64,000 bases of DNA from Candidatus Dormiibacterota bacterium. GTDB lineage: Bacteria; Chloroflexota; Dormibacteria; Aeolococcales; Aeolococcaceae. Location: the NCBI GenBank assembly GCA_963830305.1, contig CAWHLW010000005.1:2473-66472 (forward strand), written 5' to 3'. The notes under the pieces are model-generated. The model was given only the letters and a program-made list of their open reading frames with translations, was not told the origin of the DNA and made no database searches. Positions within the stretch are counted from its first letter, which is position 1; every line of letters begins with the position of its first letter. Position numbers and translations under genes: made by a program. Positions 1 through 64,000 of the stretch are shown here, one piece after another.

Positions 1-39
1 ATTCGCGACCACCAGAGCGGTGCGTGCCCGCCGGTTCAC
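1..39 (-). CDS. 5' end of a gene coupled to the type III PKS, possibly the membrane methyltransferase often found downstream of such PKSs; partial, runs off the window
   Basis: GTG at 39-37 overlaps the PKS stop codon (GTGA). It reads VNRRARTALVVAN. Only 13 codons are visible. Confidence 0.25.
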   Translation of the reverse strand, partial: MNRRARTALVVAN

Positions 40-1136
40 GACGCCCAGAGCAACTCGATGAGCTCGACGGTCAACCCGGGCCCGAACGCGGCGGCGAGGC
101 CACGACCATGTGTGGCCGGGAGGTCCGCCGCGAGTTCCTGAAGGACGAACAGGATCGCGGCCGACGAGGTGTTGCCGCTGGTGCGCATCACCCGCTGCGT
201 CGCGTCGACGTGCCCCGCACGCAGACCGAGCGACCGGATCACCGCATCCACGATCGCCTGACCGCCGGGATGCAGCGCGACGACGTCCAGTTCGGATGCC
301 GGACCGATGAAGTCGTCGACGAGGGCGGGGAGGTGGATCTCGAGCAGCCGCGGTAGCTGGCGCGACACCACCACCCGGAATCCGTCGTCGGCTTGCTCGA
401 AGCCGAGGGCTTCCGTGGTCGACGCCACCACCTGGTGACCAGTCCTGCCGATGCCCAGCTGTCCCGGGACCAATCCGGCACGCAGCACCGCGGCGCCGGC
501 CCCGTCGCCGAATACGAGCACGCTCAGGAGGTTGTCAGCGGACGTGTCGGCCGGGCGGAAGGTGAGCGACGGCACCTCCACCGCGACCACCAGCGCCGAT
601 TCCTCGGGATGCGAGCGCACCCAGTCGGAGGCCCAGGCCAGTGCCGCGGCACCGCCGGCACAGCCGAAGTTCATGAACGGCATGCGCCGGATATCGCGTC
701 GAAGACCGAGGTGATTGATCAAGGCCACATCGACGCCGGGCAGCACGAAGCCCGTGCACGAGGACACCACGACCAACCCGATGTCCGCGATCGCGACGCC
801 GGCATCGACGATCGCTCGCTCAGCCGCAGCGATGGCCAGCGGCGTCGCCTCGGCTGCGTACCGGGCCGCCTGCTCTCCGGGTGTCAGCGGTACGAGCGCG
901 TCCTCGATGGGCCGCACCAGGAAACGGTGGGTGCCGGAGAGCTCCTCGGTGAACAGGCTCACGCGCCGCTCCAGCCTCGGCCAGAGCTGGGTGATCAGGC
1001 GGAGGACCTCGTCGCCGGCGACCTCGTATGGCGGCACCGCGGTACCGAGCCCGTCGATCGTGACCGGCGCGAGCACGGGCCACCCGGCGCGGCGATCGGG
1101 CAGCGCCGCGGAGCGGATCGCCGCCTCAACAACCAT
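36..1136 (-). CDS. type III polyketide synthase (chalcone/stilbene synthase family)
   Basis: 366-aa ORF. Catalytic Cys context VVVSSCTGFVLPG, His in ALHPGG, Asn in SGNTSSA, and a C-terminal AFGPGLT motif. Confidence 0.9.
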   Translation of the reverse strand: MVVEAAIRSAALPDRRAGWPVLAPVTIDGLGTAVPPYEVAGDEVLRLITQLWPRLERRVSLFTEELSGTHRFLVRPIEDALVPLTPGEQAARYAAEATPLAIAAAERAIVDAGVAIADIGLVVVSSCTGFVLPGVDVALINHLGLRRDIRRMPFMNFGCAGGAAALAWASDWVRSHPEESALVVAVEVPSLTFRPADTSADNLLSVLVFGDGAGAAVLRAGLVPGQLGIGRTGHQVVASTTEALGFEQADDGFRVVVSRQLPRLLEIHLPALVDDFIGPASELDVVALHPGGQAIVDAVIRSLGLRAGHVDATQRVMRTSGNTSSAAILFVLQELAADLPATHGRGLAAAFGPGLTVELIELLWAS

Positions 1137-1228
1137 GCGCTCGGATCATGACACCGACGATCGGAGCGGCAGTGGCCCGTTGCGGTGAATTGGAGATGCG
1201 GAGAGTATGCCCCCGGGTTACAGGTGAC

Positions 1229-1996
1229 CTACTCCGGGGTCACATACGCCGCGGTGAGCCCGCCATCGACGAGAAAGGTCGCGCCGTTGACATATGAGGA
1301 CTCATCGCTGGCGAGAAACAGCGCCGCATTGGCGATCTCGAGCGCCGTCGCGAGGCGGCCCATCGGCAGGTGAATGCGGCGCCGCTCGTATGCGGCGGGG
1401 TCGTCCGCGAAGAGGCGCATGAGCAACGGCGTCTCCACCGGCCCCGGACACAGCGCGTTGACGCGAACGCCCTGGCGCGCGAACTGCACCGCAAGCTCCC
1501 GGCTCATCGACAGCACCGCGCCTTTCGACGCCGTGTACGCGATCTGCGATGTCGCCGCGCCAACCAGCGCGACGAACGACGCGACATTGATCACCGACCC
1601 GCCGCCTCGTTCGAGGAGATGCGGGATCCCGTACTTGCAGCAGAGATACACTCCCTTGGCGTTCACCGCCTGCACCCGATCCCACGCGTCGGGCTCGGTG
1701 GTGAGGATCGAGTCGTCGTCGGGCGGCATGATCCCCGCGTTGTTGTAGAGGATGTCGACACCACCGTAGGCGACGACCGCAGCCGCGTACATCGCGGTGA
1801 CACTGTTCGCGTCGCTCACATCGACCTCGACAAATGTCGCGCGCTCGCACTCCGCCGCCGTCTGAGCACCGGCGGACCGTCCGGTGTCGGCCACGACCAC
1901 CGTGGCTCCCTCCCGCGAAAAGAGCATCGCCGCCTCGCGCCCGATGCCACCGGCCGCGCCGGTGATCACCGCAATCTTGCCGTCAAGACGTCCCAT
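1229..1996 (-). CDS. SDR family oxidoreductase
   Basis: 255 aa. Rossmann motif ITGAAGGIG, NNAG, and active-site YTASK (Tyr-x3-Lys). Confidence 0.9.
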   Translation of the reverse strand: MGRLDGKIAVITGAAGGIGREAAMLFSREGATVVVADTGRSAGAQTAAECERATFVEVDVSDANSVTAMYAAAVVAYGGVDILYNNAGIMPPDDDSILTTEPDAWDRVQAVNAKGVYLCCKYGIPHLLERGGGSVINVASFVALVGAATSQIAYTASKGAVLSMSRELAVQFARQGVRVNALCPGPVETPLLMRLFADDPAAYERRRIHLPMGRLATALEIANAALFLASDESSYVNGATFLVDGGLTAAYVTPE

Positions 1997-2003
1997 CGCT
2001 GTG

Positions 2004-3356
2004 TCAGCCCTCCGTGGACATGTAGACGTTCTTGACCTCGGAATAGCCGTCGAGGCCGTTCATGCCGAGCTCGCGCCCAAACCCGGATTGCTTGAAGCCG
2101 CCGAACGGCGTGGAGACGCGCACCGAGGAATTGCTGTTGATCGAGAGCACACCCGTGTCGAGCGCTCGCGCCACCCGCAGCGCGCGTGCCCCGTTGGTGG
2201 TCCAGATCGACCCGGACAACCCGTACGGGGTGTCATTGGCGATCCGCACCGCATCCGCCTCGTCAGTGAACGGGATGATGGCGGCGACCGGTCCGAACAC
2301 CTCTTCGCGCGCGATCCGGTCGTTGTTGGTCGCCTCGACGAGCGTGCATGGATACCAGAAGCCCGGTCCATCGGGAATCGATCCTCTGAACAGCGGCGCC
2401 AACTCGACAAACGACGCCACCGTCTTGCGGTGGCTCGCCGAGACGAGCGGTCCCATCTCCGTCGCGTCATCTTCAGGATCACCGACTCGGAGCGCCCCCG
2501 TCGCGGTGATGAGCAGCGCGACAAAGCGGTCGTACACATCGCGTTGGACGAGCACGCGTGAGCGCGCGCAGCAGTCCTGTCCGGCGTTGCCGAAGACCGC
2601 GTATGGGGCCGCGGCCGCGGCACGTTCGAGGTCCGCGTCGGCGAAAACGACGTTGGCGGATTTGCCGCCGAGCTCGAGGGTCACGCGTTTGATGCTCTCG
2701 GCCGCACCGCGCATCACCTCGACGCCGACTTCCGTCGAGCCCGTGAAACCGATCTTGGCGACGTCGGGATGGTGGATGAGGCGCTCGCCGACGATGCGGC
2801 CCGGCCCGACCACCACGTTGAGGACACCCTCGGGAATCCCCGCCTGGAGTGCAAGCTCCGCCAGGCGAATCGCCGTCATCGGGGTGAGCTCGGCGGGCTT
2901 GAGCACCACCGTGTTGCCGCACGCGAGTGCCGGGCCGACCTTCCAGCTCGAGATGTTCAAAGGGAAGTTCCAGGGGACGATCAACCCCACCACGCCGAGT
3001 GGCTCGCGGAACGTCATGTCGACGCCGCCTGCGACTGGGATGGTTTGACCGAAGTGCTTGTCGACGGCGCCGGCGTAGTAGTGGAAAACTTCGGCCACCA
3101 TGCCGACCTCGCCCCGCGAGTCGGCGATCGGCTTGCCGACGTTCCTCGTCTCCAACAACGCGAGCTCCTCGCCGTGGTCTTCGACGAGCCCGGCGAGTCT
3201 GCGAAGCAGGCGCGCTCGGTCAGCGGGGGAGACCGCACGCCATGCGGGGAACGCCGTCTTTGCCGCCGCAACCGCGCGATCGGTCTCGATCACCCCGGCC
3301 TGCTCGAGCTCTGCCACCGGCTGTTCCGTGGCCGGGTTCAGCAGCCGAAGCGTCAT
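2004..3356 (-). CDS. NAD(P)-dependent aldehyde dehydrogenase (PuuC-like position)
   Basis: I chose the internal ATG (MTLRLLNPATEQPVAELEQ). The upstream 155 codons of the 605-aa ORF are Arg-rich and overlap the next gene. Motifs LELGGKSA and GQDCCARSR (catalytic Cys). ATGA overlap with the stop of the GS-like gene. Confidence 0.9.
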   Translation of the reverse strand: MTLRLLNPATEQPVAELEQAGVIETDRAVAAAKTAFPAWRAVSPADRARLLRRLAGLVEDHGEELALLETRNVGKPIADSRGEVGMVAEVFHYYAGAVDKHFGQTIPVAGGVDMTFREPLGVVGLIVPWNFPLNISSWKVGPALACGNTVVLKPAELTPMTAIRLAELALQAGIPEGVLNVVVGPGRIVGERLIHHPDVAKIGFTGSTEVGVEVMRGAAESIKRVTLELGGKSANVVFADADLERAAAAAPYAVFGNAGQDCCARSRVLVQRDVYDRFVALLITATGALRVGDPEDDATEMGPLVSASHRKTVASFVELAPLFRGSIPDGPGFWYPCTLVEATNNDRIAREEVFGPVAAIIPFTDEADAVRIANDTPYGLSGSIWTTNGARALRVARALDTGVLSINSNSSVRVSTPFGGFKQSGFGRELGMNGLDGYSEVKNVYMSTEG

Positions 3357-4687
3357 CCGCGCTCGAAGAAGCGTTCGCGCTCGTAACAGGTGACGGCCTT
3401 GTCGAAGAGCTGCTGCTCGGTGCGCGCGTAGTTGAGGTAGTGATCGACGACGTCGTCTCCGAATGCCGAGCGGGCGACCTTGCCGTGCTCGAGCGCGTGG
3501 ATCGCCTCGTTGAGCGTGTGGGGAAAACGCTTGACGTCGGACTCGTAGGCGTTGCCGGTGAACACCGGGGGAAGCTCGAGCTGGTGCTCGATACCGTGCA
3601 GGCCCGCAGCGAGCAGCGCCGCGAACGCGAGGTACGGGTTGGCGTCGGCACCCGGGATACGGCACTCGACACGCAGCGCCTTGCCGTGGCCAACAACGCG
3701 GAACCCGCAGGTGCGATTGTCGTAGCCCCATGCGAGTGTGGTCGGCGCCCAGCTTCCGGCCGCATATCGCTTGTAGGAGTTGATGTTCGGGGCGAGGAAC
3801 ACCGCGAACTCGTCGGCGCACGAAATCAGTCCCGCAAGGTAGTGGTTGAAGAGCGGCGATTCCCCGGAGAAGAGGGCATTGCCGTCACCCCAGAGGCTCG
3901 AATGGATGTGGCACGAGCTGCCGATCCAGGTGTGGTCGGGCTTGGCCATGAACGTGACCGACTGGCCACTCTGCTGCGCCATCTCCTTGATCCCGTTCTT
4001 GTAGATGACGTGGTTGTCGGCCATCGTGACCGCGTCGCTGTAGCGGAAGTTGAGCTCCTGCTGGCCGGGCCAGGCCTCGCCCTTGGACGTCTCGACTCGC
4101 ATCCCCGCTGCCTGCATGTTGTTGCGCACCGAGCGGATGAACGGCTCGTCATAGCTGGTGGCGAGGATGTGGTAGTCGAGGATGTACGGCACCGACGGCG
4201 TCAGGTCGCGATAGTGCTGCGCGTGCGCCTGTGCGTAGGTCTGCTTGATCAGAAAGAACTCCAGCTCGGAGCCGAACATCGCCTCGTAGCCAAGGGCTCG
4301 TGCCCGGTCCACCTGCGCTTTGAGCACCTGCCGGGGCGACGGCCGGACGGGCGTGCCGTCATTCCAGGCCACGTCACAGAGGACAAGCGCTGTGCCTTCC
4401 AGCCAGGGGATGCGGCGCATCGTCGCGAAGTCGGGAACCATCGAGAAGTCGCCATAGCCGCGCTCCCAGCTCGCGATCTCATACCCGGGTACCGGGTCCA
4501 TCTCCATCTCGAGGGCAAGCAGATAGTTGCACCCCTCGATCGGATTGGTGTGCTCCATCTCCTCGAGAAAGAAATGTGCCTCCATGCGCTTGCCCATCAG
4601 GCGTCCCTGCATGTCGGTGAACGCGACGACGACGGTGTCGACCTTGCCGGCCTCGACCTCCTGTTTCAGTTCGTCGAGCGTGAGCAT
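3353..4687 (-). CDS. glutamine synthetase family protein, gamma-glutamyl-amine synthetase-like (PuuA / Streptomyces GlnA3-GlnA4 type)
   Basis: 444 aa. GS catalytic-domain signatures FGSELEFFL, NSYKR and DNRTCGFRV. Sits between an aldehyde dehydrogenase and a gamma-glutamyl hydrolase-type amidotransferase. Confidence 0.9.
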   Translation of the reverse strand: MLTLDELKQEVEAGKVDTVVVAFTDMQGRLMGKRMEAHFFLEEMEHTNPIEGCNYLLALEMEMDPVPGYEIASWERGYGDFSMVPDFATMRRIPWLEGTALVLCDVAWNDGTPVRPSPRQVLKAQVDRARALGYEAMFGSELEFFLIKQTYAQAHAQHYRDLTPSVPYILDYHILATSYDEPFIRSVRNNMQAAGMRVETSKGEAWPGQQELNFRYSDAVTMADNHVIYKNGIKEMAQQSGQSVTFMAKPDHTWIGSSCHIHSSLWGDGNALFSGESPLFNHYLAGLISCADEFAVFLAPNINSYKRYAAGSWAPTTLAWGYDNRTCGFRVVGHGKALRVECRIPGADANPYLAFAALLAAGLHGIEHQLELPPVFTGNAYESDVKRFPHTLNEAIHALEHGKVARSAFGDDVVDHYLNYARTEQQLFDKAVTCYERERFFERG

Positions 4688-4690
4688 CGG

Positions 4691-5425
4691 TCAGCTGCCC
4701 TCCTTGCCGGCGTCGGTGGCAACCGCGCCATTGTGGTTGTGATCGGCAACGCGGTCGACGAAGCGGCTGAACAGCGCCATCGCCCATCCCTGCTGGCCGA
4801 GCAACTCCTCGGGATGGCATTGCACTGCAACGATCATCCCATCGGCTGACTCGATGCCTTCGACGACTCCGTCGGGGCTGTGCGCGGTGACATGCAGGCC
4901 GGGCGCGACGTCCTTCACCGACTGGTGATGCAGGCTGTTGACCATCACCCGGTCGCCGGGTGTCACCTTCGACAGCTCCGACCCGGGTACGACGTCGATG
5001 GAGTGGGCGAGCAGGTCGCGCGGGTGACCGTGGTTGTCGTGACCATCGATGTGCTGGCGCAGCGAACCACCGAGTGCCACGTTGATCACCTGCTGGCCGC
5101 GGCAGATCCCGAAGACGGGAACACCCGCGTCAACCGCAGCGCGCACGAGCGCGATCTCGGTCAGGTCCAGGGGTGGGTCGACGTCGGGGGTTTCCTCCTG
5201 GCGATCCTCGCCGTACACGGGTGGGTCGACATCCCAGCCGCCCGGCACCAGCAGACCGTCGATGCCCTGGATCATCGATGTCGCCTGGGTGGATGCAAGC
5301 CCACCCGGTTGCGGATCGAGCGTGACCGGCTCACCGCCGGTCGCCTCAATCGCGCGCAGGTACGGCAGGTAATACGCGGGTCCGCGGAGCGGGCTGCACG
5401 TCACACCGATCCTGGGCTTGGACAT
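4691..5425 (-). CDS. gamma-glutamyl-gamma-aminobutyrate hydrolase family protein (peptidase C26 / class I amidotransferase, PuuD-like)
   Basis: Start taken at MSKPRIGVT, with AAGGA-type RBS upstream. The 74-codon upstream extension is Arg-rich. Motifs FGICRGQQ (nucleophile Cys), LHHQ and QCHPE. Confidence 0.85.
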   Translation of the reverse strand: MSKPRIGVTCSPLRGPAYYLPYLRAIEATGGEPVTLDPQPGGLASTQATSMIQGIDGLLVPGGWDVDPPVYGEDRQEETPDVDPPLDLTEIALVRAAVDAGVPVFGICRGQQVINVALGGSLRQHIDGHDNHGHPRDLLAHSIDVVPGSELSKVTPGDRVMVNSLHHQSVKDVAPGLHVTAHSPDGVVEGIESADGMIVAVQCHPEELLGQQGWAMALFSRFVDRVADHNHNGAVATDAGKEGS

Positions 5426-5495
5426 CTCGTAAATCCTTCGCGTGCTCGCGGCGCCACGGCCGCGAGCACGCCTGGTGAACCGATCTGTGAGCCTA

Positions 5496-7046
5496 TCAGC
5501 CTGCCGAAACCGCGGGCGCCGGTGCTGCCCCGCTGACGAACGTCGCTTCGATCGACGCCAGTTCCTCGGCGGTTCCCTGGATCTTCGGACCCTTGAACCA
5601 GTTCTTCGCCGATGCAAACCACCAGATGGTGGTGGCGCCCAGCACAACCGCGAACGCCACGATCGTGTAGTTGAAGTTGGTGCCGGTGACCGGGAACGCC
5701 GTGGGCAGGATGAACAGGATGCTGATGATCACGATCCAGACGACCGCGATGATGCCGATCGGGCGGCTCCACCTGCCGAGGTTCCACGGACCGGGCTGGA
5801 ACTTCGATCCGGCCCGAAGGCGCAGGAGGATCGGGATGCCGTACGCGATGTAGAGACCGATGACCGCGATCGAGATGACCGCTGCATAGGCGTAGGCATT
5901 GAAGAGATAGGGCAAAAACAGGATGAATGCGCCGACCACCGCGAGCCAGATCGAGTTGGTTGGGGTGCGCGTGCGCTTGTTGATCTTGCTCCAGAGCCGA
6001 TGCCCCGGGACGGCGCCGTCACGCGAGAAGGCGTAGATCATCCGCGAGTTCGCTGTGACCGATGACATCCCGCAGTAGAACTGCGCCCCGATGGCGATGA
6101 GCAGCAGGAACTGACCCGCAGCACCACCGGCGGCGTCGATGAAGATCTGCGCGGCAGGGACGACCGCGACGGACTCCGTGGCGTAGTTCTGGATCGCGGA
6201 GGTCACGCCGATCAGCAGGATCCAGCCGGCGAACAGCGACACCACGATCGACAGCACGATGCCGCGCGGTCCCGCGGTCGCGGCGTTCTTCGTCTCCTCC
6301 GTCATGTGCGCCGACGCGTCGTAGCCCGTGAACGTGTACTGCGCCAGCAGCAACCCGATGAGGAAGACGTAAATGACGCTCCCCGGGAATGACGCACCCG
6401 TGCCGTTGTTGAAGTGGAAGAAGATGAACCCGGCCGACTGGTGGTGCTTGGGTACGATGAGCAGGAACCCGACAATGACGACCACCCCGAGGATGTGCCA
6501 CCACACCGAGATGTCGTTGAGTAGCGCCACGAGCCGGATGCCGAACGTGTTCAGAAGGCCGTGGATGATGAGCGCGACCGCGTAGACGAGCAGGATGTGC
6601 GGCGGGTCGAGCGGATAGCCGAACCAGTTGTTCATGAACGCCGACGCGAACAGCGCGAGTCCACCGTCGATGCCTGCGGTCACCGCAACCTGGCCCACGA
6701 GGTTGAACCAGCCGGTGAACCAGCTCCACGCGGGTCCGTTCTTGCCGCCGAGCTTCGCCGACCAGTAGTAGAGACCCCCGGCGGTGGGGTAGCTCGAGCA
6801 GACCTCGGCCATGGCGAGGCCGACGATGATGACCATGACACCGACCAGCGGCCACCCGATGTTCATGTCGATCGGGCCGCCGTTGAACATCGCCACGCCG
6901 TAGGCGGTCAGGCAGCCGGACAGGATCGAGATGATCGTGAACGACACAGCGAAGTTGGAGAAGCCCCCCATCCGCCGCAGGAGTTCCTGTGCGTACCCCA
7001 TCTTGTGAAGAGTCTCGGTATCGCTGTCAACCACCTGAACGCTCAT
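5496..7046 (-). CDS. APC-family amino acid/polyamine permease
   Basis: Start taken at MSVQVVDSDTE after a GGGAGA RBS. About 12 hydrophobic segments. Permease-like N-terminus GGFSNFAVSFTIISILSG. Confidence 0.85.
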   Translation of the reverse strand: MSVQVVDSDTETLHKMGYAQELLRRMGGFSNFAVSFTIISILSGCLTAYGVAMFNGGPIDMNIGWPLVGVMVIIVGLAMAEVCSSYPTAGGLYYWSAKLGGKNGPAWSWFTGWFNLVGQVAVTAGIDGGLALFASAFMNNWFGYPLDPPHILLVYAVALIIHGLLNTFGIRLVALLNDISVWWHILGVVVIVGFLLIVPKHHQSAGFIFFHFNNGTGASFPGSVIYVFLIGLLLAQYTFTGYDASAHMTEETKNAATAGPRGIVLSIVVSLFAGWILLIGVTSAIQNYATESVAVVPAAQIFIDAAGGAAGQFLLLIAIGAQFYCGMSSVTANSRMIYAFSRDGAVPGHRLWSKINKRTRTPTNSIWLAVVGAFILFLPYLFNAYAYAAVISIAVIGLYIAYGIPILLRLRAGSKFQPGPWNLGRWSRPIGIIAVVWIVIISILFILPTAFPVTGTNFNYTIVAFAVVLGATTIWWFASAKNWFKGPKIQGTAEELASIEATFVSGAAPAPAVSAG

Positions 7047-7167
7047 CGGCTCATCTCCCAAATGCGACCCCGGATGTGGTGGGCCGCACAGTAGCAGCGG
7101 GCCTGTACCAGCGTCAACAGATTTATCGAATCGACCCAACCAGGTACAAACTGTAAGAATCGTTTCA

Positions 7168-8035
7168 ATGCCTGAGTTCCTCGTCGGTGAGCTGGTTCGC
7201 CAGCGCATGGGGGTGCTCAGTGCCTCGGAGCGTCGGCTCGCGCAGGTGCTGCTCGCCTTCTACCCGGTCGCCGGCCTCGAGAACCTGACCCGCTTCGCGG
7301 AGCGCGCCGGGGTCAGCCCCGCGACCGTGACCCGGTTCATCGCCAAACTCGGCCTGCGCGGCTACCCGGAATTCCAGGACTCGCTCCGCCAGGAGTTGCA
7401 GGAGCGGTTGAGCTCACCGCTTGCCCGGTACGAGCTGACCGCCGCGCCAGATCCGAACGGCTCGACGCTGCGTGACGCATTCGCGACGCAGGAGCACAGC
7501 CTGCGGGCGAGCGTTGACATGGTCTCCGAGCACGATTTCGACGCGGTGATCGACCTGCTCGCGGATCCACGCCGGCGCGTCCTCTCACTGGGCGGACGGG
7601 TGAGCGCGTTCCTGGCCCGCTATCTCGCCAGCCAGCTGCATCTCATCCGACCGGGAGTCGAGCTCATCGACCCGGAACGGAGCAACCCCGCCGACCATCT
7701 CGTCGACCTCGGGCGCCGGGACATCCTGGTCGTCTTCGACTACCGCCGGTACCAGAGCGACACGATCAACAGCGCCAAGGTCGCAGCGGGGCGCGGCAGC
7801 ACCGTCGTGCTGGTGACCGATCCCTGGTTGTCGCCGGCTGCGGCCTCGGCGCGATTCGTGCTCGTCACCGGCGTGCAGACCACCGTCGCCCCGTTCGAAC
7901 TCGATGGTGTCCGCGGTGGCGCTCACCGAGGCCCTGATCGCCGGGGTGCTGGCGCGGCTCGGCGAAACGGCGCACGCGCGGATGCGACGCATGGACGAGC
8001 TGCGCGGCGGCGTCGTCTACGGCGACGGTCCCTGA
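7168..8035 (+). pseudogene. MurR/RpiR family transcriptional regulator (HTH + SIS), frameshifted as assembled
   Basis: N-terminal HTH_6 (ERRLAQVLLAFYPVAGLENLTRFAERAGVSPATVTRFIAKLG) and SIS domain are in frame 7168. After 7897-7902 (GAACTC) the frame yields an Arg-rich tail. The +1 frame gives PFDSMVSAVALTEALIAGVLARLGETAHARMRRMDEL, ending at the TGA at 8033-8035. Confidence 0.8.
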
Positions 8036-8053
8036 GCGAGGTACATTCCCGGC

Positions 8054-8668
8054 GTGATCGCTGAACGGCTCGAGCTGGCCGACTGGCGTCGGCAGGTGAG
8101 CGAGCTGTACGTCGCGATCCGCGCCGAACCGGATCCGGTGGTCGCATGGACGCACTGGCGCGAGGGGCGCGATCGACTCTTTCGCGCGCACCCGCAGAGC
8201 CCCGTCCCGCAGAGCGACCGCGGCGACGCGACCGCGCCTCTCTATTACGAGTACGACCCTGCGCTGCGCACCGTCGCGGAGGTCGAGCCGGCCGACGGCG
8301 CAACGTTCGAGCTCCCCGGATCCACGAGCGGTCATGTCACCGCCGAACGTGCCGGTACGGCGCGCTTCGTCCTCGGCGATCAGTCGGTCGGCCTGTCGGT
8401 GTTCTGGCTGCTCGACTATGCCGGTGGCTTCTTCCTTTCATTTCGCGATGCCACCAGCGCAGCGGAGACGTACGGCGCGGGTCGGTATCTGCTGGACACC
8501 GCGAAGGGAGCGGATCTCGGGGTCAGCGCGGATGGCCGCCTCATCCTCGATTTCAATTTCGCGTATCAGCCTTCGTGCAGCTACGACCCGCAATGGAGCT
8601 GTCCGCTGCCGCCGCGCGAGAACTGGCTGGCGATCCCGATCCGTGGTGGCGAACGCTTCCGCTCGTGA
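8054..8668 (+). CDS. DUF1684 domain-containing protein
   Basis: 204 aa. The C-terminal FNFAYQPSCSYDPQWSCPLPPRENWL is the DUF1684 hallmark. Confidence 0.8.
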   Translation: MIAERLELADWRRQVSELYVAIRAEPDPVVAWTHWREGRDRLFRAHPQSPVPQSDRGDATAPLYYEYDPALRTVAEVEPADGATFELPGSTSGHVTAERAGTARFVLGDQSVGLSVFWLLDYAGGFFLSFRDATSAAETYGAGRYLLDTAKGADLGVSADGRLILDFNFAYQPSCSYDPQWSCPLPPRENWLAIPIRGGERFRS

Positions 8669-10222
8669 TCAGAACAGCGAGGGGATCACCGCCTCGATGA
8701 GGTGAGGGCCCGGTTCTGCGAAGGCTCGCTCCAGGTCGGCGGTGAACGCCTCGGCAGTCTCCGGCCGGGTGGCCGGAACCCCAAATCCGCGCGCCAGCGC
8801 CACGAAGTCGACGTCCGGCGGGGAGATGTCGAGCATCTCGAGGGCGCGCGTGCCGGACGCCGCTGCCCCGACACGGGCGAGCTCCATGCGCAGGATGGCG
8901 TAGCGGCGGTTGCTGAAGATCACCGTGGTCACGTCGAGCTGTTCCCGAGCCATGGACCAGAGCGCTTGCAGGGTGTAGAGCGCCGAGCCGTCCGCCTCGA
9001 GCGCCAGCACCGGACGATCGGGGCAGGCGATCGCTGCTCCGAGCGCGACTGGGAGACCCTGGCCGATCGCGCCGCCCGTCAGGCTGAGCCAGTCGTGCCG
9101 AGGCGCCGCCGCCGTGAACGCCGGCAGGAAGGTGCCGCTGGTGTTGGCCTCGTCGGAAACGATCGCTCCCTCCGGCAGGAGCGCGCCGATGGCGCGGGCG
9201 ATCGATTCAGCGCCGAGCTCTCCCGCCGGCCTATCCGGTCTTGAAGGGGATCCGCCGTCGGGTGCGGCACTTGCGCCCAGCTCGCCGGCAAGCAACTCCA
9301 GCGCAGCGATGGCGTCGTCGCCGCCGCCCGCCAGGACAGTGACCTCGCAACCCTCGGGCACCAGGTCGCTCGGCTTGCCAGGGTAGGCGAAGAACGACAC
9401 CGGCGAGGTGGTGTCGACAAGGATGAGGTGGCGAAGACCGTCGAGCTGACCGGCGGCCATCTCCGCGAGGTAGGCGAGGCGCTGGATCACCGGGATGCCG
9501 GCGCCTCGCTCGGCGCGCGCCGGGAATGTCTCGACGAGCACCTCCGCCCCTGTCGCAGCAGCGATGCGGGAGGCAGCACGCAGCCCGGGTTCTCGGAGCG
9601 CGCTGCCACCGAGCAGGAGAGCCGCATTCTGCTTGGAGCGCAGCGCTGCTGCCACCGCCTCAAGCGCCTCGGACCGCACCGCGAGGCGCGCAGCCCGTGG
9701 CTCCGCCGGCGCTACCGAACCGCCTTCAGACCACGACACGTCGGCGGGGAGGATGAGGGTTGCGACCTGTCCCGGTGGACCGCACGCTGCGGCAACCGCT
9801 GCAGCAGCATCGGCACCGACCGACGCAGAGTGGATGCTTCGGCGGATCCAGGTCGAGACGTTGCGGGCGACGGTGTCGATATCGGACTCGAGCGGAGCGT
9901 CGTATCGCTTGTGAGAGGTCGCGTGGTCGCCGACGATTGCCACCACGGGTGCACGGCTGCGCCGCGCGTTGTGGAGATTCGCAAGTCCGTTGCCGAGGCC
10001 GGGCCCGAGGTGCAGCAGCACCGCGGCGGGGCTCTCGCGCATCCGGGCATAGCCGTCCGCTGCGCCGGTTGCGACCCCTTCGAAGAGCGCGAGCACACCG
10101 CGCATCTCCGGAACGGCGTCGAGGGTAGCGACGAAATGCATCTCCGACGTGCCGGGATTGGCGAAGACCACGTCCACATCCGACGCCACGAGGCTGCGCA
10201 GCAGCGCCTCGGCGCCGATCAT
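8669..10222 (-). CDS. thiamine pyrophosphate-binding protein (acetolactate synthase large-subunit-like)
   Basis: 517 aa. N-terminal TPP_N (FANPGTSEMHF ... GAADGYARM) and C-terminal TPP-binding stretch EADGSALYTLQALWSMAREQLDVTTVIFSNRRY. Confidence 0.85.
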   Translation of the reverse strand: MIGAEALLRSLVASDVDVVFANPGTSEMHFVATLDAVPEMRGVLALFEGVATGAADGYARMRESPAAVLLHLGPGLGNGLANLHNARRSRAPVVAIVGDHATSHKRYDAPLESDIDTVARNVSTWIRRSIHSASVGADAAAAVAAACGPPGQVATLILPADVSWSEGGSVAPAEPRAARLAVRSEALEAVAAALRSKQNAALLLGGSALREPGLRAASRIAAATGAEVLVETFPARAERGAGIPVIQRLAYLAEMAAGQLDGLRHLILVDTTSPVSFFAYPGKPSDLVPEGCEVTVLAGGGDDAIAALELLAGELGASAAPDGGSPSRPDRPAGELGAESIARAIGALLPEGAIVSDEANTSGTFLPAFTAAAPRHDWLSLTGGAIGQGLPVALGAAIACPDRPVLALEADGSALYTLQALWSMAREQLDVTTVIFSNRRYAILRMELARVGAAASGTRALEMLDISPPDVDFVALARGFGVPATRPETAEAFTADLERAFAEPGPHLIEAVIPSLF

Positions 10223-11625
10223 CCGCGCGCCACGCCGGCCGCCTTGGGAGAGGGCTCGAGCATCGCGCCTGGATTGAGGATGCCGTCGGGATCGAATGCA
10301 GACTTGATCCTGTGCATGAGCGCGAGCTTCGCAGGATTCTCGAGGGCGAGGAAATGGGCACGTTTGTCGGTGCCGATGCCGTGCTCACCCGATACCGCAC
10401 CACCCAGCGCTGCACCCGCCTCGAAGACGTGTCGCAGCACCCGTTCGAGCCGCTCCGGGTCCGGCTGGAACACCGACAGGTGCACGTTGCCGTCGCCGGC
10501 GTGCCCGCATCCCAGGATCATCGATCCGCTGTCCTGTGCAATTACTGACACTTGCGCCAGAAACTCGGGGATCTGGGCGCGCGGGACGACGGTGTCGACG
10601 ATCTCATTGGCACCCGCGGCCTTGGCGGCGAAGAAGGCACGCTCCCGGGCACCGATGAGGTCGGCCGCCGCTCCAGCCGGGAGCACGTAGACGTCAAGAG
10701 CACCGAGCGTGGTGATGAGGTCGCCGAGCGACTCGATGTCCTCGTCGAGCCGAGCGGGATCGCGTGACTCGAGGACCACCACCAGGTAGGCGAGTGCTGC
10801 TTCCTTGATCGCTGTCCCGATCCCCAGCTCGAGCCCGCGCGCTGCGGTGATCGCCGCCATGGTCATCATGTCGATGTACTCGAGGATCATCGGTGCGGCA
10901 CCGCTCTGGACGATGCGCGGCACCGCGCCGGCGATCTCCGCCACGGTGCGGAACGGCGCGAGCACGGTGGCGGCGTGCGGCTGGCGCGGGTAGAGACGCA
11001 GGATCGCCTCGGTGACGATGGCGAGCGTGCCCTCGGAGCCGACGATCAACTGGGTGAGGTCATAGCCGGAGGTCGCCTTCACGAACTTGCCCCCGGTCCG
11101 GATGATTTCGCCCGTGCCGAGCACGGCTTCAAGTCCGAGCACCTGGTGGCGAGTCACGCCGTATTTGACGGCGCGCATTCCGCCCGCGTTGGTCGCGACG
11201 CTGCCGCCGGCGCTCGCGCTGCTCTCGCCGGGGAAGACCGGATATACGAGCCCGTGTCTCGCCAGGGTGTCGTCGAGCTCACGCAGGGTGACGCCAGGCT
11301 GCACGACCGCGACCTGGTTCTCGACGTCGATCTCGAGGATGGCGCTCATCTCTCGAAACGTGATCAGGATCCCGCCTTCCCGGGGCACGCAGGCCCCCGC
11401 CAGTCCCGTTCCCGAGCCACGCGCAGTCACCGGCATCGAGAACTCGCGCGCAATCGCAATGATCTCGGCGACCTCGGCAGCGGAATGGGGGAAGACCACG
11501 ACGTCCGGCGCGTGCCAGTGGGCGACCAGCGATTCATCGTGCCAGTCGTCCTCGCTGACCTCGGCCGCGGTCAGGGTCCTCGCCGGACCGAGGAGTGCAG
11601 TGAGCTTGTCGAGAGCACCGAGCAT
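10219..11625 (-). CDS. FAD-linked oxidase (GlcD/D-lactate dehydrogenase-like)
   Basis: 468 aa. FAD_binding_4 region VVVFPHSAAEVAEIIAIAREFSMPVTARGSGTGLAG and C-terminal GGAVSGEHGIG. 4-nt overlap with the downstream TPP gene. Confidence 0.9.
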   Translation of the reverse strand: MLGALDKLTALLGPARTLTAAEVSEDDWHDESLVAHWHAPDVVVFPHSAAEVAEIIAIAREFSMPVTARGSGTGLAGACVPREGGILITFREMSAILEIDVENQVAVVQPGVTLRELDDTLARHGLVYPVFPGESSASAGGSVATNAGGMRAVKYGVTRHQVLGLEAVLGTGEIIRTGGKFVKATSGYDLTQLIVGSEGTLAIVTEAILRLYPRQPHAATVLAPFRTVAEIAGAVPRIVQSGAAPMILEYIDMMTMAAITAARGLELGIGTAIKEAALAYLVVVLESRDPARLDEDIESLGDLITTLGALDVYVLPAGAAADLIGARERAFFAAKAAGANEIVDTVVPRAQIPEFLAQVSVIAQDSGSMILGCGHAGDGNVHLSVFQPDPERLERVLRHVFEAGAALGGAVSGEHGIGTDKRAHFLALENPAKLALMHRIKSAFDPDGILNPGAMLEPSPKAAGVARG

Positions 11626-11635
11626 CGGGCGGCTC

Positions 11636-12436
11636 CTACGAGCTGGTGAAGGTTGCCCGGCGCTTCTCGAGAAACGCGCTCACGCCCTCGGCGAAATCGC
11701 GCGTGGTCGTCGCCTCCGTCTGGAGGCGCTCCTCGACCGCGAGCTGCGCCTCGAGATCGTTCTCGCGCGAGAGCTCGAGCGCACGCTTGGTGAGCCCGAT
11801 CGAACGCGGTCCCCGTGCGAGCCGGCCGGCGAGATCCGCGGCTGCGACCGGAAGCTCGGCGTCCGGGACGACCCAGTTGACGACGCCCAGCTCGAGCGCG
11901 CGCGACGCATCGACGGTATCGCCGAGCATGGTGAGCTCGGCAGCGCGGGCCGGGCCGATGAGGCGAGGAAGAAAGTACGTGCTGGCCAGGTCGGGGATGA
12001 GCCCGATACGCACGAATGCCTGCACGAACGTGGCGGACTCGGCGGCGATGCGCAGGTCGCATGCAAGCGCGAGGGAGAAGCCGGCGCCGGCGGCAACGCC
12101 GTTGACGGCCGCGATGACCGGCTGATCCATCGAGCGGATCGCCCGAATCGCCGGTGTGTAGTGATCCCGGAGGATCGCACCGACGTCAAGGCCACCTTCG
12201 CCGGCAGTGGCGCGCAGGTCCTGGCCGCTGCAGAAGCCGCGTCCTGCACCGGTGATGATCACCGCTCGCACCGCGCGACCAGAAGCGGCCTCGCGGAGCG
12301 CATCGGTGACCTCGTCAAGGAGCGCCGGCGTGATCGCATTGAGCACCTCGGGGCGGTTGAGGGTCAGCGTCAGCACCCCGTCGCTGACGCTCGCGAGGAG
12401 CTGCGGGGTGGTCACCGGCGTTGCTTCTGCGGCCAT
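11636..12436 (-). CDS. enoyl-CoA hydratase/isomerase family protein
   Basis: 266 aa. Crotonase oxyanion motif ITGAGRGFCSGQDL. Confidence 0.9.
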   Translation of the reverse strand: MAAEATPVTTPQLLASVSDGVLTLTLNRPEVLNAITPALLDEVTDALREAASGRAVRAVIITGAGRGFCSGQDLRATAGEGGLDVGAILRDHYTPAIRAIRSMDQPVIAAVNGVAAGAGFSLALACDLRIAAESATFVQAFVRIGLIPDLASTYFLPRLIGPARAAELTMLGDTVDASRALELGVVNWVVPDAELPVAAADLAGRLARGPRSIGLTKRALELSRENDLEAQLAVEERLQTEATTTRDFAEGVSAFLEKRRATFTSS

Positions 12437-12448
12437 TCGCGGCGAACT

Positions 12449-12766
12449 CTACGCCGACGCGTCGCCGAGCTCGCGGAGCCGCTGATAGGTGTAGATGCCC
12501 GTGTTGTGTCCATCGGCCCACACGGCGTTGAGGCCGTAGGCGCCGACCAGCGAGATGTCGGCGAGCTCATCCTCTCCCGGACGGAGATCCGGGTCGGAGC
12601 TGAAGCGGCCACGGTAGCCGGGCTCGCCTTTGCACGCGGCGCACGGGCACGCGCGCCGGAGCACCGCAAAGGGAATGTGTTGCGCGGCACCGTCAGACCA
12701 CTCGATCAGCAGCGAGCGGTGCTTCTCGTCGTAATCGAAGCGCACGGGTCGGAGATCCACGGCCAC
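12449..12766 (-). CDS. DUF971 domain-containing protein (gamma-butyrobetaine hydroxylase-like N-terminal domain)
   Basis: 105 aa. LLIEWSDG ... LRRACPCAACKGE ... YGLNAVWADGHNTGIYTY pattern. Confidence 0.75.
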   Translation of the reverse strand: MAVDLRPVRFDYDEKHRSLLIEWSDGAAQHIPFAVLRRACPCAACKGEPGYRGRFSSDPDLRPGEDELADISLVGAYGLNAVWADGHNTGIYTYQRLRELGDASA

Positions 12767-12786
12767 CGTGCGCGGACCGACGCCGC

Positions 12787-13113
12787 CTAGCGGAGCACCG
12801 ACTGGAGCTTCATCGCCAGCCCCATGTCGCCCTTGATCTTGATCTTGCCGCTCATGAAGGCCATGGTGCCGTCGAGCTTGCCGGTGGCCAGGTCGACGAA
12901 GTCCTCCGATTTCATGTTGATGGTGATGTTCGGATTCTCGGGGACACCCTCGCCGACGTCAGCGGTCCCGTCCTTGATCGAGATGTGGTACTGGCCGGGC
13001 GCCTCGCCGCTGAGGTCGAACGCGTAGATCGCATTCATCCCAGCCGTCTTGGCGGGATCTGCGGCGATGCGGGAATTGATCTCGCTGAAAATTTCGGCCG
13101 GAGTGGACGGCAT
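12787..13113 (-). CDS. SCP2 sterol-binding domain-containing protein
   Basis: 108 aa. C-terminal GKLDGTMAFMSGKIKIKGDMGLAMKL is a typical SCP2 motif. Confidence 0.8.
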   Translation of the reverse strand: MPSTPAEIFSEINSRIAADPAKTAGMNAIYAFDLSGEAPGQYHISIKDGTADVGEGVPENPNITINMKSEDFVDLATGKLDGTMAFMSGKIKIKGDMGLAMKLQSVLR

Positions 13114-13302
13114 CGTTGGTACTCCCTTGCGATTGATCTGTATGCAGCCCCCAACGCGGCGGGCGTGATCCAGTCTACTGACTGAGAGCGGGGCGGACGC
13201 GACACCGGCTACAGCGTCGGAGCCTGAGAATCACCTGAGACCCACGCGCGCAACAGCGCAACCCAGGCGAATTCTCAGGTCGAGCTCGGAGACTCGGCGG
13301 CC

Positions 13303-14751
13303 ATGGGCAGCGCCAACCTCAGGCTCAGCCGCCGGCAGGTCCTCGGCATCGCAGCCGGGGGAGTGGTGGGCGCCGTGGGCTTCCGGTACCTCACGTTGCA
13401 GCTGCCCGGCGGGTCCCAGCAGGTTGCGTCCGCCGCCGGATCTGCGGGCGCCTGGACGAGCCCGCTCTCGAATGCGACCGGCCTGGCCGCTCACCTCCTG
13501 CGCAGAGCCACCTTCAGCTACACCGCGGACCAGCTCGAGACGGCGGCGTCGATGTCGTATCCGGACCTCGTCGACATGGTCCTCAACCAGGCAGCGGCAC
13601 CGTTGCCGGCGGTCGCCGACCCGACCGACTACCAGGCCGTTGTCCGTGCCTGGTACGAGCACATGGCGACCACGCCCGCGCAGTTTCCCGAGCGCATGAC
13701 GCTCTTCTGGCACGGGCTGCTGACCAGCGACTACCGGAAGGCGGCGCGCCTGCCCTTCGTGCTCCAGCAGAACGAGCTGTACCGATCGATGGGGCGGAGC
13801 GACTTCCGCACACTCATCAGCGCGGTCACCTACGACCCGCTGATGATTCGCTACCTCGACCTCGAGGAGAGCACCGCAGCCGCTCCCAACGAGAACTACA
13901 GCCGCGAGCTGATGGAGCTGTTCACGCTCGGCGTGGGCAACTACACCGAGACCGACGTGCGCGAGGGGGCTCGCGCCTTCTCCGGAATCCGCACCGTCCT
14001 GGTCGATGCGAGTGGAAAGCGCATCCAACCGCCGAAGGCCAAGGGCTCGACGCCGGCGGAATACACCCAGGCGATTCAGCAAGTGCTCGCCACAGGCGCG
14101 ACGTTCAAAGGTGTCCTGGCAAGGAATCAGCACGACACCGGGAGCAAGACGTTCCTCGGCCACACCGGGAACCTCGATCCCGCGCAGGCGCTCGACATCA
14201 TCGTCGCGCAGCCGTCGTGCGCACCGCACATCGCCCGTCTTGCGCTGGAGCAGTTCTGCACGCCCAACCCGTCGAGTGCTCTGATCACGAGCGTCGCGAC
14301 TCCATTCCGCGCAAGCAACTACGACATCAAGACGCTGATGCGCACCATCTTCACCAGCGAGGCATTCACGTCCCCCGCGGCGTATCGGTCGCTGGTTCGC
14401 GGGCCGGCCGAGTACATGGTCGCGAGCATGCGCGCTCTCGCGGCGCCTGATCTCGCCGCGACGTCGACGCGCTCGGGCGCAGCCATGGACCAGATCCTCT
14501 ATGACATGCCGACGGTCGCAGGGTGGCCGTCCAACCAGGGATGGGTCTCGTCGGGAGCGTGGCTGGCGCGTCTCAACTTCGCCGCTGCAGCGGTTGCGAG
14601 CGCGCGGAGCTTTGCGGATCCGGTGGACGCGGTGAAAGTGCAGCTCGACGGCGTCGTAGGCCCGGACACCGCAACCGTGTTCAACGCGAGCGAGAGCGAT
14701 GGCGACCGCTGGTACGCGCTGCTCGCGAGCCCGGAATTCCAGCTCAAATGA
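13303..14751 (+). CDS. DUF1800 domain-containing protein (Tat-type signal)
   Basis: 482 aa. N-terminal LSRRQVLGIAAGGVVGAVG twin-arginine-like signal. Paired with DUF1501 immediately downstream, which is the canonical pairing. Confidence 0.85.
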   Translation: MGSANLRLSRRQVLGIAAGGVVGAVGFRYLTLQLPGGSQQVASAAGSAGAWTSPLSNATGLAAHLLRRATFSYTADQLETAASMSYPDLVDMVLNQAAAPLPAVADPTDYQAVVRAWYEHMATTPAQFPERMTLFWHGLLTSDYRKAARLPFVLQQNELYRSMGRSDFRTLISAVTYDPLMIRYLDLEESTAAAPNENYSRELMELFTLGVGNYTETDVREGARAFSGIRTVLVDASGKRIQPPKAKGSTPAEYTQAIQQVLATGATFKGVLARNQHDTGSKTFLGHTGNLDPAQALDIIVAQPSCAPHIARLALEQFCTPNPSSALITSVATPFRASNYDIKTLMRTIFTSEAFTSPAAYRSLVRGPAEYMVASMRALAAPDLAATSTRSGAAMDQILYDMPTVAGWPSNQGWVSSGAWLARLNFAAAAVASARSFADPVDAVKVQLDGVVGPDTATVFNASESDGDRWYALLASPEFQLK

Positions 14752-14761
14752 GGCAGAGGAC

Positions 14762-15998
14762 ATGATCACGCGACGAGACTTCATGGTCAGCGGTATCACC
14801 GCAACCGGCGTGGGCATCATCGTGCCGCCGGTCTTTGCGCAGTCCGTGTTCGCCGCCACCATGGAGGACGTCCACAACGACCGCGTCCTCGTCATCCTGC
14901 AACTCGGTGGCGGCAACGACGGGCTCAACACCGTCGTCCCATACGCGGACCCGGCGTACCTTCAGGCACGGCCGAACATCGGCATCCCAGCCGACAAGGT
15001 CCTGCCGCTGAATGCGGAGGTCGGCCTCAACCCGGTGATGCCCGGCATCAAGCACCTCTTCGACGCCGGCGAAGTCGCGTTGGTGCAGGGCGTCGGCTAC
15101 CCGAACCCTGTGTACTCGCACTTCGAGGGTCTGTACATCTGGGAGCACGCGGATCCCACCATGCAGCAGACCGAGGGATGGCTCGGCAAGTTGCTCGCGA
15201 GCCAGCTCGACAGCCAGGGACACCCTCTCGCCGGATGCGCATTGGGCCAGGCGAGCACGCCGGCGGAGCTGCTGGCCCAGAACGCCACGGTGAGCGTCAT
15301 CGATTCGATTCCCACCTACCAGGTCGACGGCGGCGCCGGCCATCGCGTCGCGGCCCCGGCCCTCTACAAGAAAACGCCGGGCATCTACGGCGCGCTCTTC
15401 GACCAGGCGCTGAGCACCGCTGAGTACGGAATCGCCGCGCTGGCGGATTCGCAGAGCCGCTACACACCATCGGTGACGTACACGCCGCAGAGCACCGTGT
15501 ACGGCAGCAAGAACAGTCTCGCGACATCGCTGCAGCTCACCGCCGAGATGATCGTGACGCAGCCGAGCGTCAAGATCTGTCATGTCGTCCTCGGTGGCTT
15601 TGACACCCACCAGGATGAGGACACACGCCAGAACGCCCTGCTCGCATACATCGACAGCGCGGTGAGTGCCTTCATGCAGGACATCGCCAACCACGGCATG
15701 GCGGACAGGGTCGTGCTGATGACCTGGTCGGAGTTCGGACGGCGGGTGGTTGAGAACGGCGGCAAGGGGACGGATCACGGCGCTGCAGCACCGATCTTCG
15801 TTGTGGGGAAACCGGTGCAGGGCGGTGTCTTCGGTGAGCAACCCTCACTCACCAACACGGTCGAACTCGGGGAATCTCAAATACAACATCGACTTCCGCA
15901 GCGTGTATCAGACACTCATCCGCGACTGGCTGCAGGCGGACCCGACATCCGTGCTCGGCGCCTCCTTTCCCGAGCTCCCGATCATCAAGACGGCGTGA
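14762..15998 (+). pseudogene. DUF1501 domain-containing protein (sulfatase-like, Tat signal), frameshifted as assembled
   Basis: Starts MITRRDFMVSGITATG (Tat motif). In frame through GKGTDHGAAAPIFVVGKPVQGGVFGEQPSLTNTV. After GAACTC at 15863-15868 the conserved C-terminus GNLKYNIDFRSVYQTLIRDWLQADPTSVLGASFPELPIIKTA continues in the +1 frame to the TGA at 15996-15998. Confidence 0.8.
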
Positions 15999-16435
15999 GC
16001 GTGGTCCTCAGCACCCGGTCACTCAAGCTCTTGAGCGGAGTGGGTGCCGTGGCGGTCTGCGGTGTCAGCGGCCTCCTCGTCGCCGCCGATCCCAAGCCGC
16101 TCACCGCACCGCTGCGCCCGCCGGTCAACGGCTCGCCGTCGAGCACCGCTTCGCTGCACATCCCGCCGTCCTGCGGCTCCGGAACCCTCGACCCGTCGTT
16201 GCTGCCGATCGTGCAGCGGCTGCGTCAGGCAACCACCACATCCGCGCGCCGAACCATTCTCGCCGCACTGAGCCCCACGCAGCGACTCGAGATCGAAGCC
16301 TACTTGCGCGCAACGGGCCGCTCCGCGATCGGCGCGAGCACGAGCTGCGCCAACGCCGGCGGTGACTCGATCGCCCCGTCGGTCGTCGAGGCCCCGGCCT
16401 CGACGCAACCGCTGATCAACACCTACGTCTCATGA
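15995..16435 (+). CDS. hypothetical secreted/membrane-anchored protein
   Basis: GTG overlaps the DUF1501 stop (GTGA). N-terminal hydrophobic LKLLSGVGAVAVCGVSGLLVAA. Its stop overlaps the ApbE ATG (ATGA). I recognised no family. Confidence 0.5.
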   Translation: MSVVLSTRSLKLLSGVGAVAVCGVSGLLVAADPKPLTAPLRPPVNGSPSSTASLHIPPSCGSGTLDPSLLPIVQRLRQATTTSARRTILAALSPTQRLEIEAYLRATGRSAIGASTSCANAGGDSIAPSVVEAPASTQPLINTYVS

Positions 16436-17427
16436 GCGCCAAAAGGTGCAGCGCCATACACCATGTTTTCACAGCGTTCGGCGGCGCCCGATGTGACGTG
16501 ATCGCCTGCGATGCGAATGAGGACGACACATCAGCGGTGATCGTGGAAACGTACGCGTTCGAACACCAGCTCACGAGATTCGACCCGCAGAGCGAGCTCT
16601 CGCGCTTCAACGTCGCAGCCGGCACGCGTGTCACGGTCACGCCGTTGCTCGCCGAACTGCTCTGCGTCTGCCTCGACGCGTATGACCTGAGCGATGGCCT
16701 CGTGAACGCCGCCTGCCTTCCCGCACTCATCGACGCGGGATACGACCGCACCATCACAGAGGTCCGGCGCCATCCGGTCAACCGACCTCATACGACACCT
16801 CGACGTGAAGTGCCGCCATTGCCCGACGTGCTCGAGGTGGGGGATACGTGGGCACGAATTGCGGCGGGCTGCGCTGTCGACCTCGGCGGTGTCGGCAAAG
16901 GGTGGCTCGCCGACCGGCTCTGCGAGCGCTTCGACAACGCAGCGATCAACCTCGGCGGTGACGTTCGCACCCGCGGTGCCGGACCAAACGGCACAGGCTG
17001 GACAATCGCGCTCTGCAACGGACGCTGCGTAACCGTTCAAGACGCCGGCATCGCCACCTCGGGAACCTCAGCACGCCGCTGGCCCGGCGGTCACCACCTC
17101 ATCGATCCGCGCACTGGGGTCCCGGCGCAGACCGACATCAGGGAGATTTCCGTGATCGCCAATACCGCGCTACACGCGGAAATCCTCGCGAAGGGAGCAT
17201 GCCTGCTCGGCAACGACGCGGCCGTCGCATGGCTCCAGCGGCGAGGTGCAGCACGTCAGGAGATCATCCGGGTCGATGCAGCCACACTGAGCAGGCCGGG
17301 AGATCGTCCGGGACGCAGCGCATTTGGTAGCGACCGAGAGAGCGCGACAATCTGCTTGCGCGAACGAGGGAGCGGACAAGCTAAGCGGTGGCCCGGACGA
17401 TCTCCCGGCCGTCCGAACATGACGTGA
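16432..17427 (+). CDS. FAD:protein FMN transferase (ApbE family)
   Basis: 331 aa. ApbE-like FDPQSELSRFN, VDLGGVGKGWLAD, INLGGDV and HHLIDPRTG. The last ~50 residues are low-complexity, so the true C-terminus is uncertain. Confidence 0.75.
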   Translation: MSAKRCSAIHHVFTAFGGARCDVIACDANEDDTSAVIVETYAFEHQLTRFDPQSELSRFNVAAGTRVTVTPLLAELLCVCLDAYDLSDGLVNAACLPALIDAGYDRTITEVRRHPVNRPHTTPRREVPPLPDVLEVGDTWARIAAGCAVDLGGVGKGWLADRLCERFDNAAINLGGDVRTRGAGPNGTGWTIALCNGRCVTVQDAGIATSGTSARRWPGGHHLIDPRTGVPAQTDIREISVIANTALHAEILAKGACLLGNDAAVAWLQRRGAARQEIIRVDAATLSRPGDRPGRSAFGSDRESATICLRERGSGQAKRWPGRSPGRPNMT

Positions 17428-17982
17428 GCCCCGACCTGATCCTCTGGTACGCAGCACGTGCTGCGGCTCTCGCCGCTTTCTTCGTGCTCGCCGGCATCGC
17501 TGCTCACCGGCATGGCGATCCGAACGGCGTACCTGGCACCGCTGGCGCGCAACCGTGCGGTAATCGCGGTGCACGGGTTTCTCACGTGGTTCTGGGTGCC
17601 GCTGGTGGTTGTGCACGTGACGGCCCTGGTGCTCGACGCGACATCGCGGATCACGCCGCTCGACCTGCTGGTGCCGTTTCGAGTCAACGAAGGGACGGGG
17701 TCCAATCTCGCCATCGGCCTTGGCACCGTGGGATTACTGCTGCTCGTGCTCATCGCCGCGACGTCGGCACTGCGACGGTTCATGCGCCCGAGTGTCTGGC
17801 GCTGGATCCATCGCCTGACCTATCCGATGTTCGTGATCTTCCTGATCCACGCACAACTGGCCGGCACTGACTTCAGCGAGGTGGCGATCAGCCTGGCTGC
17901 CTGGGCGACCCTCGGTGGACTGGTCGCGCTCGCATTACTCCGGGCGGCCGGCGGAAGGATGACGAGCGAACCTCCCGTGTAG
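17424..17982 (+). pseudogene. ferric reductase-like transmembrane domain protein, apparent +1 frameshift near 17495-17505
   Basis: The family-typical N-terminus VSPDLILWYAARAAALAAFFVLAGIA is in the frame of GTG 17424 (GTGA overlap with ApbE). The remainder, LLTGMAIRTAYLAPL...VHGFLTWFWVPLVVVHVTALVLD...WRWIHRLTYPMFVIFLIHAQLAGTD, is in the frame of ORF 17458-17982. Confidence 0.55.
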
Positions 17983-18011
17983 TCCTTTCTTAAGCCGGGT
18001 ACACTCGGTGC

Positions 18012-18470
18012 ATGTTGACCTGGATGTGGGTGGTCTGGTTGATTGCCGGCCTCGTTCTCGTGGGCCTGGAAGTGCACACCCAGGCGTTCTACTCGCTCTT
18101 CCTCGCGCTGGGCGCGTTCGCGGCGACGGTGGTCGCACTGTTCCCGACGGATGTATGGCTGCAAGCAGTCGTCGCAGCCGCCGTTGCCATCGTGGGCACC
18201 CTGGCCGTCCGGCCGACTCTTGCCCGACTCTCGGCGAAGCACCTCGGTCCCAGGCTCACCATGCCCGGTGCGTCTGACAACCTGGTCGGACAGGCCGCGC
18301 TGACCCTCGAGCCCGTGGGCGATGAGAATCATCCTGGCCACGCCAGGCTCTTCAATGAAAAGTGGCTGGCTTTCACCACGAGCCCGGGTGGCGTCCCGGC
18401 GCACCAGCAGGTTACCGTCGTGGAAGTTCGCGGCACCACACTCGTGGTCGCCCCGCCCAAGGGAGGCTGA
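18012..18470 (+). CDS. NfeD family membrane protein
   Basis: 152 aa. Three N-terminal hydrophobic helices plus a C-terminal OB-like domain (GQAALTLEPV...GHARLFNEKWLA). Precedes an SPFH gene, which is the classic pairing. Confidence 0.8.
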   Translation: MLTWMWVVWLIAGLVLVGLEVHTQAFYSLFLALGAFAATVVALFPTDVWLQAVVAAAVAIVGTLAVRPTLARLSAKHLGPRLTMPGASDNLVGQAALTLEPVGDENHPGHARLFNEKWLAFTTSPGGVPAHQQVTVVEVRGTTLVVAPPKGG

Positions 18471-18474
18471 CTCA

Positions 18475-19440
18475 GTGGACAACAGCGGTCTGGTCACGGC
18501 GATCATCGTCGTCGTCCTGCTCATCGTGGTGGCGATCCTCGTCGGCGGTGCAGTGCGTGTCGTACCGCAGGGATTCGCCGGAGTGGTCACTCGTTTTGGA
18601 CGGTTTCGGCGGGAATCACAAGCCGGTTTGACCATCATCACGCCGTTCATCGACAAGTTGCTCCGGGTTGACATGCGCGAGACGCCGCGTACCGGTGACC
18701 GTCAGGACGTGATCACGCGCGACAACGTCGCGGTGGCCGTGAACGCCACGATCTTCAGCCAGGTGATCGAGCCGAGGGCTGCGCTGTTCAACGTGTCCGA
18801 CTACCTCGTCGCCATCGACCAGCAAGCCCGTACCACGTTGCGTAATGCATTCGGCAACGTCAGCCTCGATGAGGCGCTGTCCTCTCGCGAGCAGATCAAT
18901 GCCGCCATGCAGCAGCAGATGGAACAGGTCACCGACAAGTGGGGGATCCGGATCAACCGCATCGAGATCGTCGACATCTCGCCGCCGGTGCAGATCCTCC
19001 AGGCGATGGCGCTGCAGAAGCAGGCCGACCAGGAGAAGCGCGCACGCATCCTGCAGTCGGAAGGCCAGCAGCAGTCGGCGGTCAACATCGCAGACGGCAA
19101 CCGGCAGGCCGCGATCAAGCAGGCGGAAGGCGAGCGGCAGGCGGCCATCCTTCGAGCGGAAGGCAACCGGCAGGCCGCCATCCTCGAAGCCGAGGGTCGC
19201 GCCCAGGCGATCTCCACCGTGTACGGATCGATCAAGGCAGCGCAGCCGGATCCCACGCTGGTCGCCATCCTCCAGCTCGACACCTTGACGAAGTTCGCGG
19301 AGAGCCCCAACGCCAAGCTCGTGGTCCCGGCAGAGACGTCCGGGCTCCTCGGCGCGGCGCAGGTCCTGCGTAGCGTGCTCGGTGATGCGCCGGGGCTCGA
19401 ACCCCCGACCGTCGTCACCGTGCCACCGTCCAGTAGCTGA
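18475..19440 (+). CDS. SPFH/band 7 (stomatin-like) family protein
   Basis: GTG preceded by GGGAGG. TM segment followed by VRVVPQGFAGVVTRFGRF...DVITRDNVAVAVNATIF. Coiled-coil QAAI/AEG repeats at the C-terminus. Confidence 0.9.
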   Translation: MDNSGLVTAIIVVVLLIVVAILVGGAVRVVPQGFAGVVTRFGRFRRESQAGLTIITPFIDKLLRVDMRETPRTGDRQDVITRDNVAVAVNATIFSQVIEPRAALFNVSDYLVAIDQQARTTLRNAFGNVSLDEALSSREQINAAMQQQMEQVTDKWGIRINRIEIVDISPPVQILQAMALQKQADQEKRARILQSEGQQQSAVNIADGNRQAAIKQAEGERQAAILRAEGNRQAAILEAEGRAQAISTVYGSIKAAQPDPTLVAILQLDTLTKFAESPNAKLVVPAETSGLLGAAQVLRSVLGDAPGLEPPTVVTVPPSSS

Positions 19441-19454
19441 GCGGTTCCTCGCCG

Positions 19455-20822
19455 GTGGCCGGGCAGCGTTCACTCTTCGGCGCCGACCCGGTCAGCCCTG
19501 ACGAGTCGTCGAGCGCGAACGCTCACGCTCCGCTGGCTACGCGGATGCGCCCGCGGACGTTCGATGAGTTCGTCGGCCAGCATCGCGCCATCGGCGCCGG
19601 GACCGTCCTGCGCAGGGCAGTCGATGCCGGCGAGGTGCCCTCGCTGATCCTCTGGGGTCCGCCCGGGAGCGGCAAGACCACGCTCGCCGCGCTCATCGCG
19701 GGCGCAAGCAATGCGAGCTTCGAGGCGGTGAGCGCAACGAGCGCCGGCGTCGCCGACCTGCGAAAGGTGGTCGAGCGAGCCCGCGAGCGTCTGCGAACAG
19801 GGCGAAGGACCGTGCTCTTCATCGACGAGATCCATCGCTTCAACAAGGGCCAGCAGGACGCGGTGCTGCCCCACGTGGAGAACGCGACCGTCACGCTGCT
19901 CGGTGCCACCACAGAGAACCCGTCCTTCGAGGTCAACGCCGCCCTGCTGTCGCGGAGCCGCGTCATCCGGCTCGAGGCGCTCGAAGCCGCGGACCTGCGC
20001 AAGCTCATCGACCGCGCGCTCACGGACAGCGATCGCGGGCTGGGCAGTCAGCACGTCGCCGTCGATCCCGACGCCATCGACCGCCTGGTTTCGCTGTGCG
20101 GCGGCGACGCGCGCATCGCCCTCAACTCACTCGAGCTCGCCGTCCAGGCTGCTGCCCCGGACGCCGCGGGAGCGGTGCGGGTGACCGCGGCTGACATCGA
20201 GGGTGCCCTGCAGAACCCGGCACTTCTCTATGACCGAGCGGGCGATCAGCACTACTGGCTGATCTCGGCATTCATCAAATCGGTCCGAGGGAGCGACCCC
20301 GACGCAGCGGTGTACTGGCTCGCGCGGATGCTCGAAGCCGGCGAGGATCCGCTCTTCGTTGCCCGCAGGATGGTGATCCTCGCCGCCGAGGACATCGGGC
20401 TCGCCGATCCGGACGCCCTGAGCGTCGCGGTTGCGGCGCAGCAGGCTGCGCACTTCATCGGGATGCCCGAGGGATTCCTCCCGCTCACCGAGGCGGCGCT
20501 GTACCTTGCCGCGGCTCCAAAGAGCAACAGCGCGCTTCGCGCCTACGTCGCGGCGTCGGCGGACGTGGCCGAGACCCTGCACCAGCCGGTGCCGCTGCAC
20601 CTCCGCAACGCCGTGACCGGCCTCGGCCGGGCCATGGGGTATGGCACCGGGTACCGTTACGCCCACGACCACGAGGGGGGAGTGGTGGAGCAGGAGCACC
20701 TGCCCGAGTTGCTGCGTGGGCACCGGTATTACGACCCTTCGGACCACGGCGCCGAGGAGACGGTCGCACGACGGCTCGAATCGAATCGGGAAGCGCTGGA
20801 TCGGCGCCGGGAGCGGTCTTAA
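19455..20822 (+). CDS. rarA: replication-associated recombination protein A (AAA ATPase)
   Basis: 455 aa. Walker A GPPGSGKTT, FIDEIHRFNKGQQD, and the MgsA C-terminal domain (HYWLISAFIKSVRGSDPDAAVYWLARML). Confidence 0.9.
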   Translation: MAGQRSLFGADPVSPDESSSANAHAPLATRMRPRTFDEFVGQHRAIGAGTVLRRAVDAGEVPSLILWGPPGSGKTTLAALIAGASNASFEAVSATSAGVADLRKVVERARERLRTGRRTVLFIDEIHRFNKGQQDAVLPHVENATVTLLGATTENPSFEVNAALLSRSRVIRLEALEAADLRKLIDRALTDSDRGLGSQHVAVDPDAIDRLVSLCGGDARIALNSLELAVQAAAPDAAGAVRVTAADIEGALQNPALLYDRAGDQHYWLISAFIKSVRGSDPDAAVYWLARMLEAGEDPLFVARRMVILAAEDIGLADPDALSVAVAAQQAAHFIGMPEGFLPLTEAALYLAAAPKSNSALRAYVAASADVAETLHQPVPLHLRNAVTGLGRAMGYGTGYRYAHDHEGGVVEQEHLPELLRGHRYYDPSDHGAEETVARRLESNREALDRRRERS

Positions 20823-21060
20823 GACGATTGGCCTAGCAACGCCGGGATAGCGGCGGGCTGACTATCGTCGCGACGGGAATTCACCTCTTTCGAAACGCAA
20901 GTCCCCCTGATAGGCGGGCGGGCGCCGACCCAGTTCAGTGGTTTACCCTCGCGGGCTCCCCCTCCCCGCGGCACCGGGTGTATCGCGGTTCTGCTGGGTC
21001 GGTGCCACCGCCGACTTCTTTCTCAAATACGAGAGATATCGGTTAGGCTGGGCCACGACT

Positions 21061-21702
21061 GTGGACGTTACGCAACCCATTCCCATTCGAGTGCTCATTG
21101 TCGATGACCACCCGTTGGTGAGGCGAGGGCTGACGTCCCTCCTCAACGGGACCACCGATATCAAGGTCGTCGGCGCGGCGTCGGACGGCGAGGAGGCGGT
21201 GGCGTACGCCGTCGAGGAGCACCCCGACATCGTGCTGATGGACATCTCGATGCCGGGAATGAACGGCTTCGAGGCGCTCCGACGGATGCTCAAGGCGGTG
21301 GCCGGCACCAAGGTTGTGATGCTCACGTCGTACTCCGAGCACGACATGGTCGTCGAGGCGATCGACAACGGAGCGGTCGGCTTCCTCCTCAAGGACACCG
21401 AGCCACAGGAGCTCCTCAACGGCATCCGCTCGGCCGCGAAGGGAGACACGCCGCTGTCGCCCAAGGCGGCCAAAGAACTGCTCCGCGACCGGATCAAGCG
21501 CCGCCCGCTCGACGACCTCACCCAGCGCGAGCTTGACGTGCTCACGCTTGTCGGCCGGGGCATGAGCAACAAGCAGATCGCCTGGCGCCTCGGCATCAGC
21601 GAGAAAACGGTCAAGGCTCACTTGGGTTCGGTGTTTGATCGCCTCGGCGTCGAGGACCGGGTCCAGGCGGCGCTCTGGGCACAGCGCCACGGGATCATCT
21701 AG
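21061..21702 (+). CDS. LuxR/NarL-family response regulator (no adjacent kinase)
   Basis: I chose the GTG giving VDVTQPIPIRVLIVDDHP. Receiver motif DIVLMDISMPGMNG. LuxR HTH LTQRELDVLTLVGRGMSNKQIAWRLGISEKTVKAH. Confidence 0.85.
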   Translation: MDVTQPIPIRVLIVDDHPLVRRGLTSLLNGTTDIKVVGAASDGEEAVAYAVEEHPDIVLMDISMPGMNGFEALRRMLKAVAGTKVVMLTSYSEHDMVVEAIDNGAVGFLLKDTEPQELLNGIRSAAKGDTPLSPKAAKELLRDRIKRRPLDDLTQRELDVLTLVGRGMSNKQIAWRLGISEKTVKAHLGSVFDRLGVEDRVQAALWAQRHGII

Positions 21703-21728
21703 CCCGGCTTCAGGCCCGTGCCTCGCGA

Positions 21729-22961
21729 CTAGGCCGGCGTCGATGCCGCGACGATCGCCCGGCTGAAGGCCGCCACGGACTGCTCGAGGTCGGCGATCGT
21801 GTGCACCGACGAGCAGAACGCGCTCGTGTTCAGGATGTCGACTCCCTCCGCGCGCATCGCATTGGCGATTCGCGCCTGCGCGGTGGCTTCGCCCAGGAAG
21901 ATGTGCAGGATGCTCGACAGGCGCCGGATGGTCCCCGGGATGCCGGCCGCCTCGAGGGCAGCCGTCCACTCGACAGCGAGGCTCATCGCGTATTCCTCGG
22001 CCAAGCGGCCGGCAGCGCCGTCGGCCACCACGCGCAGCGTCGCGATCCCGGCGGCTGCACTCAACGGATTGGCATTGAAGGTGCCCGGGTGGGCGATTGT
22101 CGTGGCCAGCAGTTCGAGCAGGTCGGCCCGCCCGGCGACGGCACCCGCTGGCAGGCCACCTGCCATCACCTTGCCGAGCACGCTGATGTCGGGGGTGATC
22201 CCGAGCACCACCTGCATGCCACCGGTGGAGACGCGGAAGCCGGTGACCACCTCGTCGAAGATGAGCACCGTGCCTGTCGCCGTGCACGCTGCGCGGGCGG
22301 CAGCGATGAACGAAGGGTCGAGCGGCAGCTGGCCGTAGTGCGCCCCCGAGGGCTCCACGATCACAGCAGCAACATCGGCGCGGCCGAGGGTTGCGACGAG
22401 GTCGGCAGGATCATCGCTGCGGACGACGGTGGTGAGCAGACCAAGCGCCTCGGGTACGCCGATCGGGGTCCGGGTGTTGCCGTCAGCGTCGAGGTATGGG
22501 CTCACTGCATCGGACCAGCCGTGGAAGTGGTCCTGGAGCTTGACGATGCGATCGCGACCCGTCGCCGCCCTGGCCACTCGCAGCGCGAGCATCACCGCCT
22601 CGGTGCCGGATGCCGTAAATCGAACTTTCTCAGCCGACGGCACGAGCGACACGATCTGTTCCGCCCATTCGACCTCGAGCGGATGCGCAGCGCCGTAGTG
22701 TGTCCCACGCGACACCTGCTCCTGCACCGCCGCGACCACTGCGGGGGGCGCGTGCCCGAGGAGCAGCGCCCCGTGACCCATCGTGTAGTCGATCAACTCG
22801 GTGCCATCGATGAGCCACTTCCTCGAGCCGCTTGACCGCGCCACGTAGATCCGCGGATCGTAGGTTCGCGACGCATGCGTGGCTCCGCCGGGGAGCACCT
22901 GACGCGCCCGTTCGGCGAGATCCGCGTGGGCGCGCGTGTGGACGGCGTCGGTCACGGACAC
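21729..22961 (-). CDS. class III (PLP) aminotransferase, glutamate-1-semialdehyde aminomutase-like
   Basis: 410 aa. Motifs VLPGG, FTASGTEAVMLALRVARAATGRDRIVK, FDEVVTGFR and LGKVMAGG (PLP Lys). Confidence 0.85.
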   Translation of the reverse strand: MSVTDAVHTRAHADLAERARQVLPGGATHASRTYDPRIYVARSSGSRKWLIDGTELIDYTMGHGALLLGHAPPAVVAAVQEQVSRGTHYGAAHPLEVEWAEQIVSLVPSAEKVRFTASGTEAVMLALRVARAATGRDRIVKLQDHFHGWSDAVSPYLDADGNTRTPIGVPEALGLLTTVVRSDDPADLVATLGRADVAAVIVEPSGAHYGQLPLDPSFIAAARAACTATGTVLIFDEVVTGFRVSTGGMQVVLGITPDISVLGKVMAGGLPAGAVAGRADLLELLATTIAHPGTFNANPLSAAAGIATLRVVADGAAGRLAEEYAMSLAVEWTAALEAAGIPGTIRRLSSILHIFLGEATAQARIANAMRAEGVDILNTSAFCSSVHTIADLEQSVAAFSRAIVAASTPA

Positions 22962-22980
22962 GCCGAGAGGATACCCGGCA

Positions 22981-23054
22981 TGGAGGCGACGGTGGGAATC
23001 GAACCCACGGTCAGGGTTTTGCAGACCCGTGCCTTACCACTTGGCTACGTCGCC
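22981..23054 (-). tRNA. tRNA-Cys (anticodon GCA)
   Basis: The reverse complement folds as a cloverleaf: acceptor GGCGACG/CGTCGCC, D-arm GCC-AAGTGGTAA-GGC, anticodon loop CT-GCA-AA, T-arm GTGGG-TTCGATT-CCCAC, discriminator U73 (Cys identity element), encoded CCA. Confidence 0.9.
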
Positions 23055-23168
23055 TCGTAACCTGGAACTCGACATTGTCGCCGAAGGACCCACGCACGCA
23101 GCCACTCCTTGCGAGACGGTCTGGCGTCACACGGCTTGTAGACTCGACCTGATGCGGAGAGAGCGTCA

Positions 23169-24161
<993 letters not shown>

Positions 24162-24279
24162 ACCCGGTCGCGCGGCTCGTTCCTCGTCCTTTTGGCCACT
24201 CGCGGTTTCGTCAACGCGCTCCGAGTGCGTCTCACGGTGGGTACGATTCGGATCGCACGGGGTTTTGATAGGAGACGGC

Positions 24280-27200
24280 GTGGTCTGTTCGAACTGCGGC
24301 GAGAGCAACGCTCCGGAGCGCAAGTTCTGCGCCGAGTGCGGGGCGCCACTGGCACGCGTCTGCACCGCCTGCGGCGCGACCAACGTCGTCGGAGCAAAAT
24401 TCTGTGGGGAGTGCGGGGCCGCGATCGCCACTCCCGACATGGCGCCGGCAGGGGCATCGAGCGCCAGCAGCCCGGTCGCTCCCTCATCCACGGTGGTTGC
24501 CGAGATCCGTCTCGTCTCGGTGCTGTTCGCCGACCTGGTCGGATTCACGACGCTCTCCGAATCCCGCGACCCCGAAGAGGTTCGCGATCTGCTGTCCCGG
24601 TACTTCGACGTCTGTCGCGCCCTCATCGAGCGCTACGGCGGCACGGTCGAGAAGTTCATCGGCGACGCCGTCATGGCGGTATGGGGAGCGCCGGCAGCCA
24701 CCGAGGACGATGCCGAGCGCGCGGTACGGACGGCCCTGGAGATCGTGGCTGCCGTGGCGGCGCTTGGCGCAGAAGTCGGTGCCCCGACCCTGATGGCTCG
24801 GGCGGGGGTCACCACCGGCGATGCAGCCGTGACCTTGGGGGTGACGGGTCAGGGTATGGTCGCCGGCGACCTCGTGAACACGGCCTCCCGGGTGCAGTCG
24901 GCTGCTCCGCCAGGGACGGTCCTGGTCAGCGAGGCAACGATGCGAGCTGCCGGCCCGGCGATCGCGTTCGCCGCCCGCGATGCCCTGACCCTGAAGGGCA
25001 AGGCGGAGCCGGTCCCGGTGTGGGAGGCGGAGCGAGTGGTGGCGCAGCGCCGTGGCGTGGGACGATCGCATCGGGCGGAACCACCGTTCGTCGGCCGGGA
25101 AGAGGAGCTACGCCTTCTCAAGGAGTTACTCCACGCGACAACGCGGGAGCAGCGGGTTCGCCTCGTCTCGGTGACCGGTCTCGCCGGGATCGGCAAGAGC
25201 CGCCTTGCCTGGGAGTTCCTCAAATACATCGACGGCCTCGCAGCAACCATCTACTGGCAGCAGGGCCGATCCCCGTCCTACGGTGAGGGGGCCAGCTTCT
25301 GGGCGCTCGGGGAAATGGTGCGGATGCGCGCGGGGATCACAGAAGGGGAAGCCCCGTCCCCGGCGCGCACGAAGCTGTCGGCGTCGGTCGCCGAATTCAT
25401 CTCCGACCCGGAGGAGCGACGCTGGGTCGACCAGGCGCTGGCGTACCTGCTCGGTCTTGCCGATCCGCCCGGAGGAGACCGCGAGGAGCTCTTCTCCGCG
25501 TGGCGGACCTTCTTCGAGCGCATTGCGGATCGCGGGCCGACGGTGCTGGTCTTCGAGGATCTGCAATGGGCGGACCCGGGGCTGATCGACTTCATCGAGT
25601 CGATCGTCGAGTGGTCGCGGACCCGGCCGCTGTTCGTGCTGACCCTGTCGCGACCTGAACTCATCCAGCGGCGTCCGACGTGGGGAGCAGGGCAGCGCTC
25701 CTTCACGGCCCTGCACCTCGAACCGCTGGAAGCGCCGGCGATGAGAGCACTGCTTCGTGGCTTCGTCGCCGGCCTGCCTGAGGCGATCGTTGAGCAAGTG
25801 CTGGAGCGTTCGGAGGGCGTTCCGCTTTATGCCGTCGAGACGATCCGCATGCTCGTTGACCGCGGTGAGTTGGTGGAGCGCGACGGAGTGCTGAGCGTGG
25901 CGGGGACGCTCGGTCCGCTGGACATCCCCGACACGCTGCATGCGCTGATCGCTTCTCGGCTCGACGGCGTGCCGCCGGAGGAACGTTTGCTGCTCCAGAA
26001 CGCATCGGTGATCGGTCAGCGCTTCTCCGTGGGAGCGCTGGCAGCAGTATCGGGCCGCGACCCGGCCTCGCTCGCCGCCCCACTGCGCGACCTGGTACGC
26101 AAGGAATTGCTTGTCCTGATCACCGACCCGCGATCGCCGGAACGGGGCCAGTACGGCTTCGTCCAGGGGCTCATCCGCGAGGTTGCCTACGGAACGCTGG
26201 CCAGGCCCGAGCGCCGGGCGAAGCACGTGTCCGCAGCTGCGTATTTCGAGGGAATGGATGACGAGGAACTGGTGGGTGTGGTGGCGACGCATTACGTGGA
26301 GGCGCAACGAGCCACCGCCGAGGGTCCCGAGCGGGACGCGCTCACCGCCAGAGCGCGTGAGTGGCTCACGTCGGCGGCACGCCGCGCGCTGGCACTCGGA
26401 TCGGCCGGGCAGGCGCTCGTCTACCTCGAGGACGCGTTGGCGCTGACGGATGACGCTGCGGCGCGCGCGGCATTGCTCGACATGGCCGGTGATGCCGCTT
26501 TCAGGACCGACGCATTCGAGCGCTCGGTCGCGCACTACGAGGCGGCGATGAGCTTGCACACCTCCGCCGGCGACGTCGATGCCGCGGGCCACAGCATGGC
26601 GCGTCTGGCGTGGGTCATCGGCGAGGGACTGTTGCGCGTTTCCGACGCCATCTCGAGAACAGAGCAAGCGCTCGCCGAACTCGGAGAATCGGGGAGCGAC
26701 CGTACCCGCGCCGACCTCGCCGCGACGCTCGCCTCCCTACAGAGCACATCCGGCGACTCGGAGCGGGCGCTCGTCTGGGCCGAGACTGCCTGCAAGCTCG
26801 CTGAAAGCATCGACGACAACGAATTGTTCTCACGCGCGATCGGCGCAAAGTCCGCTGCGCTGTTCAGACTTGGCCGCCACCGCGAAGCGCTCATGCTCGC
26901 ACGCGGACGCGTGGCTCTTGCGGAGGCAGCCGGGTCGCTCGTCGAGCAGGCCGTGGCCATCCTCTACACGTCCATCTTCGCGATCGATGACGACCCGCAT
27001 GAAGGGATCCGGCTGCAGCTCGAGGCGGCCGACCTGGCACGACGAGCCGGCCATCGCAGCCTCGAGTCTGTGAACCTCATCAACGCCGCGGAAGGTGCGA
27101 TTGGCCTCGGGCGCTGGGACGAGGCTCGCGCGGCCCTTGACGCGCTCAGCCAGCAGGACCTTCCGGCCGCCCGCCAGACGCAACTCCAGCTGAACGAAGC

Positions 27201-27789
27201 CGTGCTGGCCGCCTGGAGCGGCAATACAACGCTCGCTCTCGAGCGGCTCGCGACGGCGTTCGAGGCGGCGGGAGCCGAGGATATGACGGCGCGTTCCAAC
27301 AACTATCTGGGCAGGTGTCAAACGCACCTCGCCACCGGCGACCTGGAGACCGCCTTCGAGGAAGCGACAATCTCCTTTGACGCAGAGCCCTCCGGCATCA
27401 ATGCCCCGGCGGCACTTGCTGTGCAGATGCGGGCGGCGCTCTGGCTCGGTGATCCCGCGCGAGCCCGCGCGGCCCGCGACCGCATGCACGCCTTTCGGGG
27501 CCGCTGGGTGGGTGCCAACGGGCTCACCGCAGACGCAGGCATCGCAGCCCTCGAAGGACGGGGGGATGACGCCGCGGCCGGCTACGCTCGAGCGCTCGAA
27601 GCATGGCGCACCCTCGACGCGCCTCTGGACCTCGCGCTCTGCGCCCTTGACCGTGCTGTCCTGCGGAGCTCCGTCGTCGCGCCGGACGGCGAGGATGACG
27701 AGGCGCGTGAGATCTTCAGAAGCCTCGGTGCAGTCCCGCTCCTGGCGCGACTCGATCGTGCGAGTTCGGCCGCGAGCAAGGCCGGATAA
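24280..27789 (+). CDS. double zinc ribbon / class III adenylate-guanylate cyclase / AAA(P-loop) / TPR-like signalling protein
   Basis: GTG after GGAGAC. The upstream part of the 1275-aa ORF overlaps the AKR gene. Four CxxC pairs (CSNCG, CAECG, CTACG, CGECG). Cyclase core SVLFADLVGFT...FIGDAVMAVWG...GDLVNTASR. P-loop GLAGIGKS. Long helical-repeat C-terminus. Confidence 0.85.
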   Translation: MVCSNCGESNAPERKFCAECGAPLARVCTACGATNVVGAKFCGECGAAIATPDMAPAGASSASSPVAPSSTVVAEIRLVSVLFADLVGFTTLSESRDPEEVRDLLSRYFDVCRALIERYGGTVEKFIGDAVMAVWGAPAATEDDAERAVRTALEIVAAVAALGAEVGAPTLMARAGVTTGDAAVTLGVTGQGMVAGDLVNTASRVQSAAPPGTVLVSEATMRAAGPAIAFAARDALTLKGKAEPVPVWEAERVVAQRRGVGRSHRAEPPFVGREEELRLLKELLHATTREQRVRLVSVTGLAGIGKSRLAWEFLKYIDGLAATIYWQQGRSPSYGEGASFWALGEMVRMRAGITEGEAPSPARTKLSASVAEFISDPEERRWVDQALAYLLGLADPPGGDREELFSAWRTFFERIADRGPTVLVFEDLQWADPGLIDFIESIVEWSRTRPLFVLTLSRPELIQRRPTWGAGQRSFTALHLEPLEAPAMRALLRGFVAGLPEAIVEQVLERSEGVPLYAVETIRMLVDRGELVERDGVLSVAGTLGPLDIPDTLHALIASRLDGVPPEERLLLQNASVIGQRFSVGALAAVSGRDPASLAAPLRDLVRKELLVLITDPRSPERGQYGFVQGLIREVAYGTLARPERRAKHVSAAAYFEGMDDEELVGVVATHYVEAQRATAEGPERDALTARAREWLTSAARRALALGSAGQALVYLEDALALTDDAAARAALLDMAGDAAFRTDAFERSVAHYEAAMSLHTSAGDVDAAGHSMARLAWVIGEGLLRVSDAISRTEQALAELGESGSDRTRADLAATLASLQSTSGDSERALVWAETACKLAESIDDNELFSRAIGAKSAALFRLGRHREALMLARGRVALAEAAGSLVEQAVAILYTSIFAIDDDPHEGIRLQLEAADLARRAGHRSLESVNLINAAEGAIGLGRWDEARAALDALSQQDLPAARQTQLQLNEAVLAAWSGNTTLALERLATAFEAAGAEDMTARSNNYLGRCQTHLATGDLETAFEEATISFDAEPSGINAPAALAVQMRAALWLGDPARARAARDRMHAFRGRWVGANGLTADAGIAALEGRGDDAAAGYARALEAWRTLDAPLDLALCALDRAVLRSSVVAPDGEDDEAREIFRSLGAVPLLARLDRASSAASKAG

Positions 27790-27806
27790 GGCGGCGATCC
27801 TGTCGC

Positions 27807-27834
27807 TTGCACCTTTTGACGCGTTCAGTAATAC
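27807..27834 (+). promoter_or_regulatory. candidate sigma-70-type promoter (TTGCAC-N16-TAATAC)
   Basis: Hexamers at 27807-27812 and 27829-27834 in an A/T-richer intergenic stretch, about 55 nt upstream of a small ORF. Confidence 0.25.
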
Positions 27835-27890
27835 TGTGATGAGGTGGCGCGGGGGCGCCGGAAGGGACTGATTCGACCGGGGGGTTCGGG

Positions 27891-28055
27891 ATGTCGACGA
27901 TGTCGACCAGTACGCGCCGTCAGCGCCGGATGCGGACGCTTGCGTCGCTCGGGGTCACCGTGGTGACCATCGCCCTGGTCGTCATGGTGGTGGAGCTCGT
28001 CGGCCACGAGGCCGGTCACCTCTTCTCGAAGGTTACCCAGGGACTGACGAGCTGA
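27891..28055 (+). CDS. possible small membrane protein (54 aa)
   Basis: MSTMSTSTRRQRRMRTLASLGVTVVTIALVVMVVELVGHEAGHLFSKVTQGLTS. Basic N-terminus plus one TM segment. Below the ORF-track cutoff. Its 3' end overlaps the convergent NmrA gene by about 23 nt. Confidence 0.3.
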   Translation: MSTMSTSTRRQRRMRTLASLGVTVVTIALVVMVVELVGHEAGHLFSKVTQGLTS

Positions 28056-28917
28056 CGACGTGGGCCAGGCTTTCGGGATTCGTCTCGATGTACCTGGCAA
28101 GGCCCACCGGATCGTGGCCGGTGAGGTTGCGCACGTCGTCGCTCACGAGCGAGAGCTCGTTTGCGGCGACGCTCGCATACGTCGTGACCCAACCGTCGAC
28201 CTCCCAGTCGGGTGCACCGTACTTGGCACGTGACGCATATGCCTCGTCCATGGTCTCGTTGTGAAAGCGAATCGATTTCCCGGAGATCCGGGACATCACG
28301 TCGGCTGCCTCGGTGAATGTGAATGCTTCAGGGCCGGTGAGGTTGTACGTCTTTCCAACATGGCTGTCGCCGAGCAGGGTGGCAACGGCGCTCTCCGCAA
28401 TATCGTCGCGCAGCACGGCGCCAACGCGGCCGTCGCCGGCGGGACCGGAGATGGTGCCGTCGGCTCCGACCAGGGCGGGGATGACGTCAACGTAAAAGGG
28501 CATGCGCAAAAACGTGAACTGGATGCCGCTGGCACGGATGTGCTGCTCGGTGGCGAAGTGGTCGCGACCGAACGTGAAGACCAGATTGGGCGAACCGTTC
28601 AGCCACGAGAGGTAGACGAGGCGGTGCACGCCGGCCGCCACGATCGCGTCGACGGCTGAGGCGTGCTCGGCAATGCGGGTTGCCGACTCATGCGCGGGGA
28701 TGAGAAATACCGTGTCCACGCCCTGTACTGCCCGGCGCATGTCATCTGTGGCCGCGTAGCCCGACACAACGCTGACCTCCGCGCCCTCCAACTGCGGCGC
28801 GCGGCCTGCGTCTCTGACGATCAACCGCTGACGCTCACCGCGAGCCGCGAGGAGCTTCGCAACGCGGCCGCCGACGTTGCCTGTCGCACCGGTGATCGCG
28901 ATAAGAGAGTCGCTCAT
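28033..28917 (-). CDS. NmrA-family / SDR-family NAD(P)H-binding oxidoreductase
   Basis: 294 aa. N-terminal ITGATGNVGG Rossmann motif and NmrA-like length and layout. Confidence 0.85.
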   Translation of the reverse strand: MSDSLIAITGATGNVGGRVAKLLAARGERQRLIVRDAGRAPQLEGAEVSVVSGYAATDDMRRAVQGVDTVFLIPAHESATRIAEHASAVDAIVAAGVHRLVYLSWLNGSPNLVFTFGRDHFATEQHIRASGIQFTFLRMPFYVDVIPALVGADGTISGPAGDGRVGAVLRDDIAESAVATLLGDSHVGKTYNLTGPEAFTFTEAADVMSRISGKSIRFHNETMDEAYASRAKYGAPDWEVDGWVTTYASVAANELSLVSDDVRNLTGHDPVGLARYIETNPESLAHVVSSSVPG

Positions 28918-28958
28918 ACCTCAGCGTCGATCACATCACGTGCTTGTTGGGGACCGGA

Positions 28959-29573
28959 TCAGGCGGCTGAAGTCTGCGCCGTACCGTCAGCTCCTGGCTC
29001 GGGCGGCATCACGAAGCCAACCTCCAGCGCGCCGGCGAGAGCGCGAAGGCGAGCATAGAAACCTGCGGTATGCGGCGAGCGCGGGAGGCCCAGCCCCGCG
29101 AAATCATGGTGGTGCTCCCATTCGTGGAGCAGCGTGTTGAGAAACACCTTGGTGGTGATCACCTGCTGGCGCACCGCCGTCCGATGGTAGATGCGGATGC
29201 GAGCCGTCTTCACCGCACCTTCGGCAAACGTGCAGCGGTAGTACCCATACGTCTTGCTCTGCAGTCGCTGCCCGTTGTGCGAATGGACCTGCGCGCGATC
29301 GGCCACCACCAGGTCGCAGTGGGGGAGGCCGGCAAGCGCATCCAGCTCATCGATGAGCAGCTGGCCCACTCGTTTGCGCTCGACCGGGTCCTCGGACGAG
29401 TTGATCACGCGCAGCGCCAGCCCCCGCGCGATGGGGCTCGGTTGCACGGGAAGCCCGGTTGCGCTCTGGCTCCGCCGGTAGGTTGCGTCGGGGCGTCGAC
29501 CGAACATCTGCTCCGGGAGTATACGGCCGTCCCTGGATCCGCAGCCCGGACAGTCCTTACCCGGGCCGAACAC
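28959..29573 (-). CDS. putative SprT-like zinc metallopeptidase (HExxH) with N-terminal CxxC
   Basis: 204 aa. YGYYR...IRIY...TLLHEWEHHHD matches the SprT-like layout with an HEWEH zinc motif. CPGCG near the N-terminus. The start codon is uncertain. Confidence 0.55.
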   Translation of the reverse strand: MFGPGKDCPGCGSRDGRILPEQMFGRRPDATYRRSQSATGLPVQPSPIARGLALRVINSSEDPVERKRVGQLLIDELDALAGLPHCDLVVADRAQVHSHNGQRLQSKTYGYYRCTFAEGAVKTARIRIYHRTAVRQQVITTKVFLNTLLHEWEHHHDFAGLGLPRSPHTAGFYARLRALAGALEVGFVMPPEPGADGTAQTSAA

Positions 29574-29597
29574 CTCGCAGCCCCATAGAATCCGCGT

Positions 29598-29685
29598 GCC
29601 GGGCTGGCGAAATGGCAGACGCGGCGGTCTTAAAAACCGCTGGGGGGAAACCCCCGTCCGGGTTCAATTCCCGGGCCCGGTACCA
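29598..29685 (+). tRNA. tRNA-Leu (anticodon UAA), class II with long variable arm
   Basis: Acceptor GCCGGGC/GCCCGGT, anticodon stem GCGGT/ACCGC with loop CT-TAA-AA, variable arm GGGGGG-AAA-CCCCC, T-arm CCGGG-TTCAATT-CCCGG, encoded ACCA. Confidence 0.9.
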
Positions 29686-29771
29686 CTGTTTGAGAGTCAT
29701 CTGACAGCCACGCGGCAGGAGCTCATCTGCCTGAGTAAGCTTCGCGCCCTCAATCGGAAGGAGGACCACGC

Positions 29772-30110
29772 GTGACTGCGGACGCTGAGTCGTCGGAACG
29801 CTGGTACGACACCAGGCTCGAGATGGAGCAGTTCTACTCAGCGCTCTGGACGGCGACGGAGATCTTTCGCAAGGCCAAGCGGCCCACGCGGTTCTCAATC
29901 GACCGTCCGCTCCTTTGGAGGTTCATCGAAAAGAACGGAAGCCTGCACGAGCGCGGGACGTGGCTTCGCATTGAACACCTGCTACCCGGCCAAGACTACG
30001 TAGTCATCAAGCAGCGGCAACCGGACGGCGCCGATAGGCTCTTCAACCTCACCGCCGCCCAGACCCACGAGTTGATCGGCTGGCACGTCGTGTCGACCAG
30101 CGGAGGATGA
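29772..30110 (+). CDS. hypothetical protein
   Basis: 112 aa. GTG preceded by a strong GGAAGGAGG RBS. The composition is protein-like (W/F/Y/K-containing). I recognised no family. Confidence 0.55.
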   Translation: MTADAESSERWYDTRLEMEQFYSALWTATEIFRKAKRPTRFSIDRPLLWRFIEKNGSLHERGTWLRIEHLLPGQDYVVIKQRQPDGADRLFNLTAAQTHELIGWHVVSTSGG

Positions 30111-30381
30111 CTACAGGGACTCAGCCGCTCATGGCTGGACCTGGTCAGTGGCCTCACGTCCTATATGCATGCATGTGAGGCAGCCGATGAGGACTCGCGA
30201 GATATCTTGGGTGGGTTCGCTCCGTTCCGAGACTGCGCGGCCAGAATCGGCGCCGACCCTGCTTGGGTATTCGACATGGCAACCCGACGTGTCGGCGGCA
30301 AGACGGGCGAGTTGGGTCGGAGGTCCTTCGCCCACCAGCCCGTGCCGGTTTCACGTTTCAGCTCCGCTTGACCGTCAGCCG

Positions 30382-30555
30382 CTAGCGCCGACCGGTATCT
30401 GGCCTGCCGAGGTGACGCGAGGCGTACGTCAACTCGCCGCACGTCACGCACTTCGCGGCAGCTCGTTGGGGCAGGTCGCTCGGGTCAACGCCCGGCGAGA
30501 GGCCAAACGTCAGGGGGATCAGCCGGTCTGAGCCACACTTTGGGCAGACCACCAT
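30382..30555 (-). CDS. small zinc-ribbon protein (57 aa)
   Basis: MVVCPKCGSDRLIPLTFGLSPGVDPSDLPQRAAAKCVTCGELTYASRHLGRPDTGRR. Two CxxC pairs. A paralog lies at 31421-31675. Confidence 0.4.
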   Translation of the reverse strand: MVVCPKCGSDRLIPLTFGLSPGVDPSDLPQRAAAKCVTCGELTYASRHLGRPDTGRR

Positions 30556-30628
30556 GGCGCCTGCAATGCTGCCAACCTACGGGTATCCCTGTCTGTCCGC
30601 GAGAAGACTGACCGCCGCTTCGTGGCAG

Positions 30629-30877
30629 TCAGCGCTGCTCGATGGTCGTCGTCCGCGTCGCGCCGGCTGGGTCGACGACTTCACGACGCCGAGCGAATCC
30701 GGGACCACCCCAGGAGCTCCAGAACACCATCGAGAGCACGATCCCGAGAGCGCCGGCAGCCATCAGGATCCAGCCGACCGTGTGGACGTCGATTGCGCCA
30801 TTTGTGGGATTGACGTGAATAGCGAAGACCATGATCGCCCCGACGGCGATCAGAAAGATTCCTACTCCAAGACCCAT
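30629..30877 (-). CDS. DUF6458-like small membrane protein
   Basis: Start MGLGVGIFLIAVGAIMVFAI after GGAGGTG. Two TM helices (…VHTVGWILMAAGALGIVLSMVFW). The upstream part of the 131-aa ORF was discarded. Confidence 0.75.
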   Translation of the reverse strand: MGLGVGIFLIAVGAIMVFAIHVNPTNGAIDVHTVGWILMAAGALGIVLSMVFWSSWGGPGFARRREVVDPAGATRTTTIEQR

Positions 30878-31066
30878 ATGCGCACCTCCTAGTGCTGCCG
30901 ATCGGCGTGTGCCGAACGGTGTGTGCGCGGCTCGTCTCACGAATCGGCGCTGAATCGCAACGACGTCACGGCATCGGGTCATTCCCGGGATGGGCGCGAG
31001 AGCGCCGTTTGACTTACGAGCCAAACCGTGTTGCCGTCCGTACGTTGGCGGACCGACAACATTGGT

Positions 31067-31387
31067 TTACCCAAGCACCAAGACGTCCTGAGCAGTCGTG
31101 GAGATCTGGGTGACTCCACCTTTCACAACTTCAACCGGCGCGGCTGCGTTGGCCGTGTTACCAGTGCCGATGCCGTAGTGCCTGCCCTGACCCCACGCAG
31201 ATACGGCGCCTGTTGGAGTGACGCCATACGATGTTGCTCCGGCGTCCCCGAGCATGCGGTAGGTGACGCCGGCAGGCGCGTAGATCTGCACCAGGATCGC
31301 GCGATTCGCGGTGCCGGCATCGCCGAGCTGCCCGAGGCTATCCGCACCCCAACCTGTCGTTTTGTTTCGGTTCGTTTGCGAACACAC
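31067..31387 (-). pseudogene. RCC1-repeat protein fragment (about two blades only)
   Basis: GWGADSLGQLGDAG and VSAWGQGRHYGIGTG match the RCC1 WGxxxxGQLG repeat signature. 106 aa is far too short for a 7-bladed propeller. Confidence 0.45.
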
Positions 31388-31420
31388 AGGACCGAAAACT
31401 CATGGAATAATTGCAGCGCA

Positions 31421-31675
31421 TTGATCCTTTGCGGCCGTTGCGGGGCCGATCGCTTGATCCCGCTGACATTCACCCCGTCTCGTCGCGACGACCGCCATCG
31501 CGGCGGCTGGCCCGACGCATCGGGACGGCCACTCTTCAAGTGCCTCGAGTGCCGCACCCATCTCGGCCGGGGGGCAATCACCCGGCCGCGATCCCCACAA
31601 AGGCCAACTCCGGGCGCTATGCTCGAGCCTCGCGCTCCGGATCCCGTGGTCCGTGAGGTGGGTCCGTCGGGCTAA
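31421..31675 (+). CDS. zinc-ribbon protein, paralog of 30382-30555 (start uncertain, TTG)
   Basis: (L)ILCGRCGADRLIPLTFTPS...KCLECRTHLG shares C-x2-CG-x-DRLIPLTF and KC-x2-C with the other copy. The only in-frame start I found near the domain is TTG at 31421. Confidence 0.35.
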   Translation: MILCGRCGADRLIPLTFTPSRRDDRHRGGWPDASGRPLFKCLECRTHLGRGAITRPRSPQRPTPGAMLEPRAPDPVVREVGPSG

Positions 31676-31747
31676 TGGACCCCGCGGTGCTTGATCCACA
31701 TCGCACCGCCGCGTCACACCCTGGGCCGCTGCCTCGCAACTTTGTGC

Positions 31748-31873
31748 ATGATTCACCCGGTCATGGACACGAAGACCAAGTTGGTCATCGCCGGATTGCT
31801 CCTGCTGGTGCTCGCCTTCCTGGTCATCGGCGGCATCATGGCAATCGCGAGCCCGCCCGACGCGTGCTGCTGA
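31748..31873 (+). CDS. possible small single-TM peptide ending in CC
   Basis: MIHPVMDTKTKLVIAGLLLLVLAFLVIGGIMAIASPPDACC. Alternative ATG at 31763. No homology recognised. Confidence 0.3.
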   Translation: MIHPVMDTKTKLVIAGLLLLVLAFLVIGGIMAIASPPDACC

Positions 31874-31913
31874 CCGTCGTGCCCATCCATCCACCCGTGG
31901 GAGGAGAGGATTC

Positions 31914-32267
31914 GTGTTCCTAGGTTTGAGAACCGTCATCTACCCGGCACCCGACCTCGCCAGCGCCAAGGCCTGGTACACGACGCTGCTCGGCCAGGAG
32001 CCGTACTTCGACCAGCCCTTCTACGTCGGCTTCAGCGTTGGTGGCTACGAGCTCGGCCTCGACCCAAACGCCGACATCGCAGTCGGCCCCGTTGCGTACT
32101 GGGGAGTCACCAACGCCGATGAAGCGTTCGCGCAACTCCTCGCCAAGGGCGCCACCGAGCACAGCAAGGTCCAGGACGTGGGCGACGGCATCCGCGTCGC
32201 AGCCGTTCGCGACCAGGAGGGCAACGTCGTCGGGATCATCGAGAACCCACACTTCAAGCTCCCCTGA
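31914..32267 (+). CDS. VOC family protein (glyoxalase/bleomycin-resistance fold)
   Basis: 117 aa. GTG start. VIYPAPDLASAKAWYTTLLG ... GIRVAAVRDQEGNVVGIIENP is typical of VOC proteins. Confidence 0.85.
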   Translation: MFLGLRTVIYPAPDLASAKAWYTTLLGQEPYFDQPFYVGFSVGGYELGLDPNADIAVGPVAYWGVTNADEAFAQLLAKGATEHSKVQDVGDGIRVAAVRDQEGNVVGIIENPHFKLP

Positions 32268-33040
32268 ACGATCCGGCGTCGCTGACCGCCCTGCTCGCGA
32301 GGGAAGGATTCATCGCGGCAGCCGAAGAAGCGCAGGAGCTCATCGCCTTCGCGGAGGGCGACTCTGATGTTCTCGACGGTGCGCTCCACCGCCGCCTCAC
32401 GGGCGAACCGCTCGCCTGGATCACGGGCACGACTTCCTTCTGCAGCATCACAGTGCATATCGACGCCGACGTGTACGTCCCTCGATGGCTTAGCGAGCCG
32501 CTGGCACGCCGGGCGATCGAGCGTCTCCCAGGCGCGGGAACGGCCATCGACGTCTGCACCGGCTCAGGAGCGATTGCCGCGGTGCTTCGCGCGCATCGCC
32601 CAGATGCCCGCGTCGTGGCATCCGACGTGGACGCGAAAGCCGTCGCATGCGCCATCACCAACGGTATCGACGCCTACCTCGGCGACCTCTTCACGCCGCT
32701 TCCCGACGATCTCCTCGGCTCCGTCGACGTGGTCGTCGGCGTCGTCCCCTATGTCCCAACGGCGGAACTACCTCTCCTGCAGCGAGACACCTTCACCTTC
32801 GAGAGACCGCTTTCCTACGACGGCGGCCCCGATGGCACCACCATCCTCCGTCGCGTCATACGCGACGCTCCGCGCTTCCTCAGGCCAGGCGGAGCCCTGC
32901 TGGTCGAGCTAGGCGGTGACCAGGCACAGCTCCTGACGGATGACTTGAACGAGCTCGGCTATGTCGACGCGACAGTCCTCACCGACGAGGACGGCGACGC
33001 CCGCGGCATCGAGGCAACGCTGGATCACCGGTCGGACTGA
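32264..33040 (+). CDS. HemK/PrmC-like putative protein N5-glutamine methyltransferase; no canonical start codon found
   Basis: Conserved N-terminal region LLAREGFIAAAEEAQELI...RRLTGEPLAWITGTTSFCSITVHIDADVYVPRW, SAM motif IDVCTGSGAIA, and GVVPYVP (NPPY-like). The frame is open from 32123, but the first ATG/GTG/TTG is 32453, inside the domain. CTG at 32264 overlaps the VOC stop. Confidence 0.7.
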   Translation: MNDPASLTALLAREGFIAAAEEAQELIAFAEGDSDVLDGALHRRLTGEPLAWITGTTSFCSITVHIDADVYVPRWLSEPLARRAIERLPGAGTAIDVCTGSGAIAAVLRAHRPDARVVASDVDAKAVACAITNGIDAYLGDLFTPLPDDLLGSVDVVVGVVPYVPTAELPLLQRDTFTFERPLSYDGGPDGTTILRRVIRDAPRFLRPGGALLVELGGDQAQLLTDDLNELGYVDATVLTDEDGDARGIEATLDHRSD

Positions 33041-33047
33041 CGGGGGA

Positions 33048-33174
33048 GGGATGGGGAGGACGTGTGCTGCGGCGGGCCGCGGTCGGGACGCCTTCGCCGT
33101 CCCGCCGCTTACTCTCGCCCCGGGGGTAGCCGGGGCTGCGAGATACCCGCCTCCACACACGTCCTCCCCATCCC
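33048..33174. repeat. 19-bp perfect inverted repeat enclosing two GC hairpins (structured intergenic element)
   Basis: Arm GGGATGGGGAGGACGTGTG (33048-33066) pairs with CACACGTCCTCCCCATCCC (33156-33174). Inside are CGGGACG-ccttcgc-CGTCCCG and CCCCGG-gggtag-CCGGGG. Confidence 0.6.
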
Positions 33175-33225
33175 GCGCACTGCGACGGCTCACTCGACCC
33201 CCGTGCCGCTACCATCGCGAGGTCC

Positions 33226-34392
33226 ATGCGCACGTCCCCGCTTGCCGTCGCCAATCTCGCCGTGGTCATTGCAATTGCCGGCACCACGCTTGCCTCGGTC
33301 GGGGCAGGCCGTCACGGCGAGTTCACGGCTCAGACGAAGACCCTTGAGCAGCGCTGGACGGCGATGAGCAGCGAGGGTGTCGCTCTGGGTGCCCTCGCTC
33401 CGCTGAAGGCCGAGCTGCGATCCTCATCGTACGAGGCACCGTGGTGGTCTCCCGGCTGGTGGAACGATCCGGGGACGTCATTTGTCCAGAGCCTCGAAAG
33501 TGGCACACAGGCGGTGTGGGACGAAGCGATCAGTGCGGCGCGAACTCACGCGACCTCAGCGCTCGTGGGATGGGACGTGATGGTCGAGCACAACGCGGCA
33601 GTGCTCGCGGCTCCTACCGTGGCGACGTCGTCAACCTGGGTGGCGCGGATCGCGTCTGCCACCACGCCGGCGGCCATAGACACGCTGTCGACGGAGCTCG
33701 TCTCTCAGACCGCCGCAGAGAACCACGCAGCCCTGTTGAGCGCGACCGCGGACGTCGCCGCGCTCCCCGGTCGTCTTCGTCAGCTCATGCTCGACGCGGA
33801 CCAGGCCGGCACGGAGGCAGTCCCAGGAGCCACGTCGTATCTGGCGTTGTACCGACGGCTGGCGACCGCCGTTGCGGCCAAGCCGAAAACGACGGTGCTG
33901 GCGGCGTTGAGCACGCAGGTCACGGCCCTTCAGGCCACGGTGAGCTCGGCGTTGAGGCAACACGCCTGCGGCCATGCCGTGCCCTCTGGCAAAGCGATCG
34001 TCATCAACCTCACGCTCCAGGAAGTCGTCTTCTACCAGAACGGGTGCGCGATCCAGGCGACCGCCGTGACCAGCGGCCGTCGCAACGAGCGCACACCGAC
34101 GGGCACCTTTCACGTGTTCCACAAGGAGTCGCCCGTGCTGTTCACCTCATGGGCGCCACGTGGATCGCCGTACTGGTATCCACCGGAGCGAGCCAATTAC
34201 GCGCTCGAGTTCACCGTCGTGCGAGCCGGCATCTTCCTGCACGACGCGCCCTGGGAGCCGGGTGGCGCCTACGGCCCGGGCAGCCAGAACACCGGCAACG
34301 CGAGCCACGGCTGCGTCCACGCGCCCACGTCGGTCATGCGGTGGGCGTATTCGTGGGCGCCGCTCGGCACCCCGGTGATCGTCGTCGCCTGA
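33226..34392 (+). CDS. L,D-transpeptidase (YkuD domain) with long N-terminal helical region
   Basis: 388 aa. N-terminal TM/signal segment. C-terminal YkuD domain with GIFLHDAPW and catalytic SHGCVHAP. Confidence 0.85.
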   Translation: MRTSPLAVANLAVVIAIAGTTLASVGAGRHGEFTAQTKTLEQRWTAMSSEGVALGALAPLKAELRSSSYEAPWWSPGWWNDPGTSFVQSLESGTQAVWDEAISAARTHATSALVGWDVMVEHNAAVLAAPTVATSSTWVARIASATTPAAIDTLSTELVSQTAAENHAALLSATADVAALPGRLRQLMLDADQAGTEAVPGATSYLALYRRLATAVAAKPKTTVLAALSTQVTALQATVSSALRQHACGHAVPSGKAIVINLTLQEVVFYQNGCAIQATAVTSGRRNERTPTGTFHVFHKESPVLFTSWAPRGSPYWYPPERANYALEFTVVRAGIFLHDAPWEPGGAYGPGSQNTGNASHGCVHAPTSVMRWAYSWAPLGTPVIVVA

Positions 34393-34394
34393 GG

Positions 34395-35685
34395 CTACCC
34401 GACCGGTTGCGCCGACAGACTGGTGACCGCTTCCTCGATCACGCCGATCGCCCGGTCGAGCTCTTCCTCACCGATCACCATTGGTGGCTGAATGCGCACC
34501 ACGTTGCCCAGTGATCCGCCGACCCCGATCAACACGCCTCGCTCACGACAGTGCCGCTTCACCGCCGCGGCCTCCGCGGTGGCCGGCTCCTTGGTGGCAC
34601 GATCGCGCACCAGTTCGACGCCGATCATGAGCCCGCTGCCGCGGACGTCGCCGACCAGGTCCAACTCCACGGCAAAGGCGTCGAGTTCGAGTACGCACCG
34701 TCGCTCCAACGCGGGCGGCGCGTTCGGGCAGCCGCTCCGCAACGATCATGTCGATGGTCGCCACGCCCGCGGCGCACGAGACCGGGTTGCCGCCGAAGGT
34801 GCTCATGTGATCGCCGGGTTCGAATGCATCGGCGATCTCCTCGCGAGCGATAAACGCGCCGAGCGGAAAGCCGCTGGCGATCCCCTTGGCGAGGGTCATG
34901 ATGTCGGGCTCGACGTCATAGGCTTCCACGGCGAACATCCTGCCGCTGCGCCCGAACCCGCTCTGCACCTCGTCGACGATGAGCAGGATCCCGCGCGCAT
35001 CGAGGATCTCCTTGACCCGTTTGAGATAGCCGTCGGGCAGCGGGATGATGCCTCCCTCGCCCATGATCGGTTCGACGATAAAGGCGGCGACGTCATCACT
35101 CGTGTCGTAACGAATCACGTCATCGACCGCATCGGCGCAGGCGAGGGAGCACGAGCCCGAGCACATCCGGCAGCGATATTGATTTGGCGTGGGAGCGAAG
35201 GCGATCCCGGCGATCTGCGCACCACCGCGTCGCTTGCGCAGCGCGTTGCCGGTGACGGCGAGCGCGCCGGCAGTCCGGCCGTGAAAGGAGCTCTGGAGGG
35301 CGATGATCTCGCGGCGTCCTGTGAAGACGCGGGCGAGGCGCAGGGCGCCTTCCACAGCCTCGGCACCGCTGTTGCCGAAGAAGGACTTCTGGAGACGCCC
35401 CGGGGTCACCTGCGCGAGGCGCTCGGCGAGATCCGCGACGACGGGGACGTGATAGACATACGAGCAGGAGTGCACGACCTTGTCGATCTGCCGCTTGGCG
35501 GCTTCCGCCACCTTGGGGGGCACGTGCCCGGCGTTGACGACGCCGATCCCGGCGTACAGGTCGGTGTACTCGGTGCCGTCAGTGTCTTTGACGGTCGCGC
35601 CGCGAGCGCTCTCGACCGTGATCGGTTCGATCCCCGCGAACGCGCTGGTAGTCACATAACGGCGGTACTTCTCGACCGTGTCCAT
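34395..35685 (-). pseudogene. class III (PLP) aminotransferase (GABA/omega-amine type), frameshifted as assembled
   Basis: The N-terminal ~330 residues are in ORF 34543-35685 (GNSGAEAVEGALRLAR, VDEVQSGFGRSGRMFA, TLAKGIASG). The C-terminus LDAFAVELDLVGDVRGSGLMIGVELV...VVRIQPPMVI is in ORF 34395-34742, the +1 frame. The junction is at GAGTTC, 34683-34688 (sense strand ACTCGAACTCGAC). Confidence 0.85.
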
Positions 35686-35700
35686 GGCTGCGCGCTCCTT

Positions 35701-36477
35701 TCAGAAGGTGGGTGGGGTGTTGACCCAGAACAGCCGGGTCGTGTCGCTGGACTGGTTGATCCATCGGTGCTGCTGGGGACTGTGGAAATACAGGGTGTCG
35801 CCTGCCTCGATGTGGTAGTGCTCGGTCTCATCGAGCCAGATATCGAGCTCGCCGCTGAGCACGTAGACCGCCTCCTCGCCGTCGTGGGAGTACGCGCCAC
35901 CGCTGCCGCCCCCGGGCGCGACGTTGAAGATGTCGATCTCGAGTACAGCGTTGGGGAAGGTCACGAGGTCCTCGATCTCGACGCGGTCGAAACCGCTCAG
36001 CCTGCGCCGTTCTCCCATGCGCACCAGCTTCGGCCCTTCCGTTCCCGCGGGCGCTGCGCCAAAGAATTCGAGCAGGGTGCCGCCATACGCCGAGGCGACT
36101 CGCTGGAGCAGCGACACCGACGGTTCCGCCAGGCCTCGTTCGACCAGGCTCAGGTACGACGCCGAGATGCCTGCGCGCGCCGCCGCGCCGCGCAAGGACA
36201 GGCTGCGCCTGGTCCGGGCAGCACGCAGACGTTTGCCGACAACGTGGTCTTCGGGAAGCAACTCACCGGCGATCAGCGACTGCAGCGCCGGGGGAGCGAA
36301 GCCGCGGGTGAGCAGTGCGCGCACGTCGCGCAATCGGGAGATGTCCTCGGCCGTGTAGCGGCGATGGCGGCCACCGGCACGCAGCGGGCGCACCAGCCCC
36401 TTGCGCTCCCACGCCCGCAGCGTGGACGGGCTCACCCCGACTCGCCGGGCGACCTCGCCGATGCGGATGTCGTCCAC
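35701..36477 (-). CDS. three-domain transcriptional regulator: MerR HTH + XRE HTH + cupin (PuuR-like C-terminal two-thirds)
   Basis: GTG start giving VDDIRIGEVARRVGVSPSTLRAWERKGLVRP...YTAEDISRL (MerR). Then VGKRLRAARTRRSLSLRGAAARAGISASYLSLVERG (XRE). Then the cupin YSHDGEEAVYVLSGELDIWL...GDTLYFHS. The rest of the 588-aa ORF is antisense to the next gene. An alternative GTG lies at 36495. Confidence 0.8.
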   Translation of the reverse strand: MDDIRIGEVARRVGVSPSTLRAWERKGLVRPLRAGGRHRRYTAEDISRLRDVRALLTRGFAPPALQSLIAGELLPEDHVVGKRLRAARTRRSLSLRGAAARAGISASYLSLVERGLAEPSVSLLQRVASAYGGTLLEFFGAAPAGTEGPKLVRMGERRRLSGFDRVEIEDLVTFPNAVLEIDIFNVAPGGGSGGAYSHDGEEAVYVLSGELDIWLDETEHYHIEAGDTLYFHSPQQHRWINQSSDTTRLFWVNTPPTF

Positions 36478-36558
36478 ACGCAGACTCCTCGACACGACCC
36501 GAGCCGGGCAGCGGGTACGCTGTCCGACCCGGTCGAACTTGTCACTGTTGAGTAGATT

Positions 36559-37872
36559 ATGAGCCTCTGGTCGCCCCCCGGTCCGCCCGGCAGACGCGTC
36601 GCACCGCTGGCCGAGCAGTACCGCGAGACCCCGCTGTGGTGGGATGACACTGCGTTTCCCGTCATCGAGGAATCGCCCCTGCCGGGCACAGCGGACGCGG
36701 TCGTGGTCGGCGCCGGATTCACCGGGCTGACCGCTGCCGCGCGGCTCGCCGCCCATGGGAAACACGTGGTCGTGGTTGACAGCGGCGCGCTCGGGGAGGG
36801 AGCGAGCGGCCGAAACGCGGGAATGATTCACGCCGGCGTGCGGCGTTCCCTCGCTTTTCTGGAACGAAAGCACGGGGCAGCTGGACACGCGCTGCACGAC
36901 GCCAGCGTAGAAGCCTACGAGTTCGTGGCGAAAACGGCGGCAACCGCGGCGCCGGATGCGATGTACACCCAGTCCGGATGGCTCCACCTCGCGCATCGCA
37001 AATCGCGGATGAAGGGGTTGCGCAAGGGCGAGGCGGAGCGCAGGCATCTGCTCGGCGAGGCGACGGTGATGCTCGAGGAGGCGGCGCTCGAGAGCGAGAC
37101 CCCCTGTCGCGGCTTCCACGGCGGGATGCTCACCGACAACGGCGCGAGCATTCATCCTGCCCGCTATCTGGCGGGGCTCGCCCGGTTGTCGCTCACCAAC
37201 GGTGCCGCCCTGCATCCGCGCACCCAGGTGACCTCGATCGCGTCGCGCGAGGTCGGTTCGCTGGTTCACACCTCGCGCGGCGATGTCACCGCCGGTGACG
37301 TGCTCGTTGCCACCAACGGCTACACCGACGCTGCGGCTCCATGGGCGCGGCGCCGAGTCATCCCGATCGGCAGCTACATCATCGCCACCGAACCCCTCGG
37401 CGACGTACGAGCCGCGGATATCAGCCCGCAGCGCCGGATGATGAGTGACACGCGGAATTTTCTGCATTACTGGCGTCTGTCACCGGACGGCCGGCTGGTT
37501 TTCGGTGGACGGACGAGCTTTGCGCCAGTCACCGTGCAGACCGCGCGCGACCGCCTGTACGCGGCGATGATCGGCATCTATCCGCAACTGGCCGGCGTGC
37601 GCGTGACTCACGCGTGGACCGGCAATGTCGGCTTCACGTTTGACCAACTCCCTCATCTGACCCGGTCGGACGGAGTCACCTACGCGATGGGCTACTGCGG
37701 CAGTGGTGTCGCGCTGGGTAGCTGGATGGGCACGCTCGCCGGCGAGTGGATCGCCAGGGGTGCCCAACCGGCCTTCACGGAGCTCCGCTTTCCGCGGATT
37801 CCGTTGTACCGGGGGCACCCCTGGTTCCTCCCATTCGTGGGTGTGTATTACTCCTTGCTCGATCGGCTTTAG
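36559..37872 (+). CDS. FAD-dependent oxidoreductase (DAO family; gamma-glutamylputrescine oxidase/PuuB-like)
   Basis: 437 aa. Dinucleotide motif DAVVVGAGFTGLTAAARLA, GASGRNAG, and C-terminal DAO-like region. Confidence 0.85.
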   Translation: MSLWSPPGPPGRRVAPLAEQYRETPLWWDDTAFPVIEESPLPGTADAVVVGAGFTGLTAAARLAAHGKHVVVVDSGALGEGASGRNAGMIHAGVRRSLAFLERKHGAAGHALHDASVEAYEFVAKTAATAAPDAMYTQSGWLHLAHRKSRMKGLRKGEAERRHLLGEATVMLEEAALESETPCRGFHGGMLTDNGASIHPARYLAGLARLSLTNGAALHPRTQVTSIASREVGSLVHTSRGDVTAGDVLVATNGYTDAAAPWARRRVIPIGSYIIATEPLGDVRAADISPQRRMMSDTRNFLHYWRLSPDGRLVFGGRTSFAPVTVQTARDRLYAAMIGIYPQLAGVRVTHAWTGNVGFTFDQLPHLTRSDGVTYAMGYCGSGVALGSWMGTLAGEWIARGAQPAFTELRFPRIPLYRGHPWFLPFVGVYYSLLDRL

Positions 37873-39422
37873 GCGGTTGGACCCACCGCCGGGGTTGCTG
37901 CGCCGTCGAGCGCGGACACGAGCTGCCCGTTCGTCAGGATGTACGAGACGGTCTTCTCCTTGAAGAACGTTGACTTCGTGGTCAGCTGAGCGACGATGAC
38001 CAGCGGTATCCCGAGCAAGACGGTGATGATGATCGGAAGGCCGGTCGCCCAATCGGCTGCCTGGCCGAGCGGCAAGTTGGTAGGTGCGATCACCACGTAG
38101 GCGATGCCGAGGAGAAAGAGCCCGCCGAGGAAGGGCAGAACGCCGGCAAAGATGAATCGTGTGAGGCTCGTGAGCAGCACCTTCCGAAACGCCCAGGCGC
38201 ACGCAATCCCGGTGATTCCGTAGTACAGGGCCACAAGCACGCCGATGTCGAGGATGAGGTTGCCGAAGACGGTGTTCACCGTATCCACGCCCGTCGCCAG
38301 GAGGATCACAATGATGGCGAGAGCGGAGGAGATGATCGTCCCGACCCACGGTGTCTTCCAACTCTTGTGAATCGTCCCGAACGCCTTCGGGAAGACGCCG
38401 TCGCGGGACATCGAGTAGGTGAGCCGGCTCGAGGGCAGCAGCGTCGTCTGCGTGGTGGCAATGGTCGACGAGAGCACCGCGAGCACCATGAGATAGGCCA
38501 CCGGCGTGCCTGAGATCTGGGTTGCGAAGAAGTAGAGCACGTCGTTCTGGTTGTTCGGGTTGGTCAGAGCCGTCTCCCCGAGATATGCCTGCATGGCCAT
38601 CGCCGCGATCAGGAAGATGAACAGCAGGATGAACATGCTGTAGATGCCCGCCAGCCCTGGGAACTCGTTGGCATCCTTCAACTCCTCGTTGACGTTGGCG
38701 GCGGTATCCCAACCCCAGAAGAAGAACACCGCGAGGGCGGACCCGGTGGCGACGGTGCCCAGATCGTGCAGGGAGGCCGGATTGAACCAACTGCCCGAGA
38801 CCGGCGCCACCGCGGCATGGCCTCCGGCAATCTTCACGAATGCGGCGATCGCGAACCCGAGCACGATGAAGTACTCGATGAACACCAGGATCCACTGGAA
38901 GTTGGCGGTGACGCGGATGCCGCGGACCACCATGAAGGTGACGAACAGCAACCATGCGATACCGACAATCGCGATCAACCAGTTGTTGTTCGCGGCATCG
39001 GTGGTCACGAAGCTGGGGAACAGGCTGTTGAGCAACTGCAGCGTGTACGCGCCCGCGACGAGCGGGGCCGCCGCGCAGAAGAGCACGTTTGCCGCGAGCT
39101 GAATCCAACCCCCTATCCAGCCGACGTGCGGGCTGAGCGTCCGGCTGACCCACGAGTAGGAAGCCCCGCAGTTGGGATCCTGACGGTTCAGATAGTAGTA
39201 GGCGACAGCGACGCAGAGCACCGGAAGGAATCCGATCAGGATTGCCGCCGGTGAAGCGAGGCCAACTGCCGCGACCAGGAACCCCACCGTGGCGGCCAGG
39301 GTGTATGCAGGTGCCACGCTCGACGTTGCGATGACCGTCGTGTCGAACAGCGTGAGCGTGTTGGTCTTGAGCTCCGATTCGACCGGCATTCCGTGCACGA
39401 TCGGCTCCGCTAGCGTCGCCAT
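37869..39422 (-). CDS. APC-family amino acid/amine permease
   Basis: 517 aa. 12+ hydrophobic segments. N-terminal LTLFDTTVIATSSVAPAYTLAATVG is typical of APC permeases. Confidence 0.9.
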   Translation of the reverse strand: MATLAEPIVHGMPVESELKTNTLTLFDTTVIATSSVAPAYTLAATVGFLVAAVGLASPAAILIGFLPVLCVAVAYYYLNRQDPNCGASYSWVSRTLSPHVGWIGGWIQLAANVLFCAAAPLVAGAYTLQLLNSLFPSFVTTDAANNNWLIAIVGIAWLLFVTFMVVRGIRVTANFQWILVFIEYFIVLGFAIAAFVKIAGGHAAVAPVSGSWFNPASLHDLGTVATGSALAVFFFWGWDTAANVNEELKDANEFPGLAGIYSMFILLFIFLIAAMAMQAYLGETALTNPNNQNDVLYFFATQISGTPVAYLMVLAVLSSTIATTQTTLLPSSRLTYSMSRDGVFPKAFGTIHKSWKTPWVGTIISSALAIIVILLATGVDTVNTVFGNLILDIGVLVALYYGITGIACAWAFRKVLLTSLTRFIFAGVLPFLGGLFLLGIAYVVIAPTNLPLGQAADWATGLPIIITVLLGIPLVIVAQLTTKSTFFKEKTVSYILTNGQLVSALDGAATPAVGPTA

Positions 39423-39464
39423 GTCTTCCTCCTCACCGTATCCTCCTGACTCGAGCCTGAGTTG

Positions 39465-40907
39465 TCAGGCTTCGATATTGCTCATCACGTGCTTGATGCG
39501 CGTGTAGTCCTCGAACCCGTACATCGAGAGATCCTTGCCGTACCCCGAATGCTTGTAGCCCCCATGCGGCATTTCGGAGACCAGTGGTATGTGCGTGTTG
39601 ATCCAGACGCAGCCGAAGTCCAGCGCTCGGGCCATGCGCATGGCGCGGCCGTGGTCCTTCGTCCAGACGCTCGCGCTGAGGCCGTACTCGACGCCGTTCG
39701 CCCATTCGAGCGCCCTTGCCTCGTCGTCGAACCGCTGCACAGTGATCACCGGACCGAAGATCTCGCGCTGGATGAGATCGTCGTCCTGGCGCAGCCCGGC
39801 GATGACTGTCGCCTCGTGGAAATAGCCACGCTCGCCGACGCGATGCCCTCCCGCGACGACATCAGCGTGTGACGGCGCATTGCCGACGAGCTCGCGAACG
39901 CGATCGAGCTGCCTGGCGTTGTTGAGCGGTCCGAAGGCAACCTCATCGTCGTCCGGCGCGCCCGTCTTGTTGGTGGCGGCCTGCTCGGCGAGTGCGGCGA
40001 CCAGCTCGTCGTGGATCGACGCCGACGCGAGGACTCGAGTCGCCGCGGTGCAGTCCTGCCCGGCATTGAAGTAGCCGGCCATGGCCACAGCCTCGGCCGT
40101 GGATGCGACATCGGAATCATCGAAGACGATCACCGGCGCCTTGCCGCCCAGTTCGAGGTGAACCCGCTTGAGGTCACCGGCCGCAGCACGTGCGACCTCC
40201 ATCCCGGCGCGGACGCTCCCGGTGATCGATGCCATCGCCGGGATCTTGTGGGTCACCAGCGCGGCACCCGTGCTTGGATCGCCGCAGATGACGTTGAAGA
40301 CACCGGGTGGCAGGAACTCGGCCATGATCTCGGCCATGAGCAGCGTGGTCACCGGAGTCGTGTCGGATGGCTTGAGGACCACCGTGTTGCCGGCGGCGAT
40401 GGCGGGCGACCACTTCCAGACCGCCATCAGCATCGGGTAGTTCCACGGTGTGACCTGCGCGCAGACCCCCACGGGCTCGCGGCGGATCATCGAGGTATGG
40501 CCGGTCATGTATTCACCGGCGCTCTTGCCTTCAAGGATCCTCGCGCAACCGGCGAAGAAGCGCACCGGGTCGATCAGCTGGGGGATCTCCTCGCTGCGGG
40601 TGAGCGAGATCGGCTTGCCGGTGTTCTCGCATTCGAGCGCGACGAATTCCTCGGAGCGCTTCTCGAACGCGTCGGCAATGCGCAGCAGAGCGAGGCTCCG
40701 TTCTCTCGGTGTGGTGTCGCGCCAACCGGCGAATGCGCGCTGCGCAGCCTGGAGAGCGGCGTCGACGTCGGCCGGGCTCGACACCGGCGCCCGGGCGAAT
40801 TCCTCGCCGGTGGCCGGATTGATGAGCGGTGTCGAAGCGTCGGAGCTCGCCTCGCGATATTCACCGCCGACGAAGTTGCGCAAAGTGCGTACCGCGACCG
40901 TGCTCAT
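39465..40907 (-). CDS. aldehyde dehydrogenase (gamma-aminobutyraldehyde dehydrogenase-like)
   Basis: 480 aa. FVGGEY, VHLELGGKAP and GQDCTAATR (catalytic Cys). 4-nt overlap with the upstream aminotransferase. Confidence 0.9.
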   Translation of the reverse strand: MSTVAVRTLRNFVGGEYREASSDASTPLINPATGEEFARAPVSSPADVDAALQAAQRAFAGWRDTTPRERSLALLRIADAFEKRSEEFVALECENTGKPISLTRSEEIPQLIDPVRFFAGCARILEGKSAGEYMTGHTSMIRREPVGVCAQVTPWNYPMLMAVWKWSPAIAAGNTVVLKPSDTTPVTTLLMAEIMAEFLPPGVFNVICGDPSTGAALVTHKIPAMASITGSVRAGMEVARAAAGDLKRVHLELGGKAPVIVFDDSDVASTAEAVAMAGYFNAGQDCTAATRVLASASIHDELVAALAEQAATNKTGAPDDDEVAFGPLNNARQLDRVRELVGNAPSHADVVAGGHRVGERGYFHEATVIAGLRQDDDLIQREIFGPVITVQRFDDEARALEWANGVEYGLSASVWTKDHGRAMRMARALDFGCVWINTHIPLVSEMPHGGYKHSGYGKDLSMYGFEDYTRIKHVMSNIEA

Positions 40908-42275
40908 GCCTTGAGATCCCGCGCCAGCTCGCGGAAATTGGTGACGTACCGCTGCACGTCATCCGAAGAGTGCTGCACCGACAACGTCCAGTTCTCCTCC
41001 GCACCCGGCGCCATGAGGACGCCGCGGTTGGTCTGGTAGAGCCAGGAAACGTACGCAAGCGACTTGTCCATCGCGGCGTAGTCGCGGTAGTTGCGCACCG
41101 GCTCGTCGCGGTAGGTGACGCACCCGCGGGCCCCCATCGAGACGACGTGGAAGGGCAGGCTGTATTCGCTCATCACCTCGCGGAGGCCGCCACTCAGCTC
41201 CTCGGTCAGCGCGTCGAGATGGGAATAGGCCTGGCCGGTGAGCACCTCGAGCAGCGTGGCTCGTGATGCCGCGGTGGTCAGCGGGTTGCCGTTGAAGGTG
41301 CCGAGCTGTGCGACCTTGCCATCGCTGATGGTCGCCATGATGTCGGCACGACCACCGACTGCGCCGCATGGGAGGCCGCCGCCGATCGCCTTGGCAAGGC
41401 AGACGATGTCCGGAACGACGCCGAAGCGCTCGGTCGCCCCACCTGGAGCGATGGTCACGCCCGTCTTGACCTCGTCGAAGATGGCCACGGCGCCATGCCG
41501 GTGGGCGATTTCCACGACGCCGGCAAGGTAACCGTCGTCGGGCAGGACGAACCCGATGTTCATCATCGCCGGCTCGACGATCACACCCGCGACCTCGCCC
41601 GGATGCGCCACGAACGCGCGCTCGAGCGCGGGAAGGTCGTTGAATCCCACGACGGTGGTGAGCTCGACGGTCGATCGCGGGATGCCACCGGTCATGGGCA
41701 CCGAATTCGGGAAGTCGGCGTCGCCCATCGCATCCACGGGTGGTTCGACCGACACCAGCAGCGCGTCGTGGTGCCCGTGGTACGAGGCTTCGATCTTGAT
41801 GATCCGCTCGCGATCGGTGAAGCCGCGCGCCAGGCGGATCGCGTCGAGAGTTCGACTCGGTGCCGCTGTTGGTGAAGCGCCACTGGGGCTGATGGAAACG
41901 GCGCGCCAGCTCGCGGGCGACAACGATGTTCTCCGCGACGGGCTGGGCGAAGTGCGATCCGCGATGCATCTGCGCGTCCACCGCGGCCACGATCGCGGGA
42001 TGCGCGTGGCCCACCACCATGACGCCGAAGCCGTTGTGAAAGTCGACGTACTCGTTCCCGTCGACGTCCCAGACCTTGCTGCCCTGGCCGTGATCGATGA
42101 AGACCGGCTGCGGCGGTGTGTCCTGGAACGAGCTCGGCACACCGCGCGGGATGTACTCGGTCGCCTCCCTCCACAGGTCACGTGACCGGGTACGACGAGA
42201 CCGGAACTCGGCTTCCTCGCGAGCGGTCAGCGACGCGACCAGTTCCGAATCGATGTCACCCATGGTCAAGCCCAT
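40904..42275 (-). pseudogene. class III (PLP) aminotransferase, frameshifted as assembled
   Basis: The N-terminal 135 aa are in ORF 40959-42275 and end ...RFTNSGTES. The rest, (T)LDAIRLARGFTDRERIIKIEASYHGHHD...FDEVKTGV...LAKAIGGG, is in ORF 40904-42181, the +1 frame. The junction is at GAGTTC, 41848-41853 (sense GAGTCGAACTCTC). Confidence 0.85.
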
Positions 42276-42312
42276 CGCCCAGGTCCCTCCAGTAGCCCTG
42301 TAGATGCAGAAA

Positions 42313-42335
42313 TTCTACTGAACACCTGTAGAATC
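42313..42335. promoter_or_regulatory. candidate operator: 7-bp inverted repeat ATTCTAC-N9-GTAGAAT in the A/T-rich leader of the aminotransferase-ALDH-permease operon
   Basis: ATTCTAC at 42313-42319 and GTAGAAT at 42329-42335. CCTGTAGA also occurs as a direct repeat at 42298-42305 and 42326-42333. Confidence 0.35.
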
Positions 42336-42377
42336 AGGCTACGTTAGACGCAAACCGTGGGGACCGTCAAGCGACAG

Positions 42378-42692
42378 TCAGCGCCAGTCCACCTGGGTGA
42401 CCTGACCGTCCACAACCTCGATGGTTCGGGCGGCGCATGAACCGGCGCCCAGGAGCGTCCAGTTCCCGGCAGCGAGGGACGGGAACAGCGCGACCGCAAG
42501 GAGTTCGCCTCGCATCGGCCGCGCGTGCACCCCGGTGTGGGTTCGGGCCCCGGGCCGCCCGTCAGGGCTGACCTCGATCTCGGAGTGGAGGAGCGCTGCC
42601 GGCACGATCACCAGCAGCGCTCCCGTCCCCCCACCGATATCGAGGACCGCCGGCTCGCTCGGAGCGGGACCGGCAGACTCGATCTCGCTCAA
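42378..42692 (-). CDS. hypothetical protein coupled to DUF4331
   Basis: 104 aa. 4-nt overlap with the DUF4331 stop. VLDIGGGTGALLVIVPAALLHSEIEVSP...HTGVHAR. No assignable family. Confidence 0.6.
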   Translation of the reverse strand: MSEIESAGPAPSEPAVLDIGGGTGALLVIVPAALLHSEIEVSPDGRPGARTHTGVHARPMRGELLAVALFPSLAAGNWTLLGAGSCAARTIEVVDGQVTQVDWR

Positions 42693-44068
42693 CTCGGGGT
42701 GTCGAATCCGTTGTGTGGCTGGCCCAGGTACGGGAAGTGGTCGATGTACCGGTTGCTGCCGGGCACCGAACCGCCGCTGAACTGGGCGGAGGAGAAGTCG
42801 CTGACCAGGCCGGCCGCGCCGTCAGCCTTGTAGCTGGGATCGACCAGTGGGATCGTTGCGCCCGCGACGGCGCGGATCTCGATGGTCGCCACGTCGTCGA
42901 ACACCCGGCGGCCGTTCGGGAACCCGGCGAGATCCCCGCCCAGGATGCCATTGATGCTCGGAGACTTTGCCGGAGGGATCGCCATGTTGAGGCGGAGCAG
43001 GTCGGCCGGGGTCGACCCGGTCGAGTTCTGGAAGCCCGCGATAACGCCCGAGGGCACGCCCGTGAGCAGGATCGCCTCGAGGTCGGCGCGCACCTTCGTG
43101 TAGGCGGACAGGTTCGGGAAGACGCCGGGGTAGAGCACCGGCAGCAATCCGGCGAGCATCGGATGGGCGTAGTCGGCCACGAACTGGGCGTCGTTGCTCG
43201 GCTTGGTCGAGTTCCAGAAGTCCTTCTTCCCGATCGGGATGATCACCTCGTTCACAAGCGGCATGCCGAGGCGCGACACCTGCACCCACGGTCCCACGTC
43301 GGTGGTGCGCCCGCCGTTGTCGAGGATGGTCGACTTGCGCCGGCTGGCCGTGGTGTACACGCCGATCACCGAATCGGCTTTGGTCGGGTCTGTGGGCATC
43401 TCGCCGTTCCTGGTGAGGTGCGTCTTGGGAACCTGGATCGCGATGGTGTGGACGTTCAGCGCCTTGGTGGAATCGACACCACCGACGGCGGGAAGCGGAA
43501 TCAGGTGCAGGTTCTGGAAGGGACGGAGCGCGCCGAGATCGAAGATCGACCCGAGGTCGACGTAGAAGCCCTCACGGCGCTGGCCTGCAAACACCCATCC
43601 ACCGTCCAGCGGATGGACCGCGGCACTCGCGAGCGCGCCGTAGTTCGGGGTCGAGCGGACGCCCACGTTCACCGGCGGACAGGCGAGCCGGCTCGCGAGC
43701 ACCTCGGACTTGCCGTGCCGGATCCGGGTCACCGAGTAGAACTGCCGGACGTTCCAGCTGGAGCTGGTCAGGCTGGTGATCGGACCCGTGTTGTAGAGAA
43801 AGGTAGTCGGGTCGGTGTACTCGGTGGTGAACTTGAACTGATAGGTGATCGCGTCCGCGACGCTGCCACCGTTGGTGACGGTGATCTCGTAAAGCACGTC
43901 GTCGCCGAAGTTGTAGAAGTTCGGGCCGCCGTCCGGTCCCTCCAGCGGGATGTAGTTGGCGATCAGCGTCACCGTCTCGGGATGATCGGGACTGGTGAAT
44001 GCGTAAAGGTCAGTGCTGTCAGCAACCGGGTCTTGCGAGATGCCGGGTGCTTCGCGATGCGAAGACAT
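42689..44068 (-). CDS. DUF4331 domain-containing protein
   Basis: 459 aa. Hallmark N-terminus MSSHREAPGISQDPVADSTDLYAFTSPD...IANYIPLEGPDGGPNFYNF. Confidence 0.85.
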   Translation of the reverse strand: MSSHREAPGISQDPVADSTDLYAFTSPDHPETVTLIANYIPLEGPDGGPNFYNFGDDVLYEITVTNGGSVADAITYQFKFTTEYTDPTTFLYNTGPITSLTSSSWNVRQFYSVTRIRHGKSEVLASRLACPPVNVGVRSTPNYGALASAAVHPLDGGWVFAGQRREGFYVDLGSIFDLGALRPFQNLHLIPLPAVGGVDSTKALNVHTIAIQVPKTHLTRNGEMPTDPTKADSVIGVYTTASRRKSTILDNGGRTTDVGPWVQVSRLGMPLVNEVIIPIGKKDFWNSTKPSNDAQFVADYAHPMLAGLLPVLYPGVFPNLSAYTKVRADLEAILLTGVPSGVIAGFQNSTGSTPADLLRLNMAIPPAKSPSINGILGGDLAGFPNGRRVFDDVATIEIRAVAGATIPLVDPSYKADGAAGLVSDFSSAQFSGGSVPGSNRYIDHFPYLGQPHNGFDTPS

Positions 44069-44109
44069 GTGTACCCCTCGTGAGGATGTGAATGATGTTG
44101 CGTTGCGTA

Positions 44110-44379
44110 TCAGCGCGTCGCGCGCTGAAGGCGCCGGATGAGCTGCGGGTCCTTGGTCACGACCTCGCGATGGCCCACCATTACGGAGATCTCGCCGGTC
44201 GCCGCGTCGCGAACGTACGCGGTCATCGGTTCGCTCGACAACGGACCGTCACTCGCGTCCGCGACGTTCTGGGCCGCCTCCACGAGGGTGCTCGGCCCGG
44301 CGATCAGCCCCATCGCCGCAACGCCGCCCGCTGCCCCCACCGTTGTGGACAGAAACGTCCGCCGTGTCACCTTGGCCAT
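44110..44379 (-). CDS. small Tat-signal protein (hypothetical)
   Basis: 89 aa. MAKVTRRTFLSTTVGAAGGVAAMGLIAG is a twin-arginine signal. The mature part is about 50 aa. Confidence 0.6.
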   Translation of the reverse strand: MAKVTRRTFLSTTVGAAGGVAAMGLIAGPSTLVEAAQNVADASDGPLSSEPMTAYVRDAATGEISVMVGHREVVTKDPQLIRRLQRATR

Positions 44380-44519
44380 GTGTACACCTCTCTGGGGCGG
44401 TCGTTGGCGATCCGGTTGGCCGTCTTGTCACCGCCCAGTCACCGCTTGGTACGGACGGCTCCGGGCGACGGATCACTCTTGCGCCGGACCGGCACGTCAC
44501 CGGTCGAGAGGAGGGAGGC

Positions 44520-45197
44520 TCAGGTCCAGGACGCGGGAACCTGCACCTCGACGTTGTCCTTGTTGACACGCGTCGCGATCGCCGGCAAGGGGTTCAGGCG
44601 GTAGTCGCCCGGATTGGCGGCCCCGGTGAGGTTGAAGCTCATCGGATGGCACGGACACACGAGCTTGTTCTGCCCGGCTTCCGGGATCAGCGTGCATCCC
44701 TGGTGGGTGCAGACCGCGCTGAGACCGCGGATCTTGCCGTCGAGGGTGAAGACGACGCCCTGGATGCCCCCGGCGGAGAACTGCTTGATCTTGCCCGGGG
44801 TCACCTCGTCAAGCGTCGCGACTGCCACCCATGTGCTGATGTACGGCTGAATCGTGCCGCTGCCGCTGGCGGGTTCCGTGAGCGCCTCACGGAGGCCCTC
44901 GAGACCGACACCGGCCGCGACGGACGCCGCGACGGTCGCGAGGCCGCCGACGAGGAACCGGCGCCGGCGGATTCCCGTCTCCGCCCATCCCGGGTCCTGT
45001 CCGGGCGCCTCGCGCAGCTGCCGGGCGAGGTTGTCGACGAACGCGGGCGACGGCGTGGATCCGCCCGGGTGCCCTGCCCGAAGCCGTGCAGCGACCTGCA
45101 TGGTGGCGGAGTCGTCGCCCGCAGGCGACCGCGGCGGGCGCCGGTTGGCGATCAGTGCGTTGATGAAACGCGTGAGGCGGCGATCAGCCTTCGACAT
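44520..45197 (-). CDS. Rieske [2Fe-2S] domain protein with cytoplasmic N-terminal extension and RRRRF-TM segment (candidate anti-sigma/sensor)
   Basis: 225 aa. CTHQGC and CPCH cluster ligands. GIRRRRFLVGGLATVAASVAAGVG lies about 80 residues from the N-terminus. The gene overlaps the ECF sigma gene by 14 nt. Confidence 0.8.
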   Translation of the reverse strand: MSKADRRLTRFINALIANRRPPRSPAGDDSATMQVAARLRAGHPGGSTPSPAFVDNLARQLREAPGQDPGWAETGIRRRRFLVGGLATVAASVAAGVGLEGLREALTEPASGSGTIQPYISTWVAVATLDEVTPGKIKQFSAGGIQGVVFTLDGKIRGLSAVCTHQGCTLIPEAGQNKLVCPCHPMSFNLTGAANPGDYRLNPLPAIATRVNKDNVEVQVPASWT

Positions 45198-45714
45198 AGC
45201 GTGCTCCCGTGGTGGCAGCGCGGCGCAGCGCCCGCAGTTGCAGCACCTTGGCGTTGGCGACGCTCACGCCCATCGCAGCGGCTGTCTCCCGGATGGAGTA
45301 CCCACGAAGGAATCGGAACTCGAGCACGCTTCGGTAATTGTCAGGCAGCCCGTCGAGGATCGGGCTGACATCCACGTCGCGCTGCTGCTCGACTTCCGGG
45401 GAGGCGTCGCGCTGCTCGTCGAACTCCATCAGGACCGTTCCGTGACGCTGTCGCCAGACATCGGCGAGCACGCTCCGCGCCGTGGTGCGCAGGTAGGCGC
45501 CGATCTCCGCCGAGGTGACGTCGGAGCGCAACCGCGGCAGGGCACGGAGGAAGGTCGTGGAAGTGACGTCCTCGGCGTCCGGGGTGTTGCCGGTTCTCGA
45601 GTAGACGTATCGATAGAGAGGAGCCACGTGCTCCTGATAGAGGGACTCCCAGTCGTTCTGGCGATCTGGGGTGCCGACCACGCGAAGCGGGGGCGGCGAT
45701 TCGGGCACAGCCAC
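45184..45714 (-). CDS. ECF-type RNA polymerase sigma-70 family factor
   Basis: 176 aa. Region 2 (LYQEHVAPLYRYVYSRTG) and region 4 HTH (LPDNYRSVLEFRFLRGYSIRETAAAMGVSVANAKVLQLRALRR). Confidence 0.85.
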   Translation of the reverse strand: MAVPESPPPLRVVGTPDRQNDWESLYQEHVAPLYRYVYSRTGNTPDAEDVTSTTFLRALPRLRSDVTSAEIGAYLRTTARSVLADVWRQRHGTVLMEFDEQRDASPEVEQQRDVDVSPILDGLPDNYRSVLEFRFLRGYSIRETAAAMGVSVANAKVLQLRALRRAATTGARYVEG

Positions 45715-45786
45715 GTTCGATCATGTTCTACGCCACTGAGTTACGCAATCGGCCGCAGCGGTCATGATTGACGGAGAGGGTTTGCC

Positions 45787-46836
45787 ATGAGTTCCGAAAC
45801 TTCCCACGACCGTCTCATCGGAAGGGTGTCGCTCATCCTGGATCGGATGGTGCACGTCCGCCTGACCGCCGTCGGGATCACCCGCCCCGAGACGATCGAC
45901 CGCGAGCCGGTCGACCGTGCCGCATTCTGGGAACAGAGCCGGGTGCTCGATCCGCGCCCGATCCAGGTACACCGGGAATGGGAGTCGCTCGGCGGCCCAC
46001 GCTGGCGTGAGCTCGAACTCGAAGGCGAGAGTGAGGGTCCTGGGGGTCACTGGGGAAGCCGCCATCTGGTCGCCACCGCGCACGTCCGCAGGGAGCCGGG
46101 GCCGGCGCCCTTTGTGCTGCTGCTGCACGGGTATGCCGTGCCCCAGACCACGTACGACCGCTGGCTGGCCAAGCAGATGCGCATTCGCGGAGCGCACACG
46201 GCGCGGCTCGACCTGCCGTATCACCTTCGGCGCACGCTCCCCGGACAGCGCAGTGGCGACGGTTACTTCAGCCTCGATCCCGCGCACATCAGGGCGGTCG
46301 TTCGCCAGTCCGTCGAGGACGCGGCGGCGGTGATCGCCTGGGCTCGCGCCGAGGTGAGCCCATATGTGACAGTCGTCGGCGTCAGCCTCGGAGGGTTGAT
46401 CGCCACCCTGCTCGCCGCCCAGCTCGACCTGGACCGGGTGATCGCAGTCGCCCCGTTCTGCGACCCCGCAACGACACTCTCGCAGCGGCCGCCGACCCCA
46501 TCACTTCGCCACCTCGGCATGATCGGCGAGTTCAGCGGGTCCTGGGGTCCGGATCGCGCGAGCGCCGGCCGCTTTCTGGAGTCGACGCTGGCGCCGCTGG
46601 TCGCGCGCAACTTCAGCCCGCGGACGCCGGGCGATCGCATCACCATGGTTCGGGCCATGCAGGACCTGGTGGTCGGGCCCGACCCGGTCACCCGGCTCAG
46701 CGCCGAGTGGCAGACGGATCTCTGGACCTACCCGCACGGGCACATGACCGTGATGAGTGCCGGCGGGATCGCGCGGCGCATCGCCGATCGCGCCACCGCG
46801 ATGCAGGACGATCCCGGGCTCTCCGTCGCTGTATGA
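45787..46836 (+). CDS. alpha/beta hydrolase
   Basis: 349 aa. FVLLLHGY, nucleophile elbow GVSLGG, and a late His (YPHGHM). Confidence 0.75.
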   Translation: MSSETSHDRLIGRVSLILDRMVHVRLTAVGITRPETIDREPVDRAAFWEQSRVLDPRPIQVHREWESLGGPRWRELELEGESEGPGGHWGSRHLVATAHVRREPGPAPFVLLLHGYAVPQTTYDRWLAKQMRIRGAHTARLDLPYHLRRTLPGQRSGDGYFSLDPAHIRAVVRQSVEDAAAVIAWARAEVSPYVTVVGVSLGGLIATLLAAQLDLDRVIAVAPFCDPATTLSQRPPTPSLRHLGMIGEFSGSWGPDRASAGRFLESTLAPLVARNFSPRTPGDRITMVRAMQDLVVGPDPVTRLSAEWQTDLWTYPHGHMTVMSAGGIARRIADRATAMQDDPGLSVAV

Positions 46837-47423
46837 CGGCGACCCAGTCGGGGCTTCGCCGCGAGGGCGTCGCCCGAAATGGCCACCCCTACCTCATCAG
46901 GCCTTCGACGGATGCCGATGCGCCGGGGCTCGCCGCCCTGATCGACGCCGTGGCGGGGGAGGGTGAGCTGCTCGCGGCGGTCCCCGGTGAACCGGACACC
47001 ATCGAACAGAGCTTGCGTCTGGTGTCGATCGTGCTCGAGGGCGGGCTGAGCCTCACGCTCGAGGTCGACGGCGCACCCGCAGGCCACGTGATGGTGCAGC
47101 GCCGCGTCGGGAACCACTATGCGCACGTGGGTGAAATAGCCATCGTTGTCAGCAACGCGGAGCGCGGTGCCGGACTTGGCCGCATGCTCATGGAGACGGC
47201 GATCGCCTGGGGACGCACGGTCGGCCTGGCCAAGATCAGCCTGCGGGTCTTCCCCGACAATCGTCGTGCGATCAGCCTCTACCGGTCGCTCGGATTCGAA
47301 GAGGAGGGGCTGGTGAAGGGCGAGGTGCGGATGCCCGGCGGCGACCGGGACATGCTGCTCATGGGCCTTGCCCTGGGCGGATCGGGCCTGGCGCGTGCCC
47401 CTGCTATCCTGCAAAACGAATGA
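46833..47423 (+). CDS. GNAT family N-acetyltransferase
   Basis: ATG overlaps the hydrolase stop (ATGA). The acetyl-CoA motif region is IVVSNAERGAGLGRMLME ... NRRAISLYRSLGF. Confidence 0.85.
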   Translation: MTATQSGLRREGVARNGHPYLIRPSTDADAPGLAALIDAVAGEGELLAAVPGEPDTIEQSLRLVSIVLEGGLSLTLEVDGAPAGHVMVQRRVGNHYAHVGEIAIVVSNAERGAGLGRMLMETAIAWGRTVGLAKISLRVFPDNRRAISLYRSLGFEEEGLVKGEVRMPGGDRDMLLMGLALGGSGLARAPAILQNE

Positions 47424-48277
47424 GCGACTCGCGCCCCATCGGCGTGTTCGACTCCGGTGTCGGTGGTCTGACCGTGCTCCGCGAGATCCGTCATCAGTTG
47501 CCTGCCGAATCGCTGATCTACGTGGCCGACCTGGAGCACTTCCCATACGGCCCGCGCTCGCAGAGCCAGGTGCGCGACCTTGCCCTCGACATCATCGGCA
47601 TGCTCGCGGCGATGGACACCAAGCTGGTGGTGATCGCGTGCAACACCGCAACCGCGGCGGCGCTCCATGTCGCGCGGGAGCGTTTCGACATCCCCGTGGT
47701 TGGTGTCATCGCCCCGGGAGCGCAGGCAGCGGCGGCGGCGACCCGCAACGGCCGCGTGGCGGTGCTCAGCACCGAGGGGACCCGCGCAAGCGGCGAGTAC
47801 GTCCACGCAATCCGTGAGGCCAACCCGGGGATCGCGGTGCTCAGCGAGGTCGCGGCGGATCTCGTCGCGATCGTCGAGGACGGAGACGCAAATACGCCGA
47901 GGGCCGAGGCAGCCCTGCGACCGGTGCTTGAACGCATCTTCGACTGGCGGGCCGACACGCTGGTCCTCGGATGCACGCACTACCCGCTGCTCCGTCCCAC
48001 GCTTGCGCGCTTGATCGGCGCCCGGCGGCTGCGCGTGGTGGACAGCGCTGATACCACGGCTGCGCGCGTCAAGCGCATCATCGCCGTGAACCGGATCGGC
48101 GCCGATGCGACGGCAACGCCCGGGTCGGAGGGCCTGACGATGCGGACCGAACTGCTGGTCACCGCTGCTCCGGCACGCTTCCGAAGCAGTGCGGCGCGCA
48201 TCTTCGACGAACCGCTTCCCGAACCCCGGACGGTGCGGCCGGTCACCCAGGTGATTCGAGTGGCGGCGGGGTCGTGA
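47420..48277 (+). CDS. murI: glutamate racemase
   Basis: 285 aa. GVFDSGVGGLTV, VIACNTA and LGCTHYP (the two catalytic Cys motifs). ATGA overlap with the GNAT gene. Confidence 0.9.
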   Translation: MSDSRPIGVFDSGVGGLTVLREIRHQLPAESLIYVADLEHFPYGPRSQSQVRDLALDIIGMLAAMDTKLVVIACNTATAAALHVARERFDIPVVGVIAPGAQAAAAATRNGRVAVLSTEGTRASGEYVHAIREANPGIAVLSEVAADLVAIVEDGDANTPRAEAALRPVLERIFDWRADTLVLGCTHYPLLRPTLARLIGARRLRVVDSADTTAARVKRIIAVNRIGADATATPGSEGLTMRTELLVTAAPARFRSSAARIFDEPLPEPRTVRPVTQVIRVAAGS

Positions 48278-49248
48278 GCATCGCCGCCGAGGAACTCCTG
48301 GAGCCGATCTCCACGGAGCTCATCGAATTCGAACGGCGCCTCGATGCCGAGATCGCATCCGACCTCGGTCCGATGGCGAGCGCCATGTCGCACATCGTCA
48401 AGGCGGGTGGCAAGCGCCTCCGCCCTGCGCTCGTCATCCTCGCGGCCCGGCTCGGCAATGCCGATGCCAATGATGTCTTCAACCTCGCCATGGGGATCGA
48501 GTTCATCCACACGGCGACCCTCGTCCATGACGATCTCATCGACAAAGCACCGACGCGGCGCGGGATCACCACCATCCACGAGGCACTGGGTCCCGACCCC
48601 GCGGTGATCATCGGCGACTATTACTTCGCCAAGGGCGCGTACCTCCTGGCCGAGATCGGGATGCCGGCCATCAACTCGGCGATCAGCAACGCGGTCATGA
48701 CCATCTGCATGGGGGAGCTGCTGCAGATGACGAGCCGCAACGAGTACGACCAGTCGCTCGCGGACTACCATCGCAAGATCGGCCGCAAGACAGCGACGCT
48801 GGTCAGCACCAGCTGCTACGGCGGCGGCCTCATCGCAGGCCTGGACACGGCATCCGTCGAGAGCCTGCGCCGCTACGGGCACAGCCTTGGCATGGCGTTT
48901 CAGATCGCCGACGACGTCCTGGATTACGTCGCGACCACTGCAGAGGTGGGCAAGCCCGTCGGCGCCGACCTCCGCCAGGGAACCGTCACCTTGCCATTGA
49001 TGCTGGCGCTCAAGGACCGCGAGGTTGGCGCCCGTCTCCAGCGCATTCTGGCCAAGAATGACTTGAACGAAGAGGACTTCGACACGGTGGTGAGCCTGGT
49101 GCGCGGCTCCGATGCGATCGCCGCGGCAGAACGCAGCGCCCAGGAGTTCGCGCGGGAAGCCGCCAAGGAGTTGAAGGACTTTCCGGAGTCGGACGCTCGC
49201 GAAACCCTCGAGCGCGTCTGCGACTACGTCGTCGAGCGCCGGATCTGA
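48274..49248 (+). CDS. polyprenyl diphosphate synthase (trans-IPPS, long-chain type)
   Basis: 324 aa. First DDxxD in TLVHDDLID, second in FQIADDVLD. Confidence 0.9.
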   Translation: MSIAAEELLEPISTELIEFERRLDAEIASDLGPMASAMSHIVKAGGKRLRPALVILAARLGNADANDVFNLAMGIEFIHTATLVHDDLIDKAPTRRGITTIHEALGPDPAVIIGDYYFAKGAYLLAEIGMPAINSAISNAVMTICMGELLQMTSRNEYDQSLADYHRKIGRKTATLVSTSCYGGGLIAGLDTASVESLRRYGHSLGMAFQIADDVLDYVATTAEVGKPVGADLRQGTVTLPLMLALKDREVGARLQRILAKNDLNEEDFDTVVSLVRGSDAIAAAERSAQEFAREAAKELKDFPESDARETLERVCDYVVERRI

Positions 49249-49279
49249 CCCGCGCGATTCCCCGGCGTCGACGGGCCGC

Positions 49280-49933
49280 TCACAGCGCGCCGAGCCGGCG
49301 CACTTCCGTACCAAAAGCGCGAGCCCACACCGCGAGCACTGCCGCTGCGACGACGTACCCCAGGGCCTCGATCACCGTTGCCGGCAGGGTGGTCAGGAGT
49401 TGCGGATCGGCGGACTGGCCCGCGATGACGCCCGCGACCGTGCGAGCCGCGTCCACCGCCGCGAGCAGACACACCAGCACGAGCGCGCAGCGAACGATTC
49501 GATACTCACGACGCAGACCTGCACGGAGCTGGGCGAGCGTCTGGTGCTCGACCGAGGTCCGGCCTGCGGGCGGTTCGGTGGCGCCGCGGCGAAGCCGCAC
49601 CACAGCCGCCGCGAAACACACGGCAGCCACCCACCCGGGCCAGAGCGTGCGCACGCTTGATCCGGTGGCGAGTAGCGTCTGCAGCGGGTTGAGCGCCATG
49701 TGCGCGGCGAGCTGGGCGGCCAGCGACTGGTGCAGGCGCACGAGCAACGTGCCGGCAACGCCGCACGCCGCCGCGACGACCGCAACCGCGACACAGCGCA
49801 GCGCGATCGGACCACGGTCGAGGAAGACGAGCTCGGTGAGATGTGCGTCGCGCTGTGGCTGCACCGTGGCATTGTAAGTTCGGTCGATGTCGCGAGCCAG
49901 AAAACCCACACCGCGCAGGATTCGCGTCGCCAC
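49280..49933 (-). CDS. hypothetical membrane protein (start uncertain)
   Basis: 217 aa ORF with about 4 hydrophobic segments. The annotated start would overlap the divergent EEP gene. An internal GTG near 49864 is possible. Confidence 0.45.
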   Translation of the reverse strand: MATRILRGVGFLARDIDRTYNATVQPQRDAHLTELVFLDRGPIALRCVAVAVVAAACGVAGTLLVRLHQSLAAQLAAHMALNPLQTLLATGSSVRTLWPGWVAAVCFAAAVVRLRRGATEPPAGRTSVEHQTLAQLRAGLRREYRIVRCALVLVCLLAAVDAARTVAGVIAGQSADPQLLTTLPATVIEALGYVVAAAVLAVWARAFGTEVRRLGAL

Positions 49934-50903
49934 TTACAACATCCTGCTTGGTGGCGAGCAGCGCCGCGAGCTCGTTGCCAATGTGCTGCGACGCATCGAC
50001 GCCGATGTGGTCGCGCTCCAGGAGGTTCGCGAGGTGGATCGCGTCCGCGATCTTGCAGGCGACCTCGGCATGGAGATGTTCCTCGGAGAACCCAGCGACC
50101 CGGATTCGCCCATGAACACCGCCATCCTCACGCGGCTCCCGGTGCGCGCGTGGCGGAACCGCCGCCACCACGGCAGGATGCTGCGCTCCCACCTGCACTG
50201 CGACATCGAGACCGGCGGCGCCGAGCTTCCTGTGGTCGGCGTTCACTGCCTGCACCTCGCGGCCCGCTTTGGCGATCGCAACAAGGGAGAGGCGCGTCGG
50301 ATCCGGGAGATCGGTGCGGTGCTCACCGACATCGCCGACGAGCCGCCGCTGCCGCACTTGCTGATCGGCGACTTCAATGCGCTGTCGCCAGGTGACGACA
50401 TCCTCGCGACGTCGTTCTTCCGGCGGATGAACGACCTGCGCCGCGCCGGTCTCCTCGTGGTGGGATCCAATGGCATCCTCACCCCCCTGGCTCCCCAGGA
50501 CGGGCACGACAACGGCCTCGCGGATCGCTGGCGTCGCGCTGGGGTGGATCCGCGTCTGCTCGGTGGGATCCCCGCACTCCCGAGGGTGGTTGCGCCGCTG
50601 ACTGTCGGGCTCCCGGTCTCGCGCGCCATGGACCGGTTTCTCGGACGCCTCATCGAGCGCTGGACGATCGAGCGCCTACTCAAGGAGGGCTATGTCGATT
50701 GCTACCGCGACGTGCATCCGCGAGCGCGCGGGCTCACGTGCGCGACCTGGCAGCTCTCCGCCCGCGTCGACTACGTCTTCGCGACGCCTGACCTCGCTGC
50801 GCACGTGGTCGGCGCGGACGTCGTCGGAGGCCGGACGTGGCCCGATCCCGACGCCGCGGTAGCGTCCGACCACTATCCCGTGGTGGCCGACTTCAGCGTT
50901 TGA
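49887..50903 (+). CDS. endonuclease/exonuclease/phosphatase (EEP) family protein
   Basis: 338 aa. VATYNIL, VVALQEV, LIGDFNA and C-terminal SDHYPVVADF. Confidence 0.8.
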   Translation: MSRARKPTPRRIRVATYNILLGGEQRRELVANVLRRIDADVVALQEVREVDRVRDLAGDLGMEMFLGEPSDPDSPMNTAILTRLPVRAWRNRRHHGRMLRSHLHCDIETGGAELPVVGVHCLHLAARFGDRNKGEARRIREIGAVLTDIADEPPLPHLLIGDFNALSPGDDILATSFFRRMNDLRRAGLLVVGSNGILTPLAPQDGHDNGLADRWRRAGVDPRLLGGIPALPRVVAPLTVGLPVSRAMDRFLGRLIERWTIERLLKEGYVDCYRDVHPRARGLTCATWQLSARVDYVFATPDLAAHVVGADVVGGRTWPDPDAAVASDHYPVVADFSV

Positions 50904-50908
50904 CCCGC

Positions 50909-51358
50909 TCAGCCCAGGGTGTTGATCGAGGTGACCGCCGTGTAGACCACGGCAAGGAAGAGGATCGTGATGACCAGGGCGACGATGCCGGTCACAACGC
51001 CGGTGATCGCCATGCCCTTGCCGCCACCGCCATGCGCGTTCGCATGGCGGATGCCGAGCGCACCGAAGATGATCGCCAGGGCGCCCAGGATGATGCTGAT
51101 GTAGTCGATGAACGGGATCCAGCAGAGCACCACCGCGACGATCCCGCAGACGCCACCTGCGATCCCCAGACCGTTGCCTGGCTGGACCACTGCATATTGC
51201 TGGGGCTGCTGGTAGTACCCGTAGGGAGGTCCCTGAGGTGGGTATCCCTGCTGCGGTGGATACCCCTGCTGCACTGGAAACCCGGGCGATTGCGGAGGGT
51301 TGTCGGGCTGCGGCGATCCCCAACCCGGCGGCTGCGGAGTCCCTGGAGCGTCAGACAT
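50909..51358 (-). CDS. DUF4190-like membrane protein with Pro/Gln/Tyr-rich N-terminus
   Basis: Start MSDAPGTPQPPGWGSPQPDNPPQSPGFPVQQGYPPQQGYPPQGPPYGYYQQPQQ, followed by GLGIAGGVCGIVAVVLCWIPFIDYISIILGALAIIFGALG. Confidence 0.75.
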   Translation of the reverse strand: MSDAPGTPQPPGWGSPQPDNPPQSPGFPVQQGYPPQQGYPPQGPPYGYYQQPQQYAVVQPGNGLGIAGGVCGIVAVVLCWIPFIDYISIILGALAIIFGALGIRHANAHGGGGKGMAITGVVTGIVALVITILFLAVVYTAVTSINTLG

Positions 51359-51497
51359 GTGGGTCTCTCCACAGCGGCCGCGGTGATGATCCCCACGAAG
51401 ACACCGATGCTCGGTCCGGACGAGTACCCGGGACGGGGCCGCCGACGACCACGATGGCGACATTCGACAGCTGCTTGCCTGCCACGTTCAGTGGCAT
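51351..51497 (-). CDS. possible 48-codon upstream ORF coupled to the DUF4190-like gene
   Basis: ATG lies 7 nt after GGGAGG. MPLNVAGKQLSNVAIVVVGGPVPG... Its stop overlaps the downstream ATG (ATGTCTGA). The C-terminal half is low-complexity. Confidence 0.2.
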   Translation of the reverse strand: MPLNVAGKQLSNVAIVVVGGPVPGTRPDRASVSSWGSSPRPLWRDPHV

Positions 51498-51550
51498 ATC
51501 AGGCCTCCCTCACGGAACTGAGCGGATCCCGTTGGGTGCTCGGTCCGGCC

Positions 51551-52105
51551 TCAGGCGCCCGGAGGTGGAGGAGGCGGCGGGTTGTAGCCGCCTGGAGGAT
51601 TGCCGTAGCCGCTGGTCGGTCCGGCCGCGACGAGAGGCGTCTCGCCGGGGAACCGGCTGATGACCACCACGTACCAGACGATCGCGTAGACAATCACGTC
51701 GATGATCAGGCCGACAATCGCTCCGCCGTACCCGACCCCGAGGATCGCGTATCCGGCGTAGAAGATGATCGTGCCGATGGTGCTCACGACGCCGCCGATG
51801 AATCCGAGCGCCAGACCGTAGATCACCAAACGCTTGCCGTCACGGTTGAGTTGATACATCTGGTAGGCGCCATAGGTGCCAACGCAGACGCCGACGAGTC
51901 CGATGATCGCGCCCAGGAGCCACAGAATCGGGAAGCCGCAGCCCCCGAGAGTGCAGGCGCCGAACGTGGCCGTGAGTCCGAGGACTCCAAAGATGATGCC
52001 GATCACTCCGAGGATGAGCAGCACCAGGCCCAGAGTCTTCGCGGGTATGTTCAGCTTGACCGGCGGGTCTGCCGCAAAGGGCGGGTCAGTCAGGATGTTG
52101 GCCAT
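51551..52105 (-). CDS. multi-TM membrane protein with Pro/Gly-rich C-terminal tail
   Basis: Start MANILTDPPF after GGGAGGAA. Four or five TM helices. Tail GYGNPPGGYNPPPPPPPGA. Confidence 0.7.
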   Translation of the reverse strand: MANILTDPPFAADPPVKLNIPAKTLGLVLLILGVIGIIFGVLGLTATFGACTLGGCGFPILWLLGAIIGLVGVCVGTYGAYQMYQLNRDGKRLVIYGLALGFIGGVVSTIGTIIFYAGYAILGVGYGGAIVGLIIDVIVYAIVWYVVVISRFPGETPLVAAGPTSGYGNPPGGYNPPPPPPPGA

Positions 52106-52198
52106 TGGTTCGGGTGTTCCTCCCAGCATGAATGAGCTGCTGTGTGTGGCATCGGCGTTGGCCGGGGGCGCCACGTCCCCCGAGCGCGGTCGGCTGGA

Positions 52199-52654
52199 TT
52201 ATGGAGTAATCAGGCCCTCTTGGGAAAGGCCTTCGCGAACTAGCCGGCGACGATCTGGATGCAACCGGCGCAGCACTGCTGCGGTGCAGAGTCCGGCCGC
52301 CGCAACCAAGGCCAGAAAGATGCCGATGCCGAGGGAGCGTCCGGTTGCCTTCGCCAGGATCATCTGAATGAGCACGCTGCCCATCGCCACTGCGGACGCG
52401 GTTGCATACGCGGCGCTCTCAGGAATATAGGGCGTGATGACGTCATCGACGAACCCGCGTCCGATCAGGAGCAGGAGGACGACTGCGGCGATCGCGATGA
52501 AGAACACGTCCCCGAGGACCGATGCACGAAATGCGTTGACCGACACCTGTGCGGTGCCCGCGGAATACGCGTACCAGGGAAGGAACGCTACGAGGACGCC
52601 GACGGCGGCTGATGCGACACCGATCGCCTCCGCCCTGTTGATGTGGCTGGGCAT
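52199..52654 (-). CDS. hypothetical membrane protein
   Basis: 151 aa with four hydrophobic segments. No family recognised. Confidence 0.6.
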   Translation of the reverse strand: MPSHINRAEAIGVASAAVGVLVAFLPWYAYSAGTAQVSVNAFRASVLGDVFFIAIAAVVLLLLIGRGFVDDVITPYIPESAAYATASAVAMGSVLIQMILAKATGRSLGIGIFLALVAAAGLCTAAVLRRLHPDRRRLVREGLSQEGLITP

Positions 52655-52759
52655 CGCCTTGTCCTCGAGATGAACCGGGATGAGTCACCGAGCCGCGTCG
52701 ACGCGAACCGGTATGAATGTGATGGTTCGAGTGGATGGTATGCAGCGCTGGGCGTGCTG

Positions 52760-53551
52760 TCAACGCCGCCGGCGCGATCGAGCGCTCGCGGCGGTGCCTT
52801 TCGCGGGTCCACCAGGCGGTGTCACGCCGGTATCCGCCGCGAAGGCGGGTGGCTTGCCTGCCACCAGAAGATCGCCCAATGTCGCCCAGTTGAAGCGCTC
52901 GGCGCCTCGGCGCACCAGCTCGACAAAGCACGCGGCGGTGGCCTCCGCATCAGCAAGCGCGTGGTGCGGCTTGCGATGCACCACTCCGAGCTCGCGGCAC
53001 AAACGCTCGAGGCCGATGGTGTCCTTGAGATCGAAGAGCTTGGCGGCGAGCCGTGTTGTGTCGACGTTGTCCGCATCGAGGCTCGATCCGATGGCACGGC
53101 CGATCAGCCGCGTATCGAAAGCGTCAGCGCTGTGTTCCACGAGCACCGCGCCTTTGGCGAAGCGCTGAAATCGATCCACCACGAGCGAAACGGGCGGCGC
53201 ACCATTGAGGGTCGCGGCGTCGATGCCATGAATCCGTCGAGCGTACGGGTTGATCCGATCGTTGCTGTGCACCAGCGTCTCGAAGCTCATCAGGTGCTCG
53301 CCCATCGTGAAAGCAACCGCACCGAGCTCCACCAGGTGATGCGGCGATTGACCGGTCGTCTCGCAGTCCAGGGCAACGAAATGCAAGGCGTCGATGGGCG
53401 TATCCGGAGATGGCCGTTCGGCCGACCACGAGTTGATTGCGTCGTCGAGCGTGGCAAACGGCTCGGACCCCGCCGGACCGAGGCGCGGCAGAAACTTGTC
53501 GCCCGTGGGAACCCTCCCTCGGCGGCGACCGTATCGCCGGCGAGCTTCCAT
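52760..53551 (-). CDS. DEDDh 3'-5' exonuclease (DNA polymerase III epsilon-like)
   Basis: Start MEARRRY. Exo motifs FVALDCETTG, LVEHSADAFD and HHALADAEA. Basic C-terminal tail. Confidence 0.8.
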   Translation of the reverse strand: MEARRRYGRRRGRVPTGDKFLPRLGPAGSEPFATLDDAINSWSAERPSPDTPIDALHFVALDCETTGQSPHHLVELGAVAFTMGEHLMSFETLVHSNDRINPYARRIHGIDAATLNGAPPVSLVVDRFQRFAKGAVLVEHSADAFDTRLIGRAIGSSLDADNVDTTRLAAKLFDLKDTIGLERLCRELGVVHRKPHHALADAEATAACFVELVRRGAERFNWATLGDLLVAGKPPAFAADTGVTPPGGPAKGTAASARSRRRR

Positions 53552-53618
53552 ACACCCCCATCGTAGAACTCCTGGACCTGGGAACCGGTGAGGACCGACC
53601 TCCAACCTATACTCGCTC

Positions 53619-54869
53619 GTGATGCGACTGATAGCCGCCGGGCTGAGCTTTCGCACCGCTCCACTGGCTGTGCGGGAGGCTGCGGCCATCCCAGCGGCGC
53701 GCGCTGCAACGACGTTGCGGTACCTCGTGGGGCACGCGGGCCTCCTCGGCGCGGCAGTCCTTTCCACCTGCAATCGCACCGATTTCTATGTCGTCTGCCC
53801 CGATAACCTCAGCGCGGAGGTCACCCCGCGACTGGCCCGCTACCTCGACCCGGGCGGCACGCGTGGGCTCGAGCGCCACATGGTCACCCTCGAGGACCGC
53901 GAGGCCGCGGAGCACATGTTTCGGGTCGCGAGCGGTCTCGAAAGCATGGTGATCGGTGAGGCGCAGGTGCTCGGGCAGTTCAAGAGCGCACATCGTGTGG
54001 CCACGGAGGCGGGGACAGTGGATGCGCGCCTCGACTACGTCATGCGCCGCGCCATTTCGACCGCCAAGCGCGTGCGCACGGAAACCGCGCTGGGCCGAGG
54101 CGCCGCGAGCCTCAGCGAGGTGGCGGTGGAGTGCGCGCGAGCCTCTTGCGGAGACCTCGAGGGCAAGGGCGTCCTGCTGGTCGGCGCGGGAAAGATGAGC
54201 CGCCTGGCTGCGGACCGGTTGCACGACCAGGGCGCGCGCATCATGACCACGTCGCGCGGCGAATCGAGCCGCCGGCTTGCCAGGGCGGTCGGCGCCGAAC
54301 CTGTGGCGCTGGCCGCGATCGGCGAGGTTGCGGACGAGGTTGACGTGATCATCGCGTCCACGGACAGCCCGGCCACCGTCTTCGCGGCCACCGCGGTCGA
54401 TGCACTGCAGCGCAGGCGCGGCCAGCGTCCGCTGTGCATCGTCGACATGGCGGTGCCTCGCGATGTCGAGGCGGCAGCTGCCGAGGTGCCCGGGGTGACC
54501 CTGATTGACATCGACGAGTTGGGGCGGCGCGCCGGCCAGCGACTCGATCAGCGCCGGGAGACAGTACCGGCCGCCGAGGAGATCATCGACCACGAGCTCG
54601 AGAAGACGGTCACCGTGATCGGTCAGCGCGACACGGCGGGACCGACCATCGCCGCGCTCGTCGACTGGGCCGAGAAGCTTCGAGCTCAGGAAGTGGCTCG
54701 CTCCTTCGACAGCGGGCGTCCGATCGACGAGGCGACCCGCGAGCGTGTCGAGCTGCTGACTCGGAGCATGGTGCGCAAGCTGCTCCACGGTCCGGTCACC
54801 CGCCTCCGCGAAGCCGGGGACCCCGCGACGGCGCTGGCGATCCGCGAGGCATTCCGGCTCGATCGTTGA
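53619..54869 (+). CDS. hemA: glutamyl-tRNA reductase
   Basis: 416 aa (GTG 53619 or ATG 53622). LSTCNRTDFY (catalytic Cys) and NADPH site LLVGAGKMS. Confidence 0.9.
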   Translation: MMRLIAAGLSFRTAPLAVREAAAIPAARAATTLRYLVGHAGLLGAAVLSTCNRTDFYVVCPDNLSAEVTPRLARYLDPGGTRGLERHMVTLEDREAAEHMFRVASGLESMVIGEAQVLGQFKSAHRVATEAGTVDARLDYVMRRAISTAKRVRTETALGRGAASLSEVAVECARASCGDLEGKGVLLVGAGKMSRLAADRLHDQGARIMTTSRGESSRRLARAVGAEPVALAAIGEVADEVDVIIASTDSPATVFAATAVDALQRRRGQRPLCIVDMAVPRDVEAAAAEVPGVTLIDIDELGRRAGQRLDQRRETVPAAEEIIDHELEKTVTVIGQRDTAGPTIAALVDWAEKLRAQEVARSFDSGRPIDEATRERVELLTRSMVRKLLHGPVTRLREAGDPATALAIREAFRLDR

Positions 54870-55753
54870 TGCCGGGAGCGGACACCACGACGCTTCGGCT
54901 GGCGACGCGCGGCAGCGCACTCGCGCTCAGGCAGACGGCGCTCGCTGCGGATGCGCTCCGCGACGCCGGGCATGGTGATGTGGAGAGCGTCATCCTCCGA
55001 ACCGAGGGCGACCGGCGCGTGGATGCGCCTGTCGATCAGCTCGAGGGCCAGGGCTGGTTCACCGCCGAGCTCGAACGCAGCCTCCTGGACGGCCGGGCTG
55101 ATCTGGCGGTGCACAGCGCAAAGGACCTGCCGTCCGCTCTGGCCGCGGGCCTGACCATCGCCGCATACCTTCCTCGGGCCGATGCCCGCGACGGCGTGGT
55201 GTCCGCGAGCGGCGGGCGGCTGGATGAACTCCACGCCGGGGCAACGGTTGGAACGAGCAGCGCACGGCGGGCGGGATTCCTCGCCGGCCTGTATCCCGGA
55301 CTCCGGGTGGTGCCGATTCGCGGCAACGTCGACACGCGCCTGCGCAAGCTCGACGCCGGCGGTTTCGACGCGCTCCTGCTTGCGTGCGCGGGGCTCGATC
55401 GCCTGGGGCTCGGCGACCGCTTCACCGAACGGCTCGATCCCTTCGAGTTCGTTCCATCGCCGGCCCAGGGCGCCATCGCCATCGAGGCGGTGAGCGGCTC
55501 CGCCGCGGCATCCGCATGCGAATCGGTCGACAACAATGAGACGCGGATCGCCGTGACCGCCGAGCGCGCGGTGCTCAGCGCTCTCGGCGGTGGCTGCTTG
55601 CTTCCCCTCGGTGCGTGGGCACGGATCGTGGATGGACGCCTGGTGCTGGTCGCTGCGCTGGTGGTGGAGGGAGCGATCCGACGGGCCGAAGCCGATGGGA
55701 GCCTCGACGATCCCGAAGCGCTCGGTGGGATGGTTGCGGCGCGGCTTCGATGA
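54869..55753 (+). CDS. hemC: hydroxymethylbilane synthase (porphobilinogen deaminase)
   Basis: LRLATRGSALALRQ and DLAVHSAKDLP. The start overlaps the hemA stop (TTG 54866 or ATG 54869). Confidence 0.9.
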   Translation: MPGADTTTLRLATRGSALALRQTALAADALRDAGHGDVESVILRTEGDRRVDAPVDQLEGQGWFTAELERSLLDGRADLAVHSAKDLPSALAAGLTIAAYLPRADARDGVVSASGGRLDELHAGATVGTSSARRAGFLAGLYPGLRVVPIRGNVDTRLRKLDAGGFDALLLACAGLDRLGLGDRFTERLDPFEFVPSPAQGAIAIEAVSGSAAASACESVDNNETRIAVTAERAVLSALGGGCLLPLGAWARIVDGRLVLVAALVVEGAIRRAEADGSLDDPEALGGMVAARLR

Positions 55754-56532
55754 ACGAGCGCACGCTGCCGCTCCTCGGACGACGGGTCCTCGTGACCCGG
55801 ACCCGCGAGCAGGCCGAGGGGCTCGTCGATCGGATCCATGAGGTGGGTGGGTCGGTGGCAGTGGTCCCGCTCATCGCCACTGTTCCGATTGCCGAACCCG
55901 ACGCCATCGCGCAGGTCGCCGCCGCGACCCTTGCGGCCCCGCCACCCCGGTGGGTCGCGTTCACCAGCGCGACCGCCGTGCGTCTTGTGGTCGGCGCAGC
56001 GGGAGCGTCGTCGCTGTCCGGGATGCTGGTGGCTGCAGTTGGGCCGGCGACCGCGGCGGCGCTCGAAGCCGGCGGCACGACGCCGGACCTGGTGGCGGAC
56101 GAGCGCGATGCGGACGGACTCGCGGCGGCGATGCTCGAGCGCGGCGTGACAGGCGCGACTGTGTGGATCCCCAGCGCTGAAGGAGCGCGCGTTGACCTCG
56201 CCGAACGGCTCCGTCGCGCCGGTGCGGCGGTCACCGTGCAACACATCTATCGGAGCGTCATGCCCGCATCCGCTCCCGAACTGCTCCGCGCCGCGTTTGC
56301 GGCTGGTGTCGACGCGGTCACGCTGACCAGCGGAAGCACAGCACGCAATCTCTCCCGGGCCATGGGGTCTGACGGAGTGCCAGCTTCCGCGGCGATCGTC
56401 TGCATCGGTGAGCAAACCGCGGCAGAGGCACGCGCCGTGGGACTCACTGTTCATTCGGTCGCCCCCGACGCGTCCGTCGAGGGGCTCGTCAGCGCGCTGA
56501 CGGAGTGCCTGAGCCCCCAGCCGTTACGCTGA
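55750..56532 (+). CDS. hemD: uroporphyrinogen-III synthase
   Basis: ATG overlaps the hemC stop (ATGA). MNERTLPLLGRRVLVTRTREQAEGL...AFTSATAVR is typical of the HemD fold. Confidence 0.85.
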   Translation: MNERTLPLLGRRVLVTRTREQAEGLVDRIHEVGGSVAVVPLIATVPIAEPDAIAQVAAATLAAPPPRWVAFTSATAVRLVVGAAGASSLSGMLVAAVGPATAAALEAGGTTPDLVADERDADGLAAAMLERGVTGATVWIPSAEGARVDLAERLRRAGAAVTVQHIYRSVMPASAPELLRAAFAAGVDAVTLTSGSTARNLSRAMGSDGVPASAAIVCIGEQTAAEARAVGLTVHSVAPDASVEGLVSALTECLSPQPLR

Positions 56533-56539
56533 TCGCGAT

Positions 56540-57529
56540 ATGGGATTTCCCGCCGAACGACCCCGCCGGCTCCGCCGCACCGCGGCACTCCGCCGTCTGG
56601 CGCGCGAGTCGAGGCTCAGCGCGGGCCAGCTGATTCACCCGGCGTTCATTCGCGAAGGGCTGCAATCCCCGCAGCCGATCGGCTCGATGCCCGGTCAGAG
56701 CCACGAGAGCATCGATTCGCTGTGCACGACGGTGGAAGAGGCGATCGGTCTGGGCCTTGGCGGCGTGCTCCTTTTCGGACTTCCAGCCGCCAAGGATGCG
56801 CAGGGCTCGGGCGCGTTTGCCGATGATGGCGTCGTCCAGCAGTCGATCCGGGCGCTGCGCGAACGCTTTGGGGACACGTGCGTCGTGATCGCCGACTGCT
56901 GCCTCTGCGAGTACACCGACCACGGCCACTGTGGATTCCTGCTCGAAAGCGGCGAGGTCGACAATGACGCGACCCTCGAGCTGTACGCGCGCACCGCGGT
57001 GAGCCAGGCTGCGGCTGGAGCCGACATCATCGCGCCGAGCGGGATGATGGATGGACAGGTTGGCGCAATCCGCGAGGCGCTGGACGCGTCGGGATTCACC
57101 GACACCGCGATCCTCGCGTACAGCGCGAAGTTCGCCACGGTGTTGTACGGACCCTTCCGTGACGCTGCAGAGTGCGCGCCCAGGTCCGGCGACCGCCGCT
57201 CATACCAGATGGACCCGGCCAATCAGCGCGAGGCGGTCCGCGAAGCGATCCTCGACGTCGAGGAAGGAGCCGACATGGTCATGGTCAAGCCGGCACTCAC
57301 GTACCTGGACGTGGTCGCGCGTGTGCGCGACGCAACCGATCTTCCCGTGGCCGCGTACTGCGTGAGTGGCGAGTTCGCGATGCTCCACCATGCCGCAGCC
57401 GCAGGCGCCTTCGACGAACGCAGCGCCATCCTCGAAGCCCTGGGCGGCATCCGCCGCGCCGGTGCCGACATGATCATCACCTACGACGCGCGGGCCGCAG
57501 CGCGCTGGCTTGCGGAATCCAAGGAGTGA
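56540..57529 (+). CDS. hemB: porphobilinogen synthase (delta-aminolevulinate dehydratase)
   Basis: 329 aa. RPRRLRR, Cys-rich metal site DCCLCEYTDHGHCG, and SAKFAT / MVKPA Schiff-base lysine regions. Confidence 0.9.
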   Translation: MGFPAERPRRLRRTAALRRLARESRLSAGQLIHPAFIREGLQSPQPIGSMPGQSHESIDSLCTTVEEAIGLGLGGVLLFGLPAAKDAQGSGAFADDGVVQQSIRALRERFGDTCVVIADCCLCEYTDHGHCGFLLESGEVDNDATLELYARTAVSQAAAGADIIAPSGMMDGQVGAIREALDASGFTDTAILAYSAKFATVLYGPFRDAAECAPRSGDRRSYQMDPANQREAVREAILDVEEGADMVMVKPALTYLDVVARVRDATDLPVAAYCVSGEFAMLHHAAAAGAFDERSAILEALGGIRRAGADMIITYDARAAARWLAESKE

Positions 57530-57604
57530 AACTGATGCAGGGAAGCAATTCATGGCGAGAGGCTCAATTGACGCAAGCAAATCAATGCATGCACGACTCC
57601 ATTC

Positions 57605-58402
57605 ATGAGTGATCCGTCCGGCGGCAGGCGCCGCCTTCCCCTGGTGCTCGGATCAGGAGCGGTGGTGGTGATCGCAGTGGTTGCCATCGCAATCGGCGTG
57701 AACGGCGCAAGCTCACCGCTCCCGGCGCTGCCCACGCCGACACCCACCGCCCCGGTGCCGACCCCGACACCGAGCGCCTCCGCGACCCCGGCCCCCACCG
57801 CCGGTGCCACGATCGCATTTGCAAATTGCGCCACGGCGAAATTCGGACCGGTGCTCGCCTCGATCAACCCGCCGGCCAGCGTCCACAGCTACAGCGCGGC
57901 GCCGGCGATGACCATCGACACCGCAAAGCTCTACCAGGCGACCATCGCGACTGCGAAAGGCAACATCGTCCTCTGCCTGCAGCCGGATCTCGCGCCGAAC
58001 ACGGTCAACGTCTTCGTGACCCTGGCGCGGAACCACTACTACGACGGCATCCCGTTCCATCGCGTGGTGGCGAGCTTCGTCATCCAGGGTGGTGACCCGC
58101 AATGCATCGGCGCTGTTCCGGTCGCGCCGGCGACGCCTTCCGGCGAGTGCGGCAGCGGAGGACCGGGGTTCCAGTTCAATGACGAGACCGTCCACGAGCA
58201 GTACGTCGAAGGTGCGGTGGCGATGGCGAACAGCGGGGCCAACTCCAACGGCTCGCAGTTCTTCATCTGCACGGCCGACGACTCATCGACGCTGACACCT
58301 TCTTACAACCTCTTCGGAAAGGTCGAGAGCGGTTTGAGCGTCGCCCTGGCGATCGCCCAGGGGGATGTCATGAAATCGATCACCGTGAAAGAGCAGACCT
58401 AG
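57605..58402 (+). CDS. membrane-anchored cyclophilin-type peptidylprolyl isomerase
   Basis: 265 aa. N-terminal TM, then a Pro/Thr/Ala linker, then FHRVVASFVIQGGDP ... MANSGANSNGSQFFI. Confidence 0.9.
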   Translation: MSDPSGGRRRLPLVLGSGAVVVIAVVAIAIGVNGASSPLPALPTPTPTAPVPTPTPSASATPAPTAGATIAFANCATAKFGPVLASINPPASVHSYSAAPAMTIDTAKLYQATIATAKGNIVLCLQPDLAPNTVNVFVTLARNHYYDGIPFHRVVASFVIQGGDPQCIGAVPVAPATPSGECGSGGPGFQFNDETVHEQYVEGAVAMANSGANSNGSQFFICTADDSSTLTPSYNLFGKVESGLSVALAIAQGDVMKSITVKEQT

Positions 58403-58406
58403 CGCC

Positions 58407-59700
58407 ATGAAGGACAGCAACGCCCGGGCGCTGCGCGCGCGCGCCGAGCGTGTGCTTCCTGGGGGCGTCGACAGCCCCGTGCGCGCTTACCGCGCCGTTC
58501 CTGGCGTGCCGCCGCACATCGTCGCGGCCGAGGGCGCCCACGTTGTCGACGCCGACGGCAATGAGTTCATCGATTACGTGCTCGCCTACGGGCCGCACAT
58601 CCTCGGTCACCAGCCACCCCGGGTCGTCGCGGCGATCCGTGCCCAGCTCGATCGGGGCATCGCATATGGCCACACAGTCGAGCTCGAGGTCGAGCTGGCA
58701 GAGCGGATCGTCGACGCGGTCGATTCGGTGGAGATGGTGCGTTTCGTCACCTCTGGCACCGAGGCCGCCATGTCCGCGATGCGCCTGGCCCGCGCAGCCA
58801 CGGGACGGGACCGGATCGTGAAGTTCGCAGGCGGATACCACGGCCACGCCGATGCGCTCCTCGCCGAGTTGGGATCGGGGATCGCGACCCTCGGGATTCC
58901 AGGCTCACCCGGAGTTCCCGGCTGCGGCGGTGGCCGGCACGGTCGTGCTCCCCTACAACGACCTCCATGCCATCCTCGACCTCTTCGAGCGCGAGGGCGA
59001 TCAGATCGCCGCAGTGGTCGTGGAGCCGGTCGCCGGCAACATGGGGTGCATCCCTGCCGAGCCGGGGTTTCTGGACGGACTTCGCGACTGCACATCCAAA
59101 TGGGGTGCTTTGCTCGTATTCGATGAAGTGATGACCGGATTCCGCGTGGCCTACGGCGGCGCTCAGACCCTTTACGGGGTTCGTCCCGATCTCAGCCTCT
59201 TCGGCAAGGTGATCGGTGGTGGGCTCCCGGTGGGCGCGTACGGCGGCCGTCGCGACCTCATGGAGCAGATCGCCCCGTCGGGTCCCGTCTACCAGGCGGG
59301 GACGCTTTCCGGCAGCCCGCTGGCGATGGCTGCCGGGATCGCGGCGCTCGACGTCCTTCGCGAGAACCCCGCGCTCTACGAGCGCCTGGAGCGACTCGGG
59401 CAGCGCCTCGAAACAGGATTCAAGACGGTCGCGGCCGAGGCGACCATGCCCTTCGCCGTCGGTCGCGTCGGCAGCATGATCACGCCGTTCATCGGGATCG
59501 ACGAGGCCCGCAGCTTCGACGACGTGAAGCTGGCAGACCGGGAGCGATTCGGGCGCATCCACGCGGCGTGGCTGGACGACGGGGTCCTCTGGCCACCCTC
59601 TCAATTCGAGACCGCGTTTCTTTCGACGACACACTCGGATGAGGACGTGGATAGGACGGTCGAATCGTTCGCCCGCACCCTGTCTTCGGTCTCAGTCTGA
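58407..59700 (+). pseudogene. hemL: glutamate-1-semialdehyde 2,1-aminomutase, frameshifted as assembled
   Basis: N-terminal part (VLPGGVDSPVRAY...FVTSGTEAAMSAMRLARAATGRDRIVKFAGGYHGH...GIPGSPGVP) is in ORF 58407-59126. The remainder (AAAVAGTVVLPYNDL...FDEVMTGFR...FGKVIGGG...) is in ORF 58852-59700, the +1 frame. The junction is at GAGTTC, 58912-58917. Confidence 0.9.
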
Positions 59701-59742
59701 TCTCAGGGGCCGTAAAAAAATGGTGCTAAACTGGAGGCTGTC

Positions 59743-60040
59743 ATGGGATTCATAGGCGGACATCTGCCGGAACTCATCATCGTGCTGGTGGTGATCCTGA
59801 TCATCTGGGGGCCGGGCAAACTTCCCGACATCGGCGCGGGTATCGGCAAGGGCATCCGCGAGTTTCGCAAGGCTTCGACCGAGAACTCACGACACGGTGA
59901 TGGGAACCACCACCACCCCGGCGCAGCCGGCTCCGGTCGTGCAGGTCGTCGCTGCGCCTGCTCCGGCCCCGGCACAGCCCGCGGAGCCCGTGACTGTCGC
60001 GGCCGACGCGACGACACACCAGCCCTCAGTTTCTGGCTGA
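59743..60040 (+). pseudogene. tatA: twin-arginine translocase TatA/E family subunit, frameshifted in its C-terminal tail as assembled
   Basis: [45 protein letters not shown] is intact. After GAACTC (59883-59888) the listed frame becomes Arg-rich. The +1 frame reads [53 protein letters not shown] and stops at 60038-60040. Confidence 0.8.
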
Positions 60041-60078
60041 CGCGCCGCTCAGGCGCGCGCTGACCGGAGGCACGTAAG

Positions 60079-60831
60079 GTGCAGGGAGTGGCTGGCGACG
60101 ACGAACGGCGGATGACGATCGTCCAGCACCTCGAGGAGTTGCGGCGCGTCCTCATCTGGGTGATGGCTGCCTGGGTCGTCGGAACGACGGTCGCGTTCAT
60201 CTTCAACGGCTTCTTCATCGGGATCCTGCTGCACCCGCTGACCACCGTCCTGAAGAACTCGCACAGCATCATCCCGGGTGACGCTGCCATCTACACCAGC
60301 CCCACCGAGGGGCTCACGGTTCCCTTGAAGGTCTCGGCTGTCGTCGGCCTGATCATCGCGTTGCCGGTCGTGCTCTGGCAGGTCTGGAACTTCGTGTCCC
60401 CCGGACTGCGCCCGAAGGAGCGGAAATTCGTCGGGCCCTTTATCGCGAGCGCGCTGGTGCTGTTCGCCGGCGGCGCGGCATTCGCATATTTCGTGATGCC
60501 CATCGGGCTCAACTTCCTGACCAATTTCCTCAACGGGCACGCGGTGTACTTCCCCGACATCAACTCGTACATCGGGTTCTTCCTGATCATCGTGTTCATC
60601 TTCGGGATCACGTTCGAGATGCCGATTGTGCTCGTGCTCCTCGGTCTGCTCGGCTTCGTCTCGTCGAAAAAGCTCAAGGGCTGGCGAAAGATCGCGTACG
60701 TCGCGATCATCATCGTGTCGCTGGTGATCACGCCTGGTGCGGACCCATTCACACCGACGCTGCTGGCGATCCCGCTGCTGCTGCTCTATGAGGTGTCGAT
60801 CATCGTGCTGCAGCGCATCTTCCGGCGCTGA
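60079..60831 (+). CDS. tatC: twin-arginine translocase subunit TatC
   Basis: 250 aa. GTG lies 8 nt after [17 protein letters not shown], six TM segments, and conserved PGL/FEMP regions. Confidence 0.9.
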
Positions 60832-60860
60832 GATGCGGGCCGACCGATACACTCGGCCCA

Positions 60861-61583
60861 ATGCGCCCAGATGAACGTGCCCCCGATCAGCTCCGCCCGA
60901 CAACGATCGAACTGCATCCATTGCCGTACGCCGAGGGCAGCGCGCTCATCACCATGGGAGACACGCGGGTGCTCTGTGCCGCGTCGGTCGAGGAGCGCGT
61001 CCCGCCATTCCGGAAGGGCAGCGGTCGCGGCTGGGTGACCGCCGAGTACGCGATGCTGCCGCGCAGCACCCAGACGCGGTCGGAACGCGACGGCCGCAAG
61101 GGGCGAGTGGATGGCCGCGTGCAGGAGATCCAGCGCCTGATCGGGCGCAGCCTGCGGGCAGCAGTGGACTTCGAGGCGCTCGGCGAACGCAGCATCCTGA
61201 TCGATTGCGACGTCATCGTCGCCGACGGCGGAACCCGCACGGCGTCGATCACCGGCGGGTATGTCGCCCTCGCGCTGGCCGTCGCCAGACTTCGCGATGC
61301 TCGGGTGCTTCGCTCGGACCCCCTGCGCTGGCCGGTCGCCGCCGTGAGCGCCGGCATCGTGGCCGGCGAGCCGCGCCTCGACCTCTGCTATCTCGAGGAC
61401 TCGGCGGCCGAGACCGACATGAACTGTGTCGGATCCCTCGATGGCCGGTTCATCGAGTTGCAGGGGTCGGCCGAGCAGGAGCCCTTCTCGCGTCACGAGC
61501 TCGATTCCCTCCTCAGGCTCGCGGATTCCGGGCTCCAGGAGCTCTTCGCCCTCCAGGCCGAGGTGTTGAGCGCGGGGAAGTGA
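60861..61583 (+). CDS. rph: ribonuclease PH
   Basis: 240 aa. [26 protein letters not shown] and [13 protein letters not shown]. Confidence 0.9.
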
Positions 61584-61587
61584 GCGG

Positions 61588-62190
61588 GTGATCCTCGTCC
61601 TGGCAACGCGCAACCCCGGCAAGCTCCGCGAGCTCAAGATCCTGCTCAGCGCCTGGACTCTGGACCTCCGATCGCTCGACGACATCGGCTTCAAAGGCGT
61701 GCTCGAGGAGCCCGGTCCCGGCTACACGGAAAACGCCCTCGCCAAGGCGGTGGCGGTCTGCACAGCGACGGACCTGCCGGCGCTCGCAGACGACAGCGGC
61801 ATCGAGATTGACGCGTTGCGCGGCTGGCCAGGGCCGCTCTCGGCGCGCTGGATGGGAGACGAGGCAACTGACGAGGACCGGCTGTTGGGGCTGATTGCCG
61901 ATGTTGAGCGCCGGACGCCGAACGACCGCCGCGCGCGCTATGTCTGCGTGGCCGCCCTCGCCCGGCCCGAGGCGGAGCCGGTCACCGCCCACGGCGAGTG
62001 CCTCGGCTCGATCGTGTCGCCTCCTCGCGGCACCAACGGCTTCGGCTACGACCCGGGATTTCTCTCCCTGGATCTCGGCGTCACCTTCGCTCAAGCCCCG
62101 GATGAAGACAAGGCTCGCGTATCGCATCGGGCGCGCGCGATCGCCCGGCTCGGTGCATCGGGGGTGTTCGAACCGCCCGGGTTCGCCTGA
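61588..62190 (+). CDS. rdgB: non-canonical purine NTP pyrophosphatase (RdgB/HAM1 family)
   Basis: 200 aa. LATRNPGKLRE, ADDSGIEIDAL, GFGYDP and SHRA. Confidence 0.9.
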   Translation: MILVLATRNPGKLRELKILLSAWTLDLRSLDDIGFKGVLEEPGPGYTENALAKAVAVCTATDLPALADDSGIEIDALRGWPGPLSARWMGDEATDEDRLLGLIADVERRTPNDRRARYVCVAALARPEAEPVTAHGECLGSIVSPPRGTNGFGYDPGFLSLDLGVTFAQAPDEDKARVSHRARAIARLGASGVFEPPGFA

Positions 62191-62193
62191 AGT

Positions 62194-62874
62194 TCAGCCG
62201 GCCGGGATCGAGGCGCCGGTCACCGCCGCGGCGGCGTCGGAGAGCAGCCACTCGATGACGGCGGCAACCGAGTCCGTGCTGACCCATGACGATCGGTGCG
62301 CCTTCGGCATCGACTCGCGATTCCCGGGCGTGTCCATGGTGCCCGGGAGTACCGCATTGACCGTGATCCCATGGCCCTGGAGCTCTGCCGCCATGACCTG
62401 GGAGAGCTTGAGGACCGCCACTTTGCTCACCTGGTAGGCAGCCTGACCGCGGGCCACGGCCACCGCCGCCTGCGACGCGACAATCACGATCCTGCCGCCC
62501 GTACCGCCGGCGACCATGGACGCTGCCGCCGCGCGTGCCAGCCGCCACGGTCCGAGCAGGTTGGCTGCGATCTGGCCTTCGATGACGGCATCCTCGACCT
62601 CGTGAGCCCGGCCGCCGGCGTACCCGCCTGACGCGCTCACCATGCCCTCCCAAGCGCCCATGGCCTCGACATCGATCCGCAGTCTCGCAACGGAGTCAGC
62701 ATCATCGAGGTCGCACTCGACCTCGGTGACTCCCTCGAGCTGCGCCGTCCGGCCCGGATGCCGGGTGGGGACCACGATGCGCCGGCCTGCCGCTGCCAGA
62801 CGGCGCACGACTGCGGTACCGAGGGCGCCACCGCCGCCACCAACAACGGTGACCCCACCTTGTCGAACAACCAC
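62194..62874 (-). CDS. SDR family oxidoreductase
   Basis: I chose the GTG after AAGGA (VVVRQGGVTVVGGGGGALG). Active-site YQVSK and PGTMDTP. Confidence 0.8.
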   Translation of the reverse strand: MVVRQGGVTVVGGGGGALGTAVVRRLAAAGRRIVVPTRHPGRTAQLEGVTEVECDLDDADSVARLRIDVEAMGAWEGMVSASGGYAGGRAHEVEDAVIEGQIAANLLGPWRLARAAAASMVAGGTGGRIVIVASQAAVAVARGQAAYQVSKVAVLKLSQVMAAELQGHGITVNAVLPGTMDTPGNRESMPKAHRSSWVSTDSVAAVIEWLLSDAAAAVTGASIPAG

Positions 62875-62885
62875 AATATTTCCTT

Positions 62886-63696
62886 GTGGACCGAGGGACC
62901 GAGCCGACGTTCCAGCCACGGGCAGTGGCTCGCGCCGTGGCGGCCATCATCGCGCTCCTGGCCGCCGGACTGGCGGGATTCCTCATCGCAAACCAGGTCG
63001 CGCAGGTCAACCCGAGCAAGGTTTCGCCGATCAGGCTTCCGCCGGTGAAGGCTCCGAACTCCATCACCACCGCTCCTCACCGACATCGGCCGCGACGACC
63101 TTGCCAGCGTGGTGACCGTTGAGGCCGAGCTCGAGAGTGGCGCCGAGGAGTCGCTGGGGACCGGTTGGATCTTTGACAGCCTCGGTGACGTGGTCACCAA
63201 CGCGCACGTGATCAACGGCGACGACACACTTCGCGTGAGTGATCGCACCGGTCACACCTACGTCGCCCGCCTCATTCAGAGCAGCGAGAGCAGCGACCTG
63301 GCGCTGCTGCGCGTGACCGGGACGCTCACCGGAACACCCTTGCCGATCGACGGTCGAACCCTCAGCGGAGTCCCTGCCTCGGTCCTCACGCTGGCTTCCA
63401 GCCGGGCCACAGGACACGCGGACATGACCGCGGAGACGCTCATCGGCCTGGACGACGACGTTCCCCTTCAGGGAAGCGGTATCGAGGCCGGCCAGTCGCT
63501 GCCCCAGGAGTACGACGACATGCTCCACCTCCAGGGAGCTCGCATCTACGAGGGCAACAGCGGTGGTCCGGTGCTCGACGCCGCGGGGCAGGTGATCGGG
63601 ATCATCACCCTGGCAAGCCCCTCAACCGCGAACTCATATGCGATCCCGATCAGCCGCGTGCTCTCCACGCTGCGTCAATGGGTTGCGGCCGGATGA
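62886..63696 (+). pseudogene. membrane-anchored trypsin-like (S1/HtrA-type) serine protease, frameshifted as assembled
   Basis: The TM anchor VARAVAAIIALLAAGLAGFLIA is in ORF 62886-63122. The protease domain (GTGWIFD...VVTNAHV...SDLALLRV...GNSGGPVLD) is in ORF 63109-63696, the +1 frame. The junction is at GAACTC, 63055-63060. The exact start (62886 or a GTG near 62922) is uncertain. Confidence 0.8.
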
Positions 63697-63768
63697 ATCC
63701 AGCCCGCATTGGGTATCGTCATCACTGACGGGACGTACAGACGTACCCCGAGGAGTGCAACAACCACC

Positions 63769-64000
63769 GTGCCCACACACGAATTCGACATCGCGATCAT
63801 CGGCGGCGGTCCCGCGGGCCTCACGGCTGCGCTCTACGCCGGTCGCAACCGCGAGCGTGCAGTCCTCCTCGAAGGCAAGGCTCCCGGTGGCCAGCTCCTG
63901 AATACCGAACTCATCGAGGACTACCCCGGCTTTCTCTCCATCCTCGGCGGCGAGCTCGCCATCGTCATGGAGGAGCAGGCTGCTCACTTCGGCACTCAGC
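63769..64000 (+). CDS. trxB: thioredoxin-disulfide reductase, 5' partial (runs off window)
   Basis: The frame is open to the window end. VPTHEFDIAIIGGGPAGLTAALYAGRNRERAVLLEGKAPGGQLLNTELIEDYPGF. Confidence 0.85.
   Translation, partial: MPTHEFDIAIIGGGPAGLTAALYAGRNRERAVLLEGKAPGGQLLNTELIEDYPGFLSILGGELAIVMEEQAAHFGTQ

Follow-up and report, generated by a model that had tools for sequence, protein, structure and literature searches.

Seven apparent frameshifts at GAACTC in a Dormibacterota contig are most likely long-read consensus errors at a probably modified motif

Seven genes look broken in a 64,000-nt stretch of DNA from a Candidatus Dormiibacterota soil bacterium (GCA_963830305.1, CAWHLW010000005.1:2473-66472; hereafter the window), in our interpretation because the assembly inserted one false base in the pentamer GACTC (Table 1). 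These seven frameshifts very probably arose as errors in the consensus of a metagenome assembled from long reads, most likely triggered by modification of the motif; the feature is almost certainly an artefact of a known class and no true biological frameshift. The extra bases are motif-specific and occur in certain lineages only; orthogonal assemblies lack them, and long-read assemblies that are nearly identical differ in them. An earlier sequence-only reading of this DNA had preferred a systematic insertion during basecalling or consensus building, and this explanation is supported by the related genomes, by disagreement with a near-identical long-read assembly, by recurrence in the lineage and by the spread of the hexamer over codon phases and strands.

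Table 1. Genes with an extra base in GAACTC/GAGTTC and two probable substitution errors; bases called spurious are so called on the interpretation given in the text
Gene	Span (strand)	Site (strand)	Change	Codon position of hexamer G	HMM frame switch	Pfam match in corrected protein
RpiR-type regulator (HTH_6 + SIS)	~7168-8035 (+)	GAACTC 7897-7902 (+)	one spurious A	1	7903	SIS domain 134-257, covers junction (residue 243)
DUF1501 gene	~14762-15998 (+)	GAACTC 15863-15868 (+)	one spurious A	1	15872	match stops at junction
Class III aminotransferase	34395-35685 (-)	GAACTC 34683-34688 (-), coding strand -	one spurious A	2	34691	single Aminotran_3 match 21-420, covers junction (residue 333)
Second class III aminotransferase	40904-42275 (-)	GAACTC 41848-41853 (-), coding strand -	spurious A	3	41849	single match 55-392, covers junction (residue 141)
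hemL	58407-59700 (+)	58912-58917, GAGTTC on coding + strand (GAACTC on -)	one spurious T		58896	single match 37-360, covers junction (residue 169)
tatA	59743-60040 (+)	GAACTC 59883-59888 (+)	one spurious A	3	coding ends at 59886	junction outside Pfam domains
S1/trypsin-like protease	62886-63696 (+)	GAACTC 63056-63061 (+)	one spurious A	3	63071	junction outside Pfam domains
Class III aminotransferase of 34395-35685		34663 (-)	probable substitution error, GAGTCG->GAGTTG on coding strand, Ser->Leu
hemL		58870 (+)	probable substitution error, GAGTCG->GAGTTG, Ser->Leu

The hexamer GAACTC/GAGTTC is present in 49 copies in the 64-kb window, seven of which lie at broken-gene junctions. The 42 other copies fall in uninterrupted ORFs, as expected from the earlier claim that the hexamer is not disruptive by itself. 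Frameshifts were also sought with a codon-usage HMM from which the hexamer was withheld, as same-strand frame switches without a nearby stop codon; the model was trained on the window itself, which makes its sensitivity for other phyla uncertain, and it may over-call in actinobacterial genomes. All seven junctions that it placed lie no more than 16 nt from a hexamer, and every shift is +1, matching the seven +1-shifted genes, with the extra base inside GAACTC/GAGTTC, that had been recognized by hand translation. Six of the hexamer coordinates agree with those given at that time; the one in the S1 protease (63055-63060) was one base off. Overall, coding sequence contains ~9-10 single extra bases specific to the window, seven of them in the hexamer. 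The chance that seven insertions would all hit doubled-base positions, of which the 64 kb have 98, is ~2e-20, or ~2e-11 with a tolerance of ±16 nt. The enrichment at frameshift junctions, which the sequence-only reading had put forward for testing genome-wide, is present within the window at all HMM junctions (chance ~1e-11 to 1e-20). An eighth frameshifted gene, also claimed, did not emerge convincingly from the HMM scan of the window and inspection of the candidates: the junction at 53508 comes only from a DEDD exonuclease whose ORF is spuriously extended at the N-terminus, the homopolymer difference at 30708-30711 is more likely an error in the long-read contig L010 and a separate event, and the HemK-like gene has no canonical start codon, yet its frame is unchanged.

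Removal of one base had been said to restore every gene. For RpiR, both aminotransferases and HemL this is now strengthened by Pfam matches that span the junction, and for DUF1501, TatA and the S1 protease it rests on relatives, in which these genes are uninterrupted. Corrected TatA has 98 aa, the same length as called in relatives, and in the S1 protease the extra base lies in the linker that joins the protease domain to its N-terminal membrane anchor, with a Trypsin_2 domain downstream. Downstream of the junctions codon usage and domains are intact, and there is neither secondary decay nor a repeat tract. The normally indispensable hemL and tatA, which had been taken to speak against true pseudogenes, are uninterrupted in relatives. 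One peptide quoted as conserved (…AFAVELDLVG…) probably holds a motif-linked substitution error, since relatives have Ser where the window has Leu.

The window was compared with >35 contigs of related populations, 80-98% identical to it, which are related DNA and serve as a proxy for same-sample reads. In every short-read-type contig of this set the extra base is missing at all seven sites, and the nearest of them have GACTC/GAGTC there. Alignment to independent contigs places a single extra base inside the hexamer at 7/7 sites, in line with the earlier deduction, from flanking residues, that it is confined to the GAAC in RpiR and the 41.8-kb aminotransferase. The Illumina MAG L054 has TTCG-ACTCGATGG at the RpiR site and GTCG-ACTCGGG at the DUF1501 site, and over 18.5 kb of alignment the only 1-nt coding indels are those at 7898 and 15864. 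At 34683 the base is absent in 28/28 metagenome contigs aligned across the site, the nearest of which (L092 and L115) have CTCGACTCGAC. In hemL, a 98.3% identical contig (L001) has GGAG-TCC, the sole indel over 3.8 kb, and the base is also missing in L002, L003, L005 and L006. Contigs L002-L008, which come from MEGAHIT, Logan and scaffold assemblies, lack the extra bases at 58916, 59884 and 63057: L002-L006 and L008 have GAG-ACTCACGA at the tatA site, and in L002, L003 and L004 one 248-aa S1 protease gene crosses the site. Contig L091, meant to extend the near-identical comparison leftwards, was uninformative because it is only 85% identical over 22.9-28.6 kb. Exact-protein look-ups for RNase PH, DUF1800 and the FAD oxidase gave no match.

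Other long-read assemblies display the same error in a different selection of sites. L010 (ENA ERZ25039553 contig_27316, 997 kb) is a long-read, Flye-style contig 99.5% identical to the window. In the 41.8-kb aminotransferase it has GAGAG-TCGACTC, with no extra base (41851), and at 45984 it carries a GAGTC->GAGTTC insertion of its own, whereas in the window this site is GAGTC and the gene unbroken. Near-identical long-read assemblies thus differ in which GACTC sites carry the extra base. The extra base at 34683 is common to the window and L010, which stem from different ENA analyses; its presence in two long-read assemblies is predicted by systematic error and also by a real mutation. Furthermore, in L089, a nanopore contig from another Dormibacterota species (MFD00731), the DUF1501 and DUF1800 orthologues have +1 frameshifts at GAGTTC, and deletion of one T yields ORFs of 1491 and 1536 nt. 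In L023 both of the two +1 junctions are at the hexamer, and the same signature is seen in publicly deposited nanopore MAGs, e.g. CAWBSL010000002.1 and CAWJYZ010000005.1. No hexamer-linked frameshift was found in two further nanopore Dormibacterota loci, L012 and L016. In eleven actinobacterial loci (MFD-named, presumably nanopore and presumably from the same project) not one of the 36 candidate junctions coincides with the hexamer; no other shared motif was evident at these frameshift-like junctions, some of which may be over-calls of the HMM. Their 358 GACTC/GAGTC sites carry no hexamer error, compared with 7/95 in the window (Fisher p = 1.5e-5). The extra-base error therefore tracks certain lineages, being found in the window, L010, L089 and L023 and not in the actinobacterial loci.

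The window assembly was most likely produced from Oxford Nanopore reads with Flye and Medaka, without short-read polishing. The error profile, the near-identical Flye-style L010 and the MFD relatives all point to this origin; related MFD MAGs were assembled with Flye from Nanopore reads alone and passed once through Medaka (PMC12313526). At 7/95 GACTC/GAGTC sites, a minority, the basecaller or polisher would double the A (GACTC->GAACTC) and, less often, read the adjoining G as A (GACTC->AACTC, equivalent to GAGTC->GAGTT). The trigger would most likely be modification of a base in the motif by this Dormibacterota lineage. A GAGTC/GACTC- or GANTC-specific methyltransferase, probably forming N6-methyladenine, would disturb the signal of one strand in the pore, and the consensus would tip at some motif sites only, varying between assemblies. 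That a modification is involved, and which base carries it, we infer; for m6A the argument draws on the lineage specificity, on a moderately enriched G->A/C->T signature and on the literature (PMC11610603; bioRxiv 10.64898/2026.01.14.699587). In R10.4.1 assemblies, modification still induces strand-specific C->T/G->A errors (PMC11610603), and both substitutions and insertions are more frequent in native than in amplified DNA (10.64898/2026.01.14.699587). The changes at 34663 and 58870 appear to agree with this published nanopore signature: at 34663 the + strand has G, giving GACTC, in 20/22 aligned relatives, long-read L010 among them, and at 58870 all five aligned relatives have C. Across the window, G->A changes specific to it at the G preceding ACTC were found at 7/81 opportunities versus a 2.7% background (OR 3.4, p = 0.007), a rate that several contexts approach by natural divergence; the reverse change was seen once.

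An unlikely rival is that the basecaller or polisher errs at (TC)GACTC k-mers purely through sequence context, independently of modification and with no methyltransferase implied. Motif copies with TC directly 5' are affected more often, and TC precedes 4/7 affected versus 10/88 unaffected sites (p = 0.008), a flank effect that a context bias would produce. Methylation of TCGA (TaqI-type) was considered as the true motif and rejected, as TCGA is present in only 4/7 window sites and 7/12 overall and no insertion occurs at TCGA outside GACTC; it is retained as a flank effect. Context bias would also suit the window's gene content: Pfam and domain searches of the window found no DNA methyltransferase among its ~62 genes, the sole methyltransferase being a small HemK/PrmC-like one at 32.3-33.0 kb. 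Rfam and tRNA scans of the window returned two tRNAs only.

Nor is the motif avoided, as a context bias would allow. Dinucleotide shuffles suggested a 2.3-fold depletion of GACTC and an enrichment of GAACTC in the window, and these were considered as a sign of restriction-modification. Both vanish under a synonymous-codon-shuffle null, with GAACTC observed 39 times against 42±5 expected and GACTC/GAGTC 73 times against 83±7 (z = -1.4). Because GACTC/GAGTC is not depleted under this codon-aware null, site frequencies give no separate indication of a restriction system; the density of the motif in short-read relatives is the same as in the window. At the 64 GAATC/GATTC sites, as set by the majority of relatives, there are no insertions, which leans towards GAGTC/GACTC specificity over a CcrM-type GANTC activity, although m6A at GAATC/GATTC might be basecalled correctly. 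The unaffected L012 and L016 could likewise reflect basecaller versions rather than methylomes. By contrast, a context bias does not account for the lack of hexamer frameshifts at the 358 actinobacterial sites, and the motif-linked G->A/C->T changes appear to fit the modification-induced signature. Moreover, were such a bias universal, genes would be broken in every nanopore genome and this would be widely reported.

Far less probable is that some or all of the insertions, e.g. that at 34683, are real and GACTC is a site-specific +1 mutational hotspot in Dormibacterota. A milder reading is that the error pattern truly reports adenine methylation at GAGTC/GACTC in an uncultured phylum. If the insertions were real, they could arise, for instance, by error-prone repair where a type IIS site is methylated or nicked, and would create standing frameshift heterogeneity in natural populations. 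Still less credence can be given to the genes being recent pseudogenes or population variants, created for example when a methylated or nicked GACTC is damaged or repaired. A single class of mutation throughout and the sharing of 34683 between assemblies from different ENA analyses speak for such a hotspot, but the base never occurs at any of the seven sites in any short-read-type assembly, populations 99.5% identical differ in the genes affected, and the same 'mutation' recurs across species only in long-read assemblies. In addition, ~11% of the window genes, hemL and tatA included, would have been inactivated without secondary decay. That GAACUC is decoded by transcriptional slippage or by programmed +1 frameshifting of the ribosome, suggested by the uniform +1 shift at one common hexamer and already ranked as the least likely alternative, has a negligible probability: the hexamer lies in three codon phases and in hemL on the antisense strand, the orthologues of all relatives are in frame and one base shorter, and the 42 further copies interrupt nothing, so that ribosomal recoding is excluded by codon phase and orientation and the error is placed at the DNA level.

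With consensus error at the motif as the preferred explanation, the RpiR, DUF1501, aminotransferase (both), hemL, tatA and S1 protease genes are best regarded as intact. The corruption affects about 7% of GACTC/GAGTC copies and ~11% of the window genes. Left uncorrected, such errors inflate pseudogene counts, truncate or chimerise proteins, lower completeness estimates and add false Ser->Leu or Asp->Asn substitutions. Motif-aware polishing can repair them, and the pattern is a useful warning for annotation as well as a cheaply obtained hint of GACTC/GAGTC modification in this Dormibacterota lineage.

GANTC is the target of CcrM and M.HinfI and GAGTC that of M.PleI/M.MlyI-type enzymes, all of which are adenine methyltransferases. 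The corrected core GACTC/GAGTC fits both, and judging from the motif the doubled base would be the adenine that they methylate. The window differs in having no corresponding gene, no error at GAATC/GATTC and no depletion of the motif. Consensus errors at Dam and Dcm motifs (GATC, CCWGG) were reportedly described by Wick et al. in 2019 in unpolished R9.4.1 assemblies, and are said to have been mostly substitutions or deletions in cultured enterobacteria with known methylases. They are likewise systematic and located at presumed methyltransferase recognition sites, whereas the motifs and the type of error differ. Homopolymer-length errors are also single-base indels that give false frameshifts in unpolished assemblies, but they are set by run length, whereas in the window the run only grows from one to two and the site is set by a pentamer. 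A search of the literature on GAGTC-specific nanopore errors gave nothing specific, and GACTC/GAGTC was not found in the two studies of modification errors cited here (PMC11610603; bioRxiv 10.64898/2026.01.14.699587). The closest counterpart is the class of modification errors described in these studies for Nanopore R10.4.1 data (Liu et al., Genome Res 2024, PMC11610603; bioRxiv 10.64898/2026.01.14.699587), which are likewise motif-bound and lineage-specific, survive Medaka-type polishing, affect a fraction of motif copies and include G->A/C->T changes, to which the probable substitutions next to the presumed modified base in the window would correspond. Motif-specific single-base insertions are less documented than substitutions among such published errors. 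The R10.4.1 errors are mainly substitutions, whereas the main error in the window is a 1-base insertion that doubles the A of GACTC and therefore produces frameshifts.

The window has a G+C content of 67% and contains 49 copies of the hexamer GAACTC or its complement GAGTTC. The sequence-only reading had placed seven of them at the junctions of broken genes, and the hexamer is present at all seven, although the last lies at 63056–63061, one base from where it had been put. Translations around the sites confirmed that the gene halves are offset by +1 in each case and are joined on deleting one A of GAACTC. To avoid circularity, we trained an HMM on the codon usage of the window (six coding frames plus non-coding, stops forbidden) and collected from its output all places where coding passes directly into another frame of the same strand. 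Most of them, with a stop 0–13 nt away, simply mark where one gene ends and the next begins. The six that lack a nearby stop, together with the point at which tatA coding collapses, coincide exactly with the seven claimed sites, each at most 16 nt from the hexamer and each +1. A junction at 53508 was rejected as a further frameshift, since the ORF of a DEDD exonuclease is spuriously extended there at its N terminus. After correction, Pfam matches run unbroken across the junction in RpiR (SIS), both class III aminotransferases and HemL. In DUF1501, TatA and the S1 protease the junction lies at the edge of or beyond the domain match, and these cases were settled by comparing the relatives' sequences at those sites. 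If seven insertions fell independently, the chance that every one would hit one of the 98 doubled-base positions offered by the hexamer copies is ~2e-20.

Sites of one-base insertion and of probable motif-type substitution error in the window
Position	Change	Gene	HMM frame switch	Relatives
7897	insertion	RpiR	7903	
15863	insertion	DUF1501	15872	
34683	insertion	class III aminotransferase	34691	
41848	insertion	class III aminotransferase	41849	
58912	insertion	hemL	58896	
59883	insertion	tatA	coding collapses at 59886	
63056	insertion	S1 protease	63071	
34663	GAGTCG to GAGTTG, Ser to Leu	34.7-kb aminotransferase		20/22 differ from window
58870	GAGTCG to GAGTTG, Ser to Leu	HemL		5/5 differ from window
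38680	GACTC to AACTC type			
2401	AACTC/GAGTT			GACTC/GAGTC in most
20710	AACTC/GAGTT			GACTC/GAGTC in most
36260	AACTC/GAGTT			GACTC/GAGTC in most
53434	AACTC/GAGTT			GACTC/GAGTC in most

Independent contigs were gathered by exact-protein look-ups and two collection scans, and no short-read-type assembly compared has the extra base at any of the seven sites. A JGI metagenome contig, 98.3% identical to the window over 3.8 kb, shows 63 substitutions against it and a single indel, which is the hemL site at 58912–58917 (GAG-TC in the contig, GAGTTC in the window). The base is also missing from eight contigs whose names are of MEGAHIT, Logan or scaffold type (L002–L009, 93–97% identical), at whichever of the hemL, tatA and S1 sites they cover; their products are a HemL of 430 aa, a 98-aa TatA and a single protease of 248 aa. 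A Stordalen Mire MAG contig of Candidatus Dormibacterota palsa_859 (L054) is 90% identical to and collinear with window 230–18728; within coding sequence its 1-nt indels number just two, one in RpiR and one in DUF1501, and at both of these sites it has GACTC. At the 34.7-kb aminotransferase site the base is missing from 28 of 28 metagenome contigs whose alignment reaches it, the two closest (~94% identical) reading CTCGACTCGAC. Furthermore, an unbiased tally of the positions at which 60% or more of the aligned relatives have a gap against the window holds six of the seven sites, the remainder being almost only intergenic or multiple-of-three events; site 7898 falls below the threshold because relatives place the gap variously within the doubled base. 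Separately, at 61587, the RNase PH/RdgB gene boundary, the window has one base fewer than all 93–96%-identical relatives (RdgB of 200 versus 203 aa), which may be a natural indel or a deletion error.

The comparison that decides between artefact and real mutation is with L010 (ENA ERZ25039553, contig_27316, 997 kb), 99.5% identical to window 29482–50903 and evidently another long-read assembly, since its name is Flye-style. At 41851 L010 has no extra base, at 34683 it shares that of the window, and it has an insertion of its own, GAGTC to GAGTTC at 45984, in a gene intact in the window. Thus, two assemblies of what is essentially a single population have the same kind of change at different copies of the pentamer. 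If the extra bases were instead real and the genes inactivated, ~11% of the window genes, hemL and tatA included, would have to have been lost, each through the same mutation and none decaying any further. A ribosome- or transcript-level mechanism is excluded by the varied codon phase of the hexamer (1, 2 or 3) and its antisense copy in hemL.

L010 also has many extra C/G bases (window equivalents 37971–38664, 41169, 44479, 45984–46635 and 48989), with no evident common motif; they break the amino-acid permease, the 45.8–46.8 kb gene and the C-terminal part of the 41.8-kb aminotransferase, all intact in the window. Between the window and L010, some 13 one-base differences, for the most part C's that the window lacks, cluster at 37838–37912, where the DAO oxidase and amino-acid permease genes converge at their 3' ends; as far as the DAO stop codon, relatives side with the window and L010 is one base longer. 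A C/G homopolymer at 30708–30711 (four bases in the window, three in L010) alters how a DUF6458 protein ends at its C terminus; the window version (...RRREVVDPAGATRTTTIEQR) seems the more family-typical of the two. Window 22926–28581 is only ~85% identical to contig_27316, against 99.2–99.5% to its right, and has the appearance of a segment that varies between strains, flanked by the genes for tRNA-Cys (22981–23054, minus strand) and tRNA-Leu (29598–29685, plus strand); it encodes an aldo-keto reductase, a 1275-aa zinc-ribbon/adenylate-cyclase/AAA_16/TPR protein and an NmrA-like protein.

Returning to consensus error at the motif, several window-specific differences, including that at 38680, where most relatives also have GACTC/GAGTC, are of the type GACTC to AACTC (GAGTC to GAGTT); L010 has changes of this type at 40041 and 47450. 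Those in the window probably arose as further errors at this motif, in the form of substitutions, and the peptide AFAVELDLVG of the sequence-only reading should likely be amended to AFAVESDLVG on this account. Over all aligned relatives, window-specific G to A at the G directly before ACTC is found at 7 of 81 opportunities versus a 2.7% background (OR 3.4, p = 0.007; one reverse instance), an excess that is no more than suggestive, as similar rates arise in other contexts by natural divergence. A 5' TC flank is found at 4 of 7 affected versus 10 of 88 unaffected sites (p = 0.008), which fits k-mer-dependent basecalling failure.

No DNA methyltransferase is encoded in the window, whose gene content is ordinary metabolism and transport; the sole methyltransferase is a HemK/PrmC-like protein. 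Its gene has ~60 N-terminal codons with good coding signal at 32262–32452 (...RRLTGEPLAWITG...VYVPR...) and no ATG, GTG or TTG in frame before 32453, with identical sequence in L010, and could have a non-canonical or lost start codon. GACTC occurs 88 times versus 205 in dinucleotide shuffles, but under synonymous-codon shuffling GACTC/GAGTC (73 versus 83±7 expected) and GAACTC (39 versus 42±5) are unremarkable. The GACTC deficit is a codon-usage effect, and motif avoidance and GAACTC enrichment were both rejected. Since site density in short-read relatives is also the same, there is no independent restriction-avoidance signal; dinucleotide-preserving shuffles gave false significance, and motif statistics need caution in such high-GC, gene-dense sequence. 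No insertion was found at the 64 GAATC/GATTC sites, an absence that points, if anything, to specificity for GAGTC/GACTC and not for GANTC.

The window-trained HMM was also run on loci of other genomes. Short-read contigs L002 and L013–L015 gave no +1 junction, and L003, also short-read, gave two, both beside runs of N. In a nanopore-derived MAG of another Dormibacterota species from the Microflora Danica (MFD) long-read project (L089, CAWBSL010000002.1), +1 frameshifts lie at GAGTTC in DUF1501 and DUF1800 orthologues (its positions 6409 and 7872); the window and L054 are one base shorter at both, and deleting one T yields ORFs of 1491 and 1536 nt. In CAWJYZ010000005.1, two of two +1 junctions are at GAACTC (6777 and 20230). 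As both are public nanopore MAGs, the artefact is already in GenBank/GTDB representative genomes. By contrast, in eleven actinobacterial loci with MFD-type names, none of 36 frameshift-like junctions is at the hexamer (0 of 358 GACTC/GAGTC copies affected versus 7 of 95 in the window, Fisher p = 1.5e-5). On this evidence, the effect is confined to long-read assemblies and to certain lineages.

Overall, the preference of the sequence-only reading for a systematic consensus or basecalling insertion at a motif is supported. The extra bases are almost certainly artefacts, systematic and motif-specific errors of a long-read consensus rather than features of the genome, and the full explanation, with base modification as trigger, is probable. 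Their biological interest is low; the practical use lies in curation of long-read MAGs and their predicted proteins. Microflora Danica long-read MAGs are Nanopore-only Flye assemblies with one Medaka round (PMC12313526), and the error profile and relatives suggest that the window comes from an assembly of this type. Liu et al. (PMC11610603) trace strand-specific errors in R10.4.1 assemblies, mostly C to T and G to A, to base modification; the errors withstand polishing by Medaka or Racon and serve as markers of methylation motifs. Substitution and insertion rates are higher in native than in amplified DNA (2026 preprint, 10.64898/2026.01.14.699587). The window errors probably belong to this known class of modification-associated nanopore errors, with which the suggestive G to A/C to T pattern at the motif would agree, but differ from its usual members in that a one-base insertion dominates, frameshifting genes.

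Follow-up and report, generated by a model that had tools for sequence, protein, structure and literature searches.

An ECF sigma factor encoded with a Rieske-bearing putative anti-sigma factor, next to a separable DUF4331 cassette, in Candidatus Dormiibacterota

Pairs of an ECF sigma and an anti-sigma factor rank among the commonest signalling devices of bacteria, and to our knowledge the sensed signal is unknown for most ECF groups. In a soil bacterium, Candidatus Dormiibacterota, a stretch of 64,000 nucleotides (hereafter the window) carries an ECF sigma gene followed, where an anti-sigma gene would usually lie, by a gene for a membrane protein with a Rieske [2Fe-2S] domain and then by three further genes. 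Is the Rieske protein the anti-sigma factor, and do the genes downstream belong to the same system? The first-pass annotation had described five co-directional genes with two overlaps and had suggested a single redox- or metal-responsive envelope signalling module. Its layout agrees with the ORF list, in which all five genes lie on the minus strand, the sigma and Rieske genes overlap by 14 nt (45184-45197) and the DUF4331 and 104-aa genes by 4 nt (42689-42692). The features are:

45725..45745, minus strand: conserved bipartite element CGTAAC-N7-CGTAGAAC, a candidate promoter for autoregulation whose spacer is unusually short
45184..45714, minus strand: ECF (group 4) sigma factor, 176 aa, GTG start
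44520-45197, minus strand: Rieske protein, whole ORF, 225 aa
45000..45197, minus strand: N-terminal cytoplasmic domain (ND) of the Rieske protein, aa 1-66, three helices, the proposed sigma-binding domain
44898..44972, minus strand: twin-arginine motif IRRRRFLVG and hydrophobic span, aa 76-100, a predicted uncleaved Tat signal-anchor
44523..44861, minus strand: extracytoplasmic bc/b6f-type Rieske [2Fe-2S] domain, aa 113-225 (PF00355)
44380..44477, minus strand: non-coding block of about 100 nt, 5' of the 89-aa gene and conserved among Dormiibacterota loci
44110..44379, minus strand: 89-aa protein with a twin-arginine signal peptide (TIGR01409), the proposed Tat-targeting partner of DUF4331
42689..44068, minus strand: DUF4331 protein (PF14224), 459 aa, N-terminus MSSHREAP, without signal peptide
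42378..42692, minus strand: 104-aa protein, TTG start, third gene of the DUF4331 cassette, without family assignment

The sigma factor has the composition of an ECF (group 4) protein, which consists of sigma2 and sigma4 only in about 170-200 aa: Pfam found Sigma70_r2 (aa 25-90), Sigma70_r4_2 (aa 120-165) and no other domain in its 176 residues, and with the NCBIfam sigma70-ECF superfamily model TIGR02937 it reached 59.3 bits (cut-off 42.9). The BldN family was the second-best NCBIfam model (E 5e-19) and the sigma2 domain of BldN the closest PDB match (6dxo_A, E 1.7e-15), while a score of 68.7 bits against a cut-off of 206 for the BldN equivalog TIGR02952 makes it a non-member of that family. 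Its sigma4 domain matched that of SigD (E 5e-4).

The Rieske protein carries RRRRF (aa 77-81) with a hydrophobic stretch of 19 residues behind it, and then CTHQGC (aa 163-168) and CPCH (aa 181-184), as the first-pass annotation had noticed. AF2 predicted a helix at aa 79-106 and modelled the Rieske domain with pLDDT > 95; Foldseek returned only Rieske folds for the full model, with the Chlorobaculum Rieske domain 8hn2 and PetC3 5cxm as top matches. PF00355 matched aa 122-194 (E 1e-13), and the cluster ligands C163, H165, C181 and H184 together with the disulfide pair C168/C183 identify a bc-type Rieske domain. Across 51 aligned family sequences the four ligands, the RR and both disulfide cysteines are conserved, with R78, R79, T164, C168, P182 and C183 invariant. 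The Tat motif is defined as S/T-R-R-x-F-L-K ahead of a hydrophobic region, and the window protein has IRRRRFLVG at this place. The Tat HMM TIGR01409 gave the window protein a weak score below threshold and the homologue P0080 a score above it (21.5 bits versus 16.7).

With these features the protein could be an electron-transfer protein of the ordinary exported kind, controlled by the sigma factor and not its regulator, in which ND would serve as an extended Tat n-region, for example as a docking site for a proofreading chaperone. The intact ligands and disulfide and the confidently modelled domain favor such a role, and the fold, ligands, disulfide and N-terminal Tat signal-anchor are common to cytochrome bc1/b6f Rieske subunits and PetC3-type proteins. 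In contrast to these, the window protein has a 75-residue conserved cytoplasmic domain before the RR, and its gene is coupled to a sigma gene. The first-pass annotation had named membership of a respiratory complex as an outcome that would speak against a signalling role. Equivalog scores for QcrA/PetC stayed far below their cut-offs (35.6 bits versus 154, 32.4 versus 250 and 26.5 versus 275), and neither a cytochrome b gene nor any other redox partner was found among the recurrent neighbour clusters of ND loci, which argues against an electron-transfer protein of this kind.

The region before the RR includes ND (aa 1-66). Residues 1-75 contain no cysteine and, as previously noted from the sequence, no HxxxCxxC motif, and ND is not a class I anti-sigma domain of the four-helix zf-HC2/ZAS type (PF13490). 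The profile searches against anti-sigma domains that had been proposed as a check gave no support: ND had no Pfam match even at E<=10, and its profile had no anti-sigma match at E<=10 among all PDB chains, 6DXO included. This lack of similarity to known anti-sigma domains counts in favor of the electron-transfer role. An NCBIfam 'antisigma' match (NF052375) in the window protein was weak (E 0.004) and inconsistent across homologues. ND constitutes a conserved family of its own, with 412 cluster representatives at E<=1e-3 (89 at E<=1e-10) among 1.84 billion proteins. A scan of genome contigs keyed on the Rieske cluster motif retrieved mostly generic Rieske genes, and ND only in Dormiibacterota loci and one other locus (L002). 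AF2 placed helices at aa 3-16, 29-40 and 51-66, joined by proline-rich linkers, at an only moderate pLDDT of 54-78.

Translational coupling to a sigma gene through a 4-nt overlap is the classic sigma/anti-sigma arrangement. ND loci were retrieved with a hand-made degenerate DNA pattern lying within ND itself, which makes the presence of a sigma gene beside it an independent observation. In 63 of 66 loci (39 of the 42 clusters formed at 90 % identity) an ECF sigma ORF ended where the ND gene starts. The two genes overlapped by 4 nt in 49 loci, which again argues against a mere electron-transfer protein, and by 14 nt in four. Across lineages the ND gene is thus next to, and co-translated with, a sigma gene, as expected of an anti-sigma factor.

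ND is also modular. It is joined mostly to a Rieske domain, and four representatives carry a different, non-Rieske C-terminal domain with weak NCBIfam 'anti-sigma factor' and 'anti-sigmaE' matches; one of the four is likewise coupled to a sigma gene. The RR is invariant only in Rieske-type ND proteins and most of the non-Rieske ones have no strict RR, which speaks against ND as part of a Tat signal. In 15 loci a sigma-like protein ends in ND (E 1e-9 to 1e-5, with nearly full HMM coverage), a cytoplasmic setting in which no export is involved. AF2 modelled such a natural fusion as one compact unit (pTM 0.79) with confident ND helices, and Foldseek matched the model to ECF sigma folds only, with weak E-values. 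Taken together, an electron-transfer protein with a long n-region appears quite improbable. It is reasonable to think that ND is a compact and portable module, putatively sigma-binding and unnamed in current domain libraries. Because ND is conserved, coupled to a sigma gene in 39 of 42 clusters, and found also with non-Rieske outer domains and fused to sigma-like proteins, it is very probable that the Rieske protein serves the adjoining ECF sigma as its cognate anti-sigma factor. This is in line with the anti-sigma position and single-pass anti-sigma topology ascribed to it at first reading.

The closest parallel is RsbN, the single-pass membrane anti-sigma factor of BldN in Streptomyces venezuelae (PDB 6DXO), whose N-terminal cytoplasmic domain has three helices, flexible proline-containing linkers and no zinc motif (PMC6101532). 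BldN is the nearest solved relative of the window sigma factor, and ND is predicted to have the three-helix architecture of RsbN, followed by one transmembrane segment. In an RsbN-type anti-sigma factor, helix 3 is held between sigma2 and sigma4 while helices 1-2 lie on sigma4. However, ND has no sequence similarity to RsbN, which is reported from Streptomyces only, is 412 aa long and has another extracytoplasmic part. RsdA, which pairs with sigma D (ECF40) in Mycobacterium tuberculosis (PDB 3VEP), is also zinc-free and single-pass, with a helical N-terminal sigma4-binding domain, but it has no Fe-S domain. Homology of ND to RsdA was considered and rejected, since hhalign gave the ND profile a probability of 0.1 with RsdA(1-80).

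Redox-active cofactors on anti-sigma factors control sigma release in the zinc-thiol proteins RsrA, RshA and ChrR (ZAS family) and in the [2Fe-2S] protein RsmA of Streptomyces. All of these are cytoplasmic sensors, and RsmA belongs to the kinase-like anti-sigma factors of the SpoIIAB type and acts on a group 3 sigma. In contrast, the cofactor domain of the window protein is predicted to lie outside the membrane after Tat export, and the protein has no HxxxCxxC motif. A Rieske or Tat-exported anti-sigma factor was not described in the literature searched, where, as the first-pass annotation had anticipated, we found no characterised system matching this one.

The first-pass annotation had proposed looking for ECF-type promoters upstream of 45714 and of 44379. 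The first of these places has a conserved BldN-like element, CGTAAC-N7-CGTAGAAC, which ends 10 nt before the sigma start codon. Its GCGTAAC is invariant across the six Dormiibacterota loci compared, and YGTAAC-N7-CGTAtCT also precedes the sigma gene in unrelated ND loci, giving 52 non-redundant instances in all. As a regular expression it matched only twice in the 64-kb window, against 0.13 matches expected; in a PWM scan of the window, the site at 45725..45745 scored within the range of shuffled sequence. We know of no ECF or other sigma-70-family holoenzyme that uses a 7-nt spacer. The two halves match -35 and -10 elements of the BldN type, CGTAAC being identical to the BldN -35, and the spacer is 7 nt instead of the 16 nt of BldN promoters, CGTAAC-N16-CGTTGA (PMC2375139). 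Promoters of SigD and ShbA likewise use GTAAC as -35.

Two other promoter candidates were rejected. GGAAC-N17-CGTC overlaps the start of a divergent hydrolase gene and is not conserved, and a third block (CGT/CGA) that follows GTAAC at 19-20 nt cannot be a universal -10, the start codon lying 9-11 nt past the middle block in many loci. Generic promoter and terminator scans of the region found nothing. At the second place, upstream of 44379, no YGTAAC-N7-CGTA element was found by regular expression, PWM scan or alignment of Dormiibacterota loci.

This bears on whether the five genes form one system. The same five recur in related Dormiibacterota contigs, all retrieved from metagenomes or metagenome-assembled genomes, at 45-96 % protein identity, so the arrangement is not due to chance. 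Conservation of gene order, also proposed as a check, was confirmed to this extent and not beyond Dormiibacterota, where the sigma-Rieske pair persists at 38 % identity while the genes that follow are different: a cupredoxin, a second Tat-Rieske protein, Lipoprotein_15 or a (Tat-)Metallophos protein. The second Tat-Rieske gene is an ordinary one with the same upstream motif, a point in favor of the electron-transfer role discussed above.

The downstream genes have a coherence of their own. The DUF4331 protein matches PF14224 over its full length (449 bits versus a gathering threshold of 27, E 2e-134) and had no solved relative in the PDB by sequence; its MSSHREAP N-terminus is identical across three cassettes at 64 % overall identity, and cassette DUF4331 proteins always lack a signal peptide. 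The 89-aa protein scored 20.3 bits with TAT_signal_seq (TIGR01409, cut-off 16.7), and its gene is always directly 5' of the DUF4331 gene, also in loci without sigma or Rieske genes. Judging from these sequences, the DUF4331 protein, having no signal of its own, probably leaves the cell as a passenger of the 89-aa protein. The 104-aa protein had no Pfam, NCBIfam or PDB match, and in three other loci (L003, L149 and L152) the gene after DUF4331 encodes 104-117 aa. Elsewhere the cassette is found alone, adjoining a FUR-like or haem-oxygenase-like gene. No paper in the literature searched mentions DUF4331.

The earlier suggestion of a single module thus gives way. Because the trio around DUF4331 is also found where sigma and Rieske genes are absent, and the motif that precedes the sigma gene is lacking upstream of 44379, sequence comparison indicates that the locus is two modules, a sigma-Rieske pair and a DUF4331 cassette. 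A single sigma-controlled operon with the cassette as its output, as the first-pass annotation implied, would agree with the adjacency and shared direction of the five genes in Dormiibacterota at these identities and with the lack of any terminator-like site in the region. We regard it as possible but doubtful, since the 36 other ND clusters are without the cassette and the 140-nt gap between the Rieske and 89-aa genes has a conserved block of its own. This block (44380..44477) is near-invariant in the aligned Dormiibacterota loci, while the first ~40 nt past the Rieske stop codon vary; it had no Rfam match, and the sequence ahead of the cassette in L149, L151 and L152 does not conserve it. 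DUF4331 is transcribed in peat and permafrost metatranscriptomes, whose contigs cover DUF4331 and the 89-aa gene; none spans 44342-44593, which again does not favor one operon. It is fairly likely that module 1 is the sigma factor with its Rieske-bearing anti-sigma factor and module 2 a separately occurring DUF4331 export cassette.

Rieske proteins acquire their cluster before Tat transport. With two modules, module 1 (45714-44520) would work as a sigma and a single-pass anti-sigma factor made from translationally coupled genes. ND (aa 1-66) would bind the sigma factor and hold it at the membrane, and the twin-arginine signal-anchor, judging from its motif and from established knowledge of Rieske proteins, would let Tat export the Rieske domain folded around its [2Fe-2S] cluster. 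A change in this domain, be it in cluster oxidation state, by damage or loss of the cluster, or through failed assembly or export, might inactivate or destabilise the anti-sigma factor, and the freed sigma could then drive transcription of its own operon, and probably of other targets, from the CGTAAC...CGTAGAAC element. Module 2 (44379-42378) would in Dormiibacterota simply lie downstream of module 1, with control by the sigma factor possible. As to the signal, the neighbours in other lineages suggest extracytoplasmic redox or metal-cofactor proteins.

Sensing could instead take place in the cytoplasm. If Fe-S assembly or Tat export failed, under iron limitation or after oxidative or copper damage, the apo-anti-sigma would be degraded and the sigma released, and the system would report cofactor supply and export competence rather than an extracytoplasmic signal. 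Cluster acquisition ahead of transport, the restriction of the invariant RR to Rieske-type members, and neighbours elsewhere that encode further Tat- or cofactor-dependent exported proteins are all compatible with this. On the other hand, some ND family members have substituted ligands (CTD...CPCH, CPCG or CPCR), so that cluster chemistry may not be essential to the regulatory role. Sequence does not separate the two modes of sensing, and we consider the cytoplasmic one unlikely. More tentatively, the locus might exemplify an undescribed class of ECF anti-sigma factors, in which a Tat-exported Rieske [2Fe-2S] sensor of extracytoplasmic redox or cofactor integrity is combined with a new three-helix sigma-binding family and 7-bp-spaced BldN-like promoters.

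An Fe-S outer domain on an anti-sigma factor calls for cluster loading and folded export. If the proposal is true, it would tie gene regulation in a direct way to the redox chemistry of the envelope or to Fe-S/Tat maturation. The standard spacing rule of sigma-70-type promoters would be challenged should the 7-nt-spaced motif prove to be a real promoter. DUF4331 is a large family of unknown function, for which the pairing with a small Tat-signal protein would offer a first concrete hypothesis, passenger export. Finally, Dormiibacterota are an abundant soil phylum, and a Rieske-bearing anti-sigma factor would provide a testable sensor in them.

The first-pass annotation had described five co-directional genes. 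Its five minus-strand ORFs, their 14-nt and 4-nt overlaps and the RRRRF (aa 77-81), CTHQGC (aa 163-168) and CPCH (aa 181-184) motifs of the Rieske protein were all confirmed in the sequence.

Genes of the set and their family matches
45184-45714 (-), ECF sigma factor; Pfam Sigma70_r2 and r4_2, NCBIfam ECF superfamily above cut-off
44520-45197 (-), Rieske protein of 225 aa; Pfam Rieske at aa 122-194
44110-44379 (-), 89-aa protein; NCBIfam Tat signal above cut-off
42689-44068 (-), DUF4331 protein; Pfam DUF4331, 449 bits
42378-42692 (-), 104-aa protein; no Pfam family

Rieske protein homologues at 70-96 % identity occur in soil, peat and permafrost metagenomes and in MAGs labelled Candidatus Dormiibacterota, and the whole neighbourhood is syntenic in the contigs that carry them. 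The labels of MAGs with homologues of these proteins look unreliable. One protein joining the N-terminal cytoplasmic domain (aa 1-66, hereafter ND) to a Rieske domain is filed under Candidatus Angelobacter, and proteins that share 87-96 % identity with the 89-aa protein of Dormiibacterota come from MAGs assigned to Saccharimonadales or Acidoferrales, for example; the entries concerned are P0253, P0286 and P0441. Downstream of the set, a class-III aminotransferase gene (40907-42275, -) occupies two reading frames with a break near 41850. Residues 1-142 and 142-456 of an intact homologue, from compared locus L003, match different window frames, which points to a frameshift or else to an error in the assembly.

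In the AlphaFold2 model of the Rieske protein, built from 51 sequences, ND is predicted as three helices (3-16, 29-40 and 51-66; pLDDT 54-78) with proline-rich linkers between them. After these come a long helix (79-106) and the Rieske domain, whose pLDDT exceeds 95. Among solved structures, the model is closest in fold to small bc/b6f-type Rieske domains (8hn2, 5cxm) and to Rieske ferredoxins. A disulfide is typical of extracytoplasmic Rieske proteins. Residues R78, R79, T164, C168, P182 and C183 are invariant in the family alignment, and the constancy of both arginines and of the disulfide cysteines indicates that the twin arginines and the disulfide are under selection. Strict RR is mostly missing from ND proteins that lack a Rieske domain, which fits a link between Tat use and the cofactor domain. 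Four ND-Rieske proteins (P0097, P0127, P0132 and P0194) have substituted cluster ligands (CTD..CPCH, CTH..CPCG, CTH..CPCR) and may bind an altered cluster or none.

It was suggested that the Rieske protein has the topology of a single-pass anti-sigma factor. Profile searches of its N-terminal region recovered no known anti-sigma domain: ND had no match in Pfam or among PDB sequences at E<=10. ND does form a distinct domain. Aligned with remote homologues (38-54 % identity), it shows the pattern xRRVxRFVDALLxxRRPxRFxA..E..ALRxAxxLRAARPGAxxPxPxFVxxLxRRL, and residues 1-75 of the Rieske protein contain no cysteine. Against 1.84 billion representative proteins, the ND profile matched 412 at E<=1e-3, of which 89 reach E<=1e-10; in nearly all of them ND forms the N-terminal part of a protein of ~215-240 aa. 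Among non-truncated matches, 41 have an intact Rieske motif, several others a substituted ligand or a frameshifted Rieske domain, and four an unrelated C-terminal domain. The C-terminal domain of the non-Rieske variants weakly matches NCBIfam NF052375 "anti-sigma factor" and PRK13920 "putative anti-sigmaE", both below cut-off.

The coupling of ND to sigma factors shows in gene order. Metagenome contigs were scanned with a degenerate DNA pattern drawn from within ND (54/60 matches encode ND), so that a sigma gene found beside ND counts as independent evidence. Together with loci retrieved earlier, the scan matches form a set of 66 loci, or 42 clusters at 90 % identity, and in 63 of these loci (39/42 clusters) an ECF sigma ORF terminates at the start of the ND gene. 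The two ORFs overlap by 4 nt in 49 loci and by 14 nt in four Dormiibacterota loci, the window among them; the non-Rieske ND variant shows the same coupling to a sigma gene. Three loci deviate: one contig breaks off 15 nt upstream, in another locus the ND match is a sigma-like-ND fusion and not an ND-Rieske gene, and in L124 the ND-Rieske gene has no upstream sigma gene.

Such fusions, ~250-aa proteins that combine a sigma4 domain with ND at the C-terminus (HMM coverage 4-67, E 1e-9 to 1e-5), are encoded directly upstream of the sigma gene in 15 loci, and the family has at least 252 members with a degenerate region 2 and a clear region 4. The fusion gene stands at position -2, before the sigma/ND-Rieske pair, in L089, L094, L099, L113, L128, L131, L137, L145 and L148; the window has none. 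In an AlphaFold2 model one fusion folds into one compact unit (mean pLDDT 83, pTM 0.79), and its ND helices (182-196, 211-225 and 232-252) are predicted with confidence; for the remainder of the chain Foldseek gave an ECF sigma fold, at weak E-values. ND is found either joined to a sigma-like protein or in the gene immediately behind a sigma gene, as would be expected of a sigma-binding module.

The best solved relative of the window sigma factor is BldN (6dxo_A, E 1.7e-15). The anti-sigma factor of BldN, RsbN, crosses the membrane once. Its 91-residue cytoplasmic part consists of three helices with flexible linkers, which the authors of that work called a new structural class restricted to Streptomyces (PMC6101532). 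ND is predicted to have the same architecture but shares no detectable sequence similarity with RsbN, and comparison of its profile with RsdA(1-80) (sequence from PDB 3VEP) was also negative. We therefore propose a functional likeness and place ND in neither family: by analogy, it may work as a zinc-free anti-sigma domain of the RsbN or RsdA type that inhibits the sigma factor.

The anatomy of the Rieske protein, its conservation, its coupling to sigma genes and the modularity of ND are established here, and we consider it very probable that the protein is an anti-sigma factor. ND would bind and inhibit the sigma factor, the Rieske domain would be loaded with its cluster and then exported through Tat, and a change in that domain would free the sigma factor. 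We regard this complete scheme as likely. An equally economical reading of what is sensed is that Fe-S assembly or Tat export is checked in the cytoplasm. In the searchable literature, no anti-sigma factor of Rieske type or exported through Tat was found described, although a bioinformatic annotation may exist, the ECF Hub group descriptions being outside the search.

Of the two places where a search for an ECF-type promoter had been advised, upstream of the sigma gene and upstream of the 89-aa gene, the former bears a conserved candidate, a bipartite element that precedes the sigma gene at a fixed position in nearly all ND loci. Besides the window, L089, L094, L110, L117, L128, L131 and others carry the motif.

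45745-45725 (-), candidate promoter CGTAACTCAGTGGCGTAGAAC, its end separated by 10 nt from the GTG start codon of the sigma gene

Its consensus, YGTAAC-N7-CGTAtCT (52 non-redundant instances), extends to positions outside the search pattern, and in other lineages the motif also precedes the sigma-like-ND fusion, Lipoprotein_15 and genes that directly follow the ND gene. In L124 it lies at 792, and the ND gene starts ~40 nt downstream without an intervening sigma gene. The BldN promoter reads CGTAAC-N16-CGTTGA (PMC2375139), and those of ShbA and SigD CGTAAC-N16-CGATGA and GTAAC-N17-18-CGAT (PMC12019637); the motif halves match their -35 and -10, but lie 7 nt apart, against 16-18 nt in those promoters. 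Also enriched is a third CGT/CGA block, seen 19-20 nt past GTAAC in 32/52 instances. It was ruled out as the -10 element in general, since in many instances the start codon comes only 9-11 nt past the middle block. Taken at face value, the N7 geometry would imply near-leaderless transcripts with a -35-like contact at about -25. The pattern occurs twice in the 64-kb window against 0.13 expected. With a PWM trained on other lineages both sites score within the range of shuffled sequences, so that the site upstream of the sigma gene stands on positional conservation and not on score. The second, TGTAACCCGGGGGCATACTCT (1202-1222, -), is in the right orientation upstream of ORF 36-1136 (-), between a short-chain dehydrogenase-like ORF and a type III polyketide synthase-like ORF (the latter judged by eye); its PWM score of 13.7 was reached by 7/20 shuffles.

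The proposed sigma-Rieske-DUF4331 order holds within Dormiibacterota but not beyond, and the DUF4331 cassette (89-aa, DUF4331 and 104-aa genes) is a module separate from the sigma-Rieske pair. On some contigs, genes for homologues of the 89-aa protein (45-52 % identity) are followed immediately by DUF4331 and a gene of ~105-117 aa, with no sigma or Rieske gene nearby. Of two such stand-alone cassettes, in loci L151 (4372-4866) and L152 (4154-4816), one lies by a divergent FUR-like regulator and one by a haem-oxygenase-like/TENA gene, neighbours that hint at a link with iron or another metal. We found no paper mentioning the DUF4331 family in the searchable literature. All three DUF4331 proteins compared start with MSSHREAP and lack a signal peptide. 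Passenger export is a known Tat mode (PMC10924467), and the Tat signal on the small partner suggests that DUF4331 may be exported as its passenger.

The 140-nt gap before the 89-aa gene holds no YGTAAC-N7-CGTA element, Rfam family or terminator. It does contain a nearly invariant block of ~100 nt (44380-44477, -), conserved in Dormiibacterota but lacking in front of the cassettes of other lineages; immediately past the Rieske stop codon, the Dormiibacterota loci differ in sequence. Peat and permafrost metatranscriptome contigs (~90-95 % identity) from four runs cover DUF4331 and the 89-aa gene (window 42830-44340), sigma and Rieske appear in one run only, at low depth, and no contig crosses the gap. 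Given the separateness of the cassette, its own conserved block, the missing motif and the lack of a metatranscriptome contig across the gap, its control by the sigma factor is possible though, in our judgement, rather unlikely.

Outside Dormiibacterota, the genes downstream of the sigma-Rieske pair encode a cupredoxin and a Metallophos protein, a second Tat-Rieske protein and Lipoprotein_15, or a membrane protein without Pfam match. One lineage has, behind the pair, a gene for a second Tat-Rieske protein of ~180 aa that lacks ND, and next to it a motif-preceded Lipoprotein_15 (PF03640) gene, the two standing at +1 and +2 in L091, L094, L113, L123, L125, L131 and L138. These neighbours suggest that the signal may concern extracytoplasmic redox or metal-cofactor proteins.
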